This document shows, piece by piece, positions 1-64,000 of a DNA stretch of 64,000 nt. The notes under the pieces are model-generated. The model did no database searches and was not told the DNA's origin. It worked only from the letters and a program-made list of their open reading frames with translations. Source of the DNA: Rozella allomycis CSF55. Its lineage: Eukaryota. Numbering within the stretch: position 1 is the first letter of the stretch; each line of letters starts with the position of its first letter. The stretch spans positions 1-64,000 of the forward strand of contig KE560848.1 in assembly GCA_000442015.1 (NCBI GenBank). Direction: 5' to 3'. Position numbers and translations under genes: made by a program.

Positions 1-1503
1 AAATTTTCTAAACTTTTTGGATGCAAAATTGGTAAACTTTTTCTCGTTTTATTTTCATAAATTATTATTGGTTGACTCATTTCCATTCTTTCACTTTCAA
101 ATTTTATTTCTTCATTCAAAACCTTCATTTCCATCGCATCAACTGGAAATGGTAATCGATACTCTTCAATAATCCCAAACTTTAAATCTTTATCAATTTC
201 ATAACAACAAACTTTATCTCTTTTAGCTACAAACAACAAACACTCTTTATACAACAAATAATCAATCATCCCTTCCAATCCTTCAACTGGCATTTCAATC
301 TCCACATTCCTCACTTTAATACTCTTCACATTCTCTTCCATTCTCTTTATTCTTCTATTTTCATTCTTCTTCAATGCAAATGAAAACACATCAATGGGAT
401 TCTGATGAGGCTTCAATAAACTCCAAAAATCAACAACAACAATCTTCATTTCTTCTTCACACAAAAATCCACACACGCAAATTGGCTTCAATCTCTCCCG
501 TCTATTCGAAAAACAAATTTCCATCTCCTTCATTTTAACCTCATAAAATCCCAACAGTCCAGGTCTATAGTTAATCTCTCCCTCAAAATCAACATCCAAA
601 ACATGACATCCTTGTTCACTCAAGAATATTATATAATCATTCTTCTTGTAACTGCCAAAGAAACAATTCTTCTTCTTCAATTGCTTCTTTATGATTTTCT
701 TTATTGAATAAAACAATCGCCTTCTTTTACACTCCCCTTCAATTTGCCACACTGTCATATACCCATCAATCAATGTCGTCAACACAAACACTTGGCTACA
801 ATTACCTTCATTTACATGTACCTCTCCTTTAACATAACATCCACACAATCAATCTTATCATGATGACCCAAAACAATCTCTCTTTTATCTTTTAAAATTA
901 CTAAATTCTTGGAATTCTATTTAAAATGAATACTCTTGTTTACTTTATGCTGAATTACTACAACCCCCTTTTCAAATATTATTCGCTGTATTTCCCCTTC
1001 TCTTGTCACGTCATAACATTCCCCAGCCATCTCCCAATACCCATCATAATTCTTTTGCAGAATTCTAATTTCCTTTCCAATAATCATACACTGGTCTACA
1101 CTCCCACTCTGTCAAATATTCTACCTTCGCTATTAAACACCATAGCATCAACCTTAAAATCATAAAGTTTAATTTCATTCTGAAACACCCAATCACTACT
1201 CTTTTCATGATAAAATACAATCCTCGATTCCGTACCAACACATATCTATCACTACAAATCAATATTCTCACTGTAGCATTATTGTCAAATGCACACAAAC
1301 ATTTTACTTCTTCCTCCAGCTCTATCACCTTCAACAAGGCTCCATTGCATTCAGCAACAACAATCAACCTCTCACTGGCATATATCAACTACTCAAATCA
1401 CACATATATTTACCATTATAATCTTTTCATTATACAATATACTCGTCGCCAACAACCGGTCCCTTAAAATCGGCCATTGGTCAACTTGGAACTTGCAACC
1501 CAT
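1..1503 (-). CDS. Multi-exon protein of unknown function, 3' end runs off the window
   Basis: ATG at 1503 (MGCKFQVDQWPILRDRLL) is joined by a short GT-AG intron to ORF 1065-1388. Purine-rich coding-like composition on the minus strand continues to base 1. Confidence 0.55.
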
Positions 1504-1627
1504 GCAATTGAAATTTCTCAAAACATAAAAACAAAGACAAAAAGATAAAAGGGAACTATTTGATTCTTGGTTTATTTATAGCTCTAGAACGATACAAGTG
1601 GCGTGCTAAAATCTAAGCCACTCGAAA

Positions 1628-2358
1628 ATGAATTTGAAAGTATTTTTATGCTTGTTGGTTTTGATTGTCACTCTGTCAGCCAATCCTATTGACCCACAAA
1701 ACAATATTTCAGCAGATGCTGAAGTTATTGACAATAAAGTTCCAGGTAATTTTCACAGTTGTATGTGATACAAGATGAACAAAATGAAAAAATGTCCGTT
1801 TGGGGGAAGGTAGGATTCGTGCTTTCTAATATCGCCCATGGCTTTTTTCATGGGAAACCTGATGATGGTTTGAATAAACTTGACGGAGACAGTGATGATC
1901 ATACTGCTGTTAACATCCCCGATGATAATGTCTCGGTTAATGAAAACAAAGTTGTTGAACCAAAGGGATTCGAAGTACTAGATATGCAAGATTTAACACG
2001 CCAAAAAGTTCCCGAGGAAACTGAACAAGTTTTAGCTGTGGAAGAAACTAAAGTAGCCAAAGAAAACGTGGAAATACAACAACAAGTTTTAGCTGTGGAA
2101 GAAACTGAAGTAGCCAAAGAAAACTTGGAAATACAACAGTCGAATATAGATGAAACAAAGAAAGAAACTCAAGCGCCAATAGACAATGATAAAGAAAAAA
2201 CCGAATCAGATTCTAAAGCTTCAGCTGATGGAGGAAATGAAATTCCTATCATTGCAATAGTCAGCGGAGTATTCGGAGGTAGTGCAGTCGCAAGCATGGC
2301 ATTTCTAGCCCGCCGTAAATATGCCAAAAGTCGTAAAGATCAAATAAATAATGCTTAA
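1628..2358 (+). CDS. Type I membrane/surface protein: signal peptide, acidic repeat stalk, C-terminal TM
   Basis: Signal-like start MNLKVFLCLLVLIVTLSANP. A 29-nt intron (1746-1774) joins it in frame to ORF 1759-2358. It ends IPIIAIVSGVFGGSAVASMAFLARRK. Confidence 0.75.
2026..2139 (+). repeat. Two tandem 57-nt (19-aa) coding repeats
   Basis: QVLAVEETKVAKENVEIQQ / QVLAVEETEVAKENLEIQQ. Confidence 0.9.
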
Positions 2359-2385
2359 AATCATATAATCATTATTTATGTTATG

Positions 2386-3699
2386 TTACATACACTGCGT
2401 CTCCTTTAAAGACAGATAATACATGGAATATTTATCCATTCCAGTCACATCGGCATTGATTTTTACAAATGAAGGGAGCCAAGAATCATCGTTTGTCTTT
2501 CTTTTGTCAACAAACCCCTCCATTAGTACAAGGCCAGGGGCTGGTGAATGAAACTTGTCAATGTGAAAATAATGATTTTCCCAAATGAATACCCTTCTTG
2601 TTTTGATAATGCTGCTGCGTGAAGGGTCCCTCTGAGAATATAACGCCTTTTCTACTCACATATAGAGATTTACCTCATATTCTCGCGGGGTTAATGTTCT
2701 CCTTACTTCAATTGTTTGCCCATCCTTTTGATTCTTTCTTATAGTGAGTGTATAAGTGTAATAGTCACCAATTCCTCTTTTTCTTATCCTTGCTTGACTT
2801 CCATCAGTCGAAATTAGGTAATTGTGCTCAACGTGAAAATCTCTAAAACCTATTTCGCTATTCCAACTAGTTGGAAATCCCTTTAATAAGAACTTTCGCT
2901 TTCTTAAAAACTTTCCTCCCCTGCGATCTTCAAGTCCAAGTCTTAAAAGAACTGTTTCGACAACCTTTTTCAATTTTTGATCAAAAGGCGTAGAATTATC
3001 AATTACATGCAACGAAGGATGTCCATTCCAAGCTTCTAAAATTCTTTGGTCCAGGATTTTAGCCAATTCCATATTTTCTGATCTTACGCTGTTAGTTTCA
3101 TTCCCATAAAATTTTTCCGCGCCATTGGCAGCAGACTCCTATAATTCTAGTAAATAAATGAAAATACCATGTGTATTACAAAATCATACCTTTCATCCCT
3201 CAATTTCGCTTCAGCCATACTCATTTGTTGTAAGATATGAATCCAGTCCACTCGATCAACATCTATGAAAAAACATTTTACATTTAAACTACATGCGGAT
3301 GGATCCATCGTCCCTCTATCACATATTACAACCACATTTTGACCTCCAGATGCTTGACTTGCAGCTAGCTCCATGATTGAGTCTTCAATTGTAATCATAA
3401 CCTTCAATAAGTTCATTTGAAAGCTAATCTCTAAAAATAAGACAAAGTAGTAACTTACGTTGATCCTTAGTTAAGGTTGAAAATTCAACTCCAGAGCTTA
3501 AAAGAATTGTTGATGTTTCAGAGATTTTATATACTTTCCATCCCATGTTCTCCAGCATATCAATATTTCAAAGATCTTTGATAATTACCTGATAAAACTG
3601 TTTGAGCAGTAGATTTTCCGCCACACGGTCCTTTACAATGAAATCAATGAATTAATTACCTCCCGTTAAGGCTAATTTAATGAACCGGCCTTGGACCAT
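2386..3699 (-). CDS. P-loop NTPase (AAA_28-like) plus CYTH-like domain protein, TTD14-like
   Basis: The spliced N-terminus KLALTGGPCGGKST is a Walker A motif. Also present: ICDRGTMD, RYDFVIHMV, AWNGHP and the CYTH-type YL...RIRKRG...YTLT. Confidence 0.75.
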
Positions 3700-3785
3700 T
3701 CAGATTCAATAATTTTGGAAATTTCCAATAAAGTTTGCAAAAAGAGAAATTTTTTCACCCCCTGTAAAGTGTCCGTAACTCACAC

Positions 3786-4586
3786 ATGACTGCTTCCAAC
3801 CTTCCATCTATTTTAAACCCAACTGAAGAAGACCTTCAAATGCTTTTAGCTGCCAAGTGCCATCTTGGAAACAAGAACGCCGAAGTTCCAATGCTTCCAT
3901 ACATTTTCAAGCGCCGTCCTGATGGAATTAACATTTTGAACATTGCCAAGACTTGGGAAAAAATTGTCTTTGCTGCTCGTGTCATCGCCTCCATTGAAAA
4001 TCCAGCTGATATTGTTGTTATTTCAGCCCGTCCTTATGGTCAACGTGCTGCTCTCAAATTTGCAAAGTTCGTTGGTGCTGAAGCTGTTGCTGGACGTTTT
4101 ACTCCAGGTACTTTCACCAACTACATCACCCGTGCTTTTAAGGAACCACGTTTGATCATTTGCACTGACCCACGTACTGATCATCAACCAATCAAAGAAG
4201 CTTCTTATGTTAACATCCCAACCATTGCTCTTTGCGACGCTGATTCTCCTCTTCGTTATGTTGATGTTGCTATTCCAACCAACAACAAGAGCAAGCACTC
4301 TATCGGTTTGGTCTACTATTTGTTGGCTCGTGAAGTTTTACGTCTTCGTGGAACTATCAGCCGCTCTGAACCATGGACTGAAAAAGTTGATCTCTTCTTC
4401 TACCGTGACCCAGAAGAGGTTGCTGAAGAAGCCAAGGAAGAAGTTGCTGAAATTGTTGAAGCCGATCAATCATCTGAAGTCGTTGCTGATACTTGGGCTG
4501 AAGGTGCCACTGAATTTGCTGCTGCTGAAAACTGGGGTGATGCCGCTGCCGTTGAAGAAGAAGCTGTCGGTGCTTGGGGTCAATAA
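3786..4586 (+). CDS. RPS0: 40S ribosomal protein uS2 (SA/S0)
   Basis: Intronless; [40 protein letters not shown]. Confidence 0.98.
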
Positions 4587-4812
4587 AGTATTAGTCATTC
4601 ATTCCTTCTAAACATTTTTTTGTTTTATTTGCCATAATTTCCTTATGGCTGTAATGAATCAATGATGAATTCTGAGCAAGCGAAATTGATGGATCTTGTT
4701 TAATGTTTTTGTATAAGGGTGGGTTTTCGTAATCCTGGATTTTGAGTTTTAACCCTGAAATTCACGCCGAATGGTAACTTAAAGATACAAATCAAATGAA
4801 ATATTAGCTTTG

Positions 4813-5253
4813 TTATTTATTGCTTCTAATGTTCCTATATCGGTCTATAATTCCCTGGCAGGTTGGCATACCACATCTACATTGAAATGTCCACCTGGGG
4901 TCCCAGTAATCTTCTGATGAGCCATGATTATACAAAAACGTCAGCTCCTCATCTTTCAAAACTTTTTTGATAGTGACAATTTCTAGGCGTTCATTAATTT
5001 CACAATTTGGCTCACAGCTATGGTTCGCATATCGAGCATTTTTTAATGGTATTAACCATTTCCATAAGCCGTCACTTGCTAGAAAGTTCAAAACATATTG
5101 AACTTCATCTTCTGGCACCTCGCAATAGTTCTCAAATATGATATCATCTTTTGGCTTGAAACGCTCTGCGACTTCATTTATTTCCAAATCTTTCGAGGCA
5201 CGTAAAGAAAAACCGTTGCTTGATTGATGAGCGTAAGAAGGATATGTTGACAT
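4813..5253 (-). CDS. Small SET plus post-SET domain protein
   Basis: ARYANHSCEPN, EELTFLY and the post-SET motif CRCGMPTCQG. Confidence 0.85.
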   Translation of the reverse strand: MSTYPSYAHQSSNGFSLRASKDLEINEVAERFKPKDDIIFENYCEVPEDEVQYVLNFLASDGLWKWLIPLKNARYANHSCEPNCEINERLEIVTIKKVLKDEELTFLYNHGSSEDYWDPRWTFQCRCGMPTCQGIIDRYRNIRSNK

Positions 5254-5328
5254 TTCACAAGTATCACAACTGAAAAGTAATTAAAATGGTGGCTAATTCG
5301 CCATACTTTATTGCAAAAGATGAATAAA

Positions 5329-6063
5329 CTAACAAGAGCATTGTGATATTGAAGAATCCTGCCTTCGTGTAATATTGATGCTATTTTGTGTTTGTTCTTC
5401 AACCTGTTTTTTACTAAATGATTCTAGAGGAAGTTTTTTGGCTGTTTATCGAACATTTTATTTTTTACCAATTTCCTTAAAGAGATGATTTACGTTTTCA
5501 TTTTCTTTCGCCGATGTTTCTAAAAATAGAAGCCCTTTCTCAGATGAATAGGATGATGCCACCTTGATTAAAAATATTCGCACTATATACTTCCGATTCT
5601 ACCTGCCTTGAGTCGTGCAAGTCACATTTATTTCCGGCTAAGGCAACAACGATCTCATTAGTGGCCTGTCTTTGTAATTCCTTCACCCAAGATTTCGCTC
5701 TATCAAAAGAATCCTATTAGCTTCATGAAAAAACATTACAGAATTTGTGATATCGTAAACAACAATTGCCGCCTGCGCATTTCTATAATACATTGGCGCC
5801 AAACTATGAAATCTTTCTTGTCCAGCCGTGTCCCAAATTTCAAATTTTATTATTTTGTCTTGAACCTTGCATTTTTGAGTTAAAAAAGCAGCGCCAATCT
5901 TTGTAATCATCAGGAAATACATTACAGTGGGTTCCTTATTTTCTTGATAATCATTGTTGACAAATCTGAGTACCAATGAAGATTTACCAACAGCTGCTTC
6001 GCCAAGGAGAACTAGCTTGATTTGAATTGGCTTGAGCATTGATGGAGAAGATATCATTTCCAT
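5329..6063 (-). CDS. Rab5/Vps21-family GTPase
   Basis: [27 protein letters not shown] and ETSAK; the spliced C-terminus ends in the CSC prenylation motif (stop at 5329-5331). Confidence 0.92.
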
Positions 6064-6511
6064 CGAAGCTTATTGTATCACGTGGCTGAATTTGTTTGTT
6101 TTTAGTTTTCAGCCCATCAATAGCATTTAACATTATATTAAAGTTACAAGTTGATAAATGTTAAAAATGAAGGCAAAATATCTTACATAAAAAATCAATT
6201 CAATTAGTCATTTTGGGACCAATAAGTGGCAGATACAATTTTATCTATAAATACTAATTAACTATGTCATTAAATAAGAACTAGAACTTCTCCAAGATAA
6301 CCCATGGCGCGAATTGTATAAGATGATAAATAAAAACGACCAATTTCATGATTGGTTTCCCGAATCCCCGATAAGGATGCTCAATACCGCATGCATTAAA
6401 CATCTATTACTTTTTCATTCCGTTTTTTCACTCGCTACTATTTATTTCCGATACCTCTTTTCTGGCCACAAAATGCCTTGGTAACAATAGCATTAACAAC
6501 AAAAAATCTGA

Positions 6512-7683
<1,172 letters not shown>

Positions 7684-7741
7684 AAATAAATGTATAAAAA
7701 TTCAATTTTGTGTAAAATTATATATTTATTATTTAACAAGT

Positions 7742-10700
7742 TTATATGAGCAAGTTGGTGAGTTTTTTCTTTCTACGAGAGTTTACAAACACAGCAGTAG
7801 CCGCGACACAAGAAGTACCACCTACTATACCAGCTACAATCCCCGCAACAGGAATATCTTCGTCATCTGAATCGTTTGAATCGTCTGGAGCGTCTTTCTC
7901 CATGTCTTCTTCTACTTTGTCTGTGGAATACATATCTAGTAATTCTTGTACTTGACTTTTGATTGCAACGAGCGAGTTATTTTCACTTACTACCTTTTCC
8001 ATTGACTTTTTAACTTTTTGGTATTTTTTCGACAACGTTGAATTTGCGAGCGCCAAATCTTTCTTTTCTTTTTGGCAAGAAATTTTATCATTTTTAAGTT
8101 TTGTGTTTAAATTTGCAATTTCATTTAATGAATTTTGGAGGGTAACAAGGTCAGATTCACATTTGAGCAATGAACCTTTATCTTTTGAATAGAGGTCCTT
8201 TGTAGATTTTAATTGATTTGATAATTGGTCCAAATTCTTTGAGAGAGTTTGATTTTCAGTTGATAAATTAGAATTATCTTTCTTTAGTTGATCTAATTGA
8301 GAATCTACGTCTCTATTTTGAGCATTCAATTTCTGAATTTTCTGATTTAAATTTGAAATTTCGGATTTAAGCTTTGCAATTTTGGGGTCATTTTTATTAG
8401 AATGAAGTTTTGTTAATAGCGAGTCTACTTTTCTAGAGCAAATATTGTTCTCGTTTGTTAAAGATTGGATTTCAGAATTTGAAGATTCAACTTCATTATT
8501 TAAAGACTGAATTTCAGATTTTAGGGATTCAATTTGACTGTTTAGCGATTCTATTTGATCATTTAATGATTCAACTTGACTATTTAGAGATATGTTTTTA
8601 TTCTTTGATGAGTCTAAAGCTAACGAAATTTCAGAAAATTTTGTTTCAAGGGTGACTAATTCGCTTTCTTTCTTTTCTAGGTCAATTTTGAGCAATTCAT
8701 TTTGTTTATTTGCATTTGAAAGATTAGAATACTCTTGTTTTAAAGATTTTAGTAATTCATCTTTTTTATGTAGAGAAAGTTCTAGTTCTTGAATTTTGGA
8801 TAATTGTTTGCTCAAGATTGAATTCTTATCATTCAAGCTTGAATCTCTTTCATTGACAAGAGCCTCTAATTGAGTAGCCAGCGAATCTCTTTCCTTTACA
8901 ATAGAATCTCTTTCCTTTACAATAGAATCTCTTTCTTTTGAGGTTTCTTGTAACACTAAATCTTTATCTTTCACTAAGGAATCTCTTTCTCTTATAGCTT
9001 TTTTCAAAGCTTCATCTTTTTCTTTCAACAAATTATTCATTGTGATTTCTATTTGATTACTTTCATCAGATAGCTTTTCATTTTCATCAGACAACTTGTC
9101 ATTTTCATCAGATAACTCTTTTATTTCTTTAAATAGTCCCTCTATGTCATTAGATAATTTATTAATTTTATTAGATAATTCATCAATTTTATTAAGATAT
9201 TCTTTTTCTTTATCTTTGTAGTTTGATTCATTTTGTTTAACAAGTTCATCTTTAACTTTGACAAGGGTTCGATACAATTCAATGCGCTCTGATAAAGTTA
9301 TCTTTAACGAATTATAATCATCTACTCCAGCTTGGATTTGTTTCAGTAATTCTATTTCTCTTTCTTCAAATTCTCTATTCCTTTCATTATAAAACTCTGA
9401 TAAAGAAACGATTTCAGATTGTAAAGTTGATAATTCATTTTTATCGAGTTTCATTTCTTCAACATTATTTTTATTCTCCATTACTCTTAAATTAATTTTC
9501 TCCATATTTTCTTTGTCTTTCAACATTTGATTTTCTATTAACTTATCTCGATCTTCTATAATTCCCAACAATTCTACTTTGAGGTCCTCCAATTCATTAT
9601 TTCTATTAATCATATCTATAACCACAGCTTGACTCTGTTTTATGAACCCTTCACTATCTACTATAACTTTTCTATATTCTTCTTCCCTTAATTCAAACTC
9701 TTTTCCTTTTTGTAAAAGTTGATCATTCAATTTATTTATTTCTTTTTCTTTATATTCAAGTTCAATTTTTAGTTTATCAATCAACGTTGATTCCAAATTT
9801 CCTAAACTCTAATTATGAAAAATCAGAAATATATTTACTTTGATTAAATCTTCATTCTGTCTTAGCATTTTGCAATTTACACTTTCATTTGACTGATTGT
9901 CACCACTTTCATTCTCACTTTCACCTTCAACTCCAACTACACATTGTTTTCCTTCATTTAATGTTTTAATCAAATTGTTTGTCATTTGAATCAAATGATT
10001 ATTTAATTCGCGATTTTTAGCAACAATCGATTCATTTTCAGCAATAGCTTTGTTTCTTTCAGTAGTCAACAATTCATTCAACTCTTTTACATTCACAAGC
10101 TCATCAATTGCTTTTTCTTTTTCACTGCTAATCTTTTCAAATTCATCTTTAACTCTTTCTATTTCTTTCTTGATTTCATCTCTTTCTCTTGCTATTTCCT
10201 CTCTGTTGTTTGTTATTGTCTCTATTTCATCTCTTAATGTTTCATTTTCTTCAGCATTTCTTTTTATTTTTGCCATAACATTTAAAAGGTGTTCCTCTAT
10301 TTGTTTAATTTCTTCTACTTCCTTTTCTCTTTCAAGCAAAATTAAATCTTTTTGTTTTATTATTGAATCTCTCTCTTTTATAATTGAATCCCTTTCTTCA
10401 ATAGCTTTCTCTCTCTCTAAAGACATTTGTTCAATAGCTTTATCACTCTCTAAACACATTTCTTTTTGAACAAATTTCATTTCTTCTTCAATAGACTTCT
10501 TTTCTCTTTGGAGTCCCTCAATTTCTCTCACAAACTTTAATTCAACTTCAGTCTTCTTTTTCAATACTTGTGTTATTAATTCTTTATACTCTTTTCTCTG
10601 TGAATCAACTTCAATCAGCTCCCCAATCAATTTCTCCTTTTCACTTGCGTATTGTTCTTCCATTTCTTCATACTTTTCATTCAAAAATTCTGCATGTTCT

Positions 10701-13700
10701 ATCAAAGCTTCGTAATCTTCGTATTTATTAAACCTTGCTAGCTGCTCTTGCAATGCCACAACCTGCCCCGTCAATAACTCTCTTTGATATTCCAAGTCTG
10801 CTATCATTTCAGCAAATTCTTCATCACTCAAATGTCTTTTATCTTCTTCTATTTTTCTCAATTTGAAATAATCTTCTTTCAAAGTTCTTAACTCTTTTTT
10901 AAGTTCGTTAATATTCTCATCCTTCATTTCAACAGTTTGCTCAAATTTCTTCAGTTTTTGTTTAAGATGTTCAATGGCCATCTTGTCTCCATACTTTCCA
11001 GAATAATAATCTTCAGATTCTTTCTTTATTTTATCAATCTTCTCCTCCAATTTTCGAATTCTGAGTTCATATCCATCAACAACATTGTGTATAATGTCTT
11101 TATAGTATTCTTCTAAATCAGCTTCTTCTTTTTTAACATCAGCAAGGTCATGATTCAAATCTTCAATATGCTTCACAAAACTCTCCCTTTGATTTTCCCC
11201 AATCGCATTCCCTTCAATAATCGGTTCGTCTATGTCCATGTAAAACTCAACTTCTACATCTTTCTTTTCATCTTTTTTTTCGTCTTTTTTTCTCAAGTTC
11301 TTGGCTTCATTCAATTCTGTTTTACAACTTTGCAATTTTTCATCAGTTGCAATAATTGTTGCCTGAGCCGACGCAAAATCTTTTTCCAACTTTTTAATTC
11401 TCGTGTTCGCTTTGCTCAACTCTTCCCGAGTGTCTTGCAGTTGCTTTCTAGTCTCCTGCCATGTAAGCTCAATATCGTTTCGCCTACACTTTATAGTGTT
11501 TAGTTTATACTCGACAATAGCTACTTCCAATTCTCGTTCCTTTATTTCATCCTGCAATTGTTTCTTTTCTTTATCGTTGGTGTCACCAACCTCTTTAAGC
11601 TTAGATTGAAGATTTTCCATATTTTGTTTTGCGTTTTCAAATTTAATATTCAATGACCTATGTTCCAACTCTAGATCCAAATTTTCCTTCTTTTGAGAGA
11701 GTTTATAGTCGTTTAGGATCTCTTCAAATTCTTTTCTCTGATCTTCCAACGCCTTTTTTACTTTATCATTCAAATCTTGCGTTTCAGATTCATTTCCACT
11801 CGCATTCTCTTTACTTGCTTTATTAATCTGCTTCTTTAATTCTGCTATTTGCCTTTCGTTTTCATCTTTCAGTCTTTCCGATTTATCGAAATATTTTTTA
11901 AAATCGGCCATCATTTCGATTGGATCCATCGAAGTATTCTTTATTTCTTCATCTTTTTCGGCTATTTCATTCAACAAATTATTCATCATCTCAATAATCA
12001 TATCAGCATCTGCGTTCCATTTTGCATTTGTTTCATCAACTTCATCCGTTTCATCAGGTACAGGACATTCAGCTTTTGTAGTTATGGTTAAATCCGCATT
12101 TTTCATTCTTGGTGAGCTACTCATCAACTTTTCTCTAGGCAAACTAGCGGGTGAGCCATTAATCTTATATGATTTAGCTTTGCGATGTTCTAATTTTCAC
12201 GTTTTTATTTATGTTACCATTTTCTATAAATCTTAGCCTTTCCGTAGTGCGCGCATCAACTTTCTTGGCATGGTCATAAAATGACTCTGGGTTGTTGTTA
12301 TCGATTGCAGGAATCTCATCTTCCACAAATATAAATTGCTCCAACCATTCAGGTAAAGGCGCTGAAACAATCTTCAAAGATGACCGTAACATGGCTATTG
12401 AACGCTGCTCATTTTTGATTTTCTTTAAGAGGTGTCTCTCTTCATCCGTTAGTTCTTCACTTTGAATATATTGCAACTTGCCACGAACCAAATGCAATGA
12501 ATATTTACTCTCTTCAACTTTCATTCTTTTGTGGGATGCTATTTTTACAAGAATGGTCGAAAGGCCCTCGAATGTTTTTTTAATACTATCATTTTCAAGT
12601 TTGAGCAGATTAACATCAAGTTTCGCTTTACCTAAATTACGTAAAGCTTTTTTATATTTCAATTCCCAACTCACATGTGTACTTTTTTGTTTTAAACCCT
12701 CTTGATCATCCTTTTGTGGGATCTGTGAATCAATAATATTTTTAACATCTTCCTCTGTCTTAATTGTCGGATCTATCGCCAACTTGCGCAGTTTCGCTAC
12801 AACCTCTCTGTTGGCATCCAATTCTTTATTAAGGTCTGTTATCTTGTTTTTTAACAAATTTATTGCCTCTTCATGAATTTGATTGATCTCTTTAATATCA
12901 TCATCATGATGTCTCTTCATTTCCTCGATTTGTTTTTCTATTCTTTCATTCGCATCCTTTCCATTGACCCAGCCGTTAAACATACTACCAACAACACCTA
13001 AAAGCTGCTGTCTTGCAGATTCAAGTTCCTGAATTTGTAACTTTTCAACACTATTGTTATCTACCAAAGCATCTATAGTCTGATCCTTTTCTTTCAGTTG
13101 ACCTTTTAATTTTTGAATCTCGTGCTTGGCATCTTTGTAAATTTCCATCTCGGCTTCAAGACTATCAACATTACTTTTCAGAGCCTGTTTTTCATCCTCC
13201 AATAATGAGTTTTTTTCTTTTAGAGCGTCTATTTCTCGTTGCTTCTGTTTGACCAAATCTTTCAATTGAAAATATTCCACTTGAATATCTAAAGTTAAGC
13301 TATTTTGTTTATCCTTTTGTTCCTTTTGTTCAAAGCTTTCAATTTGAGCCGATAATTGTTGTACAAGGGCGTCCTTGCGGTCCAAATTATAAACCGCAGT
13401 GTCAAGACGGGATTTTAAATTTTGGTTTTCTTCTTGTAAGTCTCGTATTCTAGCAAACTGTGACTGTTCGTCAAAATAATAAGATTGATAGCTCACATCT
13501 GACATGTCATCATGATCATAGCCTATATTTCTTTTAAGAATAAATTACGAGAACAGCTTCCCACTGAAGTAGCGTCATCATACCTTCTACGATCAACCGT
13601 AGGAGAGTCGGGATGTCTGGCACTAAGGGCGGAAACAGATGCTCTTCTCCTGACGAGAGGATTTGGAGCCAGACCCAAAGAATGACGTCGTGGATATAGG

Positions 13701-13771
13701 CCACTTTGGTTAGTTCCAAGTACTAGATATGATAATATCAGCAGGAAAAAATTTTCACCAATTTTTTTCAT
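7742..13771 (-). CDS. Giant (about 1,980 aa) coiled-coil protein with a hydrophobic N-terminus and a C-terminal TM
   Basis: Four ORFs (13523-13798, 12174-13505, 9809-12142, 7742-9796) join in frame through 26-, 28- and 30-nt GT-AG introns. The body is heptad-rich in E/K/L. The start is 13771 or 13798. Confidence 0.75.
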
Positions 13772-14317
13772 AAAAATACTGATACACTCAGCCACCATGA
13801 GTTGTTTATTGTAATTTAACCTAATCGAGTAATTAAGGTTATGTAGTTATGTGGCCATTATATATTAAAATACATCATTGTTGCATTAAAAAATATGAAA
13901 ATTTTATACTTGGCAAATATTTTATACTGGAGGAATGGACGTAGATTCTTTGGCTTTCCTTAAAAGTATCGCGCATGCTGCATGCAGTGTCCAATCTGCA
14001 AAATATTGAAACTAATGTGGTATATCACAGGCTGAGATTAAAAATTAGTTTCACATTAGCAAAAAGGAATGCATTCATGATTCTGAGAAGACTGGCATAA
14101 ACACTTTAAATAAAATTAGTTTTTGTTAAAAAATATGTTTCTTGTAAACCTTATAAACAACAAGGATAAATTTGACGATTCAATTCGCGTTTGTTTTTTC
14201 GCATAACTCAGACATATATTGAAGGCCCATTAGGTTATCAAGATTCTAATTTACACTTTTACCCATATTTGTTTAAGGTTTGCTTTGTTTTGAAATTATA
14301 AAATCTCACGAATCAAA

Positions 14318-16238
14318 ATGAGGATTCATCACCGTTTGCATCACATATCAGCGAATTCGAATTCATTTTTTCAAATATTATTTGGTATAGCTCAGAATAA
14401 GCGGTTCATATTTTTATTTACATTGATCGCATTCTTTCTTACGACGCAAACTATTTTCGAAACTGACAGTGGTAATAATACTTGGGCTGCATATTGTTAG
14501 CTATTCAAAGAAACCAAAAAACTAAACATTCTCAGGTTCATGCATCAAGTGATGACATAGTTCATGATTTTGACGAGACATTACCAGTGGAAATCATGAA
14601 TGGCAATGAAGAAATAAATTTCAGTGCTAAAAGACGCAATAACACGATTAAACCCTCATCTTCCAAATCTACGTTTCCAAAGACCTTCACAGCATTCCAG
14701 CCTCAGGTCGTAAGAAAAGACTCAAAATTCAAAACAGATGAAAAAGCTCTTGATTTTATTAAATCGGTAATACTGAAATTAAAAGTTGAGGAGATGATCA
14801 AACATGCTTGGTCTGGTTATTCCAGTTTTGCTTTAGGATCGGATGAGTTAAGACCAATATCTAAAACATCCCGTAATTGGATGACAAAATCTGGGTTTGC
14901 GGCAACTTTAATTGATTCGTTGGATACATTGTGGATAGCCGATATGAAGACAGAATTTTATGATGCCTTGGAGGAAGTGAAAAAGATCAACTTTGACCAA
15001 GTATTTAGATGAGAAAAATGTGATATAGAATGACAGTACATCTGTATTTGAAACGTGCATTCGTATTTTAGGAGGGCTACTCTCAGCGTACGATTTGTCC
15101 GGAGAAAAGGTGCTAATTGAAAAGGCAATTGAGATAGCGGATAGATTATTGCCGGCTTTTGATTCCCCAAGTGGGATACCAAGTGGTTTAATTAATTTGC
15201 ATACGTATAAATCAATAAACTATTTAATTAGTGGGGAAACAGGGAAGCAACCATGGTTAGGTGATGCCGTCTCGCTTGCAGAGATTGGTTCCCTGCAATT
15301 AGAATTTACATTTCTATCTGAAATAACGGGTATTCAAAAATACAAAGAAAAATCGCAACAAGTATTCTTCACATTGTCCAAAATGAAAACTAAAGTGCCT
15401 GGCCTATATCCAATGAGGATACTTCCTGATACGTTTGAGCAACCTGCAGATGAGTTCTCATTAGGAGGTTTATCTGATAGTTTCTATGAATATCTTTTGA
15501 AGCTGTGGATTTTGGAGGATAAAAAGCCTACTCTCTTTAGAAAAATGTTTGACGATGCGATGGATGCGTCGACCAAAGTGTTACTTGGAACAAATAAAAT
15601 GGGATACCGCTACTTTGGAACTTATCGAGGTATTTTGATACCGGAAATGGAGCACTTGGTAATATTTAATTGTTAATAGAACTTTAGACATGCTTTTCTG
15701 GAGGGATGATTGCTTTAGGAGTAATGACAAGAACTTCATCGTCCCAACAAAAGTATTTTGAACTAGCTTCTGAAATTACTGAGACTTGCTATCAAATGTA
15801 CCACCGGCAAGTTTCCGGACTATCACCAGAAAAAGTGAGCATGAACAATTTTGAGGCGCTTGTGCCATATTTTATACAGCGGCCAGAAACGGTTGAAAGT
15901 ATATTCTATATGTGGAGATTCACTCACAATCCAAAATATCGAGAGTGGGGCCTTGAAATTGCCAAAGTAAGTTCTATTTATTCATTCTATAGAATATTGA
16001 AATGCATTGTAAGGTTAAACATGGTTACGCCGGTGTAGAAAATGTCACCGCTAAACATCTTCAATTACGTGACAATCAAGAGAGTTTTTTTCTTGCGGAA
16101 ACCTTAAAATACTTGTATTTATTATTTAGTGATGATGATAAAATTTCTCTTGATCAATACGTTTTTAATACGGAAGGGCATCCATTTTCAATTCATTCTC
16201 CAAGGAGATTTTTTAATGACTTTTCAAAAGACAATTGA
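14318..16238 (+). CDS. Class I alpha-1,2-mannosidase (GH47), type II membrane protein
   Basis: [67 protein letters not shown]. Confidence 0.96.
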
Positions 16239-16285
16239 AATAAAAAATGGGAGTGTAAAATAATATTTATTTCAAATTAATCTAT

Positions 16286-17388
16286 TTATAGTTCTCCACT
16301 GCTAACAATCGTTATTCTTTTTGTTGGGACTCCTTTTTCAGTGGAGCATTGCTCAATTTTGTTCAAAATCTCTTCTCCTTGAATTATCTCGCCGAAAACT
16401 GTATGTTTTCCATCAAGCCTTTATTAATGTCAATTATGTAGTACCAAGGTGTTGCCTTGAATGTAATAAAGAATTGGGAACTATTAGTGTTTGGGCCAGC
16501 GTTTGCCATAGAAAGAAGCCCTAAAAATTTCAACCACTGAATATTACCTCTTCCCGTATGTTGGAGGATAAAATTTTCATCTGGAAATTTATCGCCATAT
16601 ATTGATTTTCCACCTGTCCCGTCTTCGTTCGTAAAATCACCGCCTTGTGCCATCTTGATTAATAATAAGTAATTTGATTACAAATCCTGAAATACAACGG
16701 TGAAAAATACATCCTTTATAACCAAAACCTTTTTCGTGTGTACATAATGCCCTGAAATTTTCCGCGGTTCTGGGAGCAACATCTGCCCTTAATTGAAAAA
16801 CAATTCTTCCAGCCATATGAGTACCAATTTGAATATCAAAGTAAACTCTCGGCAAAAGTTTGCGGTCCTTCGCTTTCGGTACACTCTTTTCCGTTAAAGT
16901 CTGTATGTTATCTTCTTCATCCATAAAGTTATCATATTCTTGACCTTTCCCATTTGCATAATGCTCCAAATACTCCGCATCTTGCCAAACTACTTATCTC
17001 ATTGCGATTGTAGTTACCAGGTCTCGCAGTTCCGTCTCGCATAGCCATAGGTTTAGCCTGACTGCATTTAATAACTCTTCCGTATAACTCTGATAGATGC
17101 ATATTATCTATGGCATCTTTAGCATCCTCGACATTTTCATATTCCACAAACCCAAATCCACGATGAAGTTCCGTCATTTTTCCTTCTTAAGGTTTAAATA
17201 AACTATGTTTTTACCTGAATCATAAACTCTGGGTATAACTATTTCTGCTATTTCACCAAAGGGGATAAATGCCGTTTGTAAAACAGCTTCATTTACATCT
17301 TGTGCCAAACCACCTTGTTTTGAGGAAAAATTATTTATATACCAACGTATACTGAGCTCTTTCTTTGAGTAACTGGTAAAACGAACAT
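16286..17388 (-). CDS. PPIE: Cyclophilin E (RRM plus PPIase)
   Basis: RRM motifs VYVGGL and HRGFGFVEY are followed by [18 protein letters not shown] and [17 protein letters not shown]. Confidence 0.95.
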
Positions 17389-17424
17389 CGAGACTTCAGC
17401 CACTGAGGTGAAAGATTATTTTAT

Positions 17425-18474
17425 TTAATGAATCACGGAGTTCTTTTGATTTCCAGCATCGGTCACGGAACTCATTTTCTTTAGAGTAGATTGCTCATGC
17501 TTCATGATATTCCCACTGCCGATGATAGCATGGCCGTTCACAAGTGGGTTGCTATGGAAACCAGAAATATTCTTCTTGCTTCTACTATGAGCTGAAGGAA
17601 ATCTATTGTCGATGTACATGGAATATAATGGAAGAAACAAGTCTACAGGCACTGCTATTAATGAAGATACGTTAAGAATGGTTAGCCAGGGATCGTTAGA
17701 CTGGTCCACTCCAGCTACACCAGGAATTATTGTAATAAATACAGCAACTATGTTTTGCAAAACGCACATGAGAGCTGATATTCTCAAAATTATCAATGTA
17801 GTAGAAACCTTTTGGCTATGATCTTCTTTACTCCTGTGTGTGTAGTAGTCGTAACCTTTGATGATCAATACCAAAAAGCAAAATATAGATGTCCAGCCAA
17901 AAGAATATATTATGACTTCCAGCAAGATAGGATCCGTATTTGATATAAACATATAGTTCGTTCTCTTTAGAATTTGATTCTGGGACGCTAATGCTACTGA
18001 AGCTGTTATTAAGCAACTCGCAACGATTGCAATATTGACCATTGTATGTTTTCTCGCATCATTAATTATGTTTTTCATGGGGAATAGGGTAGTGGCACAA
18101 CTGATATCCATGTAAAGTACAGCTGAAACAAGTGTGAATAAATGGTGTGCATTTTTACTGTAGCATTCGATAAATTTAATCATAAGCAAATACCATACAT
18201 GATAATCTGAAAGAGGAACAAGAAGTGAATACCCATTTAAAATTTGTTGACAAAAGCAATAAATCAACTCGTGTACATAGATCCATTGAAGAACACGATA
18301 CGTAGGTGTGCCATACATTTTTGAGAACCTTAATGCTAACATAGCCATCATCACTAGTCCAATCAAGACTGTATACATCAAATTCATCGCTATTTCATTT
18401 AACCTGGGCTCAATTATATTGTCTGCCATTAACAGTATCGTCTCGGAAATTATTTGAATAAATATAGCAGTCAC
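17425..18474 (-). CDS. Multi-pass (about 7 TM) membrane protein, GPCR-like topology; true start unresolved
   Basis: 349-aa ORF with about seven hydrophobic segments and an S/K-rich tail. Confidence 0.6.
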   Translation of the reverse strand: MTAIFIQIISETILLMADNIIEPRLNEIAMNLMYTVLIGLVMMAMLALRFSKMYGTPTYRVLQWIYVHELIYCFCQQILNGYSLLVPLSDYHVWYLLMIKFIECYSKNAHHLFTLVSAVLYMDISCATTLFPMKNIINDARKHTMVNIAIVASCLITASVALASQNQILKRTNYMFISNTDPILLEVIIYSFGWTSIFCFLVLIIKGYDYYTHRSKEDHSQKVSTTLIILRISALMCVLQNIVAVFITIIPGVAGVDQSNDPWLTILNVSSLIAVPVDLFLPLYSMYIDNRFPSAHSRSKKNISGFHSNPLVNGHAIIGSGNIMKHEQSTLKKMSSVTDAGNQKNSVIH

Positions 18475-18686
18475 CAGGACTATATGTGCTCAATAATGTC
18501 TGATTACTAATAATGTCAATATAGCCTGAAAGAAATTACTTTAACCGTGTAATTTCATCACTCCTTATTTTAGCGGTGGCAATGTTCATGCATGAAGCGA
18601 TTTACTTGGTAACGTCACAATCACGTGTTTATGAATCATTTTTAATGGCAAAAATATTCCTTTCTGTTTCATTATAATAATAGAAT

Positions 18687-19398
18687 TTATTTTAATAAAG
18701 TTTTTCTAGCATAGCGATAGCCGCCCCAGAGTAAGGCGAGAGGTGATGTTGACATTAAAGCGTCCAGAATTAATTGCCTTTTTGACTTGTAAAAATTCCT
18801 GACAGAGACCTCAATTTGATGTAAGAATTGAACTATTTTAATGTTCAAACGTACTTGTGATTCATACATAAAACTAAAATTGGATTGAGTGATACATGTT
18901 ACGAGAATGAATGGTTATCATCGAATCTGTGCTTATTTAAGTGGCTTTCGGGCTTTAAAATGCATTTCTTATTTTTGGTCGCCCTCATAATATGTTTTAA
19001 AGGAATCTGTTGCACAATGCCGCTGTCAATTAGGTAAAGTGACGGCAATTCTAAAACTCTTAACTTCCTCATTAAAGTTAAAGACTCTTTGGCTTTCGCT
19101 ATTCCCAGTTTAATTTCGTCATCAAAGCATTCCTGGCTTGATATTAATATCTCATTCCAATGGTCGTTCCTATCAGTCCAATTAAAGGTACTCGTTTCAG
19201 AGAGAATAAAATATTTTACACCAGTACTAAATATGGGCCTTGGTCGTTTATCAACCGCATGTTTGTATCGTTTAATTCATCAATGTATACACGTTCGCTT
19301 GCTTGAAAAGTCGTATGGGGTCGAGTTGGTAATGAAACATAGTATAATAATGACGAAAATACGGCCAAAACAGTAGTGCTAAAAGTAGTAGATACCAT
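18687..19398 (-). CDS. Hypothetical membrane protein (hydrophobic N- and C-termini)
   Basis: ORFs 19216-19398 and 18687-18869 are linked through an open middle exon by two 29-nt GT-AG introns. Confidence 0.55.
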
Positions 19399-19544
19399 AC
19401 GCCAAATTAAACAGCGTGGTTGTCAAGTAAACGTGTTCTATGATGATATTAAGAGTCATATATTTGCCATAATTAGCGTTTTAAGAAATAAATTATCGTC
19501 AAAAAAGTCAAATACGTTATTGAAATTTCAAACGATTGTTTTTG

Positions 19545-21650
19545 ATGAAGGAACCTGTGTCTTTAGAAGAGCTATTGAAGAAGAAAGAAGAAGAAGAACG
19601 TTTGAACGCTAAAGTAAATATTTTATACCCACTTGATAGCCTAAATATATGTCTAAAGAAGAGAGAATGAAAAGAGCACTAGAAGAGAGGAGGAGAGACG
19701 CTGAGAAGAAAAGAAATAATTTAGAAGCGTTTAAAACACAAAATGAACAAAGCAAGCTACCAGAGCCATCACCTACTTATGTTAAAAACACAATACCAGA
19801 GAAGGAGTTGCAAGCCATAAAAGCAAAGTATTTGGGGCTGGAAACTAAAAACAAACGAAGGAGATATTCAGATAGAAGATTTGTGTTTGAATGGGCGGAA
19901 CACGAGGATACATCTGTTGAATCAAATCCATTGTATGCAACGAGAAAAGATTACACGTCGTTTGGCAGGGGCCATACCGGAGGAATTGATCCCAATGAGT
20001 CAAGTGCAAATAAGGATGAATTTTACGAAAAATTAATGGATGAAAGAAGGACCGATGTAGAAAAAGAGAGAGTCAAAGAACTGGACGACATTAAAAAGAT
20101 GAAAGAAAAGAAGAGATTACGATTTGATGATCGTCATTGGACAGAAAAGCCTTTGGAAGAAATGAATTCACGAGATTGGCGTATTTTAAAGGAAGATTAT
20201 AGTATATCAACCAAAGGTGGTTCAATTTCTAATCCGCTAAGAAACTGGGATGAAGCGGAATTGAATTATAAAATAAAAAGAAAAATTTATGACTTGGGTT
20301 ATGAAGAGCCAACTCCTGTGCAAAGGCAATCGATACCGATAATTTTGAGTACCCGGGATATGATAGGGATAGCAGAAACTGGGTCTGGTAAAACTTTGGC
20401 CTTTTTGCTACCGATGATCGAGTCTATTATTAATATAAGAAAAGAAGACAACGATTCTTTTAATAATGGGCCATTTGCGTTGGTACTTGCACCAACTAGA
20501 GAATTGGCGCTTCAGATAGAGCAAGAAGCCAAAATGTTTACTGAAGCATTAAATTTAAAAACTGTAGCAGTGGTTGGTGGGCATATAATGGCAGAACAAT
20601 CGTACAATTTACGTGGAGGCGTTGATTTGTTAATTGCTACCCCTGGGCGTTTAAAAGATCTATTGGAGAGTCACGTTGTTGTTTTAAATCATTGTTATTT
20701 TGTTGTGATGGATGAAGTAACAAATTATACGAAATTAAATAGGCTGATAGAATGATTGACATGGGGTTTGAAATTGATGTAAATTTCATTCTGGACAACC
20801 TTCCCGCCTCCACCCAAAAGCCTGAAGACAAAGCAGAGGATTTAAAATTTTTAAAAAATAAACGATTTAGACAAACAACAATGTTTTCTGCTACGATGCC
20901 ACCTTCGGTTGAGAGAATGGCCAAAAAGTAATTGATCACTTATTGAAATAAAAGATATTTAAAGAAGCCTGCTGTTGTAACGATTGGAATCGCTGGAAAG
21001 GCAGTTGACAGAATTGAACAGAAAGTTGAAATGATGAAAGAAGATCGCAAATGGTATTTTTCATTATTTCTAGTTATACAAGGGATAGACTTGTTCGCAT
21101 TCTTAATGGAGGGTTTGAACCTCCAATTATTGTTTTTGTGAGACAAAAAAGGACTGTTGATTATTTGACGAGGCAATTAGAAAAACTGAATGTAATTGTT
21201 TGTGTGAAATTTAATTAGTTCAAAGTGGTTGGTTTGCATGGAGGTAAAACGCAAGATCAAAGAGAAAAAAGTTTGGATTTACTACGCAAAGGTCAAAAGA
21301 ACATTCTTATTGCCACTGATGTGGCTTCCAGAGGGATTGACATTAAAGATGTATCCCTGGTTATTAATTATGACATGAGCAAAACAATTGAAGGTAATTT
21401 CTATTCGTTACTTTAATTTGATTACACCCATAGAATTGGTCGAACTGGGCGTGCCGGAAAAGAAGGAAAAGCGATTACTTTTCTCACAAATGATGATCAA
21501 GAAACGTTTTATGATCTCAAATTAATGCTACAAGCTTCTCCTATTAGTCAGGTGCCTTCCGAGTTGAAGAATCATGAGGCTGCACGTTATAGGCCAGGAA
21601 TAACGGTAATCAAAAAGAAAAGTGAAGAAACAATTTTCAAAGATGAATAA
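19545..21650 (+). CDS. PRP28: Pre-mRNA splicing DEAD-box helicase Prp28/DDX23
   Basis: [58 protein letters not shown] across an intron, and [12 protein letters not shown]. Confidence 0.95.
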
Positions 21651-21654
21651 ATAT

Positions 21655-22386
21655 TTATTCTTTCATCGATTTAGCTGGGATTCTCGAGAGAATGGTTTTT
21701 CTTAACCCTGTAGGTCTTGTTTTTCCTTTTGTGTAACCATCCTTTGATACACAATAATTATTAACAAAACTCACGACGTCACTTTCAATTCCTTCTTTAT
21801 TACATGACAAACTTCCAAATTGATAGGCAAATTTATCTGGGTGCCTTATTGCAATACAGTTTGCTTGGTCACACATCGAAAGACATCTAAAAGGTATCAA
21901 CTCGACATCAGATTCATTATTACTTTTAATAATTAATTACCACTAGTTTTCGATGACAATATATATGAAGGTAATTCTGCATCAATATTCCCACTACTGT
22001 TGTCTCCTGGACTCATTTTCACCTCGTTAATCTTCCATTCATCGCTTTTTACAAAGTTTCTAACAATACGGCGATACAATATTTCTCCTGTTGAACATGG
22101 CTTATCCTCAACTAGATCTTCAATATCAAGGATATCTTCATTCGCACACATCGGTATTTTTTCTCGTTTCACACAAGCTAACTTGTCCTTTTCCCCTTCG
22201 TTGCATTTGGAACAAACATACAAAATATTCCGTTTTCTTTTACTCTTCTTTCTTCCAACTCTGTCGTATTTGAAAATCTGTGTAAAAATATACCTACATG
22301 ATTACAAGCCAACTTGATATAACTACAACCAAAATACTAACTAGGATATAGATATTTTGCCCAATAAGATTAAACAAGACGCCCAT
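21655..22386 (-). CDS. Hypothetical Cys-containing protein with an N-terminal TM
   Basis: A hydrophobic first exon from the ATG at 22386 joins ORF 21933-22223 by a 28-nt intron. It then joins ORF 21655-21900 in frame only via a 26-nt GT-TG intron. Confidence 0.5.
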
Positions 22387-22925
22387 GCAAATTTTCAAAA
22401 TGTTTTTTCTACCTTCCTCATGCCCTAAACTAGAACTCTCTGACAACAATAACACTATAAATGTTTTAGATGGTCATGGCAAACTATGTGAAAATAATGT
22501 CATATCTTCAAAAGGAAGAAAAGTGATTCGAGCCAATCAAGCGTTTTATTTGTACTTCAAGACACTCGTGTGTATTCAGAACAGCAAAGGACGAGAAATA
22601 TTTTCCATATTTTTATTGAATTTGGTCAATGGCGATGTTATTTGGCAGTTAAACCTCGTCGACTACGGATACAGAGTGTTCCCTGGAGTCAATGTCAATT
22701 CTTATGTCTATCGTTCTTCAGATATTAAATTTCAAGAAAATTCCATGCAAAATATTAATCTTGTCAAGTAATCATAATCAATTTTATTATTGAAGTCCTC
22801 GCACGATAGTTTTGGATCGCATTGAAGATCTTGGCACACTGGCTATATCTAGTTCAGGTCAAACTACATTTTTGAGCTTAAGGAGGATCAAAATTAACAA
22901 AGAAATGTCACTGACTAAAAATTAA
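22385..22925 (+). CDS. Hypothetical protein
   Basis: ORF 22385-22771 is extended by a 28-nt GT-AG intron to a stop at 22925. Confidence 0.5.
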
Positions 22926-23358
22926 ATCTTTGTGAGATAGTCAAACATAAAATACGCTATTGCCTCAGATAAATCCACAATCATCATAAACTTTTCAATA
23001 GTGACACTATTTTGTGTACGATGTTTTCTAATCCTAATCATTGACTTTTAAAATAATAGTTTATACGATCGCCAGTACTCGTGAAAGGATGCACACAAAC
23101 ACAGTTCTTCGACTAAAGCTTTGGTTTCATAATATCATTTCATTTTTTGTTAGGATATCACAATGAATTTATTCTGCTGCACAGAGCACTTCAGGATGGA
23201 GTGAACTCAATTGGATTGAGAATCTTAGCGATTTTTAGGTTAAAAAACAAATTACAATACATTAAATAGAATGAAATAAAATTGGTAATAATATTGATAT
23301 CTAATATTGAAACAATTTTGTCCAACCAAAATATTCCGAATCGACGATTTAATTCCCG

Positions 23359-24312
23359 TTGATGATCGTCACAAAGCCTATTATATTAGCATTTTTATTG
23401 TGTGCGAAACAAATAAATGCATACAAACAATCTGATGCCCTCCCAGATGCTATTTCATCAGGTCAAGATGCTAGTGCTGACGAGTCATCATTCGCTTCTC
23501 CCAGCATAAGGTACAAAACCGGTGGAGACACCACTGAAGATTCTGCTGATAAAGATAAGTGTAATGATGAGGAAGACAACGAAATTATGAATAATAATGC
23601 AGCCGAAGAAGAATTAGATAATGTCAAGGCAGCAAAAGATTACTATAATGGACACTGGGCGCGAAGACAAGTTGACAATAAGGAATCGGGCTATGACGAA
23701 GAAAATGAATCTGATGAATCTGAGCAAGATGACAATGATAACGTATCATCTTACGGAATTTCTGATGAGGGACAAGGCGGATCTAAACAAAATGAATCTG
23801 ATGAGTCTGCTGACGATGAGAGCAGTGAATCTAAACAAAATGAATATGATGAGTCTGCTGATAACGAGTTGGCTGATCCCCTACAAAATGATACAGGTGA
23901 ATTAGCTGAGAATGAATTCAGTGAACCAAAGCAAAGTCAATCTGAAGAGTCTGCTGATAATGGGGCCGAGTCTAAACAAAATGAATATGATGAGTCTGCT
24001 GATAACGAATTGGCTGATCCCCAACAAAATGATTTAGCTGAATCAGCTGAGAATGAATTCAGTGAATCTAAACAAAATGAGTCTGAATCTGATGAATATG
24101 CACAATACGATCACGGGGATTCTACATCTGACCATGATAAACATCATGATGGTGGCAAAAAGGAAGATATAAATCAAAATATCAAGATCAACAACACGGT
24201 ACGAGAAAGTTTAAGTTCAAATGAATACTCTATTAATGCATCTTCAGTAATTTCAGTCAGCGTGGTGGCGTCTTTTGTCATTGCGACTTTAGTGGCCAGA
24301 ATAATAATTTGA
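23359..24312 (+). CDS. Secreted acidic repeat protein with a GPI-signal-like or TM C-terminus
   Basis: Signal peptide, D/E/S/N-rich repeats and the hydrophobic end SSVISVSVVASFVIATLVARIII. Confidence 0.8.
   Translation: MMIVTKPIILAFLLCAKQINAYKQSDALPDAISSGQDASADESSFASPSIRYKTGGDTTEDSADKDKCNDEEDNEIMNNNAAEEELDNVKAAKDYYNGHWARRQVDNKESGYDEENESDESEQDDNDNVSSYGISDEGQGGSKQNESDESADDESSESKQNEYDESADNELADPLQNDTGELAENEFSEPKQSQSEESADNGAESKQNEYDESADNELADPQQNDLAESAENEFSESKQNESESDEYAQYDHGDSTSDHDKHHDGGKKEDINQNIKINNTVRESLSSNEYSINASSVISVSVVASFVIATLVARIII
23780..24096 (+). repeat. Coding higher-order repeat: about 16-aa subunits arranged in a 141-nt period
   Basis: ESKQNEYDESADNELADP starts at both 23827 and 23968. 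Confidence 0.85.
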
Positions 24313-24348
24313 AATAAAATGGCTTTTATTATAACTGCTTATAAAGTT

Positions 24349-25704
24349 TCAATCCTTTTTATGCACCAACAATCTGAAAGTATTTAAATAGAGCATTGAG
24401 TAGACTTCTTTCGCAACTAGTTCAATTCCTTCGTAGTTATTTAATTCAATGGCTTTTTTCATAATACCAGAAGGTAAATTCAATTCATATGGTGCATCCT
24501 GAAAAATGAATCGTTTAAAAATATCTTGCACTTGTTTCTTACTATCTAGAAATTATCAGTCAATGTATTTACTAACGGCATTGTCCAAATGGAGAGTTTT
24601 CGATAATTTTTCTTCCATGCTCTGTGCTGCCCTAAGCTTTTGATATTGCTCATAATAAATTATATTTTCGACCTCAAAGTGCTTTATTGCTAGTTCTTTC
24701 AACAGTTTAAATGTCTCCTTGTCTTTTAACGCTCTTTCAAAAGCCTCCTTATTGTAAGTCAATGATTCCGCCTTTTGATTGTTAACAAAATATGTTCTTA
24801 TCAATGGAAGTACACATGAATATATATGAGAAAATAAAAATCCTATCAAAACAAATAAATTATTGCCGATTTTGCTGAGAGGGGAATCTGAAGGCAAGAA
24901 TGTAATTACAAAATACATGATTATACCCAAATTTTCTGTTAAAAGCGATAAAAATAGCTCTTCCTTTATATGGTAAGAGTCCTTTATCAATCTTAGTTCA
25001 TGAATGACCAGGAGAGATAGAAGAGAGAGCCATACACGATGAACGTTGATGGGAATCATATCAATGAAACTACATTTTCCACCTAAATCCCGTGCGGTAA
25101 AAATATTGATAACGAAGAAAATGGACGAAATAAGAAAGCACCATGCGGTTATTTTCAACACGATACTTAAAGACAAACTCGAAGGAACAAAATATACTCT
25201 TCCTTCTTTGCCATCATCGGAAACAAAAGAATCTTATATTTAATATTGTATGTGTAACTTACGGTTGAAGGAATTATTAGTTCCGGTACCTTTTTCCTTT
25301 TTCGAAGATTTTGCAAAGACTTTGAGCGCAAACTTCTCGACAAAGTTAGTGGATATTTTTGTTTTTAGCTTTAGATTTTGCACTAAGTTAATGCAAATTA
25401 AATGGAGCGCTCTAAATAAGTAGCTATACATCCATATTGGTATTAAGTAATTCGTTAGAATAAGCCTTATCCAGCAAGGATAAACAAACTCTTCGTCATA
25501 TCTATTCAATGTTAACAAGGCGCTTATAACTACGGCATATGAACATAATATACATTGAATCATCAACGGTACCATGCGGATTTTCAATACAGGTTGTTCT
25601 CGTCGGATGTATATAAGAGCTAGAGGTATAAAATGAATGGCAGTAAATAAAGCTGACAAAATAATGAATTCTTGAGTTATAGTCAGGATAGAAGCAGTTG
25701 TCAT
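24349..25704 (-). CDS. 7TM-RGS protein, paralog 1
   Basis: TM region with LKIRMVPL and DSYHIKEEL, followed by the RGS motifs HFEVENIIYY and APYELNL; two introns. Confidence 0.88.
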
Positions 25705-25803
25705 TATCGGAGATTAATTTGGTGTCCGGAGTAGACGCAGTTACGTGAGAGTTTAAAAGGCAGGGAGAATAAAATATATCGCTTCAATCAAATTTATTAT
25801 TAT

Positions 25804-27245
25804 CTATACATTTTCAGCTCCGTCTTTTCCTTGCTGTTGTTTCACGTACACTCTGAATGTATTGAGGTAAATCATTGAATAAACTTCTTTAGCCACTAAG
25901 TCTATTCCTTCTATATTCTTTAGTTCACGGGCTTGTTTAATGATTGTAGATGGAATATTTAGCTCGTAAGGGGCGTTTTCGACTAAAAAGTTGGAGTAAA
26001 TGGCATGTACTCTTTTTGAGCCTATTACACATAAAAATGAGTATTACTTGCAGAATTTTCATGCAATATAGACCTATTCGATTTTTCTTCCAAGTTGGGT
26101 CTGTTGGCAATGAGCTTCTGGTAATCGTCATAAAACATAATGTTCTCGACCTCAAAATGCTTTATTGCTAGTTCTTTTAACCTGGAAAAAGTAGCCTTGT
26201 CTGCTAAAGCCCTTTCAAACGCTTCTTTTGAATATTGTACGCCAAGTTTTGTTTCCACGTGCAAATAACTTTTTATCAATGGTATAACGCAAGAATAAAG
26301 ATGGGTTGTAACATAACCAACAGTTGGCCACAAATTGTTTCCTAGAAGTCCTAAAGGTGAATCATCGGGAAGAAACGCTACAACTACGAACATAATTGTT
26401 GCAATAATGGAGATTAAGACGGAAAGGAAAATGTCTTTCTTGATGTGAAAAGAGTCATCAATATTGATTAATTCAGTGATGACATAAAGATTTGCCAGAG
26501 ACACAATGATTCTATGAGAAGTTATTGGAATCAATGCATGAAATGGACAGCTGCCATAAATGTCATCAGTATTGGCGAGGATATTGATTACACAGAATAC
26601 TGTTGAAATTAAAGAACAGTAAAACGTTATCTTTACAACTATATAAACAGATACACCATTAGGAATAACGTATACTCTAGGCCCGCCTTTTGAAGCGTTT
26701 GAATTTAGAGCAGATGCATCAATTATTGAGGCTTCTTTTGAAGAGTTATTTCCTTTGTTGTTTGTATGTTGATTATGGACGCTATCTTTGTTACTGTTTG
26801 AATTAACTGTTTTCGATCGCGAAACCTTATTTGACCTTGCATATACGAAGAGGGCAAACCTTTGAACTAAGCTTAGGTTAGAAAGGAGCACTGAGGTATT
26901 GGTCAATGACAATTCCAATTTAACTCTTTGTATAACATTCATGCAAATCAAATACAAAGCGCGGAACATGTAACTGTATAGCCATAATGGAATCAGATAG
27001 CTTGTAAGGACCATCCGAGCAATACATGGATAGTCAGTTGTATTTTCAAAATATTTCAAAGTCAAAACAGTGTTAATTGTGACAGCTAGACCAGATATCA
27101 TAGATTGCATCATTAAAGGTACCATTCGAACTTTTAGGAGGGGATGTTCTCTTCTTAAATATATCAACATGATTGGAACAATGTAAAATATGGATATCGC
27201 AATAAGCCAAGCTAACAATTCATGTAAACGCGAAGGATCCGCCAT
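25804..27245 (-). CDS. 7TM-RGS protein, paralog 2
   Basis: LKVRMVPL, DSFHIKKDI and HFEVENIMFY; last exon APYELNIPS...KEVYSMIYLNTFR. Confidence 0.88.
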
Positions 27246-27436
27246 TGCAGAAGAATATTTTCCTTGCGGTTACCAAGGACCTGATTTAATATGGTTAAAT
27301 AAATCAAAATGGGGTTAAAAAGCATGTCAAACTGATTCATTCCTGCTAAAAATAGTAGCATTTATACAGCCATTATTCACTTGAATACATACTATTATGT
27401 TCATTAAATATTTAGAATTTCGGCCATGGCAACTAA

Positions 27437-29581
27437 ATGTTCTTATGGATTTTATTATCTCTAAATCTAATTAGCTCTTCCAATATCCAAAAAATATTAT
27501 TGCATGACAGCAGAGAATTGAGTAACTTGAGAAAAATCCTAGACAGAGACAGTGTAGAGTATACATTTATCGAGAACATTGATATCCATCATCAAATAAC
27601 GTATCAATTCGATTTCAATGCCCCAAGAAACATTGACCGATCTAGCTATATTAATGAAAGGTCTTTGTCTCCTTTTAATATTTCAAAACCACTTCTGCTT
27701 GAGCGCGTAAAAAGAGGCAATGAAGATCCATACTTCAAATACCAATGGAGTTATGTAACAAAATCTGTCAAATTGCATGTAGACTAATATTGGGCAATAC
27801 GATGAAAGTACCACTTCCTACGACTATGGATTAAAATCATATGCTTACCTTACAGGAAAAAACATATCAATAAGAATAATTGATGATGGATTAGACGTTT
27901 ATCATTTCGATCTAAAGCATTTCGTAAATTTCAATGCTAACAAAAATTGGTAGAATCCTGATTTAAGCTACAATGTTAACGATAAAAACTATGATTTAAT
28001 GCCCTCAGATCTGTCCATGAATCATGGAACTAGATGCGTTGGCCAAATTATTGCTTTACCAGATAACGGGTATTGTATAGTTGGTTTTGCACCTGAAGCA
28101 TCTGTTAGTTGTAAGTTTATTATTTGGTTTTATTAAGTTATAAAATTGCTCGACAAACCTCATACAGATTTTGAAGAAGCGTTTTCTATATCGTACAAAG
28201 GCCTGCATGATATCTATTCCCTGAGTTGGGGCCCACCTGATTATGGTAATTTCAGTGAAGGGCCAGGAAAGTACATGAATGATGCATTCGAACGCGCCAT
28301 AGTCCAGGGGAGAAATAAAAAAGGCTCAATAATAATAGTCGCGGCGGGAAATGGTGGAGATATTGACGATTGCAATTATGACGGTTATGTAAACGATCCG
28401 AGGGTTATTGCAGTTGGAGCAGTCATGATGAATGAAAAAAGGCCATTCTATCAAGAGCGATGCTCAGCGATGTTGATCACGGGTTATAGTGGCGGTTACA
28501 TGGCTGGAATAGTAATTGAGTTGAATTTTTAAGATATGGCAACAACTGATTTGAATGGAGGTTGTACTTTAAGTCATTCTGGCACGTCAGCAGTTGGTAA
28601 GGCATTTGATTCTTAATTAGTAGTCCCTGCGGTCTCTGCAATTATTGCAAAGTTACTAAACTTAAGGTATGGATATAAATAATATAATTTTGGCCTGATT
28701 TAACATGGAGGGATGTTCAGTACTTGCTAATTTTATCGACCAAGCAAAACGATCCGTCAAGCGCTCAATGGCAAGCAAATGCTGCGGGCTTGAAATTTCA
28801 TCCATATTATGCATTTGGAGTTTTAAAGGCGAATATTTTGTTCAACATGTCGCAAGAATGGAGCCTAGTCGGGGATCAGATAATATTAACCGAAAGTTCC
28901 TATAAGAGTTATAAAATTGCGCCTTTGTCCAAAACACAAATTTATTTCAAATTTTCTCCCAGAAAGTTCGGATTATCATGCGAGAAGATTTCAATCACAT
29001 TCTTTCTCCAGCATCCTTATCCAGGTATGCTTGAATCTACAATAATGTCACCGCATAACACATCGTCTGTAATCGCGACAAGGAGAGTAAATGATAAAAA
29101 TTATTTTGCTTCATCATGGACATTTTCTACCCCTCATTTCTGGGGCGAGTTTATTAACGGAACGTGGATATTTCAGATCATTGATGGCAGAGATAACCAT
29201 GAAGGTGACTCTGGCATAATCAAAGATATGAGCTTCCAAATATACGCCACTGATCGTTCTATTTTTTCGAGCTCATCGTATCCCAAAGATAATCAACTAG
29301 ACGTTTTCTTGGCTATTGGATTACTATGTTTTATGATAATACTAATAATTTACTCAAGATACAGGTCAAAGAAGAAAAACAATGAAGGATATAAACCATT
29401 AAATTCTAAACCAGTCAATCAAAGCCATCGAAACTCTAAAATGGTAAAATCAAAATCTCTGGCTAATATTAAACTAACCACTTCAACTAATCTAATAACA
29501 AACAAAATAAAAAAGTCAATATCAATGTTGTCAATTAATAAGAACCAATCACATTGGGTAGATATTGAAAAGCAAGGGTGA
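27437..29581 (+). CDS. KEX2: Kexin/furin-like proprotein convertase (S8 domain, P domain, TM)
   Basis: RVKR pro-cleavage site, IIDDG, HGTRC, SLSWGP, AAGNGG, HSGTSA, LTWRDVQ, HFWGE and a C-terminal TM. Confidence 0.9.
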
Positions 29582-29645
29582 AATACCTGATTAATTGCGG
29601 TTTATTTTAATAAAGATATATATCATAAATTAAATCGTCCTAAAT

Positions 29646-30398
29646 TCAATCTTCTTTCTTAACTTCAGCGGGCCGATAAGGTTTGTTAAATGTGCTGACG
29701 GCAATGTAAGTGGAGGTAACACTAGCAATAATTGATGTCAGTATGCGATCAATATGATCTTCCATAAACCCTTTCTTCTTCTTGTCAGCGTCTTTATCTT
29801 TTTCGTTTTCGATTGTAGCGATAGTATTGTCTGACAGGGTAGTTTCCCCCTCTCTTGGTCTCTGATTTTCATTTATGTCTTTATTCTTTTTGAGTGCGTC
29901 ATCAATTATTCTGTCAATCGGTATATCATCCTTATTTGAGGCATCTGATGGTTTAGCATTTTCAATAATGATATCAGCAGAATAAATGTCGGTCAAGGGT
30001 TGTGGATGTGAGATCTTTCCATTTTCTTCACCCTCAACTTTATACGTCGAATCCATAGATATTTCTTTATCATTTTGAGATGCGATACTATCGTTTTGAT
30101 CAAAAATTCTACTTGATTTGACATCTTTTTGTGCTTTAATTTGATCACTTATTTGACGTGTTGTTTCAACAGCTGGATCTGATTGAACTTGTTTATGGTG
30201 TAATTTAAAACGCGCTTGTATGTTTTCTGGCACTACTGGACTATTTTCTTTCAATCGACCAACATTATCCAACGGGGGCGGGTTGGGAAAAGGAAATTCA
30301 GTAGTGATGGATATTAGAATGGAGATAAATAATTGTGTCATAAAATTCATGTTAGTGTATGAGTATGATAATTTGGTAATTTTAATGTGCGTGAACAA
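29646..30398 (-). CDS. Putative secreted/type I membrane protein with an acidic low-complexity body
   Basis: Signal-like segment MNFMTQLFISILISITT; hydrophobic C-terminal segment ILTSIIASVTSTYIAV. Confidence 0.65.
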   Translation of the reverse strand: MFTHIKITKLSYSYTNMNFMTQLFISILISITTEFPFPNPPPLDNVGRLKENSPVVPENIQARFKLHHKQVQSDPAVETTRQISDQIKAQKDVKSSRIFDQNDSIASQNDKEISMDSTYKVEGEENGKISHPQPLTDIYSADIIIENAKPSDASNKDDIPIDRIIDDALKKNKDINENQRPREGETTLSDNTIATIENEKDKDADKKKKGFMEDHIDRILTSIIASVTSTYIAVSTFNKPYRPAEVKKED

Positions 30399-30450
30399 AA
30401 TGTTTCAGAAGCGCATGAATATGATTCTAAAAATAGAACAAAAGTTATAT

Positions 30451-32955
30451 TTATTCTTGGTCAAGGTTTGGAATCCAAAATGCGCCGTCTATGTAGTCGC
30501 TTTCAATATCCAGATTATCATGATTGCTTCCAATCACTGAATTATTTTTATATTTGACAGAAGAGATGACTTTGTTACCAGGGTTAAACATTGAAGAAGG
30601 AAATAAAGAGGGTCCATTGAGTAAATAGCAAGATGTATCACGAAACACTTTAAAATCAGTAAAATTAACAAAATTCTTATCCCAATTCATAGTAGTAGTT
30701 GTTGATGTAGTTTCCGTTGTAGTTGCCGCTGTATTAGTATTTAAAGTTGTAGTAGCTGAAGTTATCATGGGCTCGAAAGAAGATGCAGTAGATTTATTTT
30801 CATTTTCTCTAACAGATTCATCTTTTAAACTAGTAGATTCCAAAGAATCAACTTTATTGTCAGTGGTGAACATAAGCAGATCATTTAATAAAACTTTCTT
30901 GTTCTTCTTTTCTCTTTTTTTGATTAATTTTTTATTTAAATCATTTGAATTTATTAATTGAACATTTTTGAAAACTTGTTGCTTCTTTTGTTCAGTTATG
31001 GGACTGTTAATTATGAATTTTACAATTGAATTTTCAGAAGAAGATTTTGTAGGTTTATCGTTACAATCTAATGAATTTGAATTAATTTTATTTGATGAAA
31101 TTGATAAAGAATCTTTGTAATCTTGAATAACTTTTTCTAATCCATTTTTTTCTAATTTTTCTAAAAGTACTTTAAGACCAGGGGTATTTAAAATCTTGTT
31201 CCAAATTCTAACTAATTTATGATTTTCATCATTGATTGTATTTTTTAAAGATTTTATTGAATTATTTTTTCTTGATATTTCGATTGTTAGTTTGTTCTTT
31301 TGATCAATCGTCACGTCAACATTTGATTGATGAGTGTTTATTATATTTTCAATTAAAGAATGCAAATGATTGGCTCTGAATGCAGCGAATGTATATCTAT
31401 CTATTAAAGTTGGAAACATTTCCATATTTATGTACAAAATTTCACGAACCAATTGAATTTTTTGTTTCTCTTCTTTTCTTAAATATTCAACTTTTAAATT
31501 ATTAATTAAACTTAAAAGGACTTTAATCTTTTTATTTAATTGCTCAGCTTCCATTTGATATTCTTCACTCTGGACTTTAATTGGAAATTTCAAAAGGCTA
31601 TTCAATGCTTCTCTTCTACTCAAATATTCAAACAAAATTCCTTTATGCATCGAATCAACCAAATATTGAAGTTTAAAAATCTTTAAATTTCTTTCATTTA
31701 TTAAAGCAGAATATTCCATTCTCTGTTCTCTAATTAATTCCAGAATATCATTTGACAAATCATTTATCATTCTATTCAATCCTTCAATAATCACGCTGGA
31801 TTGTCCTAAAAGCTTTAATTCATTTTCATTCATGAATTGTACATTGTCAAAGAATAGACTCTTTTCATTTGAAATACCAAAAGATTCCAAAGAACCAACG
31901 TGAAACTTTTTCTTAAAATATTGTTTGAAATAGATCATAGTTTGATTCAACAAATATCTGCCCATTAGTATTTTACTCTCATCTAAAAACAAATACAAGA
32001 TTATCCCTAAACTTGTCAAACTATTAGGAGGGAAATATAAAGCTGGAAGAGAATAAAGAAATACATAAATTGGCAAAGTATTCCATAAATTGTAAAACCA
32101 AATGTCAACAAGTTTATCACTCACATAAAACAACAAAGCCATTATTACATTGAAATTAGGAATAATTTGAAAACACAAAAACAAAGCCCCAGCAACAAAT
32201 ATTGAAGATTTTCTTATCTCAATTTTGTCGTGGGCTACAATAGTCATTACCTTGAACATGGCTTGACAAAACTCGTATGAAACTCCAACAAAATATAGAA
32301 TCATCAACTCTGTAATAAAATAATACGCGAAAAAACACACAAAATTATTTCCAAATACTTCCGTCACATAATTCAAAAATGTCATCAATAAAAGGCTCTT
32401 TGTTGATTGAATCGATTTCAATTTTGCCTTTGACTTTAGACACACATCATCATTGCAAAAATAATATTGAAAGAATAGATCACAAGTCAAACAAGACGAT
32501 AGCTCTATATACATTAGGCGAGAGTAATTAACATCAAAATGCAAACCATCACTATACTCTGCACACTCAAAAGACTTGTGATCAATCGATGAAAGATTGT
32601 CTCGGAGTACAAAGAAAGAAGTAATTTTGTCCCGGCTAATCTGTAAATTCTTCAATACCCTTGTTTGAGTTGCAGGGTTGCGGGATGGTCCCATGTTTCC
32701 AATCAAGCGTTGTTCATTCAATCCAATCCAACCACCCCTTTTATAAAAATTATGGATCCATTCTTTTATAACCATATCATGATACTGTGAAAGCCGAATT
32801 AATGAGGCCCAGTCTTCGGCATTCACAGTGGGATAAATTGTTCGAATCATGTCACTCACTATAATATAAAACAATGTACTGATATCAATAAACCAGCCAA
32901 CTACGATTGAACAAAGGATCGTCCCCGACATTGAAAGTTGATATCGAAATTTCAT
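30451..32955 (-). CDS. 834-aa intronless membrane plus coiled-coil protein of unknown function
   Basis: Long open frame with a multi-TM N-terminal half, coiled-coil middle and Thr-rich tail. Confidence 0.7.
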   Translation of the reverse strand: MKFRYQLSMSGTILCSIVVGWFIDISTLFYIIVSDMIRTIYPTVNAEDWASLIRLSQYHDMVIKEWIHNFYKRGGWIGLNEQRLIGNMGPSRNPATQTRVLKNLQISRDKITSFFVLRDNLSSIDHKSFECAEYSDGLHFDVNYSRLMYIELSSCLTCDLFFQYYFCNDDVCLKSKAKLKSIQSTKSLLLMTFLNYVTEVFGNNFVCFFAYYFITELMILYFVGVSYEFCQAMFKVMTIVAHDKIEIRKSSIFVAGALFLCFQIIPNFNVIMALLFYVSDKLVDIWFYNLWNTLPIYVFLYSLPALYFPPNSLTSLGIILYLFLDESKILMGRYLLNQTMIYFKQYFKKKFHVGSLESFGISNEKSLFFDNVQFMNENELKLLGQSSVIIEGLNRMINDLSNDILELIREQRMEYSALINERNLKIFKLQYLVDSMHKGILFEYLSRREALNSLLKFPIKVQSEEYQMEAEQLNKKIKVLLSLINNLKVEYLRKEEKQKIQLVREILYINMEMFPTLIDRYTFAAFRANHLHSLIENIINTHQSNVDVTIDQKNKLTIEISRKNNSIKSLKNTINDENHKLVRIWNKILNTPGLKVLLEKLEKNGLEKVIQDYKDSLSISSNKINSNSLDCNDKPTKSSSENSIVKFIINSPITEQKKQQVFKNVQLINSNDLNKKLIKKREKKNKKVLLNDLLMFTTDNKVDSLESTSLKDESVRENENKSTASSFEPMITSATTTLNTNTAATTTETTSTTTTMNWDKNFVNFTDFKVFRDTSCYLLNGPSLFPSSMFNPGNKVISSVKYKNNSVIGSNHDNLDIESDYIDGAFWIPNLDQE

Positions 32956-33248
32956 TTATCAACAGATTTCGAAATTGCACACTGCAGTATAAAATGAAGC
33001 AATTAAAACAAAAATTCTTGAATTCCTAATTTCCTACACTGGTAAAGACTCCTGATTGTAACGCTACAATATTTGATTTAATTTGTTATTGCCAAGGTGA
33101 AAATTCTTACTAGTAGCTACAAATAGAGTATAGACATAACATACTTATTCAGTTTCTTAATGTCATTCTTTTGTGGTCCCTCAACAAATTTCGTAAATTT
33201 GGCTATTCCCAAATTTCAGAATAAAATTTTCAAGCCCCCTTGTCAGAG

Positions 33249-33618
33249 ATGGTTCAACGTTTACACTACCGCCGTAGACTATCATACAACACAAAATCCA
33301 ACAAGGTCCGTGTTATCAAAACTCCAGGTGGTTCTCTCCGCTATTTGCACATCAAGAAACGTGCTGGTGCTCCAAAGTGCGGTGAATGCCGTCAACAACT
33401 TCACGGAGTAAATTAAAAAAATAATTTTTATTTAATAGATCCCTTGCTTGAGACCAAGAGAATATGCAACCATCAGCAAATCCAAGAAGAATGTCACTAG
33501 AGCTTATGGTGGTAACTGCTGCGCTCGCTGCACCAGACAACGTATTGTTAGAGCTTTCTTGGTTGAAGAACAAAAGATTGTCAAAAAAGTTTCAAAAGCT
33601 AAGGCTCTCAAGAAATAA
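33249..33618 (+). CDS. RPL34: 60S ribosomal protein eL34 (not in the ORF track)
   Basis: [28 protein letters not shown]...PKCGEC, one intron, then LRPREY...VTRAYGG...[16 protein letters not shown]. Confidence 0.97.
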
Positions 33619-33643
33619 ATTTGCACTTTGTTCTTACATTTAT

Positions 33644-34601
33644 TTAGGTTGCAGAGTTATCTATCGGTTGAACGCAGAGCGGACATGTTTTGTTCATTTT
33701 TAGCCAAGTATCAACACATTTGATGTGGAAATGATGTTTACATGGAAGGAAACGAATGTCTTCCCCAATCTCATAGTTTACGAGACATATCGAGCACAAA
33801 TTGTCTTCCTCTTTAATTTCGCATCCTTCGGGTAATTGACCTTGTTTGAATTTGCATTTTGGCAGATTATCGATATGTTTTTGGTCAGCACCTCTCTCAT
33901 TATCATGCACTTCAATGTGTCTCAAAACAGCTAAAACACATGGCAAGCAGCAGATAATAGCTACACACAACAAAACTGGAAACATGAACATAATCCATTG
34001 AATTGAAATCATGACCAACGCAGTGTAGAATATACAAAGACTACAAACCTGAGTACTCATTAACCATGCATTGCCAGCAAAAAGCAAGATTGCGCTACCA
34101 AATGTCAATAGCTTTTCAGCTCTTAGAATCAAGCATTAATTATCTTTACTGGTCAGCGTATATTTTGTACTGAATCCACCTCTCCCTCGTTTCGATAAGA
34201 TTCAATGCGTGATTGCTTGCATCTATTTCGGTATCCTGTGTGGCTAGTAAAGCCGCAGGAACTATGCGTTTCCCAAAGATAACTAGTGGAATCGATCCAA
34301 ACATTCTGATGATTATAATAAAAACCAAGTAAACCTATATTTCGATTAAACAAAATTTACGTGTAACGGGCTATCGCATATTGGATCATATCTTTGAAAG
34401 ACAAGAGCTACCAAACAGGCGATAATCTGAGAATATATGCCAGTAACAACATACTTGAGCTGTATGAAATAAACATATGCCGATCACTATCCAAATCGGG
34501 TATAAAATAATGGTAGGCCTTCTGATCATAGTATGAGCCATGTTAGTTCTCGCGGACATGTTTCTCTGGTGTCGGTCATGAGATGTATCATCAAAATTCA
34601 T
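33644..34601 (-). CDS. Membrane-anchored RING-H2 E3 ligase
   Basis: TM segments with ICCLPC, followed by CSIC...[16 protein letters not shown]...CPLC. Confidence 0.88.
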
Positions 34602-34717
34602 GATTATGAAATTCTGTAAATTAAGATTTAAATGACGGCAAGCTTTGATACTAATTTTATTTTGCGAGTTTAAATTTGCGAGTTAAAATTAAGAGAAACC
34701 CTTGTCGTAAAATTTGA

Positions 34718-37139
34718 ATGGCTGACGATTTTATTTTTACGATAGAAGAAAACGACAGTGTTCCGACTGAAGATGATATTGAGGTATGTTTTTTTTGTGA
34801 TTTGGAATTAGATTAAAAATAAGAAAAAGGATTTGAATACAGAGTTTAAATTTGAAGTTGATGAAGATGATAGTGGAGTTGGCTGGTCTATAGATAGTGT
34901 TGTGTCTGCGTTTAAAAAGAAGAATTCTATGGTAAGTATTTTGTGGGTGGTTGAAAGGTGTTGACGACCAGTTTGGATGAAAAAATCAAGCAGAGAAAAA
35001 GAGAGATGGAGATTGTGGATAATGATGATGTTGATGCGGAAGAAGAGGGTGTTGTAGAGGAAGGAGAGTTTGAGATGTCTGAAAATGAGTTTGAGGGGGT
35101 TGAAGAAGAAGAATCAGATAGTGAAGAGGAAACTGATAAAGACGATGACGATGAAGACGATGAAGAGGAAGAAGAAGAGAACGAAGACAAGGATGAATTA
35201 GATGATGAAGAAGATGATAATAAGAGTGACGAAGATGTTAGTGCCAATTCAGACTCTGAAGAAGAGATTGATGAAGAGGAGGAAGAAAGAAAGAATGCTT
35301 ATTTTGACAATGTTGATATTCATGAAGATACAGATGGGACTACATTTGCATCGTTGAATTTATCTCGCCCAATATTGAAGGCGATAACCAATATGGGATT
35401 TGCTAGGCCAACAAAGATCCAAGCGAATACTATTCCTATTGCGCTTACCGGGAAGGATATTTGTGCTAGTGCCGTTACAGGGTCTGGAAAGAGTGCAGCA
35501 TTTTTGATTCCCAGTATAGAGAGGTTGTTGTATCGACAGAAATCTATTTCCCAAGTCAGAGTTTTAGTGTTACTTCCCACGCGAGAGTTGGCTGTTCAGT
35601 GTTACCAAGTTGCAAAGACGTTGGCGCAATTCACTGATATAACGTTTGGGTTGTGTGTTGGAGGGATTAGCCCGAAAGCACAGCAGGCAGAACTGCAGAA
35701 CAGACCAGATGTTATTGTTGCTACACCTGGACGATTGATTGATATGGTTAGAAATATGCAATCGTTTTCTATTGAGAATATTGAAATTTTAGTTTTGGAT
35801 GAAGCAGATCGAATGTTGGAAGTTGGATTTAAGGCTGAATTGGAGGAGATTATCAGACTTTGCCCAAAGAGTCGCCAAACGATGCTTTTCTCAGCAACAA
35901 TGACAGACAACATTGATGATTTGATTAGACTTTCATTGAATCATCCATCTAGAGTATTTGTGGACAGTGCAACCAAAATAGCTCATAATTTAACACAAGA
36001 ATTTATTCGTATTAGAGAAAATAAAGATAATGAAAAGCCAGGGTTTCTTTTAGCTTTGTGTAAAAAGATTTACAAGAAGAAATGTATAATCTTTTTTGAT
36101 AATAAAATTGCTGCCCATCGCATGAGAATCGCTTTTGGACTTTTAGGGTTGAAAGCAGCTGAATTGCATGGAAATTTAACTCAAGCTCAAAGATTAGAAG
36201 CTTTAGATTCTTTTAAAAATAATAAAGTAGATTTCCTCCTAGCCACAGATCTAGCTGCACGTGGTTTAGATATATCTGGTGTTCAAACTGTAAAAAAAGA
36301 TCTTTTAATTCTAAAAATAGGTTATAAATTATAATATGCCAACTGATTATGCAAGATATCTTCATAGAGTTGGTCGTACTGCTCGTGGTGGTCAATCTGG
36401 TGTGTAAATATTTTCTGTTTTATTTAATTATAGATCTGTTTCTTTAATAGATGAGAAAAGTAGAAAAATATTAAAGATTGCAGTTAAAAATTCATCTCAA
36501 TCTGTGAGGAAAAGATCCATACCTTTGGAAATAATAAAAAAATATAATTCAAGATTTGATGCGATTCAATCTCAAATTTCTGATATTCTTCTTGAAGAAA
36601 AAGAAGAAAGAAAAATTCAACAAACAGAAATGCAAATAACAAAAGCTGAAAATTTAATAAAATTTCAAGATGAAATAAAGTCTAGACCAAAAAAGACTTG
36701 GTTTCAATCTGAAAAAGAAAAAGTGGCTGAAAAACGTATCTTTTTTATTTTTCTTTTAATTTTAGAACTTTCTAAAGCTGCTGCTGGTTTGGACACTCCA
36801 AAACCAAAGCGTGGCAAATTTGATGGAATGAGCCGCAAAAAGAAGAGACGCGTTCAAGCCTTGGAAGATCAAGATCAATCTGAAGACTTTAAATCCAAAA
36901 TGATCGCCCGCTCTTTGAAATTAGAAAAGAGACCAAAAAGAATGAGATTAACTGAAAAAGAAACAAGTTCAGCCCCAAAGAATTCAGTTTCAAATAAACC
37001 AAAACCTAAAAGTAAAAGCGCCTTTGGTGACGACATTGCACCATCAAAGTCAAAGAAGAGCGCCCAGGAAAAAAAGAAACCTTTCAGAAAAGGCTCCAAA
37101 AATGCTTTCAAATCAAAAGGCAGATACAAGAGACGTTAA
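34718..37139 (+). CDS. DRS1: DEAD-box RNA helicase Drs1/DDX27
   Basis: Acidic N-terminus, LNLSRPILKA, AVTGSGKS, DEAD, ELHGNLTQAQRL, HRVGRTAR, SRPKKTWF and FKSKGRYKRR. Confidence 0.95.
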
Positions 37140-37180
37140 TAAATCATTCATTTATTCTTTTAAAATGTCTTTTGCAAAAT

Positions 37181-37789
37181 TTAATTTTCTTGTGCTGCTA
37201 GATTGGGGTTCGGTTTATAAGGAGGTAACGGCTCGTCAATATACGTCTGCGTTCCTTGAATTGAAACCGTAATGTTCTCCAATGGTATGGTCTTCACAGT
37301 ATCCTTCTCCAACAATACACCATATCTCACACAAAAACCAATAATCAATAGATACACTAGATATGTCTATTCTAAATAATTGTATATTGTTACCAATGTA
37401 ATTCCTGTAGTCCCATGAAAATTATACATCAATGAAAGCGATATAAAACCAAATGTTAATAATGAAAATAGAATTCCACATACATAAAAGATTTCTTTTG
37501 ATTTATCCTATTCAACTATATAAATCTTCATACTCTTATTATTGAGCAGAGAATACCAATAGTCAATAGTAATTTCAATAATGTGTATACTAAATTATAT
37601 ATACTCTCAAATTCGATCATTATAAAAGTAAAAAACTCTATAAACTAACTGGTGATATAATTTTCAAGTTACTGCAAGATAAAATATACATATTGTAATG
37701 ATTCTTTTGTATAAAATCAGTTTGTAATTTTGGTTTGCTTGTCCAAGCATTACATCTTGATACAGTGGTGGTACAGTGTTTTCAGTCAT
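37181..37789 (-). CDS. Small 4-TM protein, tandem paralog A (not in the ORF track)
   Basis: Four exons joined by 28-, 26- and 27-nt phase-0 introns: MTENTVPPLYQDV...FIEFL...DKSKEIFYVCGILF...RYGVLLEK...LPPYKP. Confidence 0.7.
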
Positions 37790-37921
37790 CTAGATTTTGA
37801 TATTTCAAATTTCTATTTTTAACTGGCAAAAATTAGAAAATGATGTGAAACCTATTATTAAACTTCACTATAAATTTATATCCATTGGCGTTTATTAATT
37901 TATATAGCTTAATTGCAACTT

Positions 37922-38518
37922 TTACACATGCGAATTTGACATTTCCTCGTAATTTGGAAACTGCTCTTCTGACAGTTTTAACATTTGTTCTACCACGCTT
38001 TCCATAATCTGCTGTATAACTTCAGCTGTCAGACGGTGTTTCTTTATACTTTTCACACAAATGCATATTATGACAAAGTATAACATCATTTCCTTTGAAA
38101 AAATAGCAATATTCTCACAACCGGCAAAACTGTTTGTACATATGTATCACAACTCCTCCATGAAATCACAAGCTGCGCTAACACTAAAAGAATAAGTATT
38201 CCACATGAACACGCTAAATGTTTCGGTTTATTCTAGTTAAATCCAGCTTGCCATTGTACCTTAATAGTCACAAAAACGCTATATGTGTTGGCAAAAAATC
38301 TTGCTAAAGCTAGGATGATATCTGTAGAACCTTTGAAAAAATTTAATCCCACGCAAAGAAACTCTGTCAACTTTAAACTTGTGAAAATATTATAGGCTTA
38401 CAAAGATATAAACCATAAATAAATGGATAGTAATTTTGTGCGATAAGCGATATAGATTTTTATGTGGAAGAATCAGATCTTCATATCTTGGTAGCACTAT
38501 GGTTTTTCTCTCATTCAT
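37922..38518 (-). CDS. Small 4-TM protein, tandem paralog B (not in the ORF track)
   Basis: MNERKTIVLPRYEDL...LTEFL...NKPKHLACSCGILILL...FPNYEEM; three introns at positions equivalent to paralog A. Confidence 0.65.
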
Positions 38519-38716
38519 TCTCGAAAAGCCACTCACCAAAAAGTACTATAAGTAATAACAATGACATCTGCGGCAAATGTAAAAATAATGTGTTCGCAGA
38601 ATCTAATCTATGTACAAAATCCTATCAATGTTGAAAGCTTCCTGTCCAAAGCCCGGCATTAACATCATTGAATACTAAGAAGTTAAGAACTTGTTAAGAT
38701 TCAAGTCTTTGAAGAT

Positions 38717-39287
38717 TTATTCCTGATTTCCGACGTAGCCAGATTTATGTGCATTCTCAACTGAGGGCGAATTTACGTCTAGAACCGTAATAGATGATTC
38801 CGCTATCAGCGATTCGGGAATAAAATGGTCATTCTGCTTTTTTAACATTTTGCCGTAACGAAAAGAAGTTGTCGCTACAGACAATTGAATGATGCAAATC
38901 TTGTACTACTTGTTGATCAATATTTTACCCATAAATGGATTTTTACACCTTCTGTATGGAAAAATAAGATCATTAGAAGCACAAAGTCTACGAGGATCAA
39001 AATATTAAGAATTTCAGAACTTCTTATAATACCTGTATGCTTATTCTACTTGCATTACCACCAGAACTGTACCTTTATCATAAACCAAAAGAGGTACAAG
39101 CAAATAGAAATTCTTGAGATACCGAAGAATATTCGAATGGGGGTGTGAAAAAACACCAAGCCAGTAATTTCGCTAGCCTATTTATTTGCCTGAGTGTTGT
39201 TACTATAGCAAGGCACATATATGCCATAATTGTTTTTTTGTGAGCCAATAGTTCATTAATAAATCGATAATACATCAAAAGCAGCAT
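38717..39287 (-). CDS. Small 4-TM protein, tandem paralog C
   Basis: ...AYMCLAI|ASEI...FMIK|NKHTGIIRSSEIL...LW|...RYGKMLKK; same three-intron layout; start uncertain. Confidence 0.55.
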
Positions 39288-39736
39288 CTAAATTGATAAA
39301 TCGGTGTTCAGCCACATAATTGCCATCTAAAAAAAGATTAAAGATATATTCCTTTCTGATAATAATTTGCGAAAAAATAATAGAAGATAATGTCCTGTCT
39401 TTCTGTTATAATGTGGTTATTAATTGATTTCGTTCAAACATCTTCTTAGAAGTGGGATGACTCATGATATTCAATGGTAACGACAATTTCCAGGGCTCTT
39501 TAAATTAATGACAAATAATTGATAAAGATCAGAAAATAATTGTTTTGTGTGAAGAAATTTATTGTTATAATAAACTCGTCGTCCGATTTAATGAGAGCGA
39601 GACTTGTTCTACTAATATGGCGTGTCTGAAGAGAGTTTGCCGGTTTATTTGTATACTAAGAATATTGTAATAACGCAATTCGAAAATGGATATTCCAATA
39701 TTGAAATTGCTCAAAAACAAGTCCATATTTATTAAC

Positions 39737-40820
39737 TTACATAAAATAACCGGGACCACCAGGTGGTGGAAACAGATCTGGATCTGGCTCTCCGCTATAT
39801 ACTTTTACACTTAATTCTTTACCTTGAAAATGGCCCCCGTGGTCGAAGATTAGGTCTAGCGGGCCTGCCAGTTAGCGGATCGATTGGGCTAATTGGATCA
39901 AAACGAGCTCCTGGTGGAACAGCACCACTAACTATATATGCGAGGAAATAACGTACAATGGTAGTGCCGGGTTCGGTGGAAACGCAGGATCAGTAAACAT
40001 TGGATGGTTTGGGCCAACATACATGCCACCTCCTGCAGAAGGTGCCCTGAAGGGACCCATAGGATCCAAATCATTGCTTCCAATTCCATACGGATTAGGC
40101 CTAATGTGTAATGATAGGTATTATTAAGTACATTGTTGGAACACCGTAATTCGGTTCCATGAAATATGGTCTTGCAGGTGGAATGTATGAAGGCGGAGGT
40201 GGATAATTTTGACGAGCTTGACTTTGATTTGTTGACGAAGCTGCTGTTGAGCTAGATTCTTCATAACCTTCTTTGTGCAGCCCGGGTATCAACTTTTGCA
40301 ATATCTGTTCTTTTAATTTTATCATCAAGTCATATAAACAAGGAAATAAACTCACTTCTGGATTTTCTAGTCTTGATATGTCATCACGAACACATTCTGA
40401 TAATTTTAACTCGAGTGTGTTAATTTTTCCATCCTATTCATGAAACAGTAAATGAATTACTTGAATGGCATATCCATGAACGATGAATTTGTCGGATAAT
40501 TTCAAGCATTTCAAAAGAAATGTCATTGCTGATTGTGGATGCTTGTACCTAAAGGTGAATGTTTCTTGGTTATTATTCCATGTTTCCGGTAATAGGCGGA
40601 TATCTGAATTATTAGGATCAATGGGTGCTATTTAAAGAGAATTATAGCAAGTACCATTTTCTGATTCGCTATTGCCTAAAAACTGGAAACCGAGGTTAAG
40701 GAATGCAGCATGAAAGAGTAATGCTAAAGCGTCGCACTGAGACTTTAGACGGGTTTTGGACTGTGAAAGACAATTTTTGAGAGTGCCTAGGAGATTATTG
40801 CTCGAGAGTGGATTCTGCAT
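39737..40820 (-). CDS. PSMF1: Proteasome inhibitor PI31
   Basis: N-terminal DALALLFHAAFLNLGF; IGSNDLDP, GGMYVGPNHPMF, VPPGARFDPI and EPDPD. Confidence 0.9.
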
Positions 40821-40914
40821 GCCAAGCCATCAAAAATCAAGATGAATAAAAATTGTCTCTGCTATGATGTTTACATCAAGTATGAATTAGTATAAATTTA
40901 AGTTTAATAATAAT

Positions 40915-43828
40915 TTATTTTAAAAATCGAGTGTTCAATTTGTTGATATCTTCCTGATTGAGAATATTGCTCTGTGCAAGAAGATTATCCCAAGTATGAC
41001 CAATCATATCTCTATATCCAACAACAATCTAAATAAAGTTGAAATAAAATATTTACATTCTTGAATCTTTGCTCTAATACCTCTGGCGCGCCATGGTACG
41101 ATAAAAAGGAGTAACAAACGAATGGAATGTGCTATAATAAATGAATTTGAATGAACTTACTTTGGTCACTTTGTTGGGATCAGCCATTATCGCGTCGCAA
41201 AGACCATCGAACGCGGACACTTTTTCGCCTGGAGAAACGACATAGTTCAACGCGATGCACCTTTTTAAATTTAAGGGAATGAACATACCAAGAGGGTAAA
41301 AAGCCTGTTGAGAATAGCGCGGCAACTTTTAAAGGACAAACGGTGGCCATTCTCCCAATGAGAATTGCAATATTTTCCAGGACTTGGCGTCTATTATTTT
41401 GCTGGGATAAAACTTTTAATGCTTTTTGCATGATGTGATCTGCATATTGTTCAATGTTGCTGCCCCAGCCAATTGTAATTACCGAGAGTGCCCAGAATAG
41501 GTTTGAAGTCAAGACAGACCACATTGGATCCAGAACATCGGGAATGAGTTTAATCAAGATTGGAATGACCATTGGTAAAATTGGCAAAATATTGTTAAAA
41601 GAGTGGCTGGCCATGTCGCCTATAAGCATGACAGCAGATTCAACAACAGATTTATCAGGATCATTGACAGCCTTTAGAAGTAATTCATAAAATTCTTGTT
41701 TTTTAGATGAGAGAATTGGATCAATGGAGTTTCCTAATCCTTCAAAGCACGCAGCGATTGCGTCTATAGCCGAAGTTTCAATGTCTAGTTCTGGTTCATC
41801 TCTTGAAGGATCAGCGACAAATAGTTCTTGTTCGTGAACAGATAGTTTCCACATATTGAGGGAATGAATAAAGACTTGATTTGAAAATTCAATAGCATGA
41901 ACACCTCCCGCCAAAACAAGACTTGTTACCGCCTAATATTGACCAGGGTTGATTATTACTTCCATGACTCCATAAACGAGTACATCTGATACGTGTAATT
42001 GATTCAATAGATTTATAAAAAACGGACAAAGAATTTCCAGATATTGTGGAGCGTTGAGTTGTTCACTGCAATTTTCAATGAGGGAGCGAATGGAATCCAA
42101 GACTACGAGTTGATTTCTTTTGCTGTCGTATGATTTGAATGCGTTAATGTAAGAGTTTATTATAGCAAGAAGATATTTTTCCATAAAAGGACCAGCTGAG
42201 TCTTGAAACATTGACAAGGCAGTACATGCGGATTGTTGAACGTAAGAACTTTTATCCATAAGTCTATGAAGAAGCTAAAAATAAATTAAAAATGAAACAG
42301 TTACAGCTTCAAGAAGAGGAGCAAAATATTTAGAGTCGTCGTGATGGATAGTTTCAGTGAACCAAGTAGCGTATCTACTCAAGCACCAACAAGTGATTGA
42401 TCTAACAAGAGGCTAAATTAAACAAAATAAAAATAGAAATACGCGAGGATGATTAATATTTTCCATTAGAAAAGGAAAAAGTTGAGGTAGATTTTGGGAA
42501 ATGACTTGTTCGCAGCCTTCAGCGATGGCGCCAAGAGCTAAAATTCCAACTTCTTTTATTTCCCATTGTTGGTTTAGAATGTAATTATTTATTGTGGGAA
42601 GAAGAATCTTTAGAAAATCATTCATTAATTGTTTTTGTGTTGCTAAAATGTCAATTGTTGCTGCTGAACATTTTCTTAAATTCCAATCACCAAAATCATC
42701 TTCTAAATCATCATCATCTTCTTCATCTTCATCATCTTCATTAGATCTATTTTTCTGTTTATGATGGCGTGGTTTTAGATTATCTTTTCTTTCTATAGAT
42801 CCAGTTAATTCATCTCCATGTTGAATAACAATTTCATATTCTGGCAAATAGATCATATTTTTCATTAAAAGTGGAATTAATCTATCAAAATAAGGAACCA
42901 ACATTTTGCACAACTCTTGCATTTCTGCCATCGCTAGAAAAAATTCTGTCGCTTCTTGCGCTACATGCGAATCTTTAGAATTAGACGCAATGTCTATCAT
43001 GTATTCAATAACCGATGGATACAATTGTTGCAATGAAACACCATAAGTCTCCAAAAGGGAAACTAAACAACGACAAAGCGGGACTTTAATTTCTTCACTC
43101 TTTTCTTGATTAGACAATGACGCCAACAAGCCAACAAACTTTTCTAAATTCTTATTCAATGCTTCAGACGACAATGAAATCAAATGATTCAAACAATCCA
43201 ACGCTTTAACTTTCATAATAATCTGTGGATGCTGCAACAAATTCAACAAAAATGGAACAACATTTTCAAGTGGCTTGCTAGCATGATGCTCCAACTCTTT
43301 CACATTATCCTCACAAATTTTAGTCAAAGCATTCAGATATCCCTTTTCACTGCCTTTCAACATTCATACCAGTTTATAATGCACTTCAGGGTTCATAAAC
43401 ATCCCCATCAACTGTGACAACAAATCTGGCCACAAATCCAACGTCCCCTGTGCAATCAATGTAGTAATCAATGTTCCAGACGTATTGCTCACCAAAGCCA
43501 TCTCACACGCCAAAGCCTGCAAAGACGCTTGCTTCATAAATTCAATCTGCTCTCTCGCCATTGTCGACAAGTCCATATATCTCAACTGGTTTTTCAACGA
43601 TAATCCTGCTATAGCGCGTATATCAGCATTCACACTCGAACTGCCAAAAATATACACATAGTACATGTTCAAATCTACTGTACTCGCCCTAAGATTCGCC
43701 AATTCCTTTTCTCAAAATAAAAAATATTATACCGTTTGCAACGCCTTTTGACTAGCTGTATCGCCATGAGAAGCGTGCGAAAGTACTCTTGTTAAACGCG
43801 AAAGTATCTCTGGGTTCGGATTCCACAT
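40915..43828 (-). CDS. KAP104: Transportin / importin beta-2
   Basis: RAIAGLSLKN, ALTKICED, acidic loop followed by WNLRKCSAATID, LALGAIAEGC and ENIAILIGR. Confidence 0.93.
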
Positions 43829-43993
43829 TCTTAATGCTGCTGACCCTGGCTATAGTGATTGAAAAATGAAAAGAAAAATAGATCCAAATTAAGTTGGTAA
43901 CACCAAATAAATATAGGAAATAGGTGTAATTTATTATGTACTGTATTCTCTTCTTTTTATTTCATGCTCGCTATTTTATTGAAATTTACTAAA

Positions 43994-46397
43994 ATGGCAG
44001 GCAAGCATTGGTCTCTTGATAACGACGAAGAAGACGGATACGAAGTTAACCATGACTCAAATGAAAATAAAGCCAACAATCAAAACGATGAAATAGACCC
44101 TTTGGATGCTTTTATGGAAAATGTTACCCAAGAAGTGCAACAGTTGCTGTATGAAGACTCTATGAAACCAAAGCAAAACAAAAAGCTTAAAGACAGAGAC
44201 GAAGATGAAGAGTTTGTTCCCGAAAAGAGCAAATATGAAATAGAAGAAGAACTTTTCAAGTAAAAAGATGCAAATGTTGTCATTTAGTATGAGGAGGTTG
44301 CAAAAGAAAGATGTTATAGCGGTGGATCACAATCAAATTGAATATGAACCGTTTAGAAAGAATTTTTACATTGAAACGGCTGAAATAGCTGCTATGGATG
44401 ATGACGATGTTTCTATTCTGAGAGAACAAATGGATGGAATTAAAGTCAAGGGGGTTAAATGTCCCAAACCAATAAAGAAATGGAGTCAATGTGGATTAAA
44501 CTTGAAAATTCTGAATGTCATTAAAAAGTTGGAATACGAAAAACCAACACCCATTCAAGCACAAGCGATTCCAGCTATTATGTCAGGCAGAGACGTGATT
44601 GGTGTAGCTAAAACTGGTAATTCATTTTGATTTTATTAAAAAGGATCTGGGAAAACAATTTCCTTTCTTTTGCCAATGTTTAGACACATTCTAGATCAAC
44701 GATCTTTGCGACCAACTGAAGGTCCAATTGCGATGATATTAACACCCACGAGAGAATTAGCGGCACAAATTTACACTGAATGTCGAAGATTTGGAAAAAT
44801 TTTAGGAATCAGATCTGTGTGTGCATATGGAGGTGCGCCAATAAAAGAGAATATTAGTGAAATGAAGAGAGGAACAGAAATTATTGTTTGTACTCCTGGT
44901 AGAATGATTGATTTGCTAACTGCGAATAATGGAAAAGTGACTAATCTTAGAAGAGTTACGTATGTTGTTTTAGATGAAGCTGACAGAATGTTTGATTTGG
45001 GATTTGAACCACAAGTTATGAAAATTGTAACGAATGTTAGACCAGATTCTCAAAATGTTATGTTTTCAGCTACATTCCCACGCCAAATGGAGGCTTTAGC
45101 AAGAAGCATTTTAAAGAATCCAGTTGAAATTGTTGTGGGTGGAAGAAGCATTGTGTGCAACGATGTCACCCAGTACATTGAAGTGGTAGACGAAGACCAA
45201 CGCTTTAATCGCCTGCTGATGATACTTGGAGAATGGCAGGATGTGACTGGAAGAGTTTTAATTTTTGTTGATACTCAAGACAGGGCTGATACTTTGCTTA
45301 GAGATTTAATGAAAAAGGGTTACCCGTGTATGTCTCTGCATGCTGGCAAAGATCAACTTGATAGAGTTTCTATTATAACTGATTTCAAATCTGGAATTTG
45401 TAATCTATTAATTGCGACATCTGTTGCTGCTAGAGGTTTAGACGTTAAAGAATTAAATCTCGTGATAAACTTTGATTGTCCAAATCACTATGAAGATTAC
45501 ATCCATCGCGTTGGAAGAACAGGCAGAGCTGGCAGAAAAGGAACAGCGTTTACTTTTATTACCCCAGACCAGGAAAAGTATGCCCCAGACCTTGTTAAAG
45601 CATTAAAGTTGTCAAATACGCCTGTGTCAGATGAGTTGCAAAAATTGGCTGATGAATTTAAAGAACAAGTCAAGAAAGGAAACGCTGAATTTTCAGGCAG
45701 GGGTTTTGGCGGGAAAGGGTTGGAAAGAATGGATCAAGAAAGAGAACAAATGAAAAGAACTCAAATTCTTGCTTATGGAGAAGAAGGTGATGATTCCGAT
45801 GAAGAAATGGTTGAAATGGATGGTGATGTGAAAGTTGTGTCTCGAACTACTGGTCAAGTTGTAGACTACAGTAACAAATTAATTTAAAAGGAAAAGGCAA
45901 AAAGGAAACGGAGGATGAAACTGAAGATTTCTCTGAAGCAATTCAAAAGTCTAGAGAGGTTATTAACAGAATAAATCAAAGAATTAAAGAATATTTAACA
46001 CAAACTCATGGGAGAGATGTTGCTGAAGAAATGCTCACTGCTAAGGAAGAACAAAGAAAATACATTTGTGAATTTGACATTAACGATTACCCTCAATATT
46101 CTAGAATGAAAATTACTAGCAGAGTAAACAATAAGAATATTAATAAGTTAGGATAGTTTGGCAGTTCTATTTGATACTTGCCGCGCTACAGTTACAGCCA
46201 GAGGCTCCTACGTTCCACCTGGCAGACAGCCTAAGCATGGAGATAGAAGATTGCATCTTTACATTGAATCTGATTCTGAATATAATCTAACAAGGGCACG
46301 ATCTGAAATTAAAAGAATCCTTAATGAAGCTGCCTTGGAAGCAATTGAAATGGGCAACATTGAATCCGTCGGCGGTGGAAAATATTCAGTTCTTTAA
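43994..46397 (+). CDS. PRP5: Pre-mRNA splicing DEAD-box helicase Prp5/DDX46
   Basis: [47 protein letters not shown] and GKYSVL. Confidence 0.95.
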
Positions 46398-46424
46398 TAA
46401 ATTATTTTGGAATCATTTTTTCTT

Positions 46425-47555
46425 TTATTTTCCCTTTTTGAGAAACGGCGTTATTTCTTCTCTTGAAAAGATTCTTGTCTTCTCTTTAAGCATTTTAACA
46501 ATCTCAGCACAGGAAGGTTCTTCTTCTTTTGGTCCAATGTGAACCCAATAACTGGCTAATTTCTCATAATTCTTTGTCATTAACAACCACCAAATATAAT
46601 CATAACTAGTTTCCTTGAACACTATCGCCTTGCTTTCATAATACGTTTGCCTATTCTGAATGAGATTGGCGGGATGTTCAAGATAATGTCTCAATGGATG
46701 CAAATGATGAGACGCATGATACCCATCATTAAAACAGTCTCTATTATACACACAGTGCACTAATGTTATAGAATTCTGCAATCCACCACCAAGTGGGTTA
46801 GTTCTTTCAAGAAATGAATGCTGAACCCAATTCCCTTGCATCATTCCAAATCTAACAATATTAAACGGCAGAATAAAAGACATAAAAGTAGCCATAAAAT
46901 CAACATTCAAGGCCAAATGGATCATTGCCAAATAACAGCTGATTTCCATTGCCATCATTCTCATCGGTTCCTTCACCCTTCCTCGCTTCACAAAGAACAT
47001 TGGTAGCTCAAACCATGCAAGAAAGTAGAAACGAAAAAAATAACACACAAAATGAAAGAAATTGTCTCTTTGGTAAAACAATGTGCATGAAAGATCTTCA
47101 GGTCCATTATCTGTAACATGATGCATTTTCAAATGATGCCAATAGTACGAATACGGCGTTTGTCCAAAGAAAGGTGCTAATAAAACAGGTATCAAATGGT
47201 TCATAAATCCAATCTCTTTTTTAAAAAGTGCAGAATGTGAAGATACATGCAGAGCAAGAACATAGCGACGGGTCCAAACAGCTAACAATATTGAATGCAA
47301 AATCAGGTGAATGAAACTTACCTTGTATGCATACATTATTGCGGATGAAATCGGTGCAAGTAGCCCTACTAGCGCTACTGTTACCACTTCAACATCTAGT
47401 GGGTGATTAATAAACTTGCGAACGAACTCTTCGTACTTGTTCTGAGGCGGTGGTATCTGCTTTTCTTTCTGGGTATTGATTTGCCAATTTTCATCGATTG
47501 CTTCTAGTATATTGTCATCTGTCACTTCTAAAATGTCCACTGATCGAGGAGGCAT
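46425..47555 (-). CDS. Membrane fatty-acid desaturase-superfamily protein
   Basis: Histidine boxes HVSSH, HHLKMHH, QH and HASHH; intronless. Confidence 0.88.
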   Translation of the reverse strand: MPPRSVDILEVTDDNILEAIDENWQINTQKEKQIPPPQNKYEEFVRKFINHPLDVEVVTVALVGLLAPISSAIMYAYKVSFIHLILHSILLAVWTRRYVLALHVSSHSALFKKEIGFMNHLIPVLLAPFFGQTPYSYYWHHLKMHHVTDNGPEDLSCTLFYQRDNFFHFVCYFFRFYFLAWFELPMFFVKRGRVKEPMRMMAMEISCYLAMIHLALNVDFMATFMSFILPFNIVRFGMMQGNWVQHSFLERTNPLGGGLQNSITLVHCVYNRDCFNDGYHASHHLHPLRHYLEHPANLIQNRQTYYESKAIVFKETSYDYIWWLLMTKNYEKLASYWVHIGPKEEEPSCAEIVKMLKEKTRIFSREEITPFLKKGK

Positions 47556-47631
47556 GGCGGGTGGTGGCTTTGCAAATCACACTTTTGTAAACCATTACAA
47601 ACTACAATGAAAAATTTATTAATTTGCAAAT

Positions 47632-50073
47632 CTATGTTGTAGAATATCTGGAAGTCATATTTGGGGGTTTAGTCAAAATGGCTTGAGGCGATTCAAATAG
47701 GCGGCTGCATTCGTCAACAAGAGACGCTGATATTTGTTTGCATCCTGTTACATTAAGAGAAAGTAAATTTTTCGCATAATTTATAATCGAGCGCACTCCA
47801 CTATCAGTAAGACCAACACACCCTCGCATGTTCAATGTCTTTAAATTTTTAAGTTTCATTGCTATTAGTTCTACTTTGTTATCGGTAACAGAAGATCCAC
47901 AAAATGAAAGGTCTAAAGATTCCAAATCAAAAGAGTCTGCAATGATAGACAATGCCTCTGGACTAAGGGAACAACAAAATGACAAGTTTAGTGTCTTAAG
48001 ATTTGGCATACCTTTTGAACAAGCAGATATTGCAGCATCAGTAAGAAACGAACAATCCGAGAGATCCAAGTCAGTCATACTTTGCATCAGATTGTTATCT
48101 AGCTCATAAAACCCAGCGTCACTTATTCCAGTACATCTTTGTAAATTCAAGGATCTCAAATTTTTGCCCATCTGGCAAATAAATAGCATGGTATTGTTTG
48201 TAAGGAGCTTGCAATAAGAAAGTGACATGCTTTCTATCAAAGGCGCGTTTAGCAGTAAAGCATGAATAGCGTCATCATCAATTTTACGACAATTAGATAA
48301 ATTAATTGATTTCAAAAGGCCGCATTTCTGGGCCAAATATGAAACTCCAACATTTGTTATATCCCAGCATGAATGCAAATCAATCGTTTCAAGATTTTCA
48401 AGAAAATCTGCACTGTCAATAATAGCTTTATCGTTAATTTGGTAACACAGTCTTAAAGTCAGGTGTTTTGTATGGGGTGAAAAATGTGAAACTGTATTAA
48501 TGAAGTCTTGTGGAGTGATTTTCTTGTTGATGGGAACAAAGTCTAAATTGTTTCCTGAATGCTCCATTTTGCTTCCACGAAACCACATTTGATTAATGCT
48601 TCTACAAATCAGCTTATCCTTTAAAGGAAGGAACTTTAATATATGGCTAATGCAAAGCTCTGTGTTTTCATTGGAGCCATTGTTCTTGGATGATATTAAT
48701 GAATTCTTAAGGGGACTAGAGTACGATGATAAGTTGTTTTTGGATGCCGCTAGGTTCGCCAATCTAGAATCCGCCCAAACCGCAACACCTCTATTTTACC
48801 ATCAAATATTTTACTCGCACGTCGTTTTAACGGGTTAAATGACAATGCTTCATTGGTAGGCATCAAGAAACCTGATGTTTCCTTGTTCTCGATTTTTGAC
48901 TCGATCTCAAATGGAACATCGATTTTTAGCTCAAAAGTAGGATGGTCGTTCGTCAACCCATTTTCACAATTTAAAGAGTTGTTAAGAGATGAATATAACT
49001 AGATTAAATGCAACCGAATAAGTTACACTGTGACTTGAGCCCATGGATATAGAATTTTCGATGGAACACATAGAGGATAAAACTTCTTTCCCTCGATCCA
49101 TGTCATTTAAAATATGCCGTTTAATAACTAGCATAAAGCAATCCGTTGCCGCTACGGCATTATAACAGTAAGTTTCTGAGGCTAATGATCCTCCGACAAA
49201 TGAATCATATTTAAACATTTTGACAATGTTTTCATTGTTACTTTGACTAATAAGATCTACGGTGCCATCCAAAACTATAAATACGTTTGTCGCAGGATCT
49301 GACACACTAAAGATGATATCATCAGCCTTGTATTCTCTTTTTTCAAGTATGTCGCACAAGCTTTTCAAGATTGAAGAATCGTTAATAAAGTTCAAGGCTT
49401 TCACCTCTCAAGTTTCTAAATTACTCTTACTTTCATTAAACTATCAAGAATAGTTTCTTCATTATTCTTTCTTATTCCGTCAGCCCCATTTTTTCTGTTT
49501 TGAACCAAATCGTACCTTTCCTGTGCTATTTTCTTAAAATGAGCTTCGATTTGCGGTTCAGATGCAAGCATTTGCTGCAAATGTCCCCCAGTTAAAGCAC
49601 TTACAATGCATTTTGTTTTAGCAATGACAGATGCCGTTCTTGGACAGTCAAAAAGTAGAGCAAGCTCGCCAAAGAATAGTCCTTGCTTTAATTCAGCCAA
49701 TATGATTTCAGAGTCTCCAGCGATGACATTAACAGTACCTTTGCTTAATTGATATGATGAATGAAACCTTTGAGTAAAAAGAACATGGTCTTTCCATGAT
49801 CACCTTCTTGAATAATAGTGCTTCCAGGCTGATAGATGCGGACATTCATGGTAGATGCGAGATTGAGAATAAAGTCTTCTGAAGCTGTCGAGAACATGTC
49901 ATGAGACTTTAAATTGGTCACCAATTCAAACATCCTAGGAGAATCTACAGGAATGTCTCCAACGGGAGAAGCTACTATCGTTATGAATTGTGAAACACAT
50001 TACATTTGGCCTTTGACAAAGATATACTCTTGGTTTTGGCGAAATTTGTCTGAACTTCAGGAGGTTTCTGCAT
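47632..50073 (-). CDS. Cyclic-nucleotide-binding domains plus F-box plus LRR protein
   Basis: IIQEGD...FFGELALLFDCPRTASV, a degenerate second cNMP domain, F-box-like HILKFLPLKD...RSINQMW and Cys-containing LRRs. Confidence 0.88.
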
Positions 50074-50452
50074 TGACAGCGAAATATCTCCGATACTATT
50101 GAAATCACATAGATTAAAATAATGAAAAGTATTTTATTTAGTCATTTTCAGTAAAACTAAAGAATCATCTAATGTTAGAAAAGTTCTTCAAAAGAAATAG
50201 TGAAAATAAAAGTTTCAGGGAAGTCTTCCGTGCATCGTGTTCGGCCAAGAACACTCAAACAAGAGGTGTCAGAATATTTGGCAAAAAGCACTCATCATTT
50301 AAAAAGAAGTGTTCAAAGTTGGATCGCTTACCGATTGGAATTTACAACAAGGGTTGAAAAAAAATTGCTGAAATTTATACCTAACATCAGCCACAGTAGT
50401 TAATGAAGACTTGAAAATGTACCACTTTAATGTCCATTAATCTGAATATAAT

Positions 50453-52958
50453 TTATTCATCCAAATCTTCTTGTTCTTGCAAGCGATCATGTATATCATG
50501 CGTTGATCTGTATCGACTCCAGGTTGTCGAGTGAATGTCATTTCCTGTTTTTTGTTGTTCATAGTCATTTAATGGCCTTATCATAAAAGGAACATGAGGT
50601 GATTTTTGACCCCTTGAATAGACCAAGTCGCGCTCATTGCACAGAGTTTGATATCTATATAGCACTCTAATGTTTGGTAGGTTGGTCTTCTTAATATCTA
50701 TAAAACTATTTTTAAAACATTACCATTTCCGCGGGGACCTTCGAGGTGAAAATTGTGACCAAGCCATCTCTTTTTCATGCTTGCCTCAAATCCAGACTGA
50801 AGGACGCTGTTTCTGGAAATCTCACTCATATCAGCAGAAGATAATTTCCAAATCTTGGGTTGTAAATACAGTTTTGGATTACTTGGGCAGCTACAGAATA
50901 TTCTTCAATTAATGGTTCCTTTGTGAAATGAAATTGAAGAGGATCATCAGTAGATAGAGAAACATTTAAACCCCTTTGAAAGAATTGAGGAAACGGATTT
51001 CTTTCATACGTCAAGAAAAGAGCATTGTTGCTTAATGGTGACATTGCTATTCCAATTTGTTTTAAATAGAACAAGTATTGCAATACTGGAACTTTCCTTA
51101 ACAAAATTCCATGAGCGATAGAATGTGAAGTCAAGAAACTGCATGATAAATGATCTGTGTCCCCAGCTTCTCCGCAATGTGGCCTTAAAGTGAAGGTATC
51201 AAATATTTGAGATGAATTAAAATATTACTTAATCCTCTTGCTTTTCTTAATTGATTCAATGAGCAGATGTTAGCATACATGTAATAAATGTAATAAGAAT
51301 ATGGGGGATTCATTTTTGACGTCCACATTTTTGGTAGTGGAAATCTAGTTTATGAATCTCATACTAATAATACTTTTTATGAATTCTCCTTTCTGGTTTT
51401 GATTCATCATCGACAGAGTCGAAACCAACCACCCTTTTAAGGAAAATAGAGAGCTTTGGATTGGAAGCGGGATTCATGGAAACTTCAAAAAGGGGTTCAA
51501 ACACATCTTTCATAATCAGTTAATGCACTTTACTTGATATGAATTCTTCAAAGTTTGACAAAACTTGGCTTGATTTGTAAACACTAAATAGCCTGGGAAC
51601 CTGTACAAGCCACCTGACGTTATCGGAAACAATTTGGTTGTCACAAATCCATGCCGCCAATTTTGTCCATTCATCTTTTGATTTGCCATAAATCGATATG
51701 CGATATTCAGCCATTTGGTATTTGCTAGCCTCCAAGTCTGAAATCACCTCCTTTGTTAATTCTGCTAAATATCTCCCCTCAATATGATTATCAGTCTTTA
51801 AGAATATTTCTCTCAATCTACTTTCACCTACAGGATTATACTTTAAATTAAAATTATCGAATCTATGAAATGAATCTTTATGCGCCTATTATTTAAGCAG
51901 TAATCAAGTCTTACATGCATATCCAATGTATCTATACTTAAATCATACGCTGTCAAGTTCAAACTCTCAAATACTTGTTCCAACGTCAAATACTTGTTGT
52001 CTCTATAAATCACAATGTCCTTTCTTCATTAATTTCTTTTACTTACTTTTGGAAAAGATTTAATTTTTGATTTTATAAATCTCAATAAATGCTTCAAATT
52101 CATGCAAGACGAATGATGTACGTGAGTGTCAACTTTTCTCACATTATAGAAATCTCTATGGGGAACTCTTTTTTGCGCCCTCATTTCTTTATATTCATTT
52201 AACATTAAATAAAGATTATATTGAGATTCTAAAAACCTTAACCTTCTAAATGAAAATGATTTAGCAGGACCATCGGAAATAACGGACAGTATGAATTCAT
52301 TATCTTGATAATATTCCTTAATGGTTGGCACTTCAAACACCTGCTTCTTCTTCATGTGATCATAAATTCTAAACACTCCATCTTCATCCATTTTGTACAT
52401 CCAGTTATGTTCAAGCGATATATGTGGTAACATATCACATTTATTAATATCATACGACGCCAAACAATATGATTTCCCTCTATTCCTGGTTTGATCTTCA
52501 GCAAGGGGTGGTTCGATCTCCCAATCATCCCTGTCCTTGGGATTATCAAACTGGCTGCTCAATTTTAAATACTTATCCCTCAAATCCATGCATTTTATTA
52601 AACGGTCATATATATCTTTCACCTCTTCTGTCACTTCAAGCGTCTCTATAATTCACAAATCTATTTCGACTTACCTAATATGCTATTGTCGTCCAAGTCC
52701 AAATTTTCCATGCTCAATTCAAAATCATTTTCACCGGCCTGCATTTTTGGTGTTTGGTTCAAAAGCATTCTTATTCCTTCCTACCTCTTTGAAAATATGT
52801 TCAATTACATTTCCAATTTGTCTATCCATATGAGCCGAAAAGAATGGGGTCTGATCAGGTACCAAAAGGTCAGGCTCGCTCAAATTTATAGATGAACTGC
52901 TCTTAAATACATCATTGTCTTGATGTGCAGAAATCAATTTAGTGACTCGGTCTGTCAT
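50453..52958 (-). CDS. AMD1: AMP deaminase
   Basis: [31 protein letters not shown] and [11 protein letters not shown]. Confidence 0.97.
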
Positions 52959-53103
52959 TAAGAAATTTCAAAAATTAAGAATGTTCTTTTTGGAAATATT
53001 TTTTCAGAGGGCCCACGTTGTATTAATGAATTGAACATTTTCATGAATAATTTGCAAGGGTAAAAATCTCGGTAGATCCACAAAAATTCAAAACTTAGCC
53101 ACT

Positions 53104-53871
53104 ATGTTTTTTGCACGGCTAGCGATTTTACTTGGGACTGTCCTTAGTACGCCTGTATTAAGACGTACTCTTCAGCTTGATCATTATGGCTTTGAAATAA
53201 CGGTACTAGAGAACTTGTTAAAAGAAGTACCCTACTTTGAAGGTACTATGTCCATTTGTAATTACAATTTAGATTTAATGGAGTCGAATGTTTCTACGTT
53301 CAGATATTGTGACCCATTGGAGTTAGATGTTGTATCCAAATTCAGGGAAAAATTGGTCGAGGATAGTGACTATAAAATCATTGCTCAAAACTTCTTAAAA
53401 TTAGAATCAAAATTAGCTGAAACCACATTATATTTAGAAAGATTTCTTAATTTATGCTTGCTCACTTTTGGTGAAATTTTAGAGGGCATAGATTTAAACA
53501 ATAGTTTGGACCCTGATTACTTATCCGACATACAACAAAAATTGACCACTGAGTATGAATTTGTAGATGGATTACTTCCTATTGTACTTCAAAAGATGTA
53601 CTCTAGATACGAGTCATCAAATTCAGAAGATAAAAAGTTGGCCATGATCAAAATTGTCGCTGAAAAGATGCAAAGAATATACCGCTCTTTTTTTATTTTG
53701 ATTTTCAGCGGTTTTTCTAGACTTAATTCACTTATTCGATTAGCTTTGATATCCATTCATAGGTCTAAACCTGATGAAAACGCAGTGAAAGAAGCTTGCA
53801 TTTTCGCAGGTTCGTTGAAAGAATTTTCAGAAAGTTTCCGTAGTGCGCATAGATTAGAAATAAATTACTAA
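53104..53871 (+). CDS. Putative secreted helical protein of unknown function
   Basis: Intronless 255 aa; signal peptide MFFARLAILLGTVLS followed by an LRR dibasic site. Confidence 0.7.
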   Translation: MFFARLAILLGTVLSTPVLRRTLQLDHYGFEITVLENLLKEVPYFEGTMSICNYNLDLMESNVSTFRYCDPLELDVVSKFREKLVEDSDYKIIAQNFLKLESKLAETTLYLERFLNLCLLTFGEILEGIDLNNSLDPDYLSDIQQKLTTEYEFVDGLLPIVLQKMYSRYESSNSEDKKLAMIKIVAEKMQRIYRSFFILIFSGFSRLNSLIRLALISIHRSKPDENAVKEACIFAGSLKEFSESFRSAHRLEINY

Positions 53872-53958
53872 AAGTTATGGCACACTTTATTGTATATATA
53901 TATTTCGATTTTTTGGGAAATAGAAATGACATGAAATACCCCGGTTAAACCGCATCTC

Positions 53959-54522
53959 ATGGAATATTCGCATATTACCCCAGTTGTCATTGCATTAATA
54001 CATAAATACAAAGAATTACGTAAAGATTATGTATGCACACGTCGAAGCAACTCAATAACCTGCAAAAAGGAAAAGGTAATTATAGAGACGATACAATCGT
54101 TGGAAAAAAGGACACGGGAAGAAAATGCCAATACAGTCAATGAATTAAAAAAGTGTTTCGCTGATAGTATTGCTTCATTAAGTACAAACTTTGACAGACA
54201 GATTCAACAAATACAAATGCAGATTACAGATATCAACGATCGTTTGATGAAATTAGAAAAGAAGGACAGCGAAGACAAATTACAATCAGATACCCAGAAA
54301 AACATTCCATTAGTTCAAGAATTGACTCAAAGCACAGAGCCTTTAGCAAAGATTAATAATTGCAGTAAAAAGAAGAAGATCGTAAGAAAAGTCAGGGTTC
54401 AAAAGACTAAAAAAGATTCCAAGAGAATAATACTAGCTCCTTCAGCTGATTTGTTAAGGGAATGCCAAGCTAATGTTCATTCAAGTGTAAATAGCTATGC
54501 ATTTTCTTCTGATGTATGGTAA
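53959..54522 (+). CDS. Hypothetical coiled-coil protein with a basic patch
   Basis: 187-aa ORF with a heptad pattern and a KKKKIVRK segment. Confidence 0.6.
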   Translation: MEYSHITPVVIALIHKYKELRKDYVCTRRSNSITCKKEKVIIETIQSLEKRTREENANTVNELKKCFADSIASLSTNFDRQIQQIQMQITDINDRLMKLEKKDSEDKLQSDTQKNIPLVQELTQSTEPLAKINNCSKKKKIVRKVRVQKTKKDSKRIILAPSADLLRECQANVHSSVNSYAFSSDVW

Positions 54523-54547
54523 TCTACATAAAATTAAATATGTACAT

Positions 54548-54950
54548 TTATTGTTGCTTTTCTTTCTCCGCATTGATTGCTTTCTTTTCTAAACCTTCGA
54601 AATCGTACGCACGAAACCTTTTCTGGGCTCTAGCTTTTTCAAGGTCGATCATTTCCTTTCCATATTTGTAATACTGGTATGCCAGATACGAAGATCCAAA
54701 TAGCACCATTCCTAGCTCAAGAACATATGAAAATCGTACCAATTCCAACATTTCTTGTCATTTTGTATCGTGTATAATAACTTTCGGCAACATAATAAGC
54801 TCCAAACAAAGAAATAATCAAGGGAGGTCCAAACATGCAAGGTAGACATGGCTCTGGTTTTTCAGCGGTGCTTTCACTTGCAACCTTTTTCATTTCTTTA
54901 AATAGAAGACCATCTTTTTCAGAAAGAGCATCTTTAGATATATGGGGCAT
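54548..54950 (-). CDS. Small 2-TM protein with CxxC (DUF4536/TMEM261-like)
   Basis: EPCLPC precedes TM1; a 28-nt intron joins it to GMVLFGSSYLAY. Confidence 0.55.
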
Positions 54951-55024
54951 TGATTGATATTTGATTCGAGAAATTTCTGTTTCCAGTTGGAATCAAAGAT
55001 TCATCATCCATTGTTGTTTATTTT

Positions 55025-55226
55025 TATTGGGCATTAAATCTAATCGGGTGCATTCCCCTTCTCATGAGGCGACTTAGGTGAGATACGTTATTTAACGTAT
55101 GTTTTATATCTTACTGGAATGAATTTCATTATTTCAGTGATAATTACAATATAAGAAAAAATTAAAAGGCGTGCGTATTCAAGGAATTGCATCATTTATG
55201 AGATATTCTTAAACCATGCCACATGG
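55025..55226 (+). ncRNA. snR30: Candidate U17/snR30 H/ACA snoRNA
   Basis: The 3' hairpin GGCGTG/CATGCC encloses m1-like GTATTC (55175-55180) and m2 AAACCAT (55211-55217). ACA is at 55221, an ANANNA H-box lies near 55151, and the 5' domain is structured. Confidence 0.65.
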
Positions 55227-55317
55227 CAGAAAAAGCAATTCAAAATTTGATACAAGATGGTCTAAGTGTTCTTAAATCATACATTGAAATCGACAAAAAA
55301 TTTTCGCTTTATTTTCA

Positions 55318-55566
55318 TTAGGGAGTCGGAAGAATGAGTAAGCCTGCACATATCGCCTGACATTTTCCAAAAGCCGCACTACAAGCTACGAGCGCCGGAG
55401 GAGCGCCCACACCCAGCGTTACTGTTCCGAATACTGCACCGGCTGCAGCGTAGCATGCAACAACTACAGCTGCGCAACCAGCTTGACATGTTCCGTAAGA
55501 AATTGGTCCTCCAAGTGCTAATCCAATTATACATAAGAGAAGAATCAAGGATGGCCGAATGTTCAT
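55318..55566 (-). CDS. Small secreted Cys/Ala/Gly-rich protein, copy 1
   Basis: Signal peptide, then GPISYGTCQAGCAAVVVACYAAAG...ACSAAFGKCQAIC...PTP. Confidence 0.88.
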   Translation of the reverse strand: MNIRPSLILLLCIIGLALGGPISYGTCQAGCAAVVVACYAAAGAVFGTVTLGVGAPPALVACSAAFGKCQAICAGLLILPTP

Positions 55567-55599
55567 GAATATTTGTTACCGTCACTGAAGCAAAGTAGG

Positions 55600-55687
55600 G
55601 TATATATATTGCCTGTTATCTGATTCAGATAATAAGATAAGATGGGCTCATCAACGAAAATTGTACTTATCTGATGTAGTTGACAGA
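55600..55687 (-). promoter_or_regulatory. GATA-rich promoter module with a TATA-like box, copy 1
   Basis: Palindrome TTATCTGA-T-TCAGATAA at 55616-55632, a further GATAAG, a second TTATCTGAT at 55667 and TATATATA at 55601. Confidence 0.7.
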
Positions 55688-56083
55688 TGCTGATATATTT
55701 CATACAGTACTTGTGGGATCTGTTATGTCCTTAATGATAAAAGTAAATACAAACACACCTAAATGTATTTCAAATTTTTTCTGCTAGATTAACAATTGTA
55801 CTGTGTACCTACTGTGTTAACATACTTGCAGCCGTCCCTACTCGAATATTTCTGTATCATGTGAATATTGAAATGATATGCATATTAGATATGATGGTAG
55901 TTATATTTATGTATGAATTACACCCGAAATGTTAGTATCACATCATAATCTCGTCTATATAGATTATGGATCTGGTACATTGACATGCGCAATTTGATTT
56001 GGATATGGCTGGCGATTCAAAGTTTAAATTAAAAAATGTGCAAAAAAGAATACTGAAATCGATGTAAGATAAGTCTATTTTTA

Positions 56084-56329
56084 TCATGGGGTTGGAATTA
56101 TAAGTAACGCTGAACATATTGCTTGACATTTTGCAAAAACAGTACCACAGGCTATGAGAGCGGGAGGCGAACCCAAACCGAGTGTCACTGTTCCAATTAC
56201 TGCTCCCGCTGCGTGGCACACAAAAACTATTGACGCACAACTCGCTTGACAGGCTCCGTAGGACAAAGGTCCGCAGAAAGAGAATCCAATGAAACTGAAG
56301 AGGAGGATGGATGGTCGAAAAATCATCAT
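56084..56329 (-). CDS. Small secreted Cys/Ala/Gly-rich protein, copy 2
   Basis: GPLSYGACQASC...CHAAGAVIG...ACGTVFAKCQAIC...PTP. Confidence 0.85.
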   Translation of the reverse strand: MMIFRPSILLFSFIGFSFCGPLSYGACQASCASIVFVCHAAGAVIGTVTLGLGSPPALIACGTVFAKCQAICSALLIIPTP

Positions 56330-56345
56330 TATACCAATAATGCAC

Positions 56346-56421
56346 GGGTATATGTGTCACTTTTTATCTGATTTAGATAATAAGATAAGATGAAAATTTA
56401 GTAGATCTGATATAGTTGACA
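56346..56421 (-). promoter_or_regulatory. GATA-rich promoter module, copy 2
   Basis: TTATCTGATTTAGATAATAAGATAAGATG at 56364, followed by GATCTGATATAGTTGACA. Confidence 0.7.
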
Positions 56422-56500
56422 ACCTAAAGGTCATTTTCATGGCCGCATGTAGGTTTTAAGTTTTAAGCTAAAAAATTGATGATAAAATGATGAAAGACTT

Positions 56501-56733
56501 CTATCTTCGAGTAAGATATATTGAATGAATTGCTTGACATTTTTGAAAAGCTGATTGGAGAGGGCGGGAGAAGCGGATACACAAAGAGTCACCGTCCCGA
56601 ATACTGCACCGGCCGCGGCGTAGCATGCAACCGCTACCGCTATGCAATTTGCGTGACAAGGACAACAACATGTACTGCAGAAAGTGAATCCAATGAAATA
56701 GACGAGGAGGACAATGTATGATCGAAAAATCAT
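56501..56733 (-). pseudogene. Frameshifted third copy of the Cys-rich secreted gene
   Basis: It aligns to copy 1 up to SPAL; the conserved AFQKCQAI continues in another frame (net 7 nt shorter than copy 1). Confidence 0.7.
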
Positions 56734-56774
56734 GTGAGTGTCTTTGTTCTTTATCGATAATCAACTGCACCATT

Positions 56775-56865
56775 GGGTGTATATGTGTCGCTTTTTATCT
56801 GATGTAGATAATAAGATAAGATGGAATACTAAAGCGAAATTTAGTAGATTTGATCCGATTGACAG
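56775..56865 (-). promoter_or_regulatory. GATA-rich promoter module, copy 3
   Basis: TTATCTGATGTAGATAATAAGATAAGATG at 56795, followed by AAATTTAGTAGATTTGAT...TTGACAG. Confidence 0.65.
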
Positions 56866-56964
56866 CCTAGTGTTTCGTGAGGTTCTCATGTTTTTCAAAA
56901 GAATTGTGATTTGTCAATAAACTCAATAAGTTATTAAAATCTATTTGATATTTATTTAGTTGGA

Positions 56965-59146
56965 TTAACATATGGCACCTACTACTTGATTTACAATAAA
57001 CATATGTACTTGTGAAAAAGGATTCTGATTTTGTTGAGGTTGAAATGAGTTTTGCTGAAACGGATTCGATTGATTTGCAGATCTTGGAATTGAACCATTG
57101 CTATTATTTTGTGGAACATTGGTAGTTGCATACATGGATGATGATTGGTAAGCAAAGCTTGTTTGAGCTTGATTATTAAATGAAGAGTTGTTTTGAGGAG
57201 GATTATTATTAAACAAATTATGCAAAGGGACATTTTGAGTTGCATTGACATTAGCAGATGGGAATGAGTTGAAGTTTAGATTGGCATTAATTGAATTAGA
57301 AGTGTTGAAATTGGTAGGAAGTGAATTGAAATTGTTAGACGAAAAGGGATTTGATGAAGGAGCGTTGGCGGTAAATGGATTGTTTCCCATTGTATTGTTA
57401 GCAGGTTGGTTGTTGTTGAAGAAGTTGTTATTATTGCTTGAAAAAATATTATTAGTAGCAGTAGTATTCATTCCTGAGAAATTGGAGGTCTGGGCCTGAA
57501 AAGAATTATTACTTGGCAAAGGAGGATTAGTAGGATTTAGCGCGTTGAATGGGGCCTGTGAAACCGTTTTAACTGATGGTTTCATTGGCACAAGATCTGA
57601 AAATGGATCTTTGTTAGGTGGATTGATGAATCCCTGGTTAGCAGTCGGAGCAATAAGTGGCACTGAAGGAGTCAACATATTTGAATTCACTGAATGGAAT
57701 GGTTGCATCTGGGACGAAGAAAATATATTTTGGTTGGTCGGCACTTGAGACTGATTGTTTGCGAATAGATCAAAAGGATTATTGCTGGAAATAGAAGCAG
57801 TCGGTAATGGTGCTTGTTGAATGTAATTAAGATTGTTTGGCATTGCGTTAAAATTGTTATTACTGACTTGATTGAAAGGGTTGAAATTATTTTGAACGAT
57901 AGCTTGATTACCAAAAGGATCATCTTGAAAGAATTGTTGTGTCTGACTAGTAAATGAAGACTCGACGATGGTTTGATTTTGTTGAGGTAAAAATAAATTA
58001 TCTTGTTGAGCTAATCCATAAATTATATCAAAAAATACCATGGAAATCAATTAATGCTTGTCTAGGTGGGCTTGATTGTTTTCTTGTTAATTCTTTTTGG
58101 TTACTTTCAAAGTTTTGTAAATATTCTGTTAGGCTATCAATTAAAGATGCAGGCGGCTTTATTATTTACTTCATTCACATTTACTGATTTGATGTCTGGT
58201 ATTTGTGTTGACAATCCGCTTTCAACTCTTTTAGCAACTTTAAAAAAGTCAATTATTTTATCAGTAACTTCATTAAACTGTTTGTAAAGCTCTAACGCCT
58301 TTTTAGCATCTTCCTTGGTCATTTCAAAGTATTTATCTTTTAAATTAAGAAAATGGTTTATAAGTTACCAAGTATTTTTATAACTCCTTCATTTAATGCA
58401 TGGTAAAGTTTTAATGAATCTTTAACGAGGAATTTAAAAGATTCCAAGGTAACCGCATTGTCAAGTTCATCCAAGTAATACTTTAATTTTAAGAGCATTA
58501 ACAAATTACTTTGCAATTAATCAATGCCTTCACAAGCCTATTGAGTATTTCAACGTGTTTAAACAGACCAGCAGGGATGCTCATACTTCTTAACGTTGAA
58601 GTTAAATCACCATTGTCGCGACAATAATCAATTTTCAAGTCTCTAAAGGAAAAGACTTTCTCCTCTAAATAAGCTGCATAAACTCTTATATTCTTAGCTT
58701 GTTCAACCCCTAAATTCTATCTTGTCCCTTATCATACCCGCTGGCGAACTGGTTTTATCTTTAAACGATTGCAAATTAAGCACTGTTGGTTGAGTGGCCA
58801 AATATCCAAGAACTCTATCACCAGCGCTTTCTCGTGATAAATGATGAACAAGAATTAATGCCTTGAAAACAATCTATAAAGAATTGAGTCATCTAAATAC
58901 CACCCAATTGTTCTCCTTCAATCTATCAGATATAAGTCTAAAAAGATCCGCCATTGCTACGCTTCTCGAGTTGGTTGCCACCAGAATTGCTACTATTTAG
59001 TGCGTCTATATTTTACATCGAACATGCTTGGCTTTCGGCGGAGTAATCTTTCGATTGCAGGCTTTGATCACAGCTACTTCTAAATCATTTTTAAATGCTG
59101 TAGCTGCTGTAGCCTTATCCTTTACGGAATCAAAGAAATTCGACAT
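56965..59146 (-). CDS. ANTH-domain clathrin assembly protein (AP180/PICALM/Yap180-like)
   Basis: AVIKAC...PPKAKHV, NWVIVFKALILVHHL and KYFEMTKEDAKKALELYK; N/Q-rich tail with many NPF/DPF motifs. The exact stop may be near 56980. Confidence 0.92.
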
Positions 59147-59331
59147 TCGCAGTGGCTTGGATACCAAAGGTTAAAACAGATAGATGAAATTGAATTAAGA
59201 GTTGTAATGCTAACCCCAATACAAAAATATTGATGCAATAAAAATCTAATTATTTTATTGGCATCAAAAGTGTAAATACGATTTATGAAAATTTGACCTA
59301 CTTCGGAATTGCGAAAAATATTGACTCGCGG

Positions 59332-59646
59332 ATGGACTTGAGTAGTTTAGATAATGAAATCAAACAAGAAGTGGCGTTGAACATAAATACTTTGTTAGTT
59401 AATGTAACATAGTTATGTCCAGCGAGATTTAGAAAATAGAAAATACATGTTTCAAGAGGTGCATTACTAAACCAGGCGTGTCTGTTTCGAAATCTGAGCA
59501 AGTAAATAACAAATATTCAATTGTTTTAGCTTTGTCTTGCAAAATGCACAGATAGATACCTAAACGCTTTTCAGGTAGTCAGCACAGCATTCTTTTCCGT
59601 TGCACAGCAGTTGCAAGACATGCAAGATTCCGAAGATGTTGTATAA
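59332..59646 (+). CDS. TIM13: Mitochondrial small TIM chaperone Tim13 (not in the ORF track)
   Basis: Three exons: ...IKQEVALNINTLLVN|KIENTCFKRCITKPGVSVSKSEQ|LCLAKCTDRYLNAFQVVS; twin CX3C motif. Confidence 0.9.
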
Positions 59647-59682
59647 ACAATAATAAATCTACTTTTGTCTGAGCCACTCAAT

Positions 59683-62153
59683 ATGATGCTTTTACGCCGC
59701 CCTATTATTAGAGAAAACATTTTGATTTTACTTAATAGATCATATTCCTCCTCCAAATGTCAATTGGGTGATGAATGGCAAAAATTGGCAAAGAAAGAGC
59801 TTCGAGGAAAGGATCCCTCGATCTTAACATGGGAAACATTGGAGGGCATTTCTGTAAAGCCGGTGTATACATCAGAAGATATTAAGAATATTGAACATGA
59901 AATACCTGGAAAGTATCCATACACAAGGGGTCCTTATGCAACTATGTATACTGTCCGCCCCTGGACAATTAGGCAATATGCTGGGTTTTCAACAGTTGAG
60001 GAGAGCAATGCTTTCTATAAGAGAAATTTAGAAGCTGGACAGCAAGGACTTTCTGTTGCATTTGATTTAGCAACACATAGAGGATACGATTCCGACCACG
60101 AGCGAGTTGTAATTATTTAACGTGCGTATCTATAAGGTAGGTGATGTAGGAATGGCAGGTGTTGCTATTGATTCTGTAGAAGACATGAAAGTAAATTTTA
60201 TTGAAAGTTGAAAAGTGATTCTATTTGATGGCATTCCTTTGAATAAGATGAGTGTTTCAATGACAATGAATGGTGCTGTTTTACCCATTTTGGCCATGTA
60301 CATCGTGGCGGCTGAAGAACAAGTAGGATTGAGATTTTTGAAGGATATAGGGCGCCAAGCAAGAAGAGTTGACTGGAACAATACAAAATGATATTTTGAA
60401 AGAATTTATGGTCCGAAATACATTTATTTATCCTCCCGAACCTTCAATGAAAATAATCGGTGATATTTTCGCATACACTTCGAAACATATGCCAAAATAC
60501 AATGCAATTTCAATATCAGGTTATCACATGCAAGAGGCAGGAGCAGATAATGCTTTAGAATTAGCGTTTACAATCTCTAATGGTTTGGAATATATTCGTA
60601 CTGGCATAAAAGCAGGAATGCATGTGGATGAATTCGCGCCTAGACTGTCATTCTTTTTTGGAATAGGAATGAATTTTTTCATGGTAAGTTCTATTAATAA
60701 ACTAGAAAGGAAATTGCAAAACTGAGAGCCGCCAGAAAGTTGTGGGCTGAATATGTTTCAAAAATGTTTGATGTCAAGAATCAAAAAAGCCTGCTTTTGA
60801 GAACGCATTGTCAAACATCCGGATGGTCATTGACTGAACAAGTATTCATTTATATATTAACGACAAAAGGATCCCTACAATAATATTATTAGAACAACTG
60901 TTGAAGCCATGGCTGCTACCCTCGGAGGCACGCAATCATTACATACCAATTCTTTTGATGAGGCAGTAGGCCTACCAACTGATTTTAGCGCCAGAATAGC
61001 TAGAAATACCCAGTTAATTTTACAAGAAGAAGCGATGATACCTAAAGTTGCGGATCCCTGGTAATTAAGAATGGTCATTTTTGCAGGGGTGGATCATACA
61101 TGATGGAAAATTTAACCGAAGAACTTTATAAAAAAGCTAAAACAATTATTGATGAAGTGGAAGAAATGGGTGGAATGGCAAAAGCCGTTGTGTCTGGAAT
61201 GCCTAAACTAAAGATTGAAGAGTCGGCAGCCAAGAGACAGGCGAAAATAGATTCTGGAGCTGGTAATTATTTGCCTTTTATTATAAAGAAACAATTGTTG
61301 GAGTTAACAAGTATCGAGTGGCAAAGGAAGAGAAAATAGAAGTTCTGCAAATTGACAATACAGAAGTGCGCAGAAAGCAAGTAGAAAGACTGGAGAAAGT
61401 TAAGAAAAATAGAAATGAAGAGAATGCCAAGAAAATTTTAGAAAGAATTACAAAGGCGGCAAAATCAGGTGAAGAGAATCTACTAAGTTTGGCAATTGAG
61501 GCATCAAGGGCACGATGTACCGTAGGAGAAATTTCATTGGCGCTAGAAAATGTAAAAAATAATTTTGCTATACATGTTAGGTGTGGGGACGCCATCAACC
61601 AGACATTCGTGTTGTTAGTGGTGCCTACAAAAATGAATACGGAGAATCAGAAGAAATTAAGAAGGCCATGAAAAGAGTAGAAGAATTTAATAATAAATAT
61701 GGGAGACGCCCCAGAATACTTGTTGCTAAAATGGGACAAGATGGGCACGACCGCGGAGCAAAGGTTATTGCCACTGGATTGAGTGATCTTGGATTTGATG
61801 TTGATGTAGGTCCATTGTTTCAGACACCATCTGAAGTAGCAAGGCAGGCGATTGATGCGGATGTACATGTTATTGGAGTTAGCTCGCAAGCAGCCGGGCA
61901 CAAGTCTCTTGTACCAGCATTAATTAAAGAGCTTGAAAAGGAAGGTATAAATGATAAGATTGTCGTTTGCGGTGGTGTTATTCCACCTCAAGACTATGAA
62001 TTTTTGTACAAGGTTGGAGTAGCAGCTATTTTTGGTAGACTTATCTTTGAGTGAATAATTATAGGGCCTGGAACTAAATTACCTGAAGCTGCAATAGCGG
62101 TGGTTCAAGCAATTGAAGAGAAAATATCCAAGATTCCAAATTATGTAGTGTAA
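59683..62153 (+). CDS. MMUT: Methylmalonyl-CoA mutase (adenosylcobalamin-dependent)
   Basis: [38 protein letters not shown] and the B12-binding DGHDRG...SSQAAGH...GG; presequence-like N-terminus. Confidence 0.97.
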
Positions 62154-62271
62154 TAAAATGAAGATGTTTGGTTATTTGACATTTTTAGTATTTTTTAGTG
62201 TATTTGTGATTTAATTCCAATTCTTTTATCATTCTAGAAAATTCCCTTTTAGAATAACCCTGGTTTAACCA

Positions 62272-64000
62272 ATGACCGTTAGTGTAGTACCACCAGTCCA
62301 AGTACCCAAGACAAAGACATTTCAAGATAAAGACAAGCCATCAGATGTAAGAAACAGCAACATTATGGCAGGCAAAGGTAAGGGGTGAAATTTTGATAAA
62401 AATAGGTAAGAATAAAATTGGAAAGAGAGGTAGCTATTGCTGATGCGGTAAGAACCAGTTTGGGTCCTAGAGGAATGGATAAGATGGTAATTGAAAATAA
62501 GTGAAAGGAGTAGATCCAAAAAGCCAATCAAGAGGTTGTTATATCGAATGACGGAGCGACGATATTGAAGGAGATGAGTGTTATTCATCCAGCTGCGAAG
62601 ATGATTGTAGAATTGTCAGCTGCTCAAGATGTGGAGGCCGGTGATGGCACTACCAGTGTTGTTGTGTTGGCTGGAAGTATGTTGAATGCGTGTGAAAAAT
62701 TGTTGAAAAAGGGTATTCACCCATCTGTTATTGCTGATTCTTTTATGAAAGCTTCGTACAAGGCAGTTGAGATTGTAAAGGAGATGAGTATTCCAGTGAC
62801 GTTGGATGATAGAGAGTCGTTGTTGAGGTCAGCGACGACATCATTGAACTCTAAGGTTGTGTCTCAGTATTCATCGGTGTTTGCACCTATTGCTGTAGAT
62901 GCAGTTTTGAAGGTGATTGATCCAAAGACAGCGAATAATGTTGATTTGAAGGATATAAGGTAATAATGTAGCAGCATGATAATAATTAGGTAATATGCTT
63001 GAAATTAGATGATGAAAGATGTGTTCAAAAGTTGGGAGGGACTATTGATGATACAGAGTTGATTAATGGACTTGTGTTGACTCAAACAGTCACCAAGTCA
63101 GCCAATGGGCCAACTAGAATGGAAAAGGCAAAGATTGGATTAATTCAATTTCAATTGTCACCACCAAAGCCAGATATGGACAATACAATTATTGTTAATG
63201 ATTATCGCCAAATGGATCGTATTTTGAAAGAAGAAAGAAATTATCTCTTAAATATTTGTAAAAAGATTAAGAAGAGTGGCTGCAACGTTCTTTTGATACA
63301 AAAAAGTATTTTGCGTGATTCAGTCACTGATCTCTCTTTACATTTTCTTTCTAAATTGAAGATTATGGTTATCACTGATATTGAAAGAGATGAAATTGAA
63401 TTTATTTCTAAAACTACTGGATGCAAACCAATTGCTGATATTGATTCTTTCACTGAAGATAAACTTGGCTACGCTGATCTTATAGAAGAAGTTCATGAAC
63501 ATGGATCTAGAATCGTTAAATTGACTGGATTAAAGAATCAAAACACTGGTATTCTATTTAATTCTATTTCAAATAGTTTCTGTTTTAATTAGAGGTGCAA
63601 ACCATCTCGTTTTAGAAGAAGCTGAACGTTCCCTTCATGACGCCTTGTGTGTTATCCGCTGTCTAGTCAAGAATAGAGCTCTTGTTGCTGGTGGTGGTGC
63701 TCCTGAAACTAGCATTTCTCACAAACTGTTAGAATACTCTAAAACTCTCACGGGAATGCAAGCTTATTGTTTTGAAGCCTATGCTGAAGCCTTTGAAGTT
63801 ATTCCTTACACTTTGGCTGAAAACGCTGGTCTTCGTCCTATTTCTATCGTCACTGAATTAAGAAATAGACATGCTAAAGGCCAAGTTAATTCTGGTATCA
63901 ATGTCCGCAAAGTAATATTCCTTTTTAATTAAAACAAAAGGGCACAATCACCAACATCCTCGAAGAAAATGTAGTTCAACCTTTACTAGTCACCACTAGC
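62272..64000 (+). CDS. CCT4: Chaperonin CCT subunit delta, 3' end runs off the window
   Basis: [48 protein letters not shown] and [10 protein letters not shown]. Confidence 0.97.

Follow-up and report, generated by a model that had tools for sequence, protein, structure and literature searches.

Few signals in eukaryotic genes vary as little as the AG at the end of introns removed by the major spliceosome. Do conserved genes of Rozella allomycis CSF55 contain introns that end in TG, and if so, what sets their 3′ splice site? We addressed this question in a window of 64,000 nucleotides (contig KE560848.1, positions 1 to 64,000), which has a GC content of 35%, gives long frames under the standard genetic code and carries introns of mostly 26–30 nt. 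No Rfam family and no tRNA was matched when the window was scanned. The initial annotation had claimed five introns of the form GT..TG, and the coordinates, strands and lengths of all five proved to be as claimed. Together with one new intron, the window holds at least six GT..TG introns of 26–29 nt whose positions are fixed by homology, in five conserved genes:

3561–3588, minus strand: GT..TG intron of 28 nt in a NadR/TTD14-like P-loop gene, between ..TVLS and DMLENMGWKV
21394–21420, plus strand: GT..TG intron of 27 nt in Prp28/DDX23, immediately before helicase motif VI
28512–28538, plus strand: GT..TG intron of 27 nt in a kexin/furin-like protease, upstream of the catalytic-serine exon (kexin-1)
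28667–28692, plus strand: GT..TG intron of 26 nt in the same protease, before PDLTWRD (kexin-2)
51200–51228, minus strand: GT..TG intron of 29 nt in AMP deaminase, before (N) and a 12-residue stretch
60191–60217, plus strand: new GT..TG intron of 27 nt in methylmalonyl-CoA mutase, between VEDMK and ILFDGIPL

Statistics for the ordinary GT-AG introns of the window were taken from our own gene finder, which uses a length prior; a homology re-check covers 22 introns. These introns span 25–32 nt (n = 97). Their donors carry A at position 4 in 68% of cases and T in 22%, and A at position 3 in 100%, which reflects a set selected for GTA. At their other end, position −3 is A in 32%, so that the YAG rule is already loosened in this lineage. 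The six GT..TG introns all begin with GTAA or GTAT, the donor consensus of the lineage (the donors listed are GTAATT, found twice, GTAATA, GTAAAT and GTATGG). They sit between GT-AG introns of the same genes and fall in the same size class, as had been claimed for the first five. No clear branch motif was found in the window's introns of either kind. By the features that define U2-type introns, the six have the GT donor and the size class and lack the AG at the 3′ end.

Next, we examined whether the TG ends are demanded by the encoded proteins. The initial annotation had held that conserved motifs are restored only if the five introns end in TG, that retention damages the frame and that nearby AGs are unusable, and each of these points was borne out. 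Homologues or solved structures call for exact removal in all five. If kept, the Prp28 and kexin-1 introns introduce an in-frame TAA, and those of the TTD14-like gene (28 nt), kexin-2 (26 nt) and AMP deaminase (29 nt) shift the frame. Where an AG lies nearby at all, it comes too early, breaks the frame or would remove a conserved motif. Motif-blind spliced alignment over-called pseudo-introns with distant homologues (in the kexin flanks and the TTD14 C-terminus), and its results were used for conserved cores alone; on these, GT..TG ends are possible for each of the six introns.

The Prp28 intron corresponds to a gap of exactly nine residues after IE when the gene is compared with human DDX23 and another Prp28. 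In motif-blind alignment with eight homologues GT-TG was the best solution, and the best GT-AG solution was worse by 35 units per homologue. The in-frame GT-AG alternative, also 27 nt long and shifted by 13 nt, loses the H-R of helicase motif VI. In the TTD14-like gene, splicing yields an N-terminus in which the spacing from the P-loop to PE.AT is the same in 43/45 aligned homologues, one of the others having one residue more and one having one residue less; no in-frame GT-AG candidate lies within ±15 nt of the junction. The AMP deaminase join is continuous through residues 513, 514 (the split codon) and 515 of Arabidopsis AMPD and 478/479/480 of human AMPD2. Its intron has no internal G, the boundaries are unshiftable, and the nucleotides allow a single join. 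An AG-only parse takes 59 nt (51170–51228), 30 nt more, and on our reading of it loses ten conserved codons before HCGEAG.

The new mutase intron is an exact nine-residue insert relative to human MUT. No in-frame GT-AG candidate was found within ±15 nt of its junction; splicing at the AG that closes 25 nt, 2 nt short of the used end, would break the frame, and the in-frame GT-AG alternative is 57 nt long. Moving the intron by one base leaves the protein unchanged, but the ends become AG..GT, with no GT donor.

The two kexin introns flank an ordinary one:

28597–28623, plus strand: GT..AG intron of 27 nt, ending in TTAGTAG, of which the second AG fits

The choice of the second AG rests on furin/Kex2 spacing and on the homologue alignment. 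With this intermediate intron, the residue spacing of furin and Kex2 is matched exactly across kexin-2, whose join is gap-free against 5/5 homologues covering it. Kexin-2 has no internal AG, and the in-frame AG at 44 nt would remove PDLTWR. Kexin-1 lies in a variable loop, where the best homologue (P0274, 49% identity) aligns gap-free through AGI|.TTDL. Use of its internal AG, at 22 nt, would shift the frame. A GT-AG solution of 39 nt keeps the frame, starts at a weak donor (GTTACA) and costs four residues including AGI. With support from one close homologue, kexin-1 is the least secure of the five claimed introns.

For none of the six introns was a GT-AG solution found that is in frame and keeps the conserved residues. 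AG is absent throughout the intron in 3/6; the nearest downstream AG is 11–30 nt off, and its use would give 39–57 nt, outside the size class. All homology-fixed non-AG ends are TG (6/6). Since TG makes up only 25/384 dinucleotides (~6.5%) at comparable intron positions, this is far beyond chance. Skipped TGs inside GT-AG introns numbered 2/78, against about 3 expected by a rough count, a comparison that says nothing on whether such TGs are depleted. When the gene finder was allowed one extra acceptor dinucleotide, TG raised the total score most (3136.6, against 3089.1 for AG only), followed by AT (3127.0), and the rest reached at most 3119.7. Of every 100 introns in the window, about 6 have a TG acceptor.

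Further TG candidates were rejected. That at 59641–59667 lies upstream of the mutase presequence, outside homology cover; that at 33717–33741 lies within an intact RING-finger frame, as does the non-AG candidate 33707. The candidate 4763–4788 is past the natural stop of a SET gene, 2325–2393 is probably beyond the annotated gene end, and 62960–62997 is actually a 59-nt GT-AG intron. Two more were judged false from where they lie, 47018–47044 inside a long open frame and 7939–7965 opposite the large gene on the other strand. The candidates 46389 and 54514 are probable gene ends, and 17407–17436, which is neither AG nor TG, was solved by a 34-nt GT-AG intron.

We consider the six to be most probably ordinary ultra-short introns of the U2-type spliceosome with a UG 3′ splice site, and put the probability of this reading at about 0.75. 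That RNA is joined at UG, and that the machinery tolerates U at −2, we infer from the genomic sequence. A different account is that distance from the 5′ site alone fixes the 3′ splice site, whatever the dinucleotide. A length threshold does exist: in 96 GT-AG introns, 28 internal AGs that would give 20–24 nt are passed over, and almost none (3) lie between 25 nt and the used end. This, the narrow length class and the mutase AG ignored 2 nt before the used end all speak for such a ruler, and the initial annotation, which had proposed a fixed distance, was right about the threshold. Length alone does not set the site, since TG, which accounts for one background dinucleotide in fifteen or so, forms every one of the six non-AG ends; moreover, the lengths differ (26 to 29 nt), and the other non-AG proposals examined (17407, 33707, 54514, 46389) fell away. 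We regard a pure ruler as improbable. Hardly better placed is the assumption behind the public gene models, namely that splicing uses AG only and yields proteins without conserved segments, or frameshifted mRNAs from decaying genes. In-frame GT-AG options do exist in Prp28 (27 nt), kexin-1 (39 nt), kexin-2 (44 nt), AMP deaminase (59 nt) and the mutase (57 nt), but most are 39–59 nt long and outside the main size class, and in the TTD14-like gene none was found near the junction. The public models, which impose GT-AG, lose conserved motifs in 4/4 genes compared and are wrong at the five TG introns that these genes hold. What they lose comprises residues of helicase motif VI, the catalytic-serine exon of the kexin, the P-loop and a conserved 10-residue segment of the mutase, absent from the annotated protein P0282. 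All of this is conserved and in frame, which is not what intron sequence would be expected to show. The residues that the in-frame GT-AG options would remove follow the TG directly in the reading frame and agree with homologues at every position, and the remainder of each gene is intact.

It is very unlikely that the TGs are sequence artefacts or null alleles, with AG in the true genome or on the other haplotype. A second haplotype, about 2% divergent, is indeed present (in DNA runs X2 and X6 and in a second public assembly), and the comparison of DNA runs covered two of the five claimed sites, 3561–3588 and the Prp28 site, with 28537, 28691, 51201 and 60216 outside it. At the two sites covered, X5 and X6 agree with the reference: no letter was changed at 3562 or 21419 in independent runs, so an assembly error is unlikely. 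Contigs of X5 (3401–3665) and X6 (3401–6130) show 0 differences over 3561–3588. Across 3401–23400, X5 (2018) departs from the reference in two places (C>T and T>C), with no T>A or A>T, and a divergent X6 contig (21000–21534) carries a change at 21412, within the Prp28 intron, and none at 21419 among the differences listed. Artefacts or null alleles should also bring stops, frameshifts and changes at the donor or −1, and none occurred in the genes examined; all six changes would have to be identical, A to T at −2. Least probable of all is an origin outside the major spliceosome, through ciliate-like DNA elimination, the U12 minor class or ribosome skipping. A length of 26–29 nt recalls the shortest eliminated sequences of Paramecium, and U12 introns tolerate unusual terminal dinucleotides, varied 3′ ends among them, with the acceptor picked by its distance from the branch site. 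However, excision from TA to TA in Prp28 would take 28 nt and break the frame, every DNA run compared still contains the segments, and the organism is a fungal relative with the standard code. U12 introns open with RTATCCTT and have a branch motif close to their 3′ end; none of the six GT..TG introns has either, and the donors GTAATT, GTAAAT and GTATGG differ from the U12 consensus. Donor and size are instead common to the neighbouring GT-AG introns of the same genes.

Under the preferred reading of U2-type introns with a UG acceptor, the G at −1 is kept and the relaxation is confined to −2. A mechanism can be proposed in which the first catalytic step would be independent of AG. In exon joining, the spliceosome would then reach only a narrow zone starting about 25–26 nt from the 5′ splice site, and an AG within this zone would be taken if present. 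Where the zone contains no AG, UG would be accepted, G at −1 being retained and A at −2 relaxed. Altered U2AF1, Prp8, Slu7 or Prp18, which the initial annotation put forward, might account for such tolerance. We lean towards the broader view that UG is a routine, constitutive and sole 3′ splice site in several percent of Rozella allomycis introns, following a rule by which, roughly from 25 nt after the 5′ site onwards, the first AG is used and UG serves where there is no AG.

Ultra-short introns are found in Paramecium (~25 nt), Stentor (15–16 nt) and chlorarachniophyte nucleomorphs (18–21 nt). Rozella resembles these systems in its narrow length class, its weak internal signals and the stops or frameshifts that follow retention. 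They keep GT-AG to our knowledge, and Rozella, unlike them, is a fungal relative with the standard code.

Literature searches found no description of regular TG acceptors, in agreement with the claim that such introns are undescribed; the closest case is that of rare and always alternative human TG acceptors (PMC2374985). In human, TG is the favoured non-AG acceptor dinucleotide; such acceptors account for about 0.02% of sites, stand in tandem with a nearby AG, and in no intron are they the only site (PMC2374985). The Rozella introns resemble them in the GT donor, the U2-type surroundings and an acceptor in which TG replaces AG, and differ from the TG-AG tandems in that, by our reading of the frames, TG is the only protein-preserving end and 3/6 have no AG at all. 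In S. cerevisiae UUG is a poor acceptor, and its use is not restored even by the relaxed Prp8 mutant Q1594A (PMC12262433). Both the yeast result and the human restriction to alternative sites speak against the preferred reading. The yeast acceptor is read late through non-Watson-Crick contacts, in which G at −1 pairs with the intron's first G and A at −2 with the branch adenosine (PMC12262433, citing 2017 cryo-EM work); given this pairing, U at −2 should be poorly tolerated. The 3′ choice in yeast follows a leaky 5′-to-3′ scan after the branch site (PMC12262433). Such a scan fits the threshold-plus-first-site pattern of Rozella, whereas the failing UUG reporter of yeast contrasts with the TG ends of the Rozella introns.

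UG-acceptor introns are probably a novel form of U2-type splicing. If so, Rozella would be the first lineage with a non-AG acceptor as a regular sole site of the major spliceosome, with hundreds of UG acceptors genome-wide. Position −2 would be read differently in the active site of exon ligation, and UG as sole acceptor in about one intron in 20 would offer a natural experiment on how that site reads its substrate. Extreme intron shortening would move work from sequence to distance. The public proteome of Rozella, a key sister lineage of Microsporidia, would be systematically wrong at such genes; because reconstructions of gene loss on the path to Microsporidia take Rozella as their standard outgroup, faulty models can be misread as degeneration.

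An RNA run under the same species label (X10) yielded no Rozella transcripts, only short matches of ~80–88% to conserved genes, and a metagenome search for relatives with Prp28 gave 117 pattern matches, 0 of them confirmed. The window also has further candidates from the gene finder, listed here together with a probable seventh GT..TG intron:

37576: TG candidate
38058: TG candidate
39724: TG candidate
705–730: candidate ending in neither AG nor TG
21915–21940, minus strand: probable GT..TG intron of 26 nt in a DUF1636-family gene

The last is probably a GT..TG intron of 26 nt, or of 26 ± 3n nt, the stretch at the junction being variable. It joins open frames of 120 and 85 codons, use of its AG at 18 nt would shift the frame, and the exon downstream matches positions 41–117 of the DUF1636 profile.

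Five introns in conserved genes had been proposed by the initial annotation to begin with GT and end in TG, and all five were recovered at the positions it gave. A sixth, absent from its list, lies in the methylmalonyl-CoA mutase gene, and a DUF1636-family gene contains a probable seventh, whose exact length is left loose by homology. Other TG candidates from our gene finder were examined individually and discarded. The observation is thus confirmed and extended, while its interpretation is partly supported.

Introns with a GT donor and a proposed TG acceptor, with the evidence placing each
3561-3588 (-), NadR/TTD14-like P-loop gene; spacing from P-loop to PE.AT
21394-21420 (+), Prp28, 27 nt; gap in the DDX23 alignment and motif-blind alignment
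21915-21940 (-), DUF1636-family gene, probable; joins a 120-codon to an 85-codon open frame
28512-28538 (+), kexin/furin-like gene, first TG intron; alignment to the closest homologue
28667-28692 (+), same gene, second TG intron; furin/Kex2 numbering and homologue alignment
51200-51228 (-), AMP deaminase; residue numbering in the Arabidopsis enzyme and human AMPD2
60191-60217 (+), methylmalonyl-CoA mutase; human MUT alignment

When read through in frame, the Prp28 intron leads to a TAA; at this point a gap of exactly nine residues opens in both human DDX23 and another Prp28, between TIE and the ten residues that follow. When Prp28 was aligned with eight fungal homologues blind to splice motifs, the best solution was GT..TG, and the best GT-AG solution was worse by 35 units per homologue. 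Against the Arabidopsis enzyme, the two AMP deaminase exons run on without a break: residue 513 closes the upstream exon, 514 is the split codon and 515 opens the downstream one. Human AMPD2 shows the same continuity, and moving the boundaries by a single base is not possible. Splicing of the NadR/TTD14-like gene gives the P-loop to PE.AT spacing found in 43 of 45 aligned homologues (one is longer and one shorter by one residue), these 45 being drawn from 56 P-loop-bearing proteins among 149 matches. For the second kexin intron, furin and Kex2 numbering fits exactly on both sides if the intermediate ordinary intron is 28597-28623, and the alignment is free of gaps to all five homologues. The evidence for the first kexin intron is weaker because the loop in which it falls varies in length: the alignment to the closest homologue (49% identity) runs gap-free through AGI|.TTDL, and a 39-nt GT-AG alternative has a poor donor and would remove four residues. 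Compared with human MUT, the mutase carries an insert of exactly nine residues between VEDTK and ILFDGIPL; an in-frame GT-AG candidate was sought within 15 nt and not found, and an out-of-frame AG ends 2 nt before the used end.

The standard code gives long frames in the window, whose G+C content is 35%; the large exon of Prp28 is 100% identical to a Rozella allomycis CSF55 protein, and accessions from both public annotations were obtained. Our gene finder yielded 97 well-supported GT-AG introns of 25-32 nt, most of them 26-30 nt, with the donor GTA(A/T) and no clear branch motif. Acceptor position -3 was T in 60%, A in 32%, C in 5% and G in 3%; with AAG at 32%, the usual pyrimidine preference at this position is weak in R. 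allomycis. Six TG introns stand against 96 well-supported AG introns in the window (~6% TG), and a homology re-examination of four genes gave 5 and 22. A 59-nt GT-AG intron in the TCP-1 chaperonin gene (62960-63018, +) looks like two tiny introns head to tail, 30 nt ending in AG followed directly by 29 nt beginning GTAATA, and may be a tandem intron or one that is spliced recursively.

It had been suggested that the 3' splice site is set by length. Among the 96 AG introns, skipped AGs at would-be lengths of 20-24 nt were common (28 cases), and just 3 AGs lay at 25 nt or more ahead of the used site; hence the first AG past a threshold of ~25-26 nt is, in nearly every intron, the one used. The TG introns obey the same rule read as "AG or TG": none has either dinucleotide from 26 nt to its end, internal AGs end at 9-25 nt, and using the next AG downstream would stretch them to 39-57 nt, beyond the size class. 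Distance therefore counts, in that it defines a zone (28 skipped AGs versus 3), but it does not fix the site itself, since all six non-AG ends are TG. Within this zone, G at -1 would still be needed and -2 alone would be relaxed. The ordinary kexin intron 28597-28623 (+) has a tandem acceptor, TTAGTAG, of which homology prefers the second AG, giving 27 nt, to the first, giving 24 nt; this is consistent with the threshold.

The RNA run labelled with the species name (X10) gave weak matches to conserved genes only, and splicing at TG is deduced from the genomic sequence; at least one laboratory has RNA data for the organism. The bases directly 3' of each TG code in frame for residues that agree with homologues position by position, among them helicase motif VI, PDLTWRD, the stretch before a 14-residue segment and the helix after the P-loop; this is not expected of intron sequence and supports TG as the acceptor. 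Given a GT donor that never varies, 6 of 6 acceptors are TG, a dinucleotide that accounts for 25 of the 384 at comparable positions in introns. Donors, position -1 and coding sequence would be struck too if sequence errors, null alleles or decay were at work, and the genes examined showed no stops or frameshifts. When the gene finder was allowed one extra acceptor dinucleotide, TG brought the largest gain among the 15 tried; its margin over AT was modest because frame-equivalent ends compete.

Assembly error was checked with DNA reads across 3401-23400, which takes in two of the claimed sites. Run X5 (2018) covered all 30 bins, with two changed places in 20 kb (C>T and T>C). The TTD14-like intron is spanned without differences by contigs from X5 (3401-3665) and X6 (3401-6130). 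All three DNA runs (X2, X5 and X6) have depth at 21412, inside the Prp28 intron, and none of the changes listed falls at 21419, the T of its acceptor. Assembly error is thus unlikely at both sites. X2 and X6, but not X5, also contain a second haplotype or strain variant with ~2% divergence (e.g. at 21066-21446), and a 16-kb contig of the second public assembly encodes a variant TTD14-like allele. The divergent X6 contig 21000-21534 is changed at 21412 and, among the changes listed, not at 21419, which is only a hint that the Prp28 TG is common to both haplotypes. Two segments stood out in depth. Intergenic ~13920-14125 reached 10-20x its neighbours in both X2 and X6 and shows numerous joints and loose ends, resembling a dispersed repeat; tRNA and Rfam scans of it were negative. 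Depth in X6 was also very high at 16444-16515, inside the gene at 16286-18078 (-), a stretch which X10 RNA contigs match at ~80% identity; this segment is probably conserved or repeated and common to other organisms.

Taken together, we put the probability that this is a real and undescribed variant of U2-type splicing at about three in four. The initial annotation knew of no description, and the literature searched on Rozella introns, splicing and transcriptome likewise held no account of GT-TG or UG acceptors in Rozella, or of lineage-wide TG use; the accessible portions of PMC8476143, PMC6349667, PMC4736243 and PMC13393502 mention Rozella without mentioning non-canonical introns. The closest precedent is in human, where, according to the available text of Szafranski et al. 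2007 (PMC2374985), TG acceptors occur in 36 genes (~0.02% of sites) and are always alternative, tied to a nearby AG. The accessible part of PMC12262433 describes pairing of the acceptor G with the intron's first G and of the A at -2 with the branch adenosine, and states that yeast does not use a UUG acceptor, even in a relaxed Prp8 mutant. U at -2 would be tolerated in Rozella, whose -3 is often A; these two traits may point to a changed exon-ligation pocket.

Both public protein sets (EPZ and RKP accessions) impose GT-AG at the TG sites of Prp28 (19545-21650), kexin (27437-29581), TTD14-like (2389-3699) and the mutase/TCP-1 model (59680-64000). Public Prp28 has a 14-residue reading at the junction from which the H-R of motif VI is gone. 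In the kexin model the donor at 28512 is paired with an AG past 28740, and the catalytic-serine exon is missing. In both alleles the TTD14-like protein starts at the Met just 3' of the TG intron and is missing the P-loop, and the mutase is without a ten-residue segment and is fused to the neighbouring TCP-1 chaperonin (1233 aa). In an AG-only parse, several "introns" of 55-60 nt are work-arounds for TG sites.

What the first reader, a model, noticed from the sequence alone, without database searches (positions are those of the whole stretch)
62378..62433. CCT4 intron 1 is two back-to-back 28-nt introns with a zero-length exon
Seen in the sequence: GTAAGGGGTGAAATTTTGATAAAAATAG (62378-62405) is followed directly by GTAAGAATAAAATTGGAAAGAGAGGTAG (62406-62433). 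Both must be removed to give [15 protein letters not shown]. The total of 56 nt is twice the local intron size, with TAG|GTAAG exactly at the midpoint. Recursive splicing is known mainly from very long animal introns. Inference: a length-restricted spliceosome removes longer introns in two ratchet steps, and a half-spliced RNA would be frameshifted.
Basis: partly seen in the sequence, partly recalled or inferred. Interest (0 to 1): 0.85.

Follow-up and report, generated by a model that had tools for sequence, protein, structure and literature searches.

The report
Two abutting mini-introns in Rozella CCT4
In the chaperonin gene CCT4 of the fungal parasite Rozella allomycis, two double-length interruptions each look like a pair of normal 28-30-base introns placed end to end, which suggests they are cut out in two steps, though no RNA data were available to prove it.

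Summary
Positions 62378-62405 and 62406-62433 are two GTAAG...TAG units of 28 nt each. All 56 nt must be removed to give a CCT4 N-terminus that aligns without gaps to fungal orthologues.

The window comes from Rozella allomycis CSF55. I also found a second case in the same gene, 62960-63018, made of 30 + 29 nt joined at TAG|GTAAT.

My intron census of the 64-kb window gives 113 core introns of 24-33 nt, with a mode of 28. I inspected every predicted intron over 33 nt. Each was coding read-through, lay in a spurious gene model, was left unresolved as a stop-free in-frame stretch, or shortened to 26-29 nt. The only exceptions are these two.

Their inner splice sites score as well as real ones (72nd-98th percentile). 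Interior shuffles rarely recreate such a midpoint (0.3-2.7% per intron).

The best reading is two abutting mini-introns around a zero-length exon, removed by two ordinary splicing reactions. This could not be tested: no usable RNA run exists here, no whole genome is held, and no close relative was found.

Recursive splicing through zero-length exons is already documented in flies, vertebrates, S. pombe and Cryptococcus. This would therefore be a new, very small variant of a known kind, not a new mechanism. The "length-restricted spliceosome" idea is plausible but unproven.

The parts
62272..62377 (+). CCT4 exon 1 (ATG at 62272; ends in phase 1 after ...MAGK + G)
   Evidence: The translation aligns to the N-termini of fungal CCT4 orthologues. 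The public model P0001 skips this exon.
62378..62405 (+). Unit 1a, a 28-nt mini-intron (GTAAGG...AATAG)
   Evidence: The outer donor scores at the 10th percentile and the inner acceptor at the 98th percentile of 108 core AG introns.
62405..62406 (+). Zero-length exon: acceptor TAG directly followed by donor GTAAGA
62406..62433 (+). Unit 1b, a 28-nt mini-intron (GTAAGA...GGTAG)
   Evidence: The inner donor scores at the 72nd percentile and the outer acceptor at the 32nd.
62434..62486 (+). CCT4 exon 2 (..[18 protein letters not shown])
   Evidence: The PDB CCT4 alignment starts here, at human residue 41.
62487..62513 (+). Intron 2, an ordinary 27-nt intron
62514..62959 (+). CCT4 exon 3
62960..62989 (+). 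Unit 3a, a 30-nt mini-intron (GTAATA...AATTAG)
   Evidence: Site scores are at the 70th percentile (donor) and 80th (inner acceptor).
62990..63018 (+). Unit 3b, a 29-nt mini-intron (GTAATA...TGAAAG). With 3a it forms a second composite of 59 nt.
   Evidence: Removing all 59 nt gives [13 protein letters not shown], with no gap at the junction in 16 of 16 orthologues.
63019..63548 (+). CCT4 exon 4
   Evidence: (100% identity to P0001).
63549..63576 (+). Intron 4, 28 nt
63577..63911 (+). CCT4 exon 5
63912..63940 (+). Intron 5, 29 nt (AAG acceptor)
63941..64000 (+). CCT4 exon 6, cut by the end of the window

Best explanation
Each of the two long interruptions of Rozella allomycis CCT4 (56 nt at 62378-62433; 59 nt at 62960-63018) is a composite of two complete mini-introns of the species' normal size, placed end to end. 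The acceptor of the first touches the donor of the second, leaving a zero-length exon.

The most likely mechanism is two ordinary, consecutive splicing reactions. Splice sites pair across the normal distance of about 28 nt. One unit is removed, and the remaining unit is still an intact intron that a second reaction removes. Either order gives the same mRNA. An RNA with only one unit removed carries an early stop codon.

Shown here: the anatomy, the need to remove all of it, the narrow local intron size, and the quality of the inner sites. Inferred: that the inner sites are really used, and in what order.
For: (1) Both composites must be removed whole to match orthologues. Half-removal gives early stops.

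(2) Intron size in the window is narrow. 113 of 140 higher-confidence predicted introns are 24-33 nt, with a mode of 28.

(3) I inspected all 24 predicted introns over 33 nt:
- 6 are coding read-through. Four are confirmed: three by Pfam (GH47, RING, cyclophilin) and one by PDB homology (AMP deaminase, 51241-51278).
- 4 shorten to 27-29 nt. Two of these are confirmed by PDB homology.
- 11 lie in weak, overlapped or spurious gene models.
- 2 are stop-free, in-frame stretches left unresolved.
- 1 is the CCT4 59-nt piece.

(4) A strict scan of both strands for unit|unit patterns finds 2 hits, exactly the two CCT4 composites.

(5) Inner sites score at the 72nd-98th percentile of real sites. Interior shuffles seldom recreate them.

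(6) No hairpin could shorten the effective length (z-scores 0.38 and 0.41).

(7) The same mechanism has been demonstrated in other fungi.
Against: No RNA evidence at all. The only listed run held no Rozella transcript over the site.

There are only two cases, both in one gene of one 64-kb window. No whole genome was available for a census.

Whole-window shuffles give 2 or more bare patterns in 8% of trials.

The mini-introns show no branch-point consensus, so I could not check that each unit has its own branch site.

My intron set is ab initio and was built with a mild length penalty. When introns up to 500 nt are allowed, 9 further unverified 'introns' of 83-463 nt appear. These look like gene merges but are not disproved.

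A Rozella RPL7 intron said to carry a snoRNA (PMC8476143 passage) would imply that longer introns can be spliced in one piece.
Confidence: 0.6

Rival explanations
1. Each piece is a single 56-nt or 59-nt intron removed in one reaction from the outer donor to the outer acceptor. The inner AG|GT pair would be a relic or a cryptic site used rarely or never.
For: The outer sites are valid GT...AG sites. The public annotation treats the 59-nt piece as one intron. Rozella may splice some longer introns (PMC8476143 passage; unverified long candidates).
Against: The inner acceptors score higher than the outer ones, at the 98th and 80th percentile against the 32nd and 40th. They lie at the modal distance from the outer donors. 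No other verified intron in the window exceeds about 33 nt. Chance seldom produces such midpoints, and here it would have had to do so twice in one gene.
Confidence: 0.25
2. Both routes are used, and partial splicing is a regulatory, unproductive outcome. Half-spliced CCT4 RNA would carry an early stop and be degraded.
For: All four half-spliced forms have early stops. Splicing linked to decay is described in S. pombe (passage).
Against: Nothing here speaks for regulation. Early stops in retained introns are expected for any short intron.
Confidence: 0.1
3. The gene model is wrong and there is no zero-length exon. One option is a 25-nt intron at 62347-62371, a 34-nt exon, and then the 28-nt unit 1b, which is the parse my predictor chose. 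The other is the public fused model.
For: The dynamic-programming predictor, which cannot place zero-length exons, chose this parse. The public model P0001 uses a 261-nt intron, 62150-62410.
Against: The alternative parse replaces the conserved [10 protein letters not shown] with [11 protein letters not shown], whereas orthologues read (E)VRxSNIxAAKA. The public model fuses methylmalonyl-CoA mutase to CCT4 and loses the CCT4 N-terminus. Its CCT4 part starts only at human residue 41.
Confidence: 0.03

Closest known systems
Zero-nucleotide-exon recursive splicing at ratchet points in Drosophila and vertebrate long introns (Burnette 2005, cited in PMC6616335; Duff et al., abstract in listing 10.1101/006163; Sibley 2015, cited in 10.1101/224170)
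   Same: A splice acceptor is directly followed by a splice donor inside an intervening sequence, so the sequence can be removed piecewise and leaves nothing behind.
   Different: Those introns are kilobases to hundreds of kilobases long. Here the whole piece is 56-59 nt and each part is the species' ordinary intron size. Use of the inner sites is not shown at the RNA level here.
Zero-length exons in fungi: the S. pombe SPNCRNA.445 336-nt intron (10.1101/226894, passages read) and the C. neoformans BOT1 375-nt intron, split 210+165 (10.1101/224170, passages read)
   Same: [quoted passage not shown] The composite is longer than the species norm.
   Different: Those cases were proven by spliceosome profiling, and their parts are several times the typical intron length. 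Here the evidence is sequence only, the parts equal the modal length, and there are two composites in one essential protein-coding gene.
Stwintrons (spliceosomal twin introns) and 'complex intervening sequences' of Ascomycota (PMC6616335 and PMC7138796, passages read)
   Same: A fungal intervening sequence made of two U2-type units excised by consecutive standard reactions. Those authors name 'abutting U2 introns' as the other class of complex intervening sequence.
   Different: In a stwintron the inner intron interrupts the donor, branch site or acceptor of the outer one, which forces the order. Here no signal is interrupted and both units are complete as they stand.
Genomes with uniformly tiny introns, such as Paramecium, Stentor and chlorarachniophyte nucleomorphs (recalled, not looked up)
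   Same: A very narrow intron length distribution with weak internal signals.
   Different: I know of no report of end-to-end doubled introns in them. This rests on recall plus the searches named under Tried and rejected.

Membership tests
Recursive splicing via a zero-length exon (abutting U2 introns) | An acceptor is immediately followed by a donor inside the intervening sequence | tested here: met
   TAG|GTAAGA at 62405/62406 and TAG|GTAATA at 62989/62990.
Recursive splicing via a zero-length exon (abutting U2 introns) | Each part is by itself a plausible intron for the organism (donor, acceptor, length) | tested here: met
   The parts are 28, 28, 30 and 29 nt against a core range of 24-33 nt. 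All eight sites are at or above the 10th percentile of 108 core introns.
Recursive splicing via a zero-length exon (abutting U2 introns) | Each part has its own branch site | tested here: inconclusive
   No branch-point consensus emerges from the 113 core introns, so there is nothing to test against.
Recursive splicing via a zero-length exon (abutting U2 introns) | RNA intermediates, junction reads or lariats exist for the parts | not testable with these tools
   One RNA run was listed. When laid, it gave only 21-41-nt pieces from other organisms.
Recursive splicing via a zero-length exon (abutting U2 introns) | The inner site pair is conserved in relatives | not testable with these tools
   The best of the 80 loci kept from the metagenome scan is 70% identical at the protein level. 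None is a close Rozella relative.
Stwintron (sensu stricto) | An inner intron interrupts the donor, branch element or acceptor of the outer intron | tested here: not met
   Both units have intact GTA... donors and [T/A]AG acceptors before any splicing.
Ordinary single U2 intron of this genome | Length lies within the species' distribution | tested here: not met
   The pieces are 56 and 59 nt, against 113 core introns of 24-33 nt. No other verified intron over 33 nt was found in the window.
CCT4 / TCP-1 delta chaperonin gene | Sequence homology to CCT delta over the whole readable length | tested here: met
   Fungal T-complex delta proteins are 76-84% identical over exon 4. PDB CCT4 chains hit at E about 1e-215.

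The most novel reading that the evidence does not exclude
Rozella's spliceosome works like a ruler. It pairs a GTA donor with an acceptor about 27-29 nt downstream, and it tolerates non-AG acceptors. Three TG acceptors were verified by homology in this window. Any longer intervening sequence must then be built from about 28-nt modules joined at zero-length exons. On this reading, intron lengths genome-wide would be quantised at about 28 and about 56 nt.
Probability: 0.2. Interest if true: 0.8.

Novelty: new variant of a known kind. Interest (0 to 1): 0.5.

Why it matters
If RNA data confirm it, these would be by far the smallest recursively spliced introns known. They would show that a spliceosome tuned to one short length handles a longer gap by chaining standard units. 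That bears on two questions: how splice sites are paired in genomes with tiny introns, and how introns shrink on the evolutionary road from fungi to the nearly intron-free Microsporidia.

There is also a practical point. Gene finders and the public annotation mis-handle this locus and neighbouring ones, so gene models for this reference genome of an early-diverging lineage need tandem units and TG acceptors built in.

Tried and rejected
RNA test. The look-up of sequencing runs was unreachable three times. It then listed one RNA run, X1, holding next to none of the words. Read laying was unreachable once and then placed 9 contigs as 21-41-nt pieces with mismatches, with none across either composite. 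No RNA holder was listed, so nothing can be concluded either way.

Whole genome. None is held for this window, so the genome-wide test for a central AG|GT could not be run.

Close relatives. One metagenome scan with exon 3 kept 80 loci. The best is 70% identical, so none is a Rozella relative.

First gene-finder runs. With a flat intron penalty the iteration diverged, producing hundreds of false long introns. I replaced it with fixed site models and a mild length penalty.

Other ideas tested and rejected:
- Hairpin shortening of the long pieces.
- Origin by tandem duplication or an introner family. The halves resemble each other no more than random intron pairs do (77th and 68th percentile), and they have no near-copies among the 113 core introns.
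- Three-unit composites: none at strict or relaxed thresholds.
- A relaxed scan for two-unit composites gave one further place, 1201-1271 on the minus strand. It is open in frame and is probably coding.

Literature. Searches listed no paper on abutting mini-introns or TG acceptors in Rozella. I saw listings and the passages named, not whole papers. The Rozella genome paper is not held. PMC5701793 does not contain the word 'intron'. Supplementary tables such as Table S7 of PMC8042348, with per-species intron medians, were not seen and may hold Rozella intron statistics.

Full report
**What is there.** 62378-62405 (GTAAGG...AATAG) is followed directly by 62406-62433 (GTAAGA...GGTAG), and each is 28 nt.

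The gene starts at ATG 62272. Its exons in the window are 62272-62377, 62434-62486, 62514-62959, 63019-63548, 63577-63911 and 63941-64000. Exon 4 is 100% identical to a public protein of Rozella allomycis CSF55. It is 76-84% identical to T-complex delta subunits of many fungi. PDB CCT4 chains match at E about 1e-215. The organism uses the standard code, and the upstream gene ends in TAA TAA.

**Both units must be removed.** I aligned the spliced model with 16 fungal orthologues, picked from the 120 returned. There is no gap at junction 1 (..[19 protein letters not shown]) in 15 of 16; the sixteenth has an aberrant N-terminus. There is no gap at the junction of the long third interruption in 16 of 16. 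Removing only one unit gives a stop within a few codons in all four possible half-spliced forms.

**A second case in the same gene.** The third interruption, 62960-63018 (59 nt), splits into GTAATA...AATTAG (30 nt) and GTAATA...TGAAAG (29 nt) at TAG|GTAAT. So 2 of the 5 interruptions of CCT4 visible in the window are doubles. The other three are 27, 28 and 29 nt.

**Local intron size.** No annotation or genome was available, so I wrote a small gene finder: a three-periodic Markov coding model, splice-site matrices, and dynamic programming on each strand.
- A first version with a flat intron penalty diverged.
- With fixed site models it settled on 167 introns. The mode was 28 nt and 122 fell within 23-33 nt.
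- In higher-confidence genes, 113 of 140 predicted introns are 24-33 nt.
- Donors read GTA[A/T], acceptors read [T/A]AG, and no branch-site motif stands out.
- This fits published remarks that Rozella introns are about 30 nt (PMC6349667 passage) and a lowest fungal median of 29 bp in a survey that includes Rozella (PMC8042348 passage; the table itself was not seen).

**Are there single long introns?** I went through all 24 predicted introns over 33 nt.
- Six are coding sequence read as intron. Four are confirmed: three lie inside a Pfam match (GH47, RING, cyclophilin) and one is confirmed by PDB homology (AMP deaminase, 51241-51278). The other two I recognised from recalled family motifs in continuous ORFs.
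- Four shorten to 27-29 nt. Two of these are proven by homology (see the TG acceptor section below).
- Eleven lie in weak, overlapped or spurious gene models.
- Two are stop-free, in-frame stretches that I could not resolve (54031-54075; 57474-57512 on the minus strand).
- One is the CCT4 59-nt piece.
- The 56-nt piece was mis-parsed by the predictor, which cannot place a zero-length exon. It chose a 25-nt intron at 62347-62371 instead. That parse destroys the conserved VRxSNIxAxKA motif, so I reject it.
- When introns up to 500 nt are allowed, nine more of 83-463 nt appear. They look like merges of neighbouring genes, but I could not disprove them.

**Is the midpoint more than chance?**
- A strict scan of both strands for unit|unit patterns (units of 22-34 nt, all four sites at or above the 10th percentile of real sites) finds two hits. 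They are exactly the two CCT4 composites.
- The inner sites are good. They score at the 98th and 72nd percentile in the first composite and at the 80th and 75th in the second.
- Shuffling each interior 100,000 times recreates such a midpoint in 2.7% and 0.9% of trials (own composition), or 0.4% and 0.3% (typical intron composition).
- Against this, whole-window shuffles give 2 or more bare patterns in 8% of 200 trials. The weight lies in the coincidence with boundaries that homology requires, not in the count.
- A relaxed scan with a coding-context filter adds only one place, which is open in frame and probably coding.
- No three-unit composites exist in the window.

**Other explanations tested.**
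- Neither long piece folds better than shuffles (z-scores 0.38 and 0.41). A hairpin that shortens the effective length is therefore unlikely.
- The halves resemble each other no more than random intron pairs, and no near-copies occur among the other introns. This argues against recent tandem duplication or an introner family.
- Two metagenome CCT4 loci (L022, L025), among 26 of 80 loci examined, carry an intron at the very same codon and phase as intron 1. The position is therefore old. This fits an ancestral intron that acquired inner sites, or a second unit gained beside an old one. It does not tell the two apart.

**Mechanism.** The best-supported reading is two consecutive ordinary splicing reactions on abutting mini-introns. 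Sites would pair across the usual distance of about 28 nt. Either unit can go first, because neither interrupts a signal of the other.

This is inferred, not shown. The only RNA run offered held no Rozella transcript over the site.

The stronger claim, that the spliceosome cannot remove more than about 33 nt at once, rests on one window. It is weakened by a passage implying that Rozella keeps a snoRNA-bearing RPL7 intron (PMC8476143).

**Comparison with what is known.** Acceptor|donor 'ratchet points' with zero-nucleotide exons are established for very long Drosophila and vertebrate introns (listing of 10.1101/006163; citations). They have also been demonstrated in fungi:
- a 336-nt S. pombe intron (10.1101/226894);
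- the 375-nt BOT1 intron of C. neoformans, split 210+165 (10.1101/224170).

The stwintron literature names 'abutting U2 introns' as a class of complex intervening sequence (PMC6616335). The Rozella pieces are not stwintrons, because no splice signal is interrupted.

What is new here is the scale and the setting. The units equal the modal intron size of a tiny-intron genome, the composites are only 56-59 nt, and there are two of them in one essential gene. None of the searches listed a paper describing this.

**TG acceptors, seen along the way.** Three mini-introns end in TG instead of AG. In each case the flanking exons align to consecutive residues of solved homologues.
- Methylmalonyl-CoA mutase, 60191-60217.
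- PRP28/DDX23, 21394-21420.
- AMP deaminase, 51200-51228 on the minus strand.

Four more candidates came from the predictor once TG was allowed.

**Errors in the public model, also seen along the way.** The public model P0001 removes 57 nt at 60191-60247 and so loses ten conserved residues. It also fuses the mutase to CCT4 through a false 261-nt intron, 62150-62410.

**Verdict.** The two-step reading is the most likely one (about 0.6) but has not been tested at the RNA level. It would be a new, very small variant of a known mechanism.

Noticed in passing
60191-60217 (+); 21394-21420 (+); 51200-51228 (-); candidates 28512-28538 (+), 28667-28692 (+), 3561-3588 (-), 21915-21940 (-): These are mini-introns of 26-29 nt that begin with GTA but end in TG rather than AG. 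For the first three, the flanking exons align to consecutive residues of solved homologues: methylmalonyl-CoA mutase, DDX23/PRP28 and AMP deaminase. The other four come from the predictor only. One literature search listed no report of this for Rozella.
   Followed up: partly
62150-62410 (+): The public protein model (P0001, 1233 aa) fuses methylmalonyl-CoA mutase to CCT4 through a false 261-nt intron. That intron ends inside the donor of unit 1b. The model skips CCT4 exon 1 and reads 'IKLEREV' through unit 1b.
   Followed up: yes
60191-60247 (+): The public model removes 57 nt here and loses [10 protein letters not shown], which is conserved in human and bacterial mutases. The true intron is the first 27 nt.
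   Followed up: yes
L022:1150-1570 and L025:100-220 (metagenome CCT4 loci): Unrelated eukaryotic CCT4 genes, about 63% identical, have an intron at the same codon and phase as Rozella intron 1. In L022 it is roughly 385 nt long. Both apparently have another intron after GMDKM, as Rozella intron 2 does. These intron positions are therefore old.
   Followed up: partly
54031-54075 (+) and 57474-57512 (-): These are stop-free, in-frame GT...AG stretches of 45 and 39 nt inside ORFs that have no Pfam match. I could not settle whether they are coding or introns.
   Followed up: partly
56968-58050 (-): A 361-residue open frame that is extremely rich in N, Q, S, F and P (for example ...NNNFFNNNQPANN...), with no Pfam family. 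It is a low-complexity protein of unknown role.
   Followed up: no
37000-40000: A stretch with low G+C (0.30 at 36001-38000). Here the predictor gives only weak models, and it chains 300-400-nt 'introns' when long introns are allowed. The content is unclear.
   Followed up: no

What the first reader, a model, noticed from the sequence alone, without database searches (positions are those of the whole stretch)
62960..63018. Second tandem double intron in CCT4 (30 + 29 nt)
GTAATAATGTAGCAGCATGATAATAATTAG (62960-62989) abuts GTAATATGCTTGAAATTAGATGATGAAAG (62990-63018). Removing both gives [11 protein letters not shown], colinear with CCT4. The two units both start GTAAT and are loosely similar, hinting at intron tandem duplication. 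A second case in the same gene makes chance less likely.
Basis: partly seen in the sequence, partly recalled or inferred. Interest (0 to 1): 0.8.

Follow-up and report, generated by a model that had tools for sequence, protein, structure and literature searches.

The report
Back-to-back mini-introns in Rozella CCT4
In the parasitic fungus Rozella allomycis, whose introns are almost all 26-31 bases long, a 59-base interruption of a chaperonin gene is two complete mini-introns joined end to end, probably cut out one after the other, although no RNA data were available to show it.

Summary
Observation confirmed. The 59-nt sequence 62960-63018 in Rozella allomycis CCT4 is a 30-nt and a 29-nt GT-AG unit with no exon between them. 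Homologues and a processed copy show that exactly these 59 nt leave the mRNA. The layout is genome-wide: TAGGTAA pairs occur 156 times at 26-31-nt spacing but 5 times at 33-50, and chains reach 12 units. In 464 kb, 557 of 577 predicted intervening sequences are 24-34 nt, and 11 of 12 of 35-70 nt are two-unit chains. Single introns carry an A 23 nt from the donor (628 of 875), a probable branch point. Chain units keep their own (first units 47 of 73, background 32%), as do both units here. One-step removal would not need that. Stepwise excision is inferred (~0.8), not shown: no RNA holder was listed. The two units are no more alike than random introns, so duplication is not shown for this pair, only for longer chains. 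It works like zero-nucleotide recursive splicing. The scan reported such chains before, on other pieces of this genome.

The parts
62960..62989 (+). Unit 1 of the second chain: 30-nt GT..TAG intron unit; TAA at +21..+23, probable branch A at 62982
62990..63018 (+). Unit 2: 29-nt GT..AAG intron unit; TGA at +21..+23, probable branch A at 63012
62988..62991 (+). Internal AG|GT junction (zero-nucleotide exon between 62989 and 62990)
62378..62433 (+). First chain in the same gene: 28+28 nt (62378-62405, 62406-62433), each unit with A at +23; the position is shared with single introns of other CCT4 loci
62272..64000 (+). CCT4 (chaperonin delta subunit) gene, running past the window end. Exons 62272-62377, 62434-62486, 62514-62959, 63019-63548, 63577-63911, 63941 onward
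62487..62513 (+). Single 27-nt intron at a position shared with other CCT4 loci; absent from the processed copy
63549..63576 (+). Single 28-nt intron, retained in the processed copy (3 of 28 positions differ)
63912..63940 (+). Single 29-nt intron; absent from a second processed fragment at G000:C639 (L004)

Best explanation
The Rozella U2-type spliceosome appears to measure from the donor. It branches at an A about 23 nt downstream and cuts at the next AG, so it removes pieces of 26-33 nt. The 59-nt sequence is therefore two complete introns with a zero-nucleotide exon, removed in two successive reactions (lariats of 30 and 29 nt). The likelier order is unit 1 first: the upstream exon's terminal AG then joins the GTAAT of unit 2 and rebuilds a normal donor. 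Shown here: the anatomy, removal of all 59 nt from mRNA, the genome-wide length rule and the +23 A in every class of unit. Inferred: that the +23 A is the branch point, that removal is stepwise, and the 5'-to-3' order (the order is weakly supported, about 60:40). Long chains grow by local tandem duplication; how this pair arose cannot be read from its sequence.
For: (1) Length rule: in 464 kb of contigs C500, C36, C80 and C175, 557 of 577 predicted intervening sequences are single 24-34-nt introns (one below 26). Of the 12 of 35-70 nt, 11 are two-unit chains and 1 is a doubtful plain intron. (2) Annotation-free count: TAGGTAA pairs at spacing 26-31 occur 156 times (reversed control 4), at 33-50 only 5 times. 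(3) A at +23 in 628 of 875 single introns against 32% background. The peak stays at +23 for lengths 26-30, so it is anchored on the donor; 373 exonic pseudo-units show 33%. (4) Position +23 was never used to pick chains, yet first units have it in 47 of 73, middle in 49 of 84, last in 50 of 73, first units of two-unit chains in 26 of 36, and both units here. An upstream unit's branch A has no use in one-step excision. (5) An AG at +26 or later is almost never passed over: 6 of 865 against 30.6 expected, and 0 of 424 from +27; here the first such AG is 62988-62989. (6) Two-unit chains keep intact junctions although their bodies are at background identity (0.548 against 0.534). (7) Internal acceptors are TAG in 41 of 53 after removing junctions picked by the search pattern, against 511 of 915 singles, p=0.002. 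(8) No folding signal that could loop out the 59 nt: z=+0.41; chains average z=-0.1. (9) U1 and U2 snRNA genes carry the canonical pairing motifs (motif names from recall).
Against: No junction read, lariat or intermediate was seen, so two-step removal is untested. The intron set comes from my own self-trained gene finder, whose length prior favours short introns and whose second version allows chains. Seven plain predictions over 70 nt and one 76+28 call were not checked against homologues; at least the 133-nt one fuses two genes. AG exclusion after a branch point is general (recall), so point 5 alone does not exclude one-step splicing through unit 2's branch A. The loose pattern gave 507 matches against 497 for its reversed control, no excess. 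Most chains analysed come from about 260 kb chosen for the motif; only 11 are unselected. The processed copy shows the end product only, and may predate one unit. Chains show a G-rich to C-rich gradient that treats the chain as one polar object and is unexplained.
Confidence: 0.8

Rival explanations
1. [quoted passage not shown]
For: The processed copy shows only complete removal. Unit 2 supplies a branch-like TGA and the terminal AG. A few plain long predictions remain unchecked.
Against: Plain 35-70-nt introns are nearly absent (1 of 12), whereas unused junctions should decay into that class. Two-unit bodies are at background identity but junctions and first-unit +23 A persist. No hairpin.
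Confidence: 0.08
2. Both routes operate: the chain is usually removed stepwise but sometimes in one step, or the units go in either order without a fixed sequence.
For: Both orders leave canonical sites, and either partial product has a stop codon directly after the junction, so intermediates would be degraded and rarely seen. The G-to-C gradient along chains hints at a chain-level property.
Against: Bias to TAG at internal acceptors and AAG at terminal ones (41 of 71 against 280 of 915) suggests a preferred polarity. The length rule leaves little room for 59-nt lariats.
Confidence: 0.1
3. Assembly artefact or a misread micro-exon.
For: Some chain-rich regions elsewhere hold N and repeated segments (L131, C255:3152-3365).
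Against: The two units here are dissimilar, so not a miscounted repeat. There is no N in the window. No micro-exon split exists. Homologues and the processed copy need exactly 59 nt removed.
Confidence: 0.02

Closest known systems
Zero-nucleotide-exon recursive splicing at ratchet points, Drosophila (10.1101/006163; passages)
   Same: Juxtaposed 3' and 5' sites (AG/GT) inside one intervening sequence, several per intron, acceptors with a stronger signature than average.
   Different: There the introns are 11-133 kb with segments of 2.6-64 kb, and only 6% of large introns are recursive. Here segments are 26-33-nt whole introns, nearly every longer intervening sequence is so built, chains reach 12 units, and no RNA proof exists.
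Fungal recursive splicing: C. neoformans BOT1, 375 = 210+165 nt (10.1101/224170; passages) and S. pombe SPNCRNA.445, 336 nt (10.1101/226894; passages)
   Same: A fungal intron that is two introns around a zero-length exon.
   Different: One or two isolated cases per genome with segments of hundreds of nt, shown by spliceosome profiling. Here about 2% of intervening sequences, tied to a hard size window and growing by duplication.
Stwintrons / complex intervening sequences of Aspergillus and Lipomyces (PMC7138796; passages)
   Same: Short fungal U2 units removed by consecutive reactions under intron definition.
   Different: There one intron is nested in a splice element of another, or donors abut. 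Here whole units lie in series and neither interrupts the other.
Ultra-short introns of myxobolid myxozoans and Dicyema (PMC13644364; passages)
   Same: Median 22-27 nt; weak A residues lying further from the AG the longer the intron, read as the branch site; canonical U2.
   Different: The words 'recursive', 'tandem' and 'Rozella' do not occur in its main text; no chains described in the passages seen.
Intron gain by tandem/segmental duplication (PMC3265369; abstract only)
   Same: A duplication creates a functional intron in one step; chain sites here are enriched for exonic AG before (60 of 71) and GT after (38 of 71).
   Different: Here intron units themselves are duplicated in place. No exon-derived sequence was detected in chain ends, and this pair shows no detectable homology.

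Membership tests
Zero-nucleotide recursive splicing | [quoted passage not shown] | tested here: met
   62989/62990
Zero-nucleotide recursive splicing | No nucleotide of the junction remains in mRNA | tested here: met
   gap-free protein alignment; processed copy lacks exactly 59 nt
Zero-nucleotide recursive splicing | Junction reads from the upstream exon to the internal site | not testable with these tools
   no RNA holder listed; the one run laid held other organisms' pieces
Zero-nucleotide recursive splicing | A lariat and branch point for each segment | tested here: inconclusive
   each unit has the +23 A signature; lariats themselves not observable
Zero-nucleotide recursive splicing | 5'-to-3' order, donor regenerated after the first step | tested here: inconclusive
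   TAG bias of internal acceptors and AG-ending upstream exons fit it; both orders remain possible
Zero-nucleotide recursive splicing | Conservation of the internal site between related species | not testable with these tools
   no close relative among 80 CCT4 loci (best 80% protein identity); the site has no intron in 27 of 27 intron-bearing loci
Zero-nucleotide recursive splicing (Drosophila form) | Very long host intron (over 11 kb) | tested here: not met
   59 nt; a trait of the animal cases, not of the fungal ones
Stwintron | Internal intron interrupts the donor, branch or acceptor element of an external intron | tested here: not met
   units are in series; each has its own intact donor, +23 A and acceptor
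U2-type spliceosomal intron (each unit) | GT..AG ends, genome-typical length and signals | tested here: met
   83rd and 72nd percentile of 550 single introns; U2 gene over the cut-off, U1 gene 0.5 bit under it
Tandemly duplicated intron (this pair) | Detectable homology between the two units | tested here: not met
   body identity 0.565, background
Introner-like mobile intron | Near-identical copies at unrelated sites | tested here: inconclusive
   best body identity 0.74 and 0.77 among 1,144 units in hand; no second place for this stretch; only about 6% of the genome was analysed

The most novel reading that the evidence does not exclude
Rozella has a spliceosome that cannot excise more than about 33 nt at a time, because it fixes the branch point 23 nt from the donor. 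Stepwise splicing is then the only way it handles longer intervening sequences. Every AG|GT junction tolerates further intron-sized duplications, so introns multiply in place into arrays of up to 12 or more units: intron gain at zero distance, visible in progress.
Probability: 0.6. Interest if true: 0.85.

Novelty: new variant of a known kind. Interest (0 to 1): 0.72.

Why it matters
Recursive splicing is known as a way to handle very long introns and as a rarity in yeasts. Here it would be the rule at the other extreme, forced by a size-limited spliceosome, in an estimated 200-300 places in one genome (extrapolated from 11 of 577). It offers a 59-nt test substrate for how a spliceosome measures donor-to-branch distance and resets at an abutting site. 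The longer arrays give a recent record of intron gain by tandem duplication, a mechanism with few clear natural cases (recall). Gene finders that miss such structures give wrong models: the public model here fuses two genes and drops residues.

Tried and rejected
RNA evidence: no RNA holder listed. Run X1 laid on 44001-64000 gave 35 partial pieces, 26 of them under 90% alike, and no joint at the finding; this is no evidence either way. Loose pattern: 507 against 497 in the reversed control, uninformative (I infer the reversed word is common in coding DNA). Hairpin looping: not supported (4 of 71 chains had z below -2). Similarity of the two units: background. Exon-derived ends or target-site duplication at chains: no signal (one of 12 tests, on single introns, gave p=0.0015 and was not pursued). 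Processed copies that keep part of a chain: two other chain-bearing genes searched, none had a copy. Close relatives: none among 80 CCT4 loci. Chains in those 80 loci: none matched the pattern tried. Micro-exon and stwintron readings: excluded by the sequence. Literature: nine searches (titles and abstract starts only) found no description of such chains; 'Rozella' with 'recursive splicing' gave 0 papers. PMC6009652 and PMC13685798 were searched by term with nothing relevant. Subscription papers and all supplements were not seen, and could hold a description.

Full report
Setting. The window is the first 64 kb of contig C500 of an 11.86-Mb, 1,059-contig assembly. The protein search names the organism as Rozella allomycis (P0001). 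The finding lies in CCT4, the chaperonin delta subunit, which starts at 62272 on the + strand.

Observation. 62960-62989 (30 nt, GT..TAG) abuts 62990-63018 (29 nt, GT..AAG). Removing all 59 nt gives a junction that aligns without a gap to 10 fungal CCT4 proteins. The only split into two 26-33-nt introns is 30+0+29, and either partial product has a stop right after the junction. A random intron-like sequence of 53-61 nt permits such a split 0.44% of the time. A processed copy at G000:C704 (L002) lacks exactly this 59 nt, the 56-nt first chain (62378-62433) and the 27-nt intron 62487-62513. It keeps intron 63549-63576, with 3 of 28 differences. I read it as a retrocopy of partly spliced RNA. It proves the end product, not the route; the copy also has many other deletions and may predate one unit.

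Genome-wide pattern without gene models. TAGGTAA pairs occur 156 times at spacing 26-31 (reversed control 4) and 5 times at spacing 33-50 (reversed control 17). A looser pattern gave 507 against 497 for its control and says nothing. Fetched loci show chains inside open reading frames: 6, 5 and 7 units in one gene on C332, several chains of 2-3 in a gene on C255, and 12 units on C719. Removing whole chains restores continuous peptides (my family names for these genes, such as SMC1, dynein and topoisomerase II, are from recall).

Length rule. I trained a gene finder on 464 kb (C500 and parts of C36, C80, C175; 3.9% of the genome). Counts use genes with log-odds 25 or more and flanking exons of 30 nt or more (40 nt). 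A first version without chains found 534 of 555 intervening sequences at 24-34 nt. The final version, allowing chains and NG acceptors, gave 577: 557 single introns of 24-34 nt (one below 26), 11 clean two-unit chains, one doubtful 76+28 call, one plain 56-nt prediction and seven plain ones over 70 nt. The last eight were not checked against homologues; at least one fuses neighbouring genes. Plain 56-59-nt calls of the earlier versions mostly resolved into a normal-sized GT-TG intron plus exon. The mutase case 60191-60217 is backed by human MUT, which has the ten residues that the public model drops; it passes over an AG at +25. The model's prior favours short introns, so these counts lean towards the rule.

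A donor-anchored A. Single introns have A at +23 in 628 of 875, against 32% at +10 to +20. The peak stays at +23 for lengths 26-30 and so moves from -4 to -8 relative to the acceptor. In 373 exonic pseudo-units it is 33%. I infer a branch point at a fixed distance from the donor; PMC13644364 (passages) reads a similar pattern in myxozoans the same way. An AG ending at +26 or later is passed over in 6 of 865 chances against 30.6 expected. For out-of-frame positions only, which the model cannot bias, it is 3 of 589 against about 21.

The discriminating test. Position +23 played no part in choosing chains. First units have the A in 47 of 73, middle units in 49 of 84 and last units in 50 of 73. 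First units of two-unit chains have it in 26 of 36, and unselected first units in 10 of 11. Both units of the finding have T-purine-A at +21 to +23 (62982 and 63012), and both units of the first CCT4 chain have the A. In one-step excision only the last unit's branch A would matter. Two-unit chains have body identity at background (0.548 against 0.534) yet intact junctions, and the decayed plain long introns expected from unused junctions are nearly absent. The finding does not fold (z=+0.41), nor do chains as a class.

Order. Internal acceptors are TAG in 146 of 158, or 41 of 53 after removing junctions picked by my pattern, against 511 of 915 singles. Last units end in AAG in 41 of 71 against 280 of 915. 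Upstream exons end in AG in 60 of 71 chains (10 of 10 unselected) against 199 of 915 singles. This fits acceptor-first use with a rebuilt donor, but AG may equally reflect how chains arise. The order is weakly supported.

Origin. Within chains, 27 of 158 adjacent pairs reach 0.8 identity, against 10 of 25,753 cross-chain pairs, and identity falls with distance. 21 of 38 chains of three or more units hold a pair at 0.75 or more, but only 2 of 33 two-unit chains do. Long chains thus grow by local duplication. Downstream exons start with GT in 38 of 71 chains against 88 of 915 singles, which would give short direct repeats for slippage (inference); both CCT4 chains lack this. Among 80 CCT4 loci, the site had no intron in 75, was unmapped in 4 (5 rows counting the window itself) and gave one unclear insert. 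All 27 loci scored with an intron at the two upstream sites were continuous here. The position looks lineage-specific in this sample, while the first chain sits at a position shared with 6 other loci.

What is not shown. No RNA holder was listed and run X1 did not cover the gene with matching pieces. No processed copy with a partial chain was found in two genes tried. No close relative was found. Most chain statistics come from about 260 kb chosen for the motif. Chains with N or units outside 24-34 nt were dropped, leaving 71 chains and 73.

Comparison. [quoted passage not shown] Membership needs junction or lariat reads, which I could not test. It is not a stwintron (PMC7138796, passages), as neither unit interrupts the other. 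Nine searches found no description of such arrays; subscription papers and supplements were not seen. Earlier notes of this scan report chains, the +23 A and TG acceptors on other pieces of this genome; they are not independent support. In the short texts shown to me I did not see the processed-copy evidence, the per-unit +23 test or the negative duplication test.

Verdict. Real; two abutting introns most likely removed stepwise (0.8); a new variant of a known kind; interest 0.72.

Noticed in passing
window 60191-60217 (+), 21394-21420 (+), 51200-51228 (-): GT-TG introns of 27-29 nt. The mutase one passes over an AG at +25 and restores ten residues present in human MUT; 10 of 565 single predictions end in TG and 3 in GG.
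   Followed up: partly
window 59332-64000 (+): The public model P0001 (1,233 aa) fuses methylmalonyl-CoA mutase with CCT4, misreads the first CCT4 chain and drops ten mutase residues.
   Followed up: yes
L002:1200-2050 (G000:C704) and L004:1500-1635 (G000:C639): Two processed CCT4 fragments; the first lacks three intervening sequences but keeps the 28-nt intron 63549-63576, pointing to reverse transcription of partly spliced RNA.
   Followed up: yes
chains of three or more units in L064, L129-L139: GC skew runs from +0.52 in 5' units to -0.69 in 3' units, and four-fold sites of flanking exons go from +0.47 to -0.01 (p=0.002); single introns go from +0.20 to -0.16 along genes. Unexplained; a mutational asymmetry centred on break or fork-meeting sites is a guess from recall. 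Unit 1 and unit 2 of the finding do not show it.
   Followed up: partly
C500, C36, C80, C175 sample; L064, L131-L133, L136-L138: Chains cluster: 6 of 146 genes hold all 11 unselected chains, and some long genes hold 3-8 chains.
   Followed up: partly
L065:3939-4048 and L066:761-868: Two copies of one gene segment each carry a four-unit chain at the same site; the last units are alike and the upstream units differ, suggesting turnover.
   Followed up: no
L131 and L061:3152-3365: Repeated exon-plus-chain segments with N, possibly assembly or haplotype artefacts near chains.
   Followed up: no
L220 (G000:C424:25402-25592, -) and L221 (G000:C36:99865-100023, -): One U2 match (139 bits) and one U1 match (69 bits, cut-off 69.5), both with the canonical pairing motifs.
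   Followed up: partly
L061:4329-4384 (-): The exon after this chain itself begins with a perfect donor-like GTAAG, so the finished mRNA junction looks like a splice donor.
   Followed up: no
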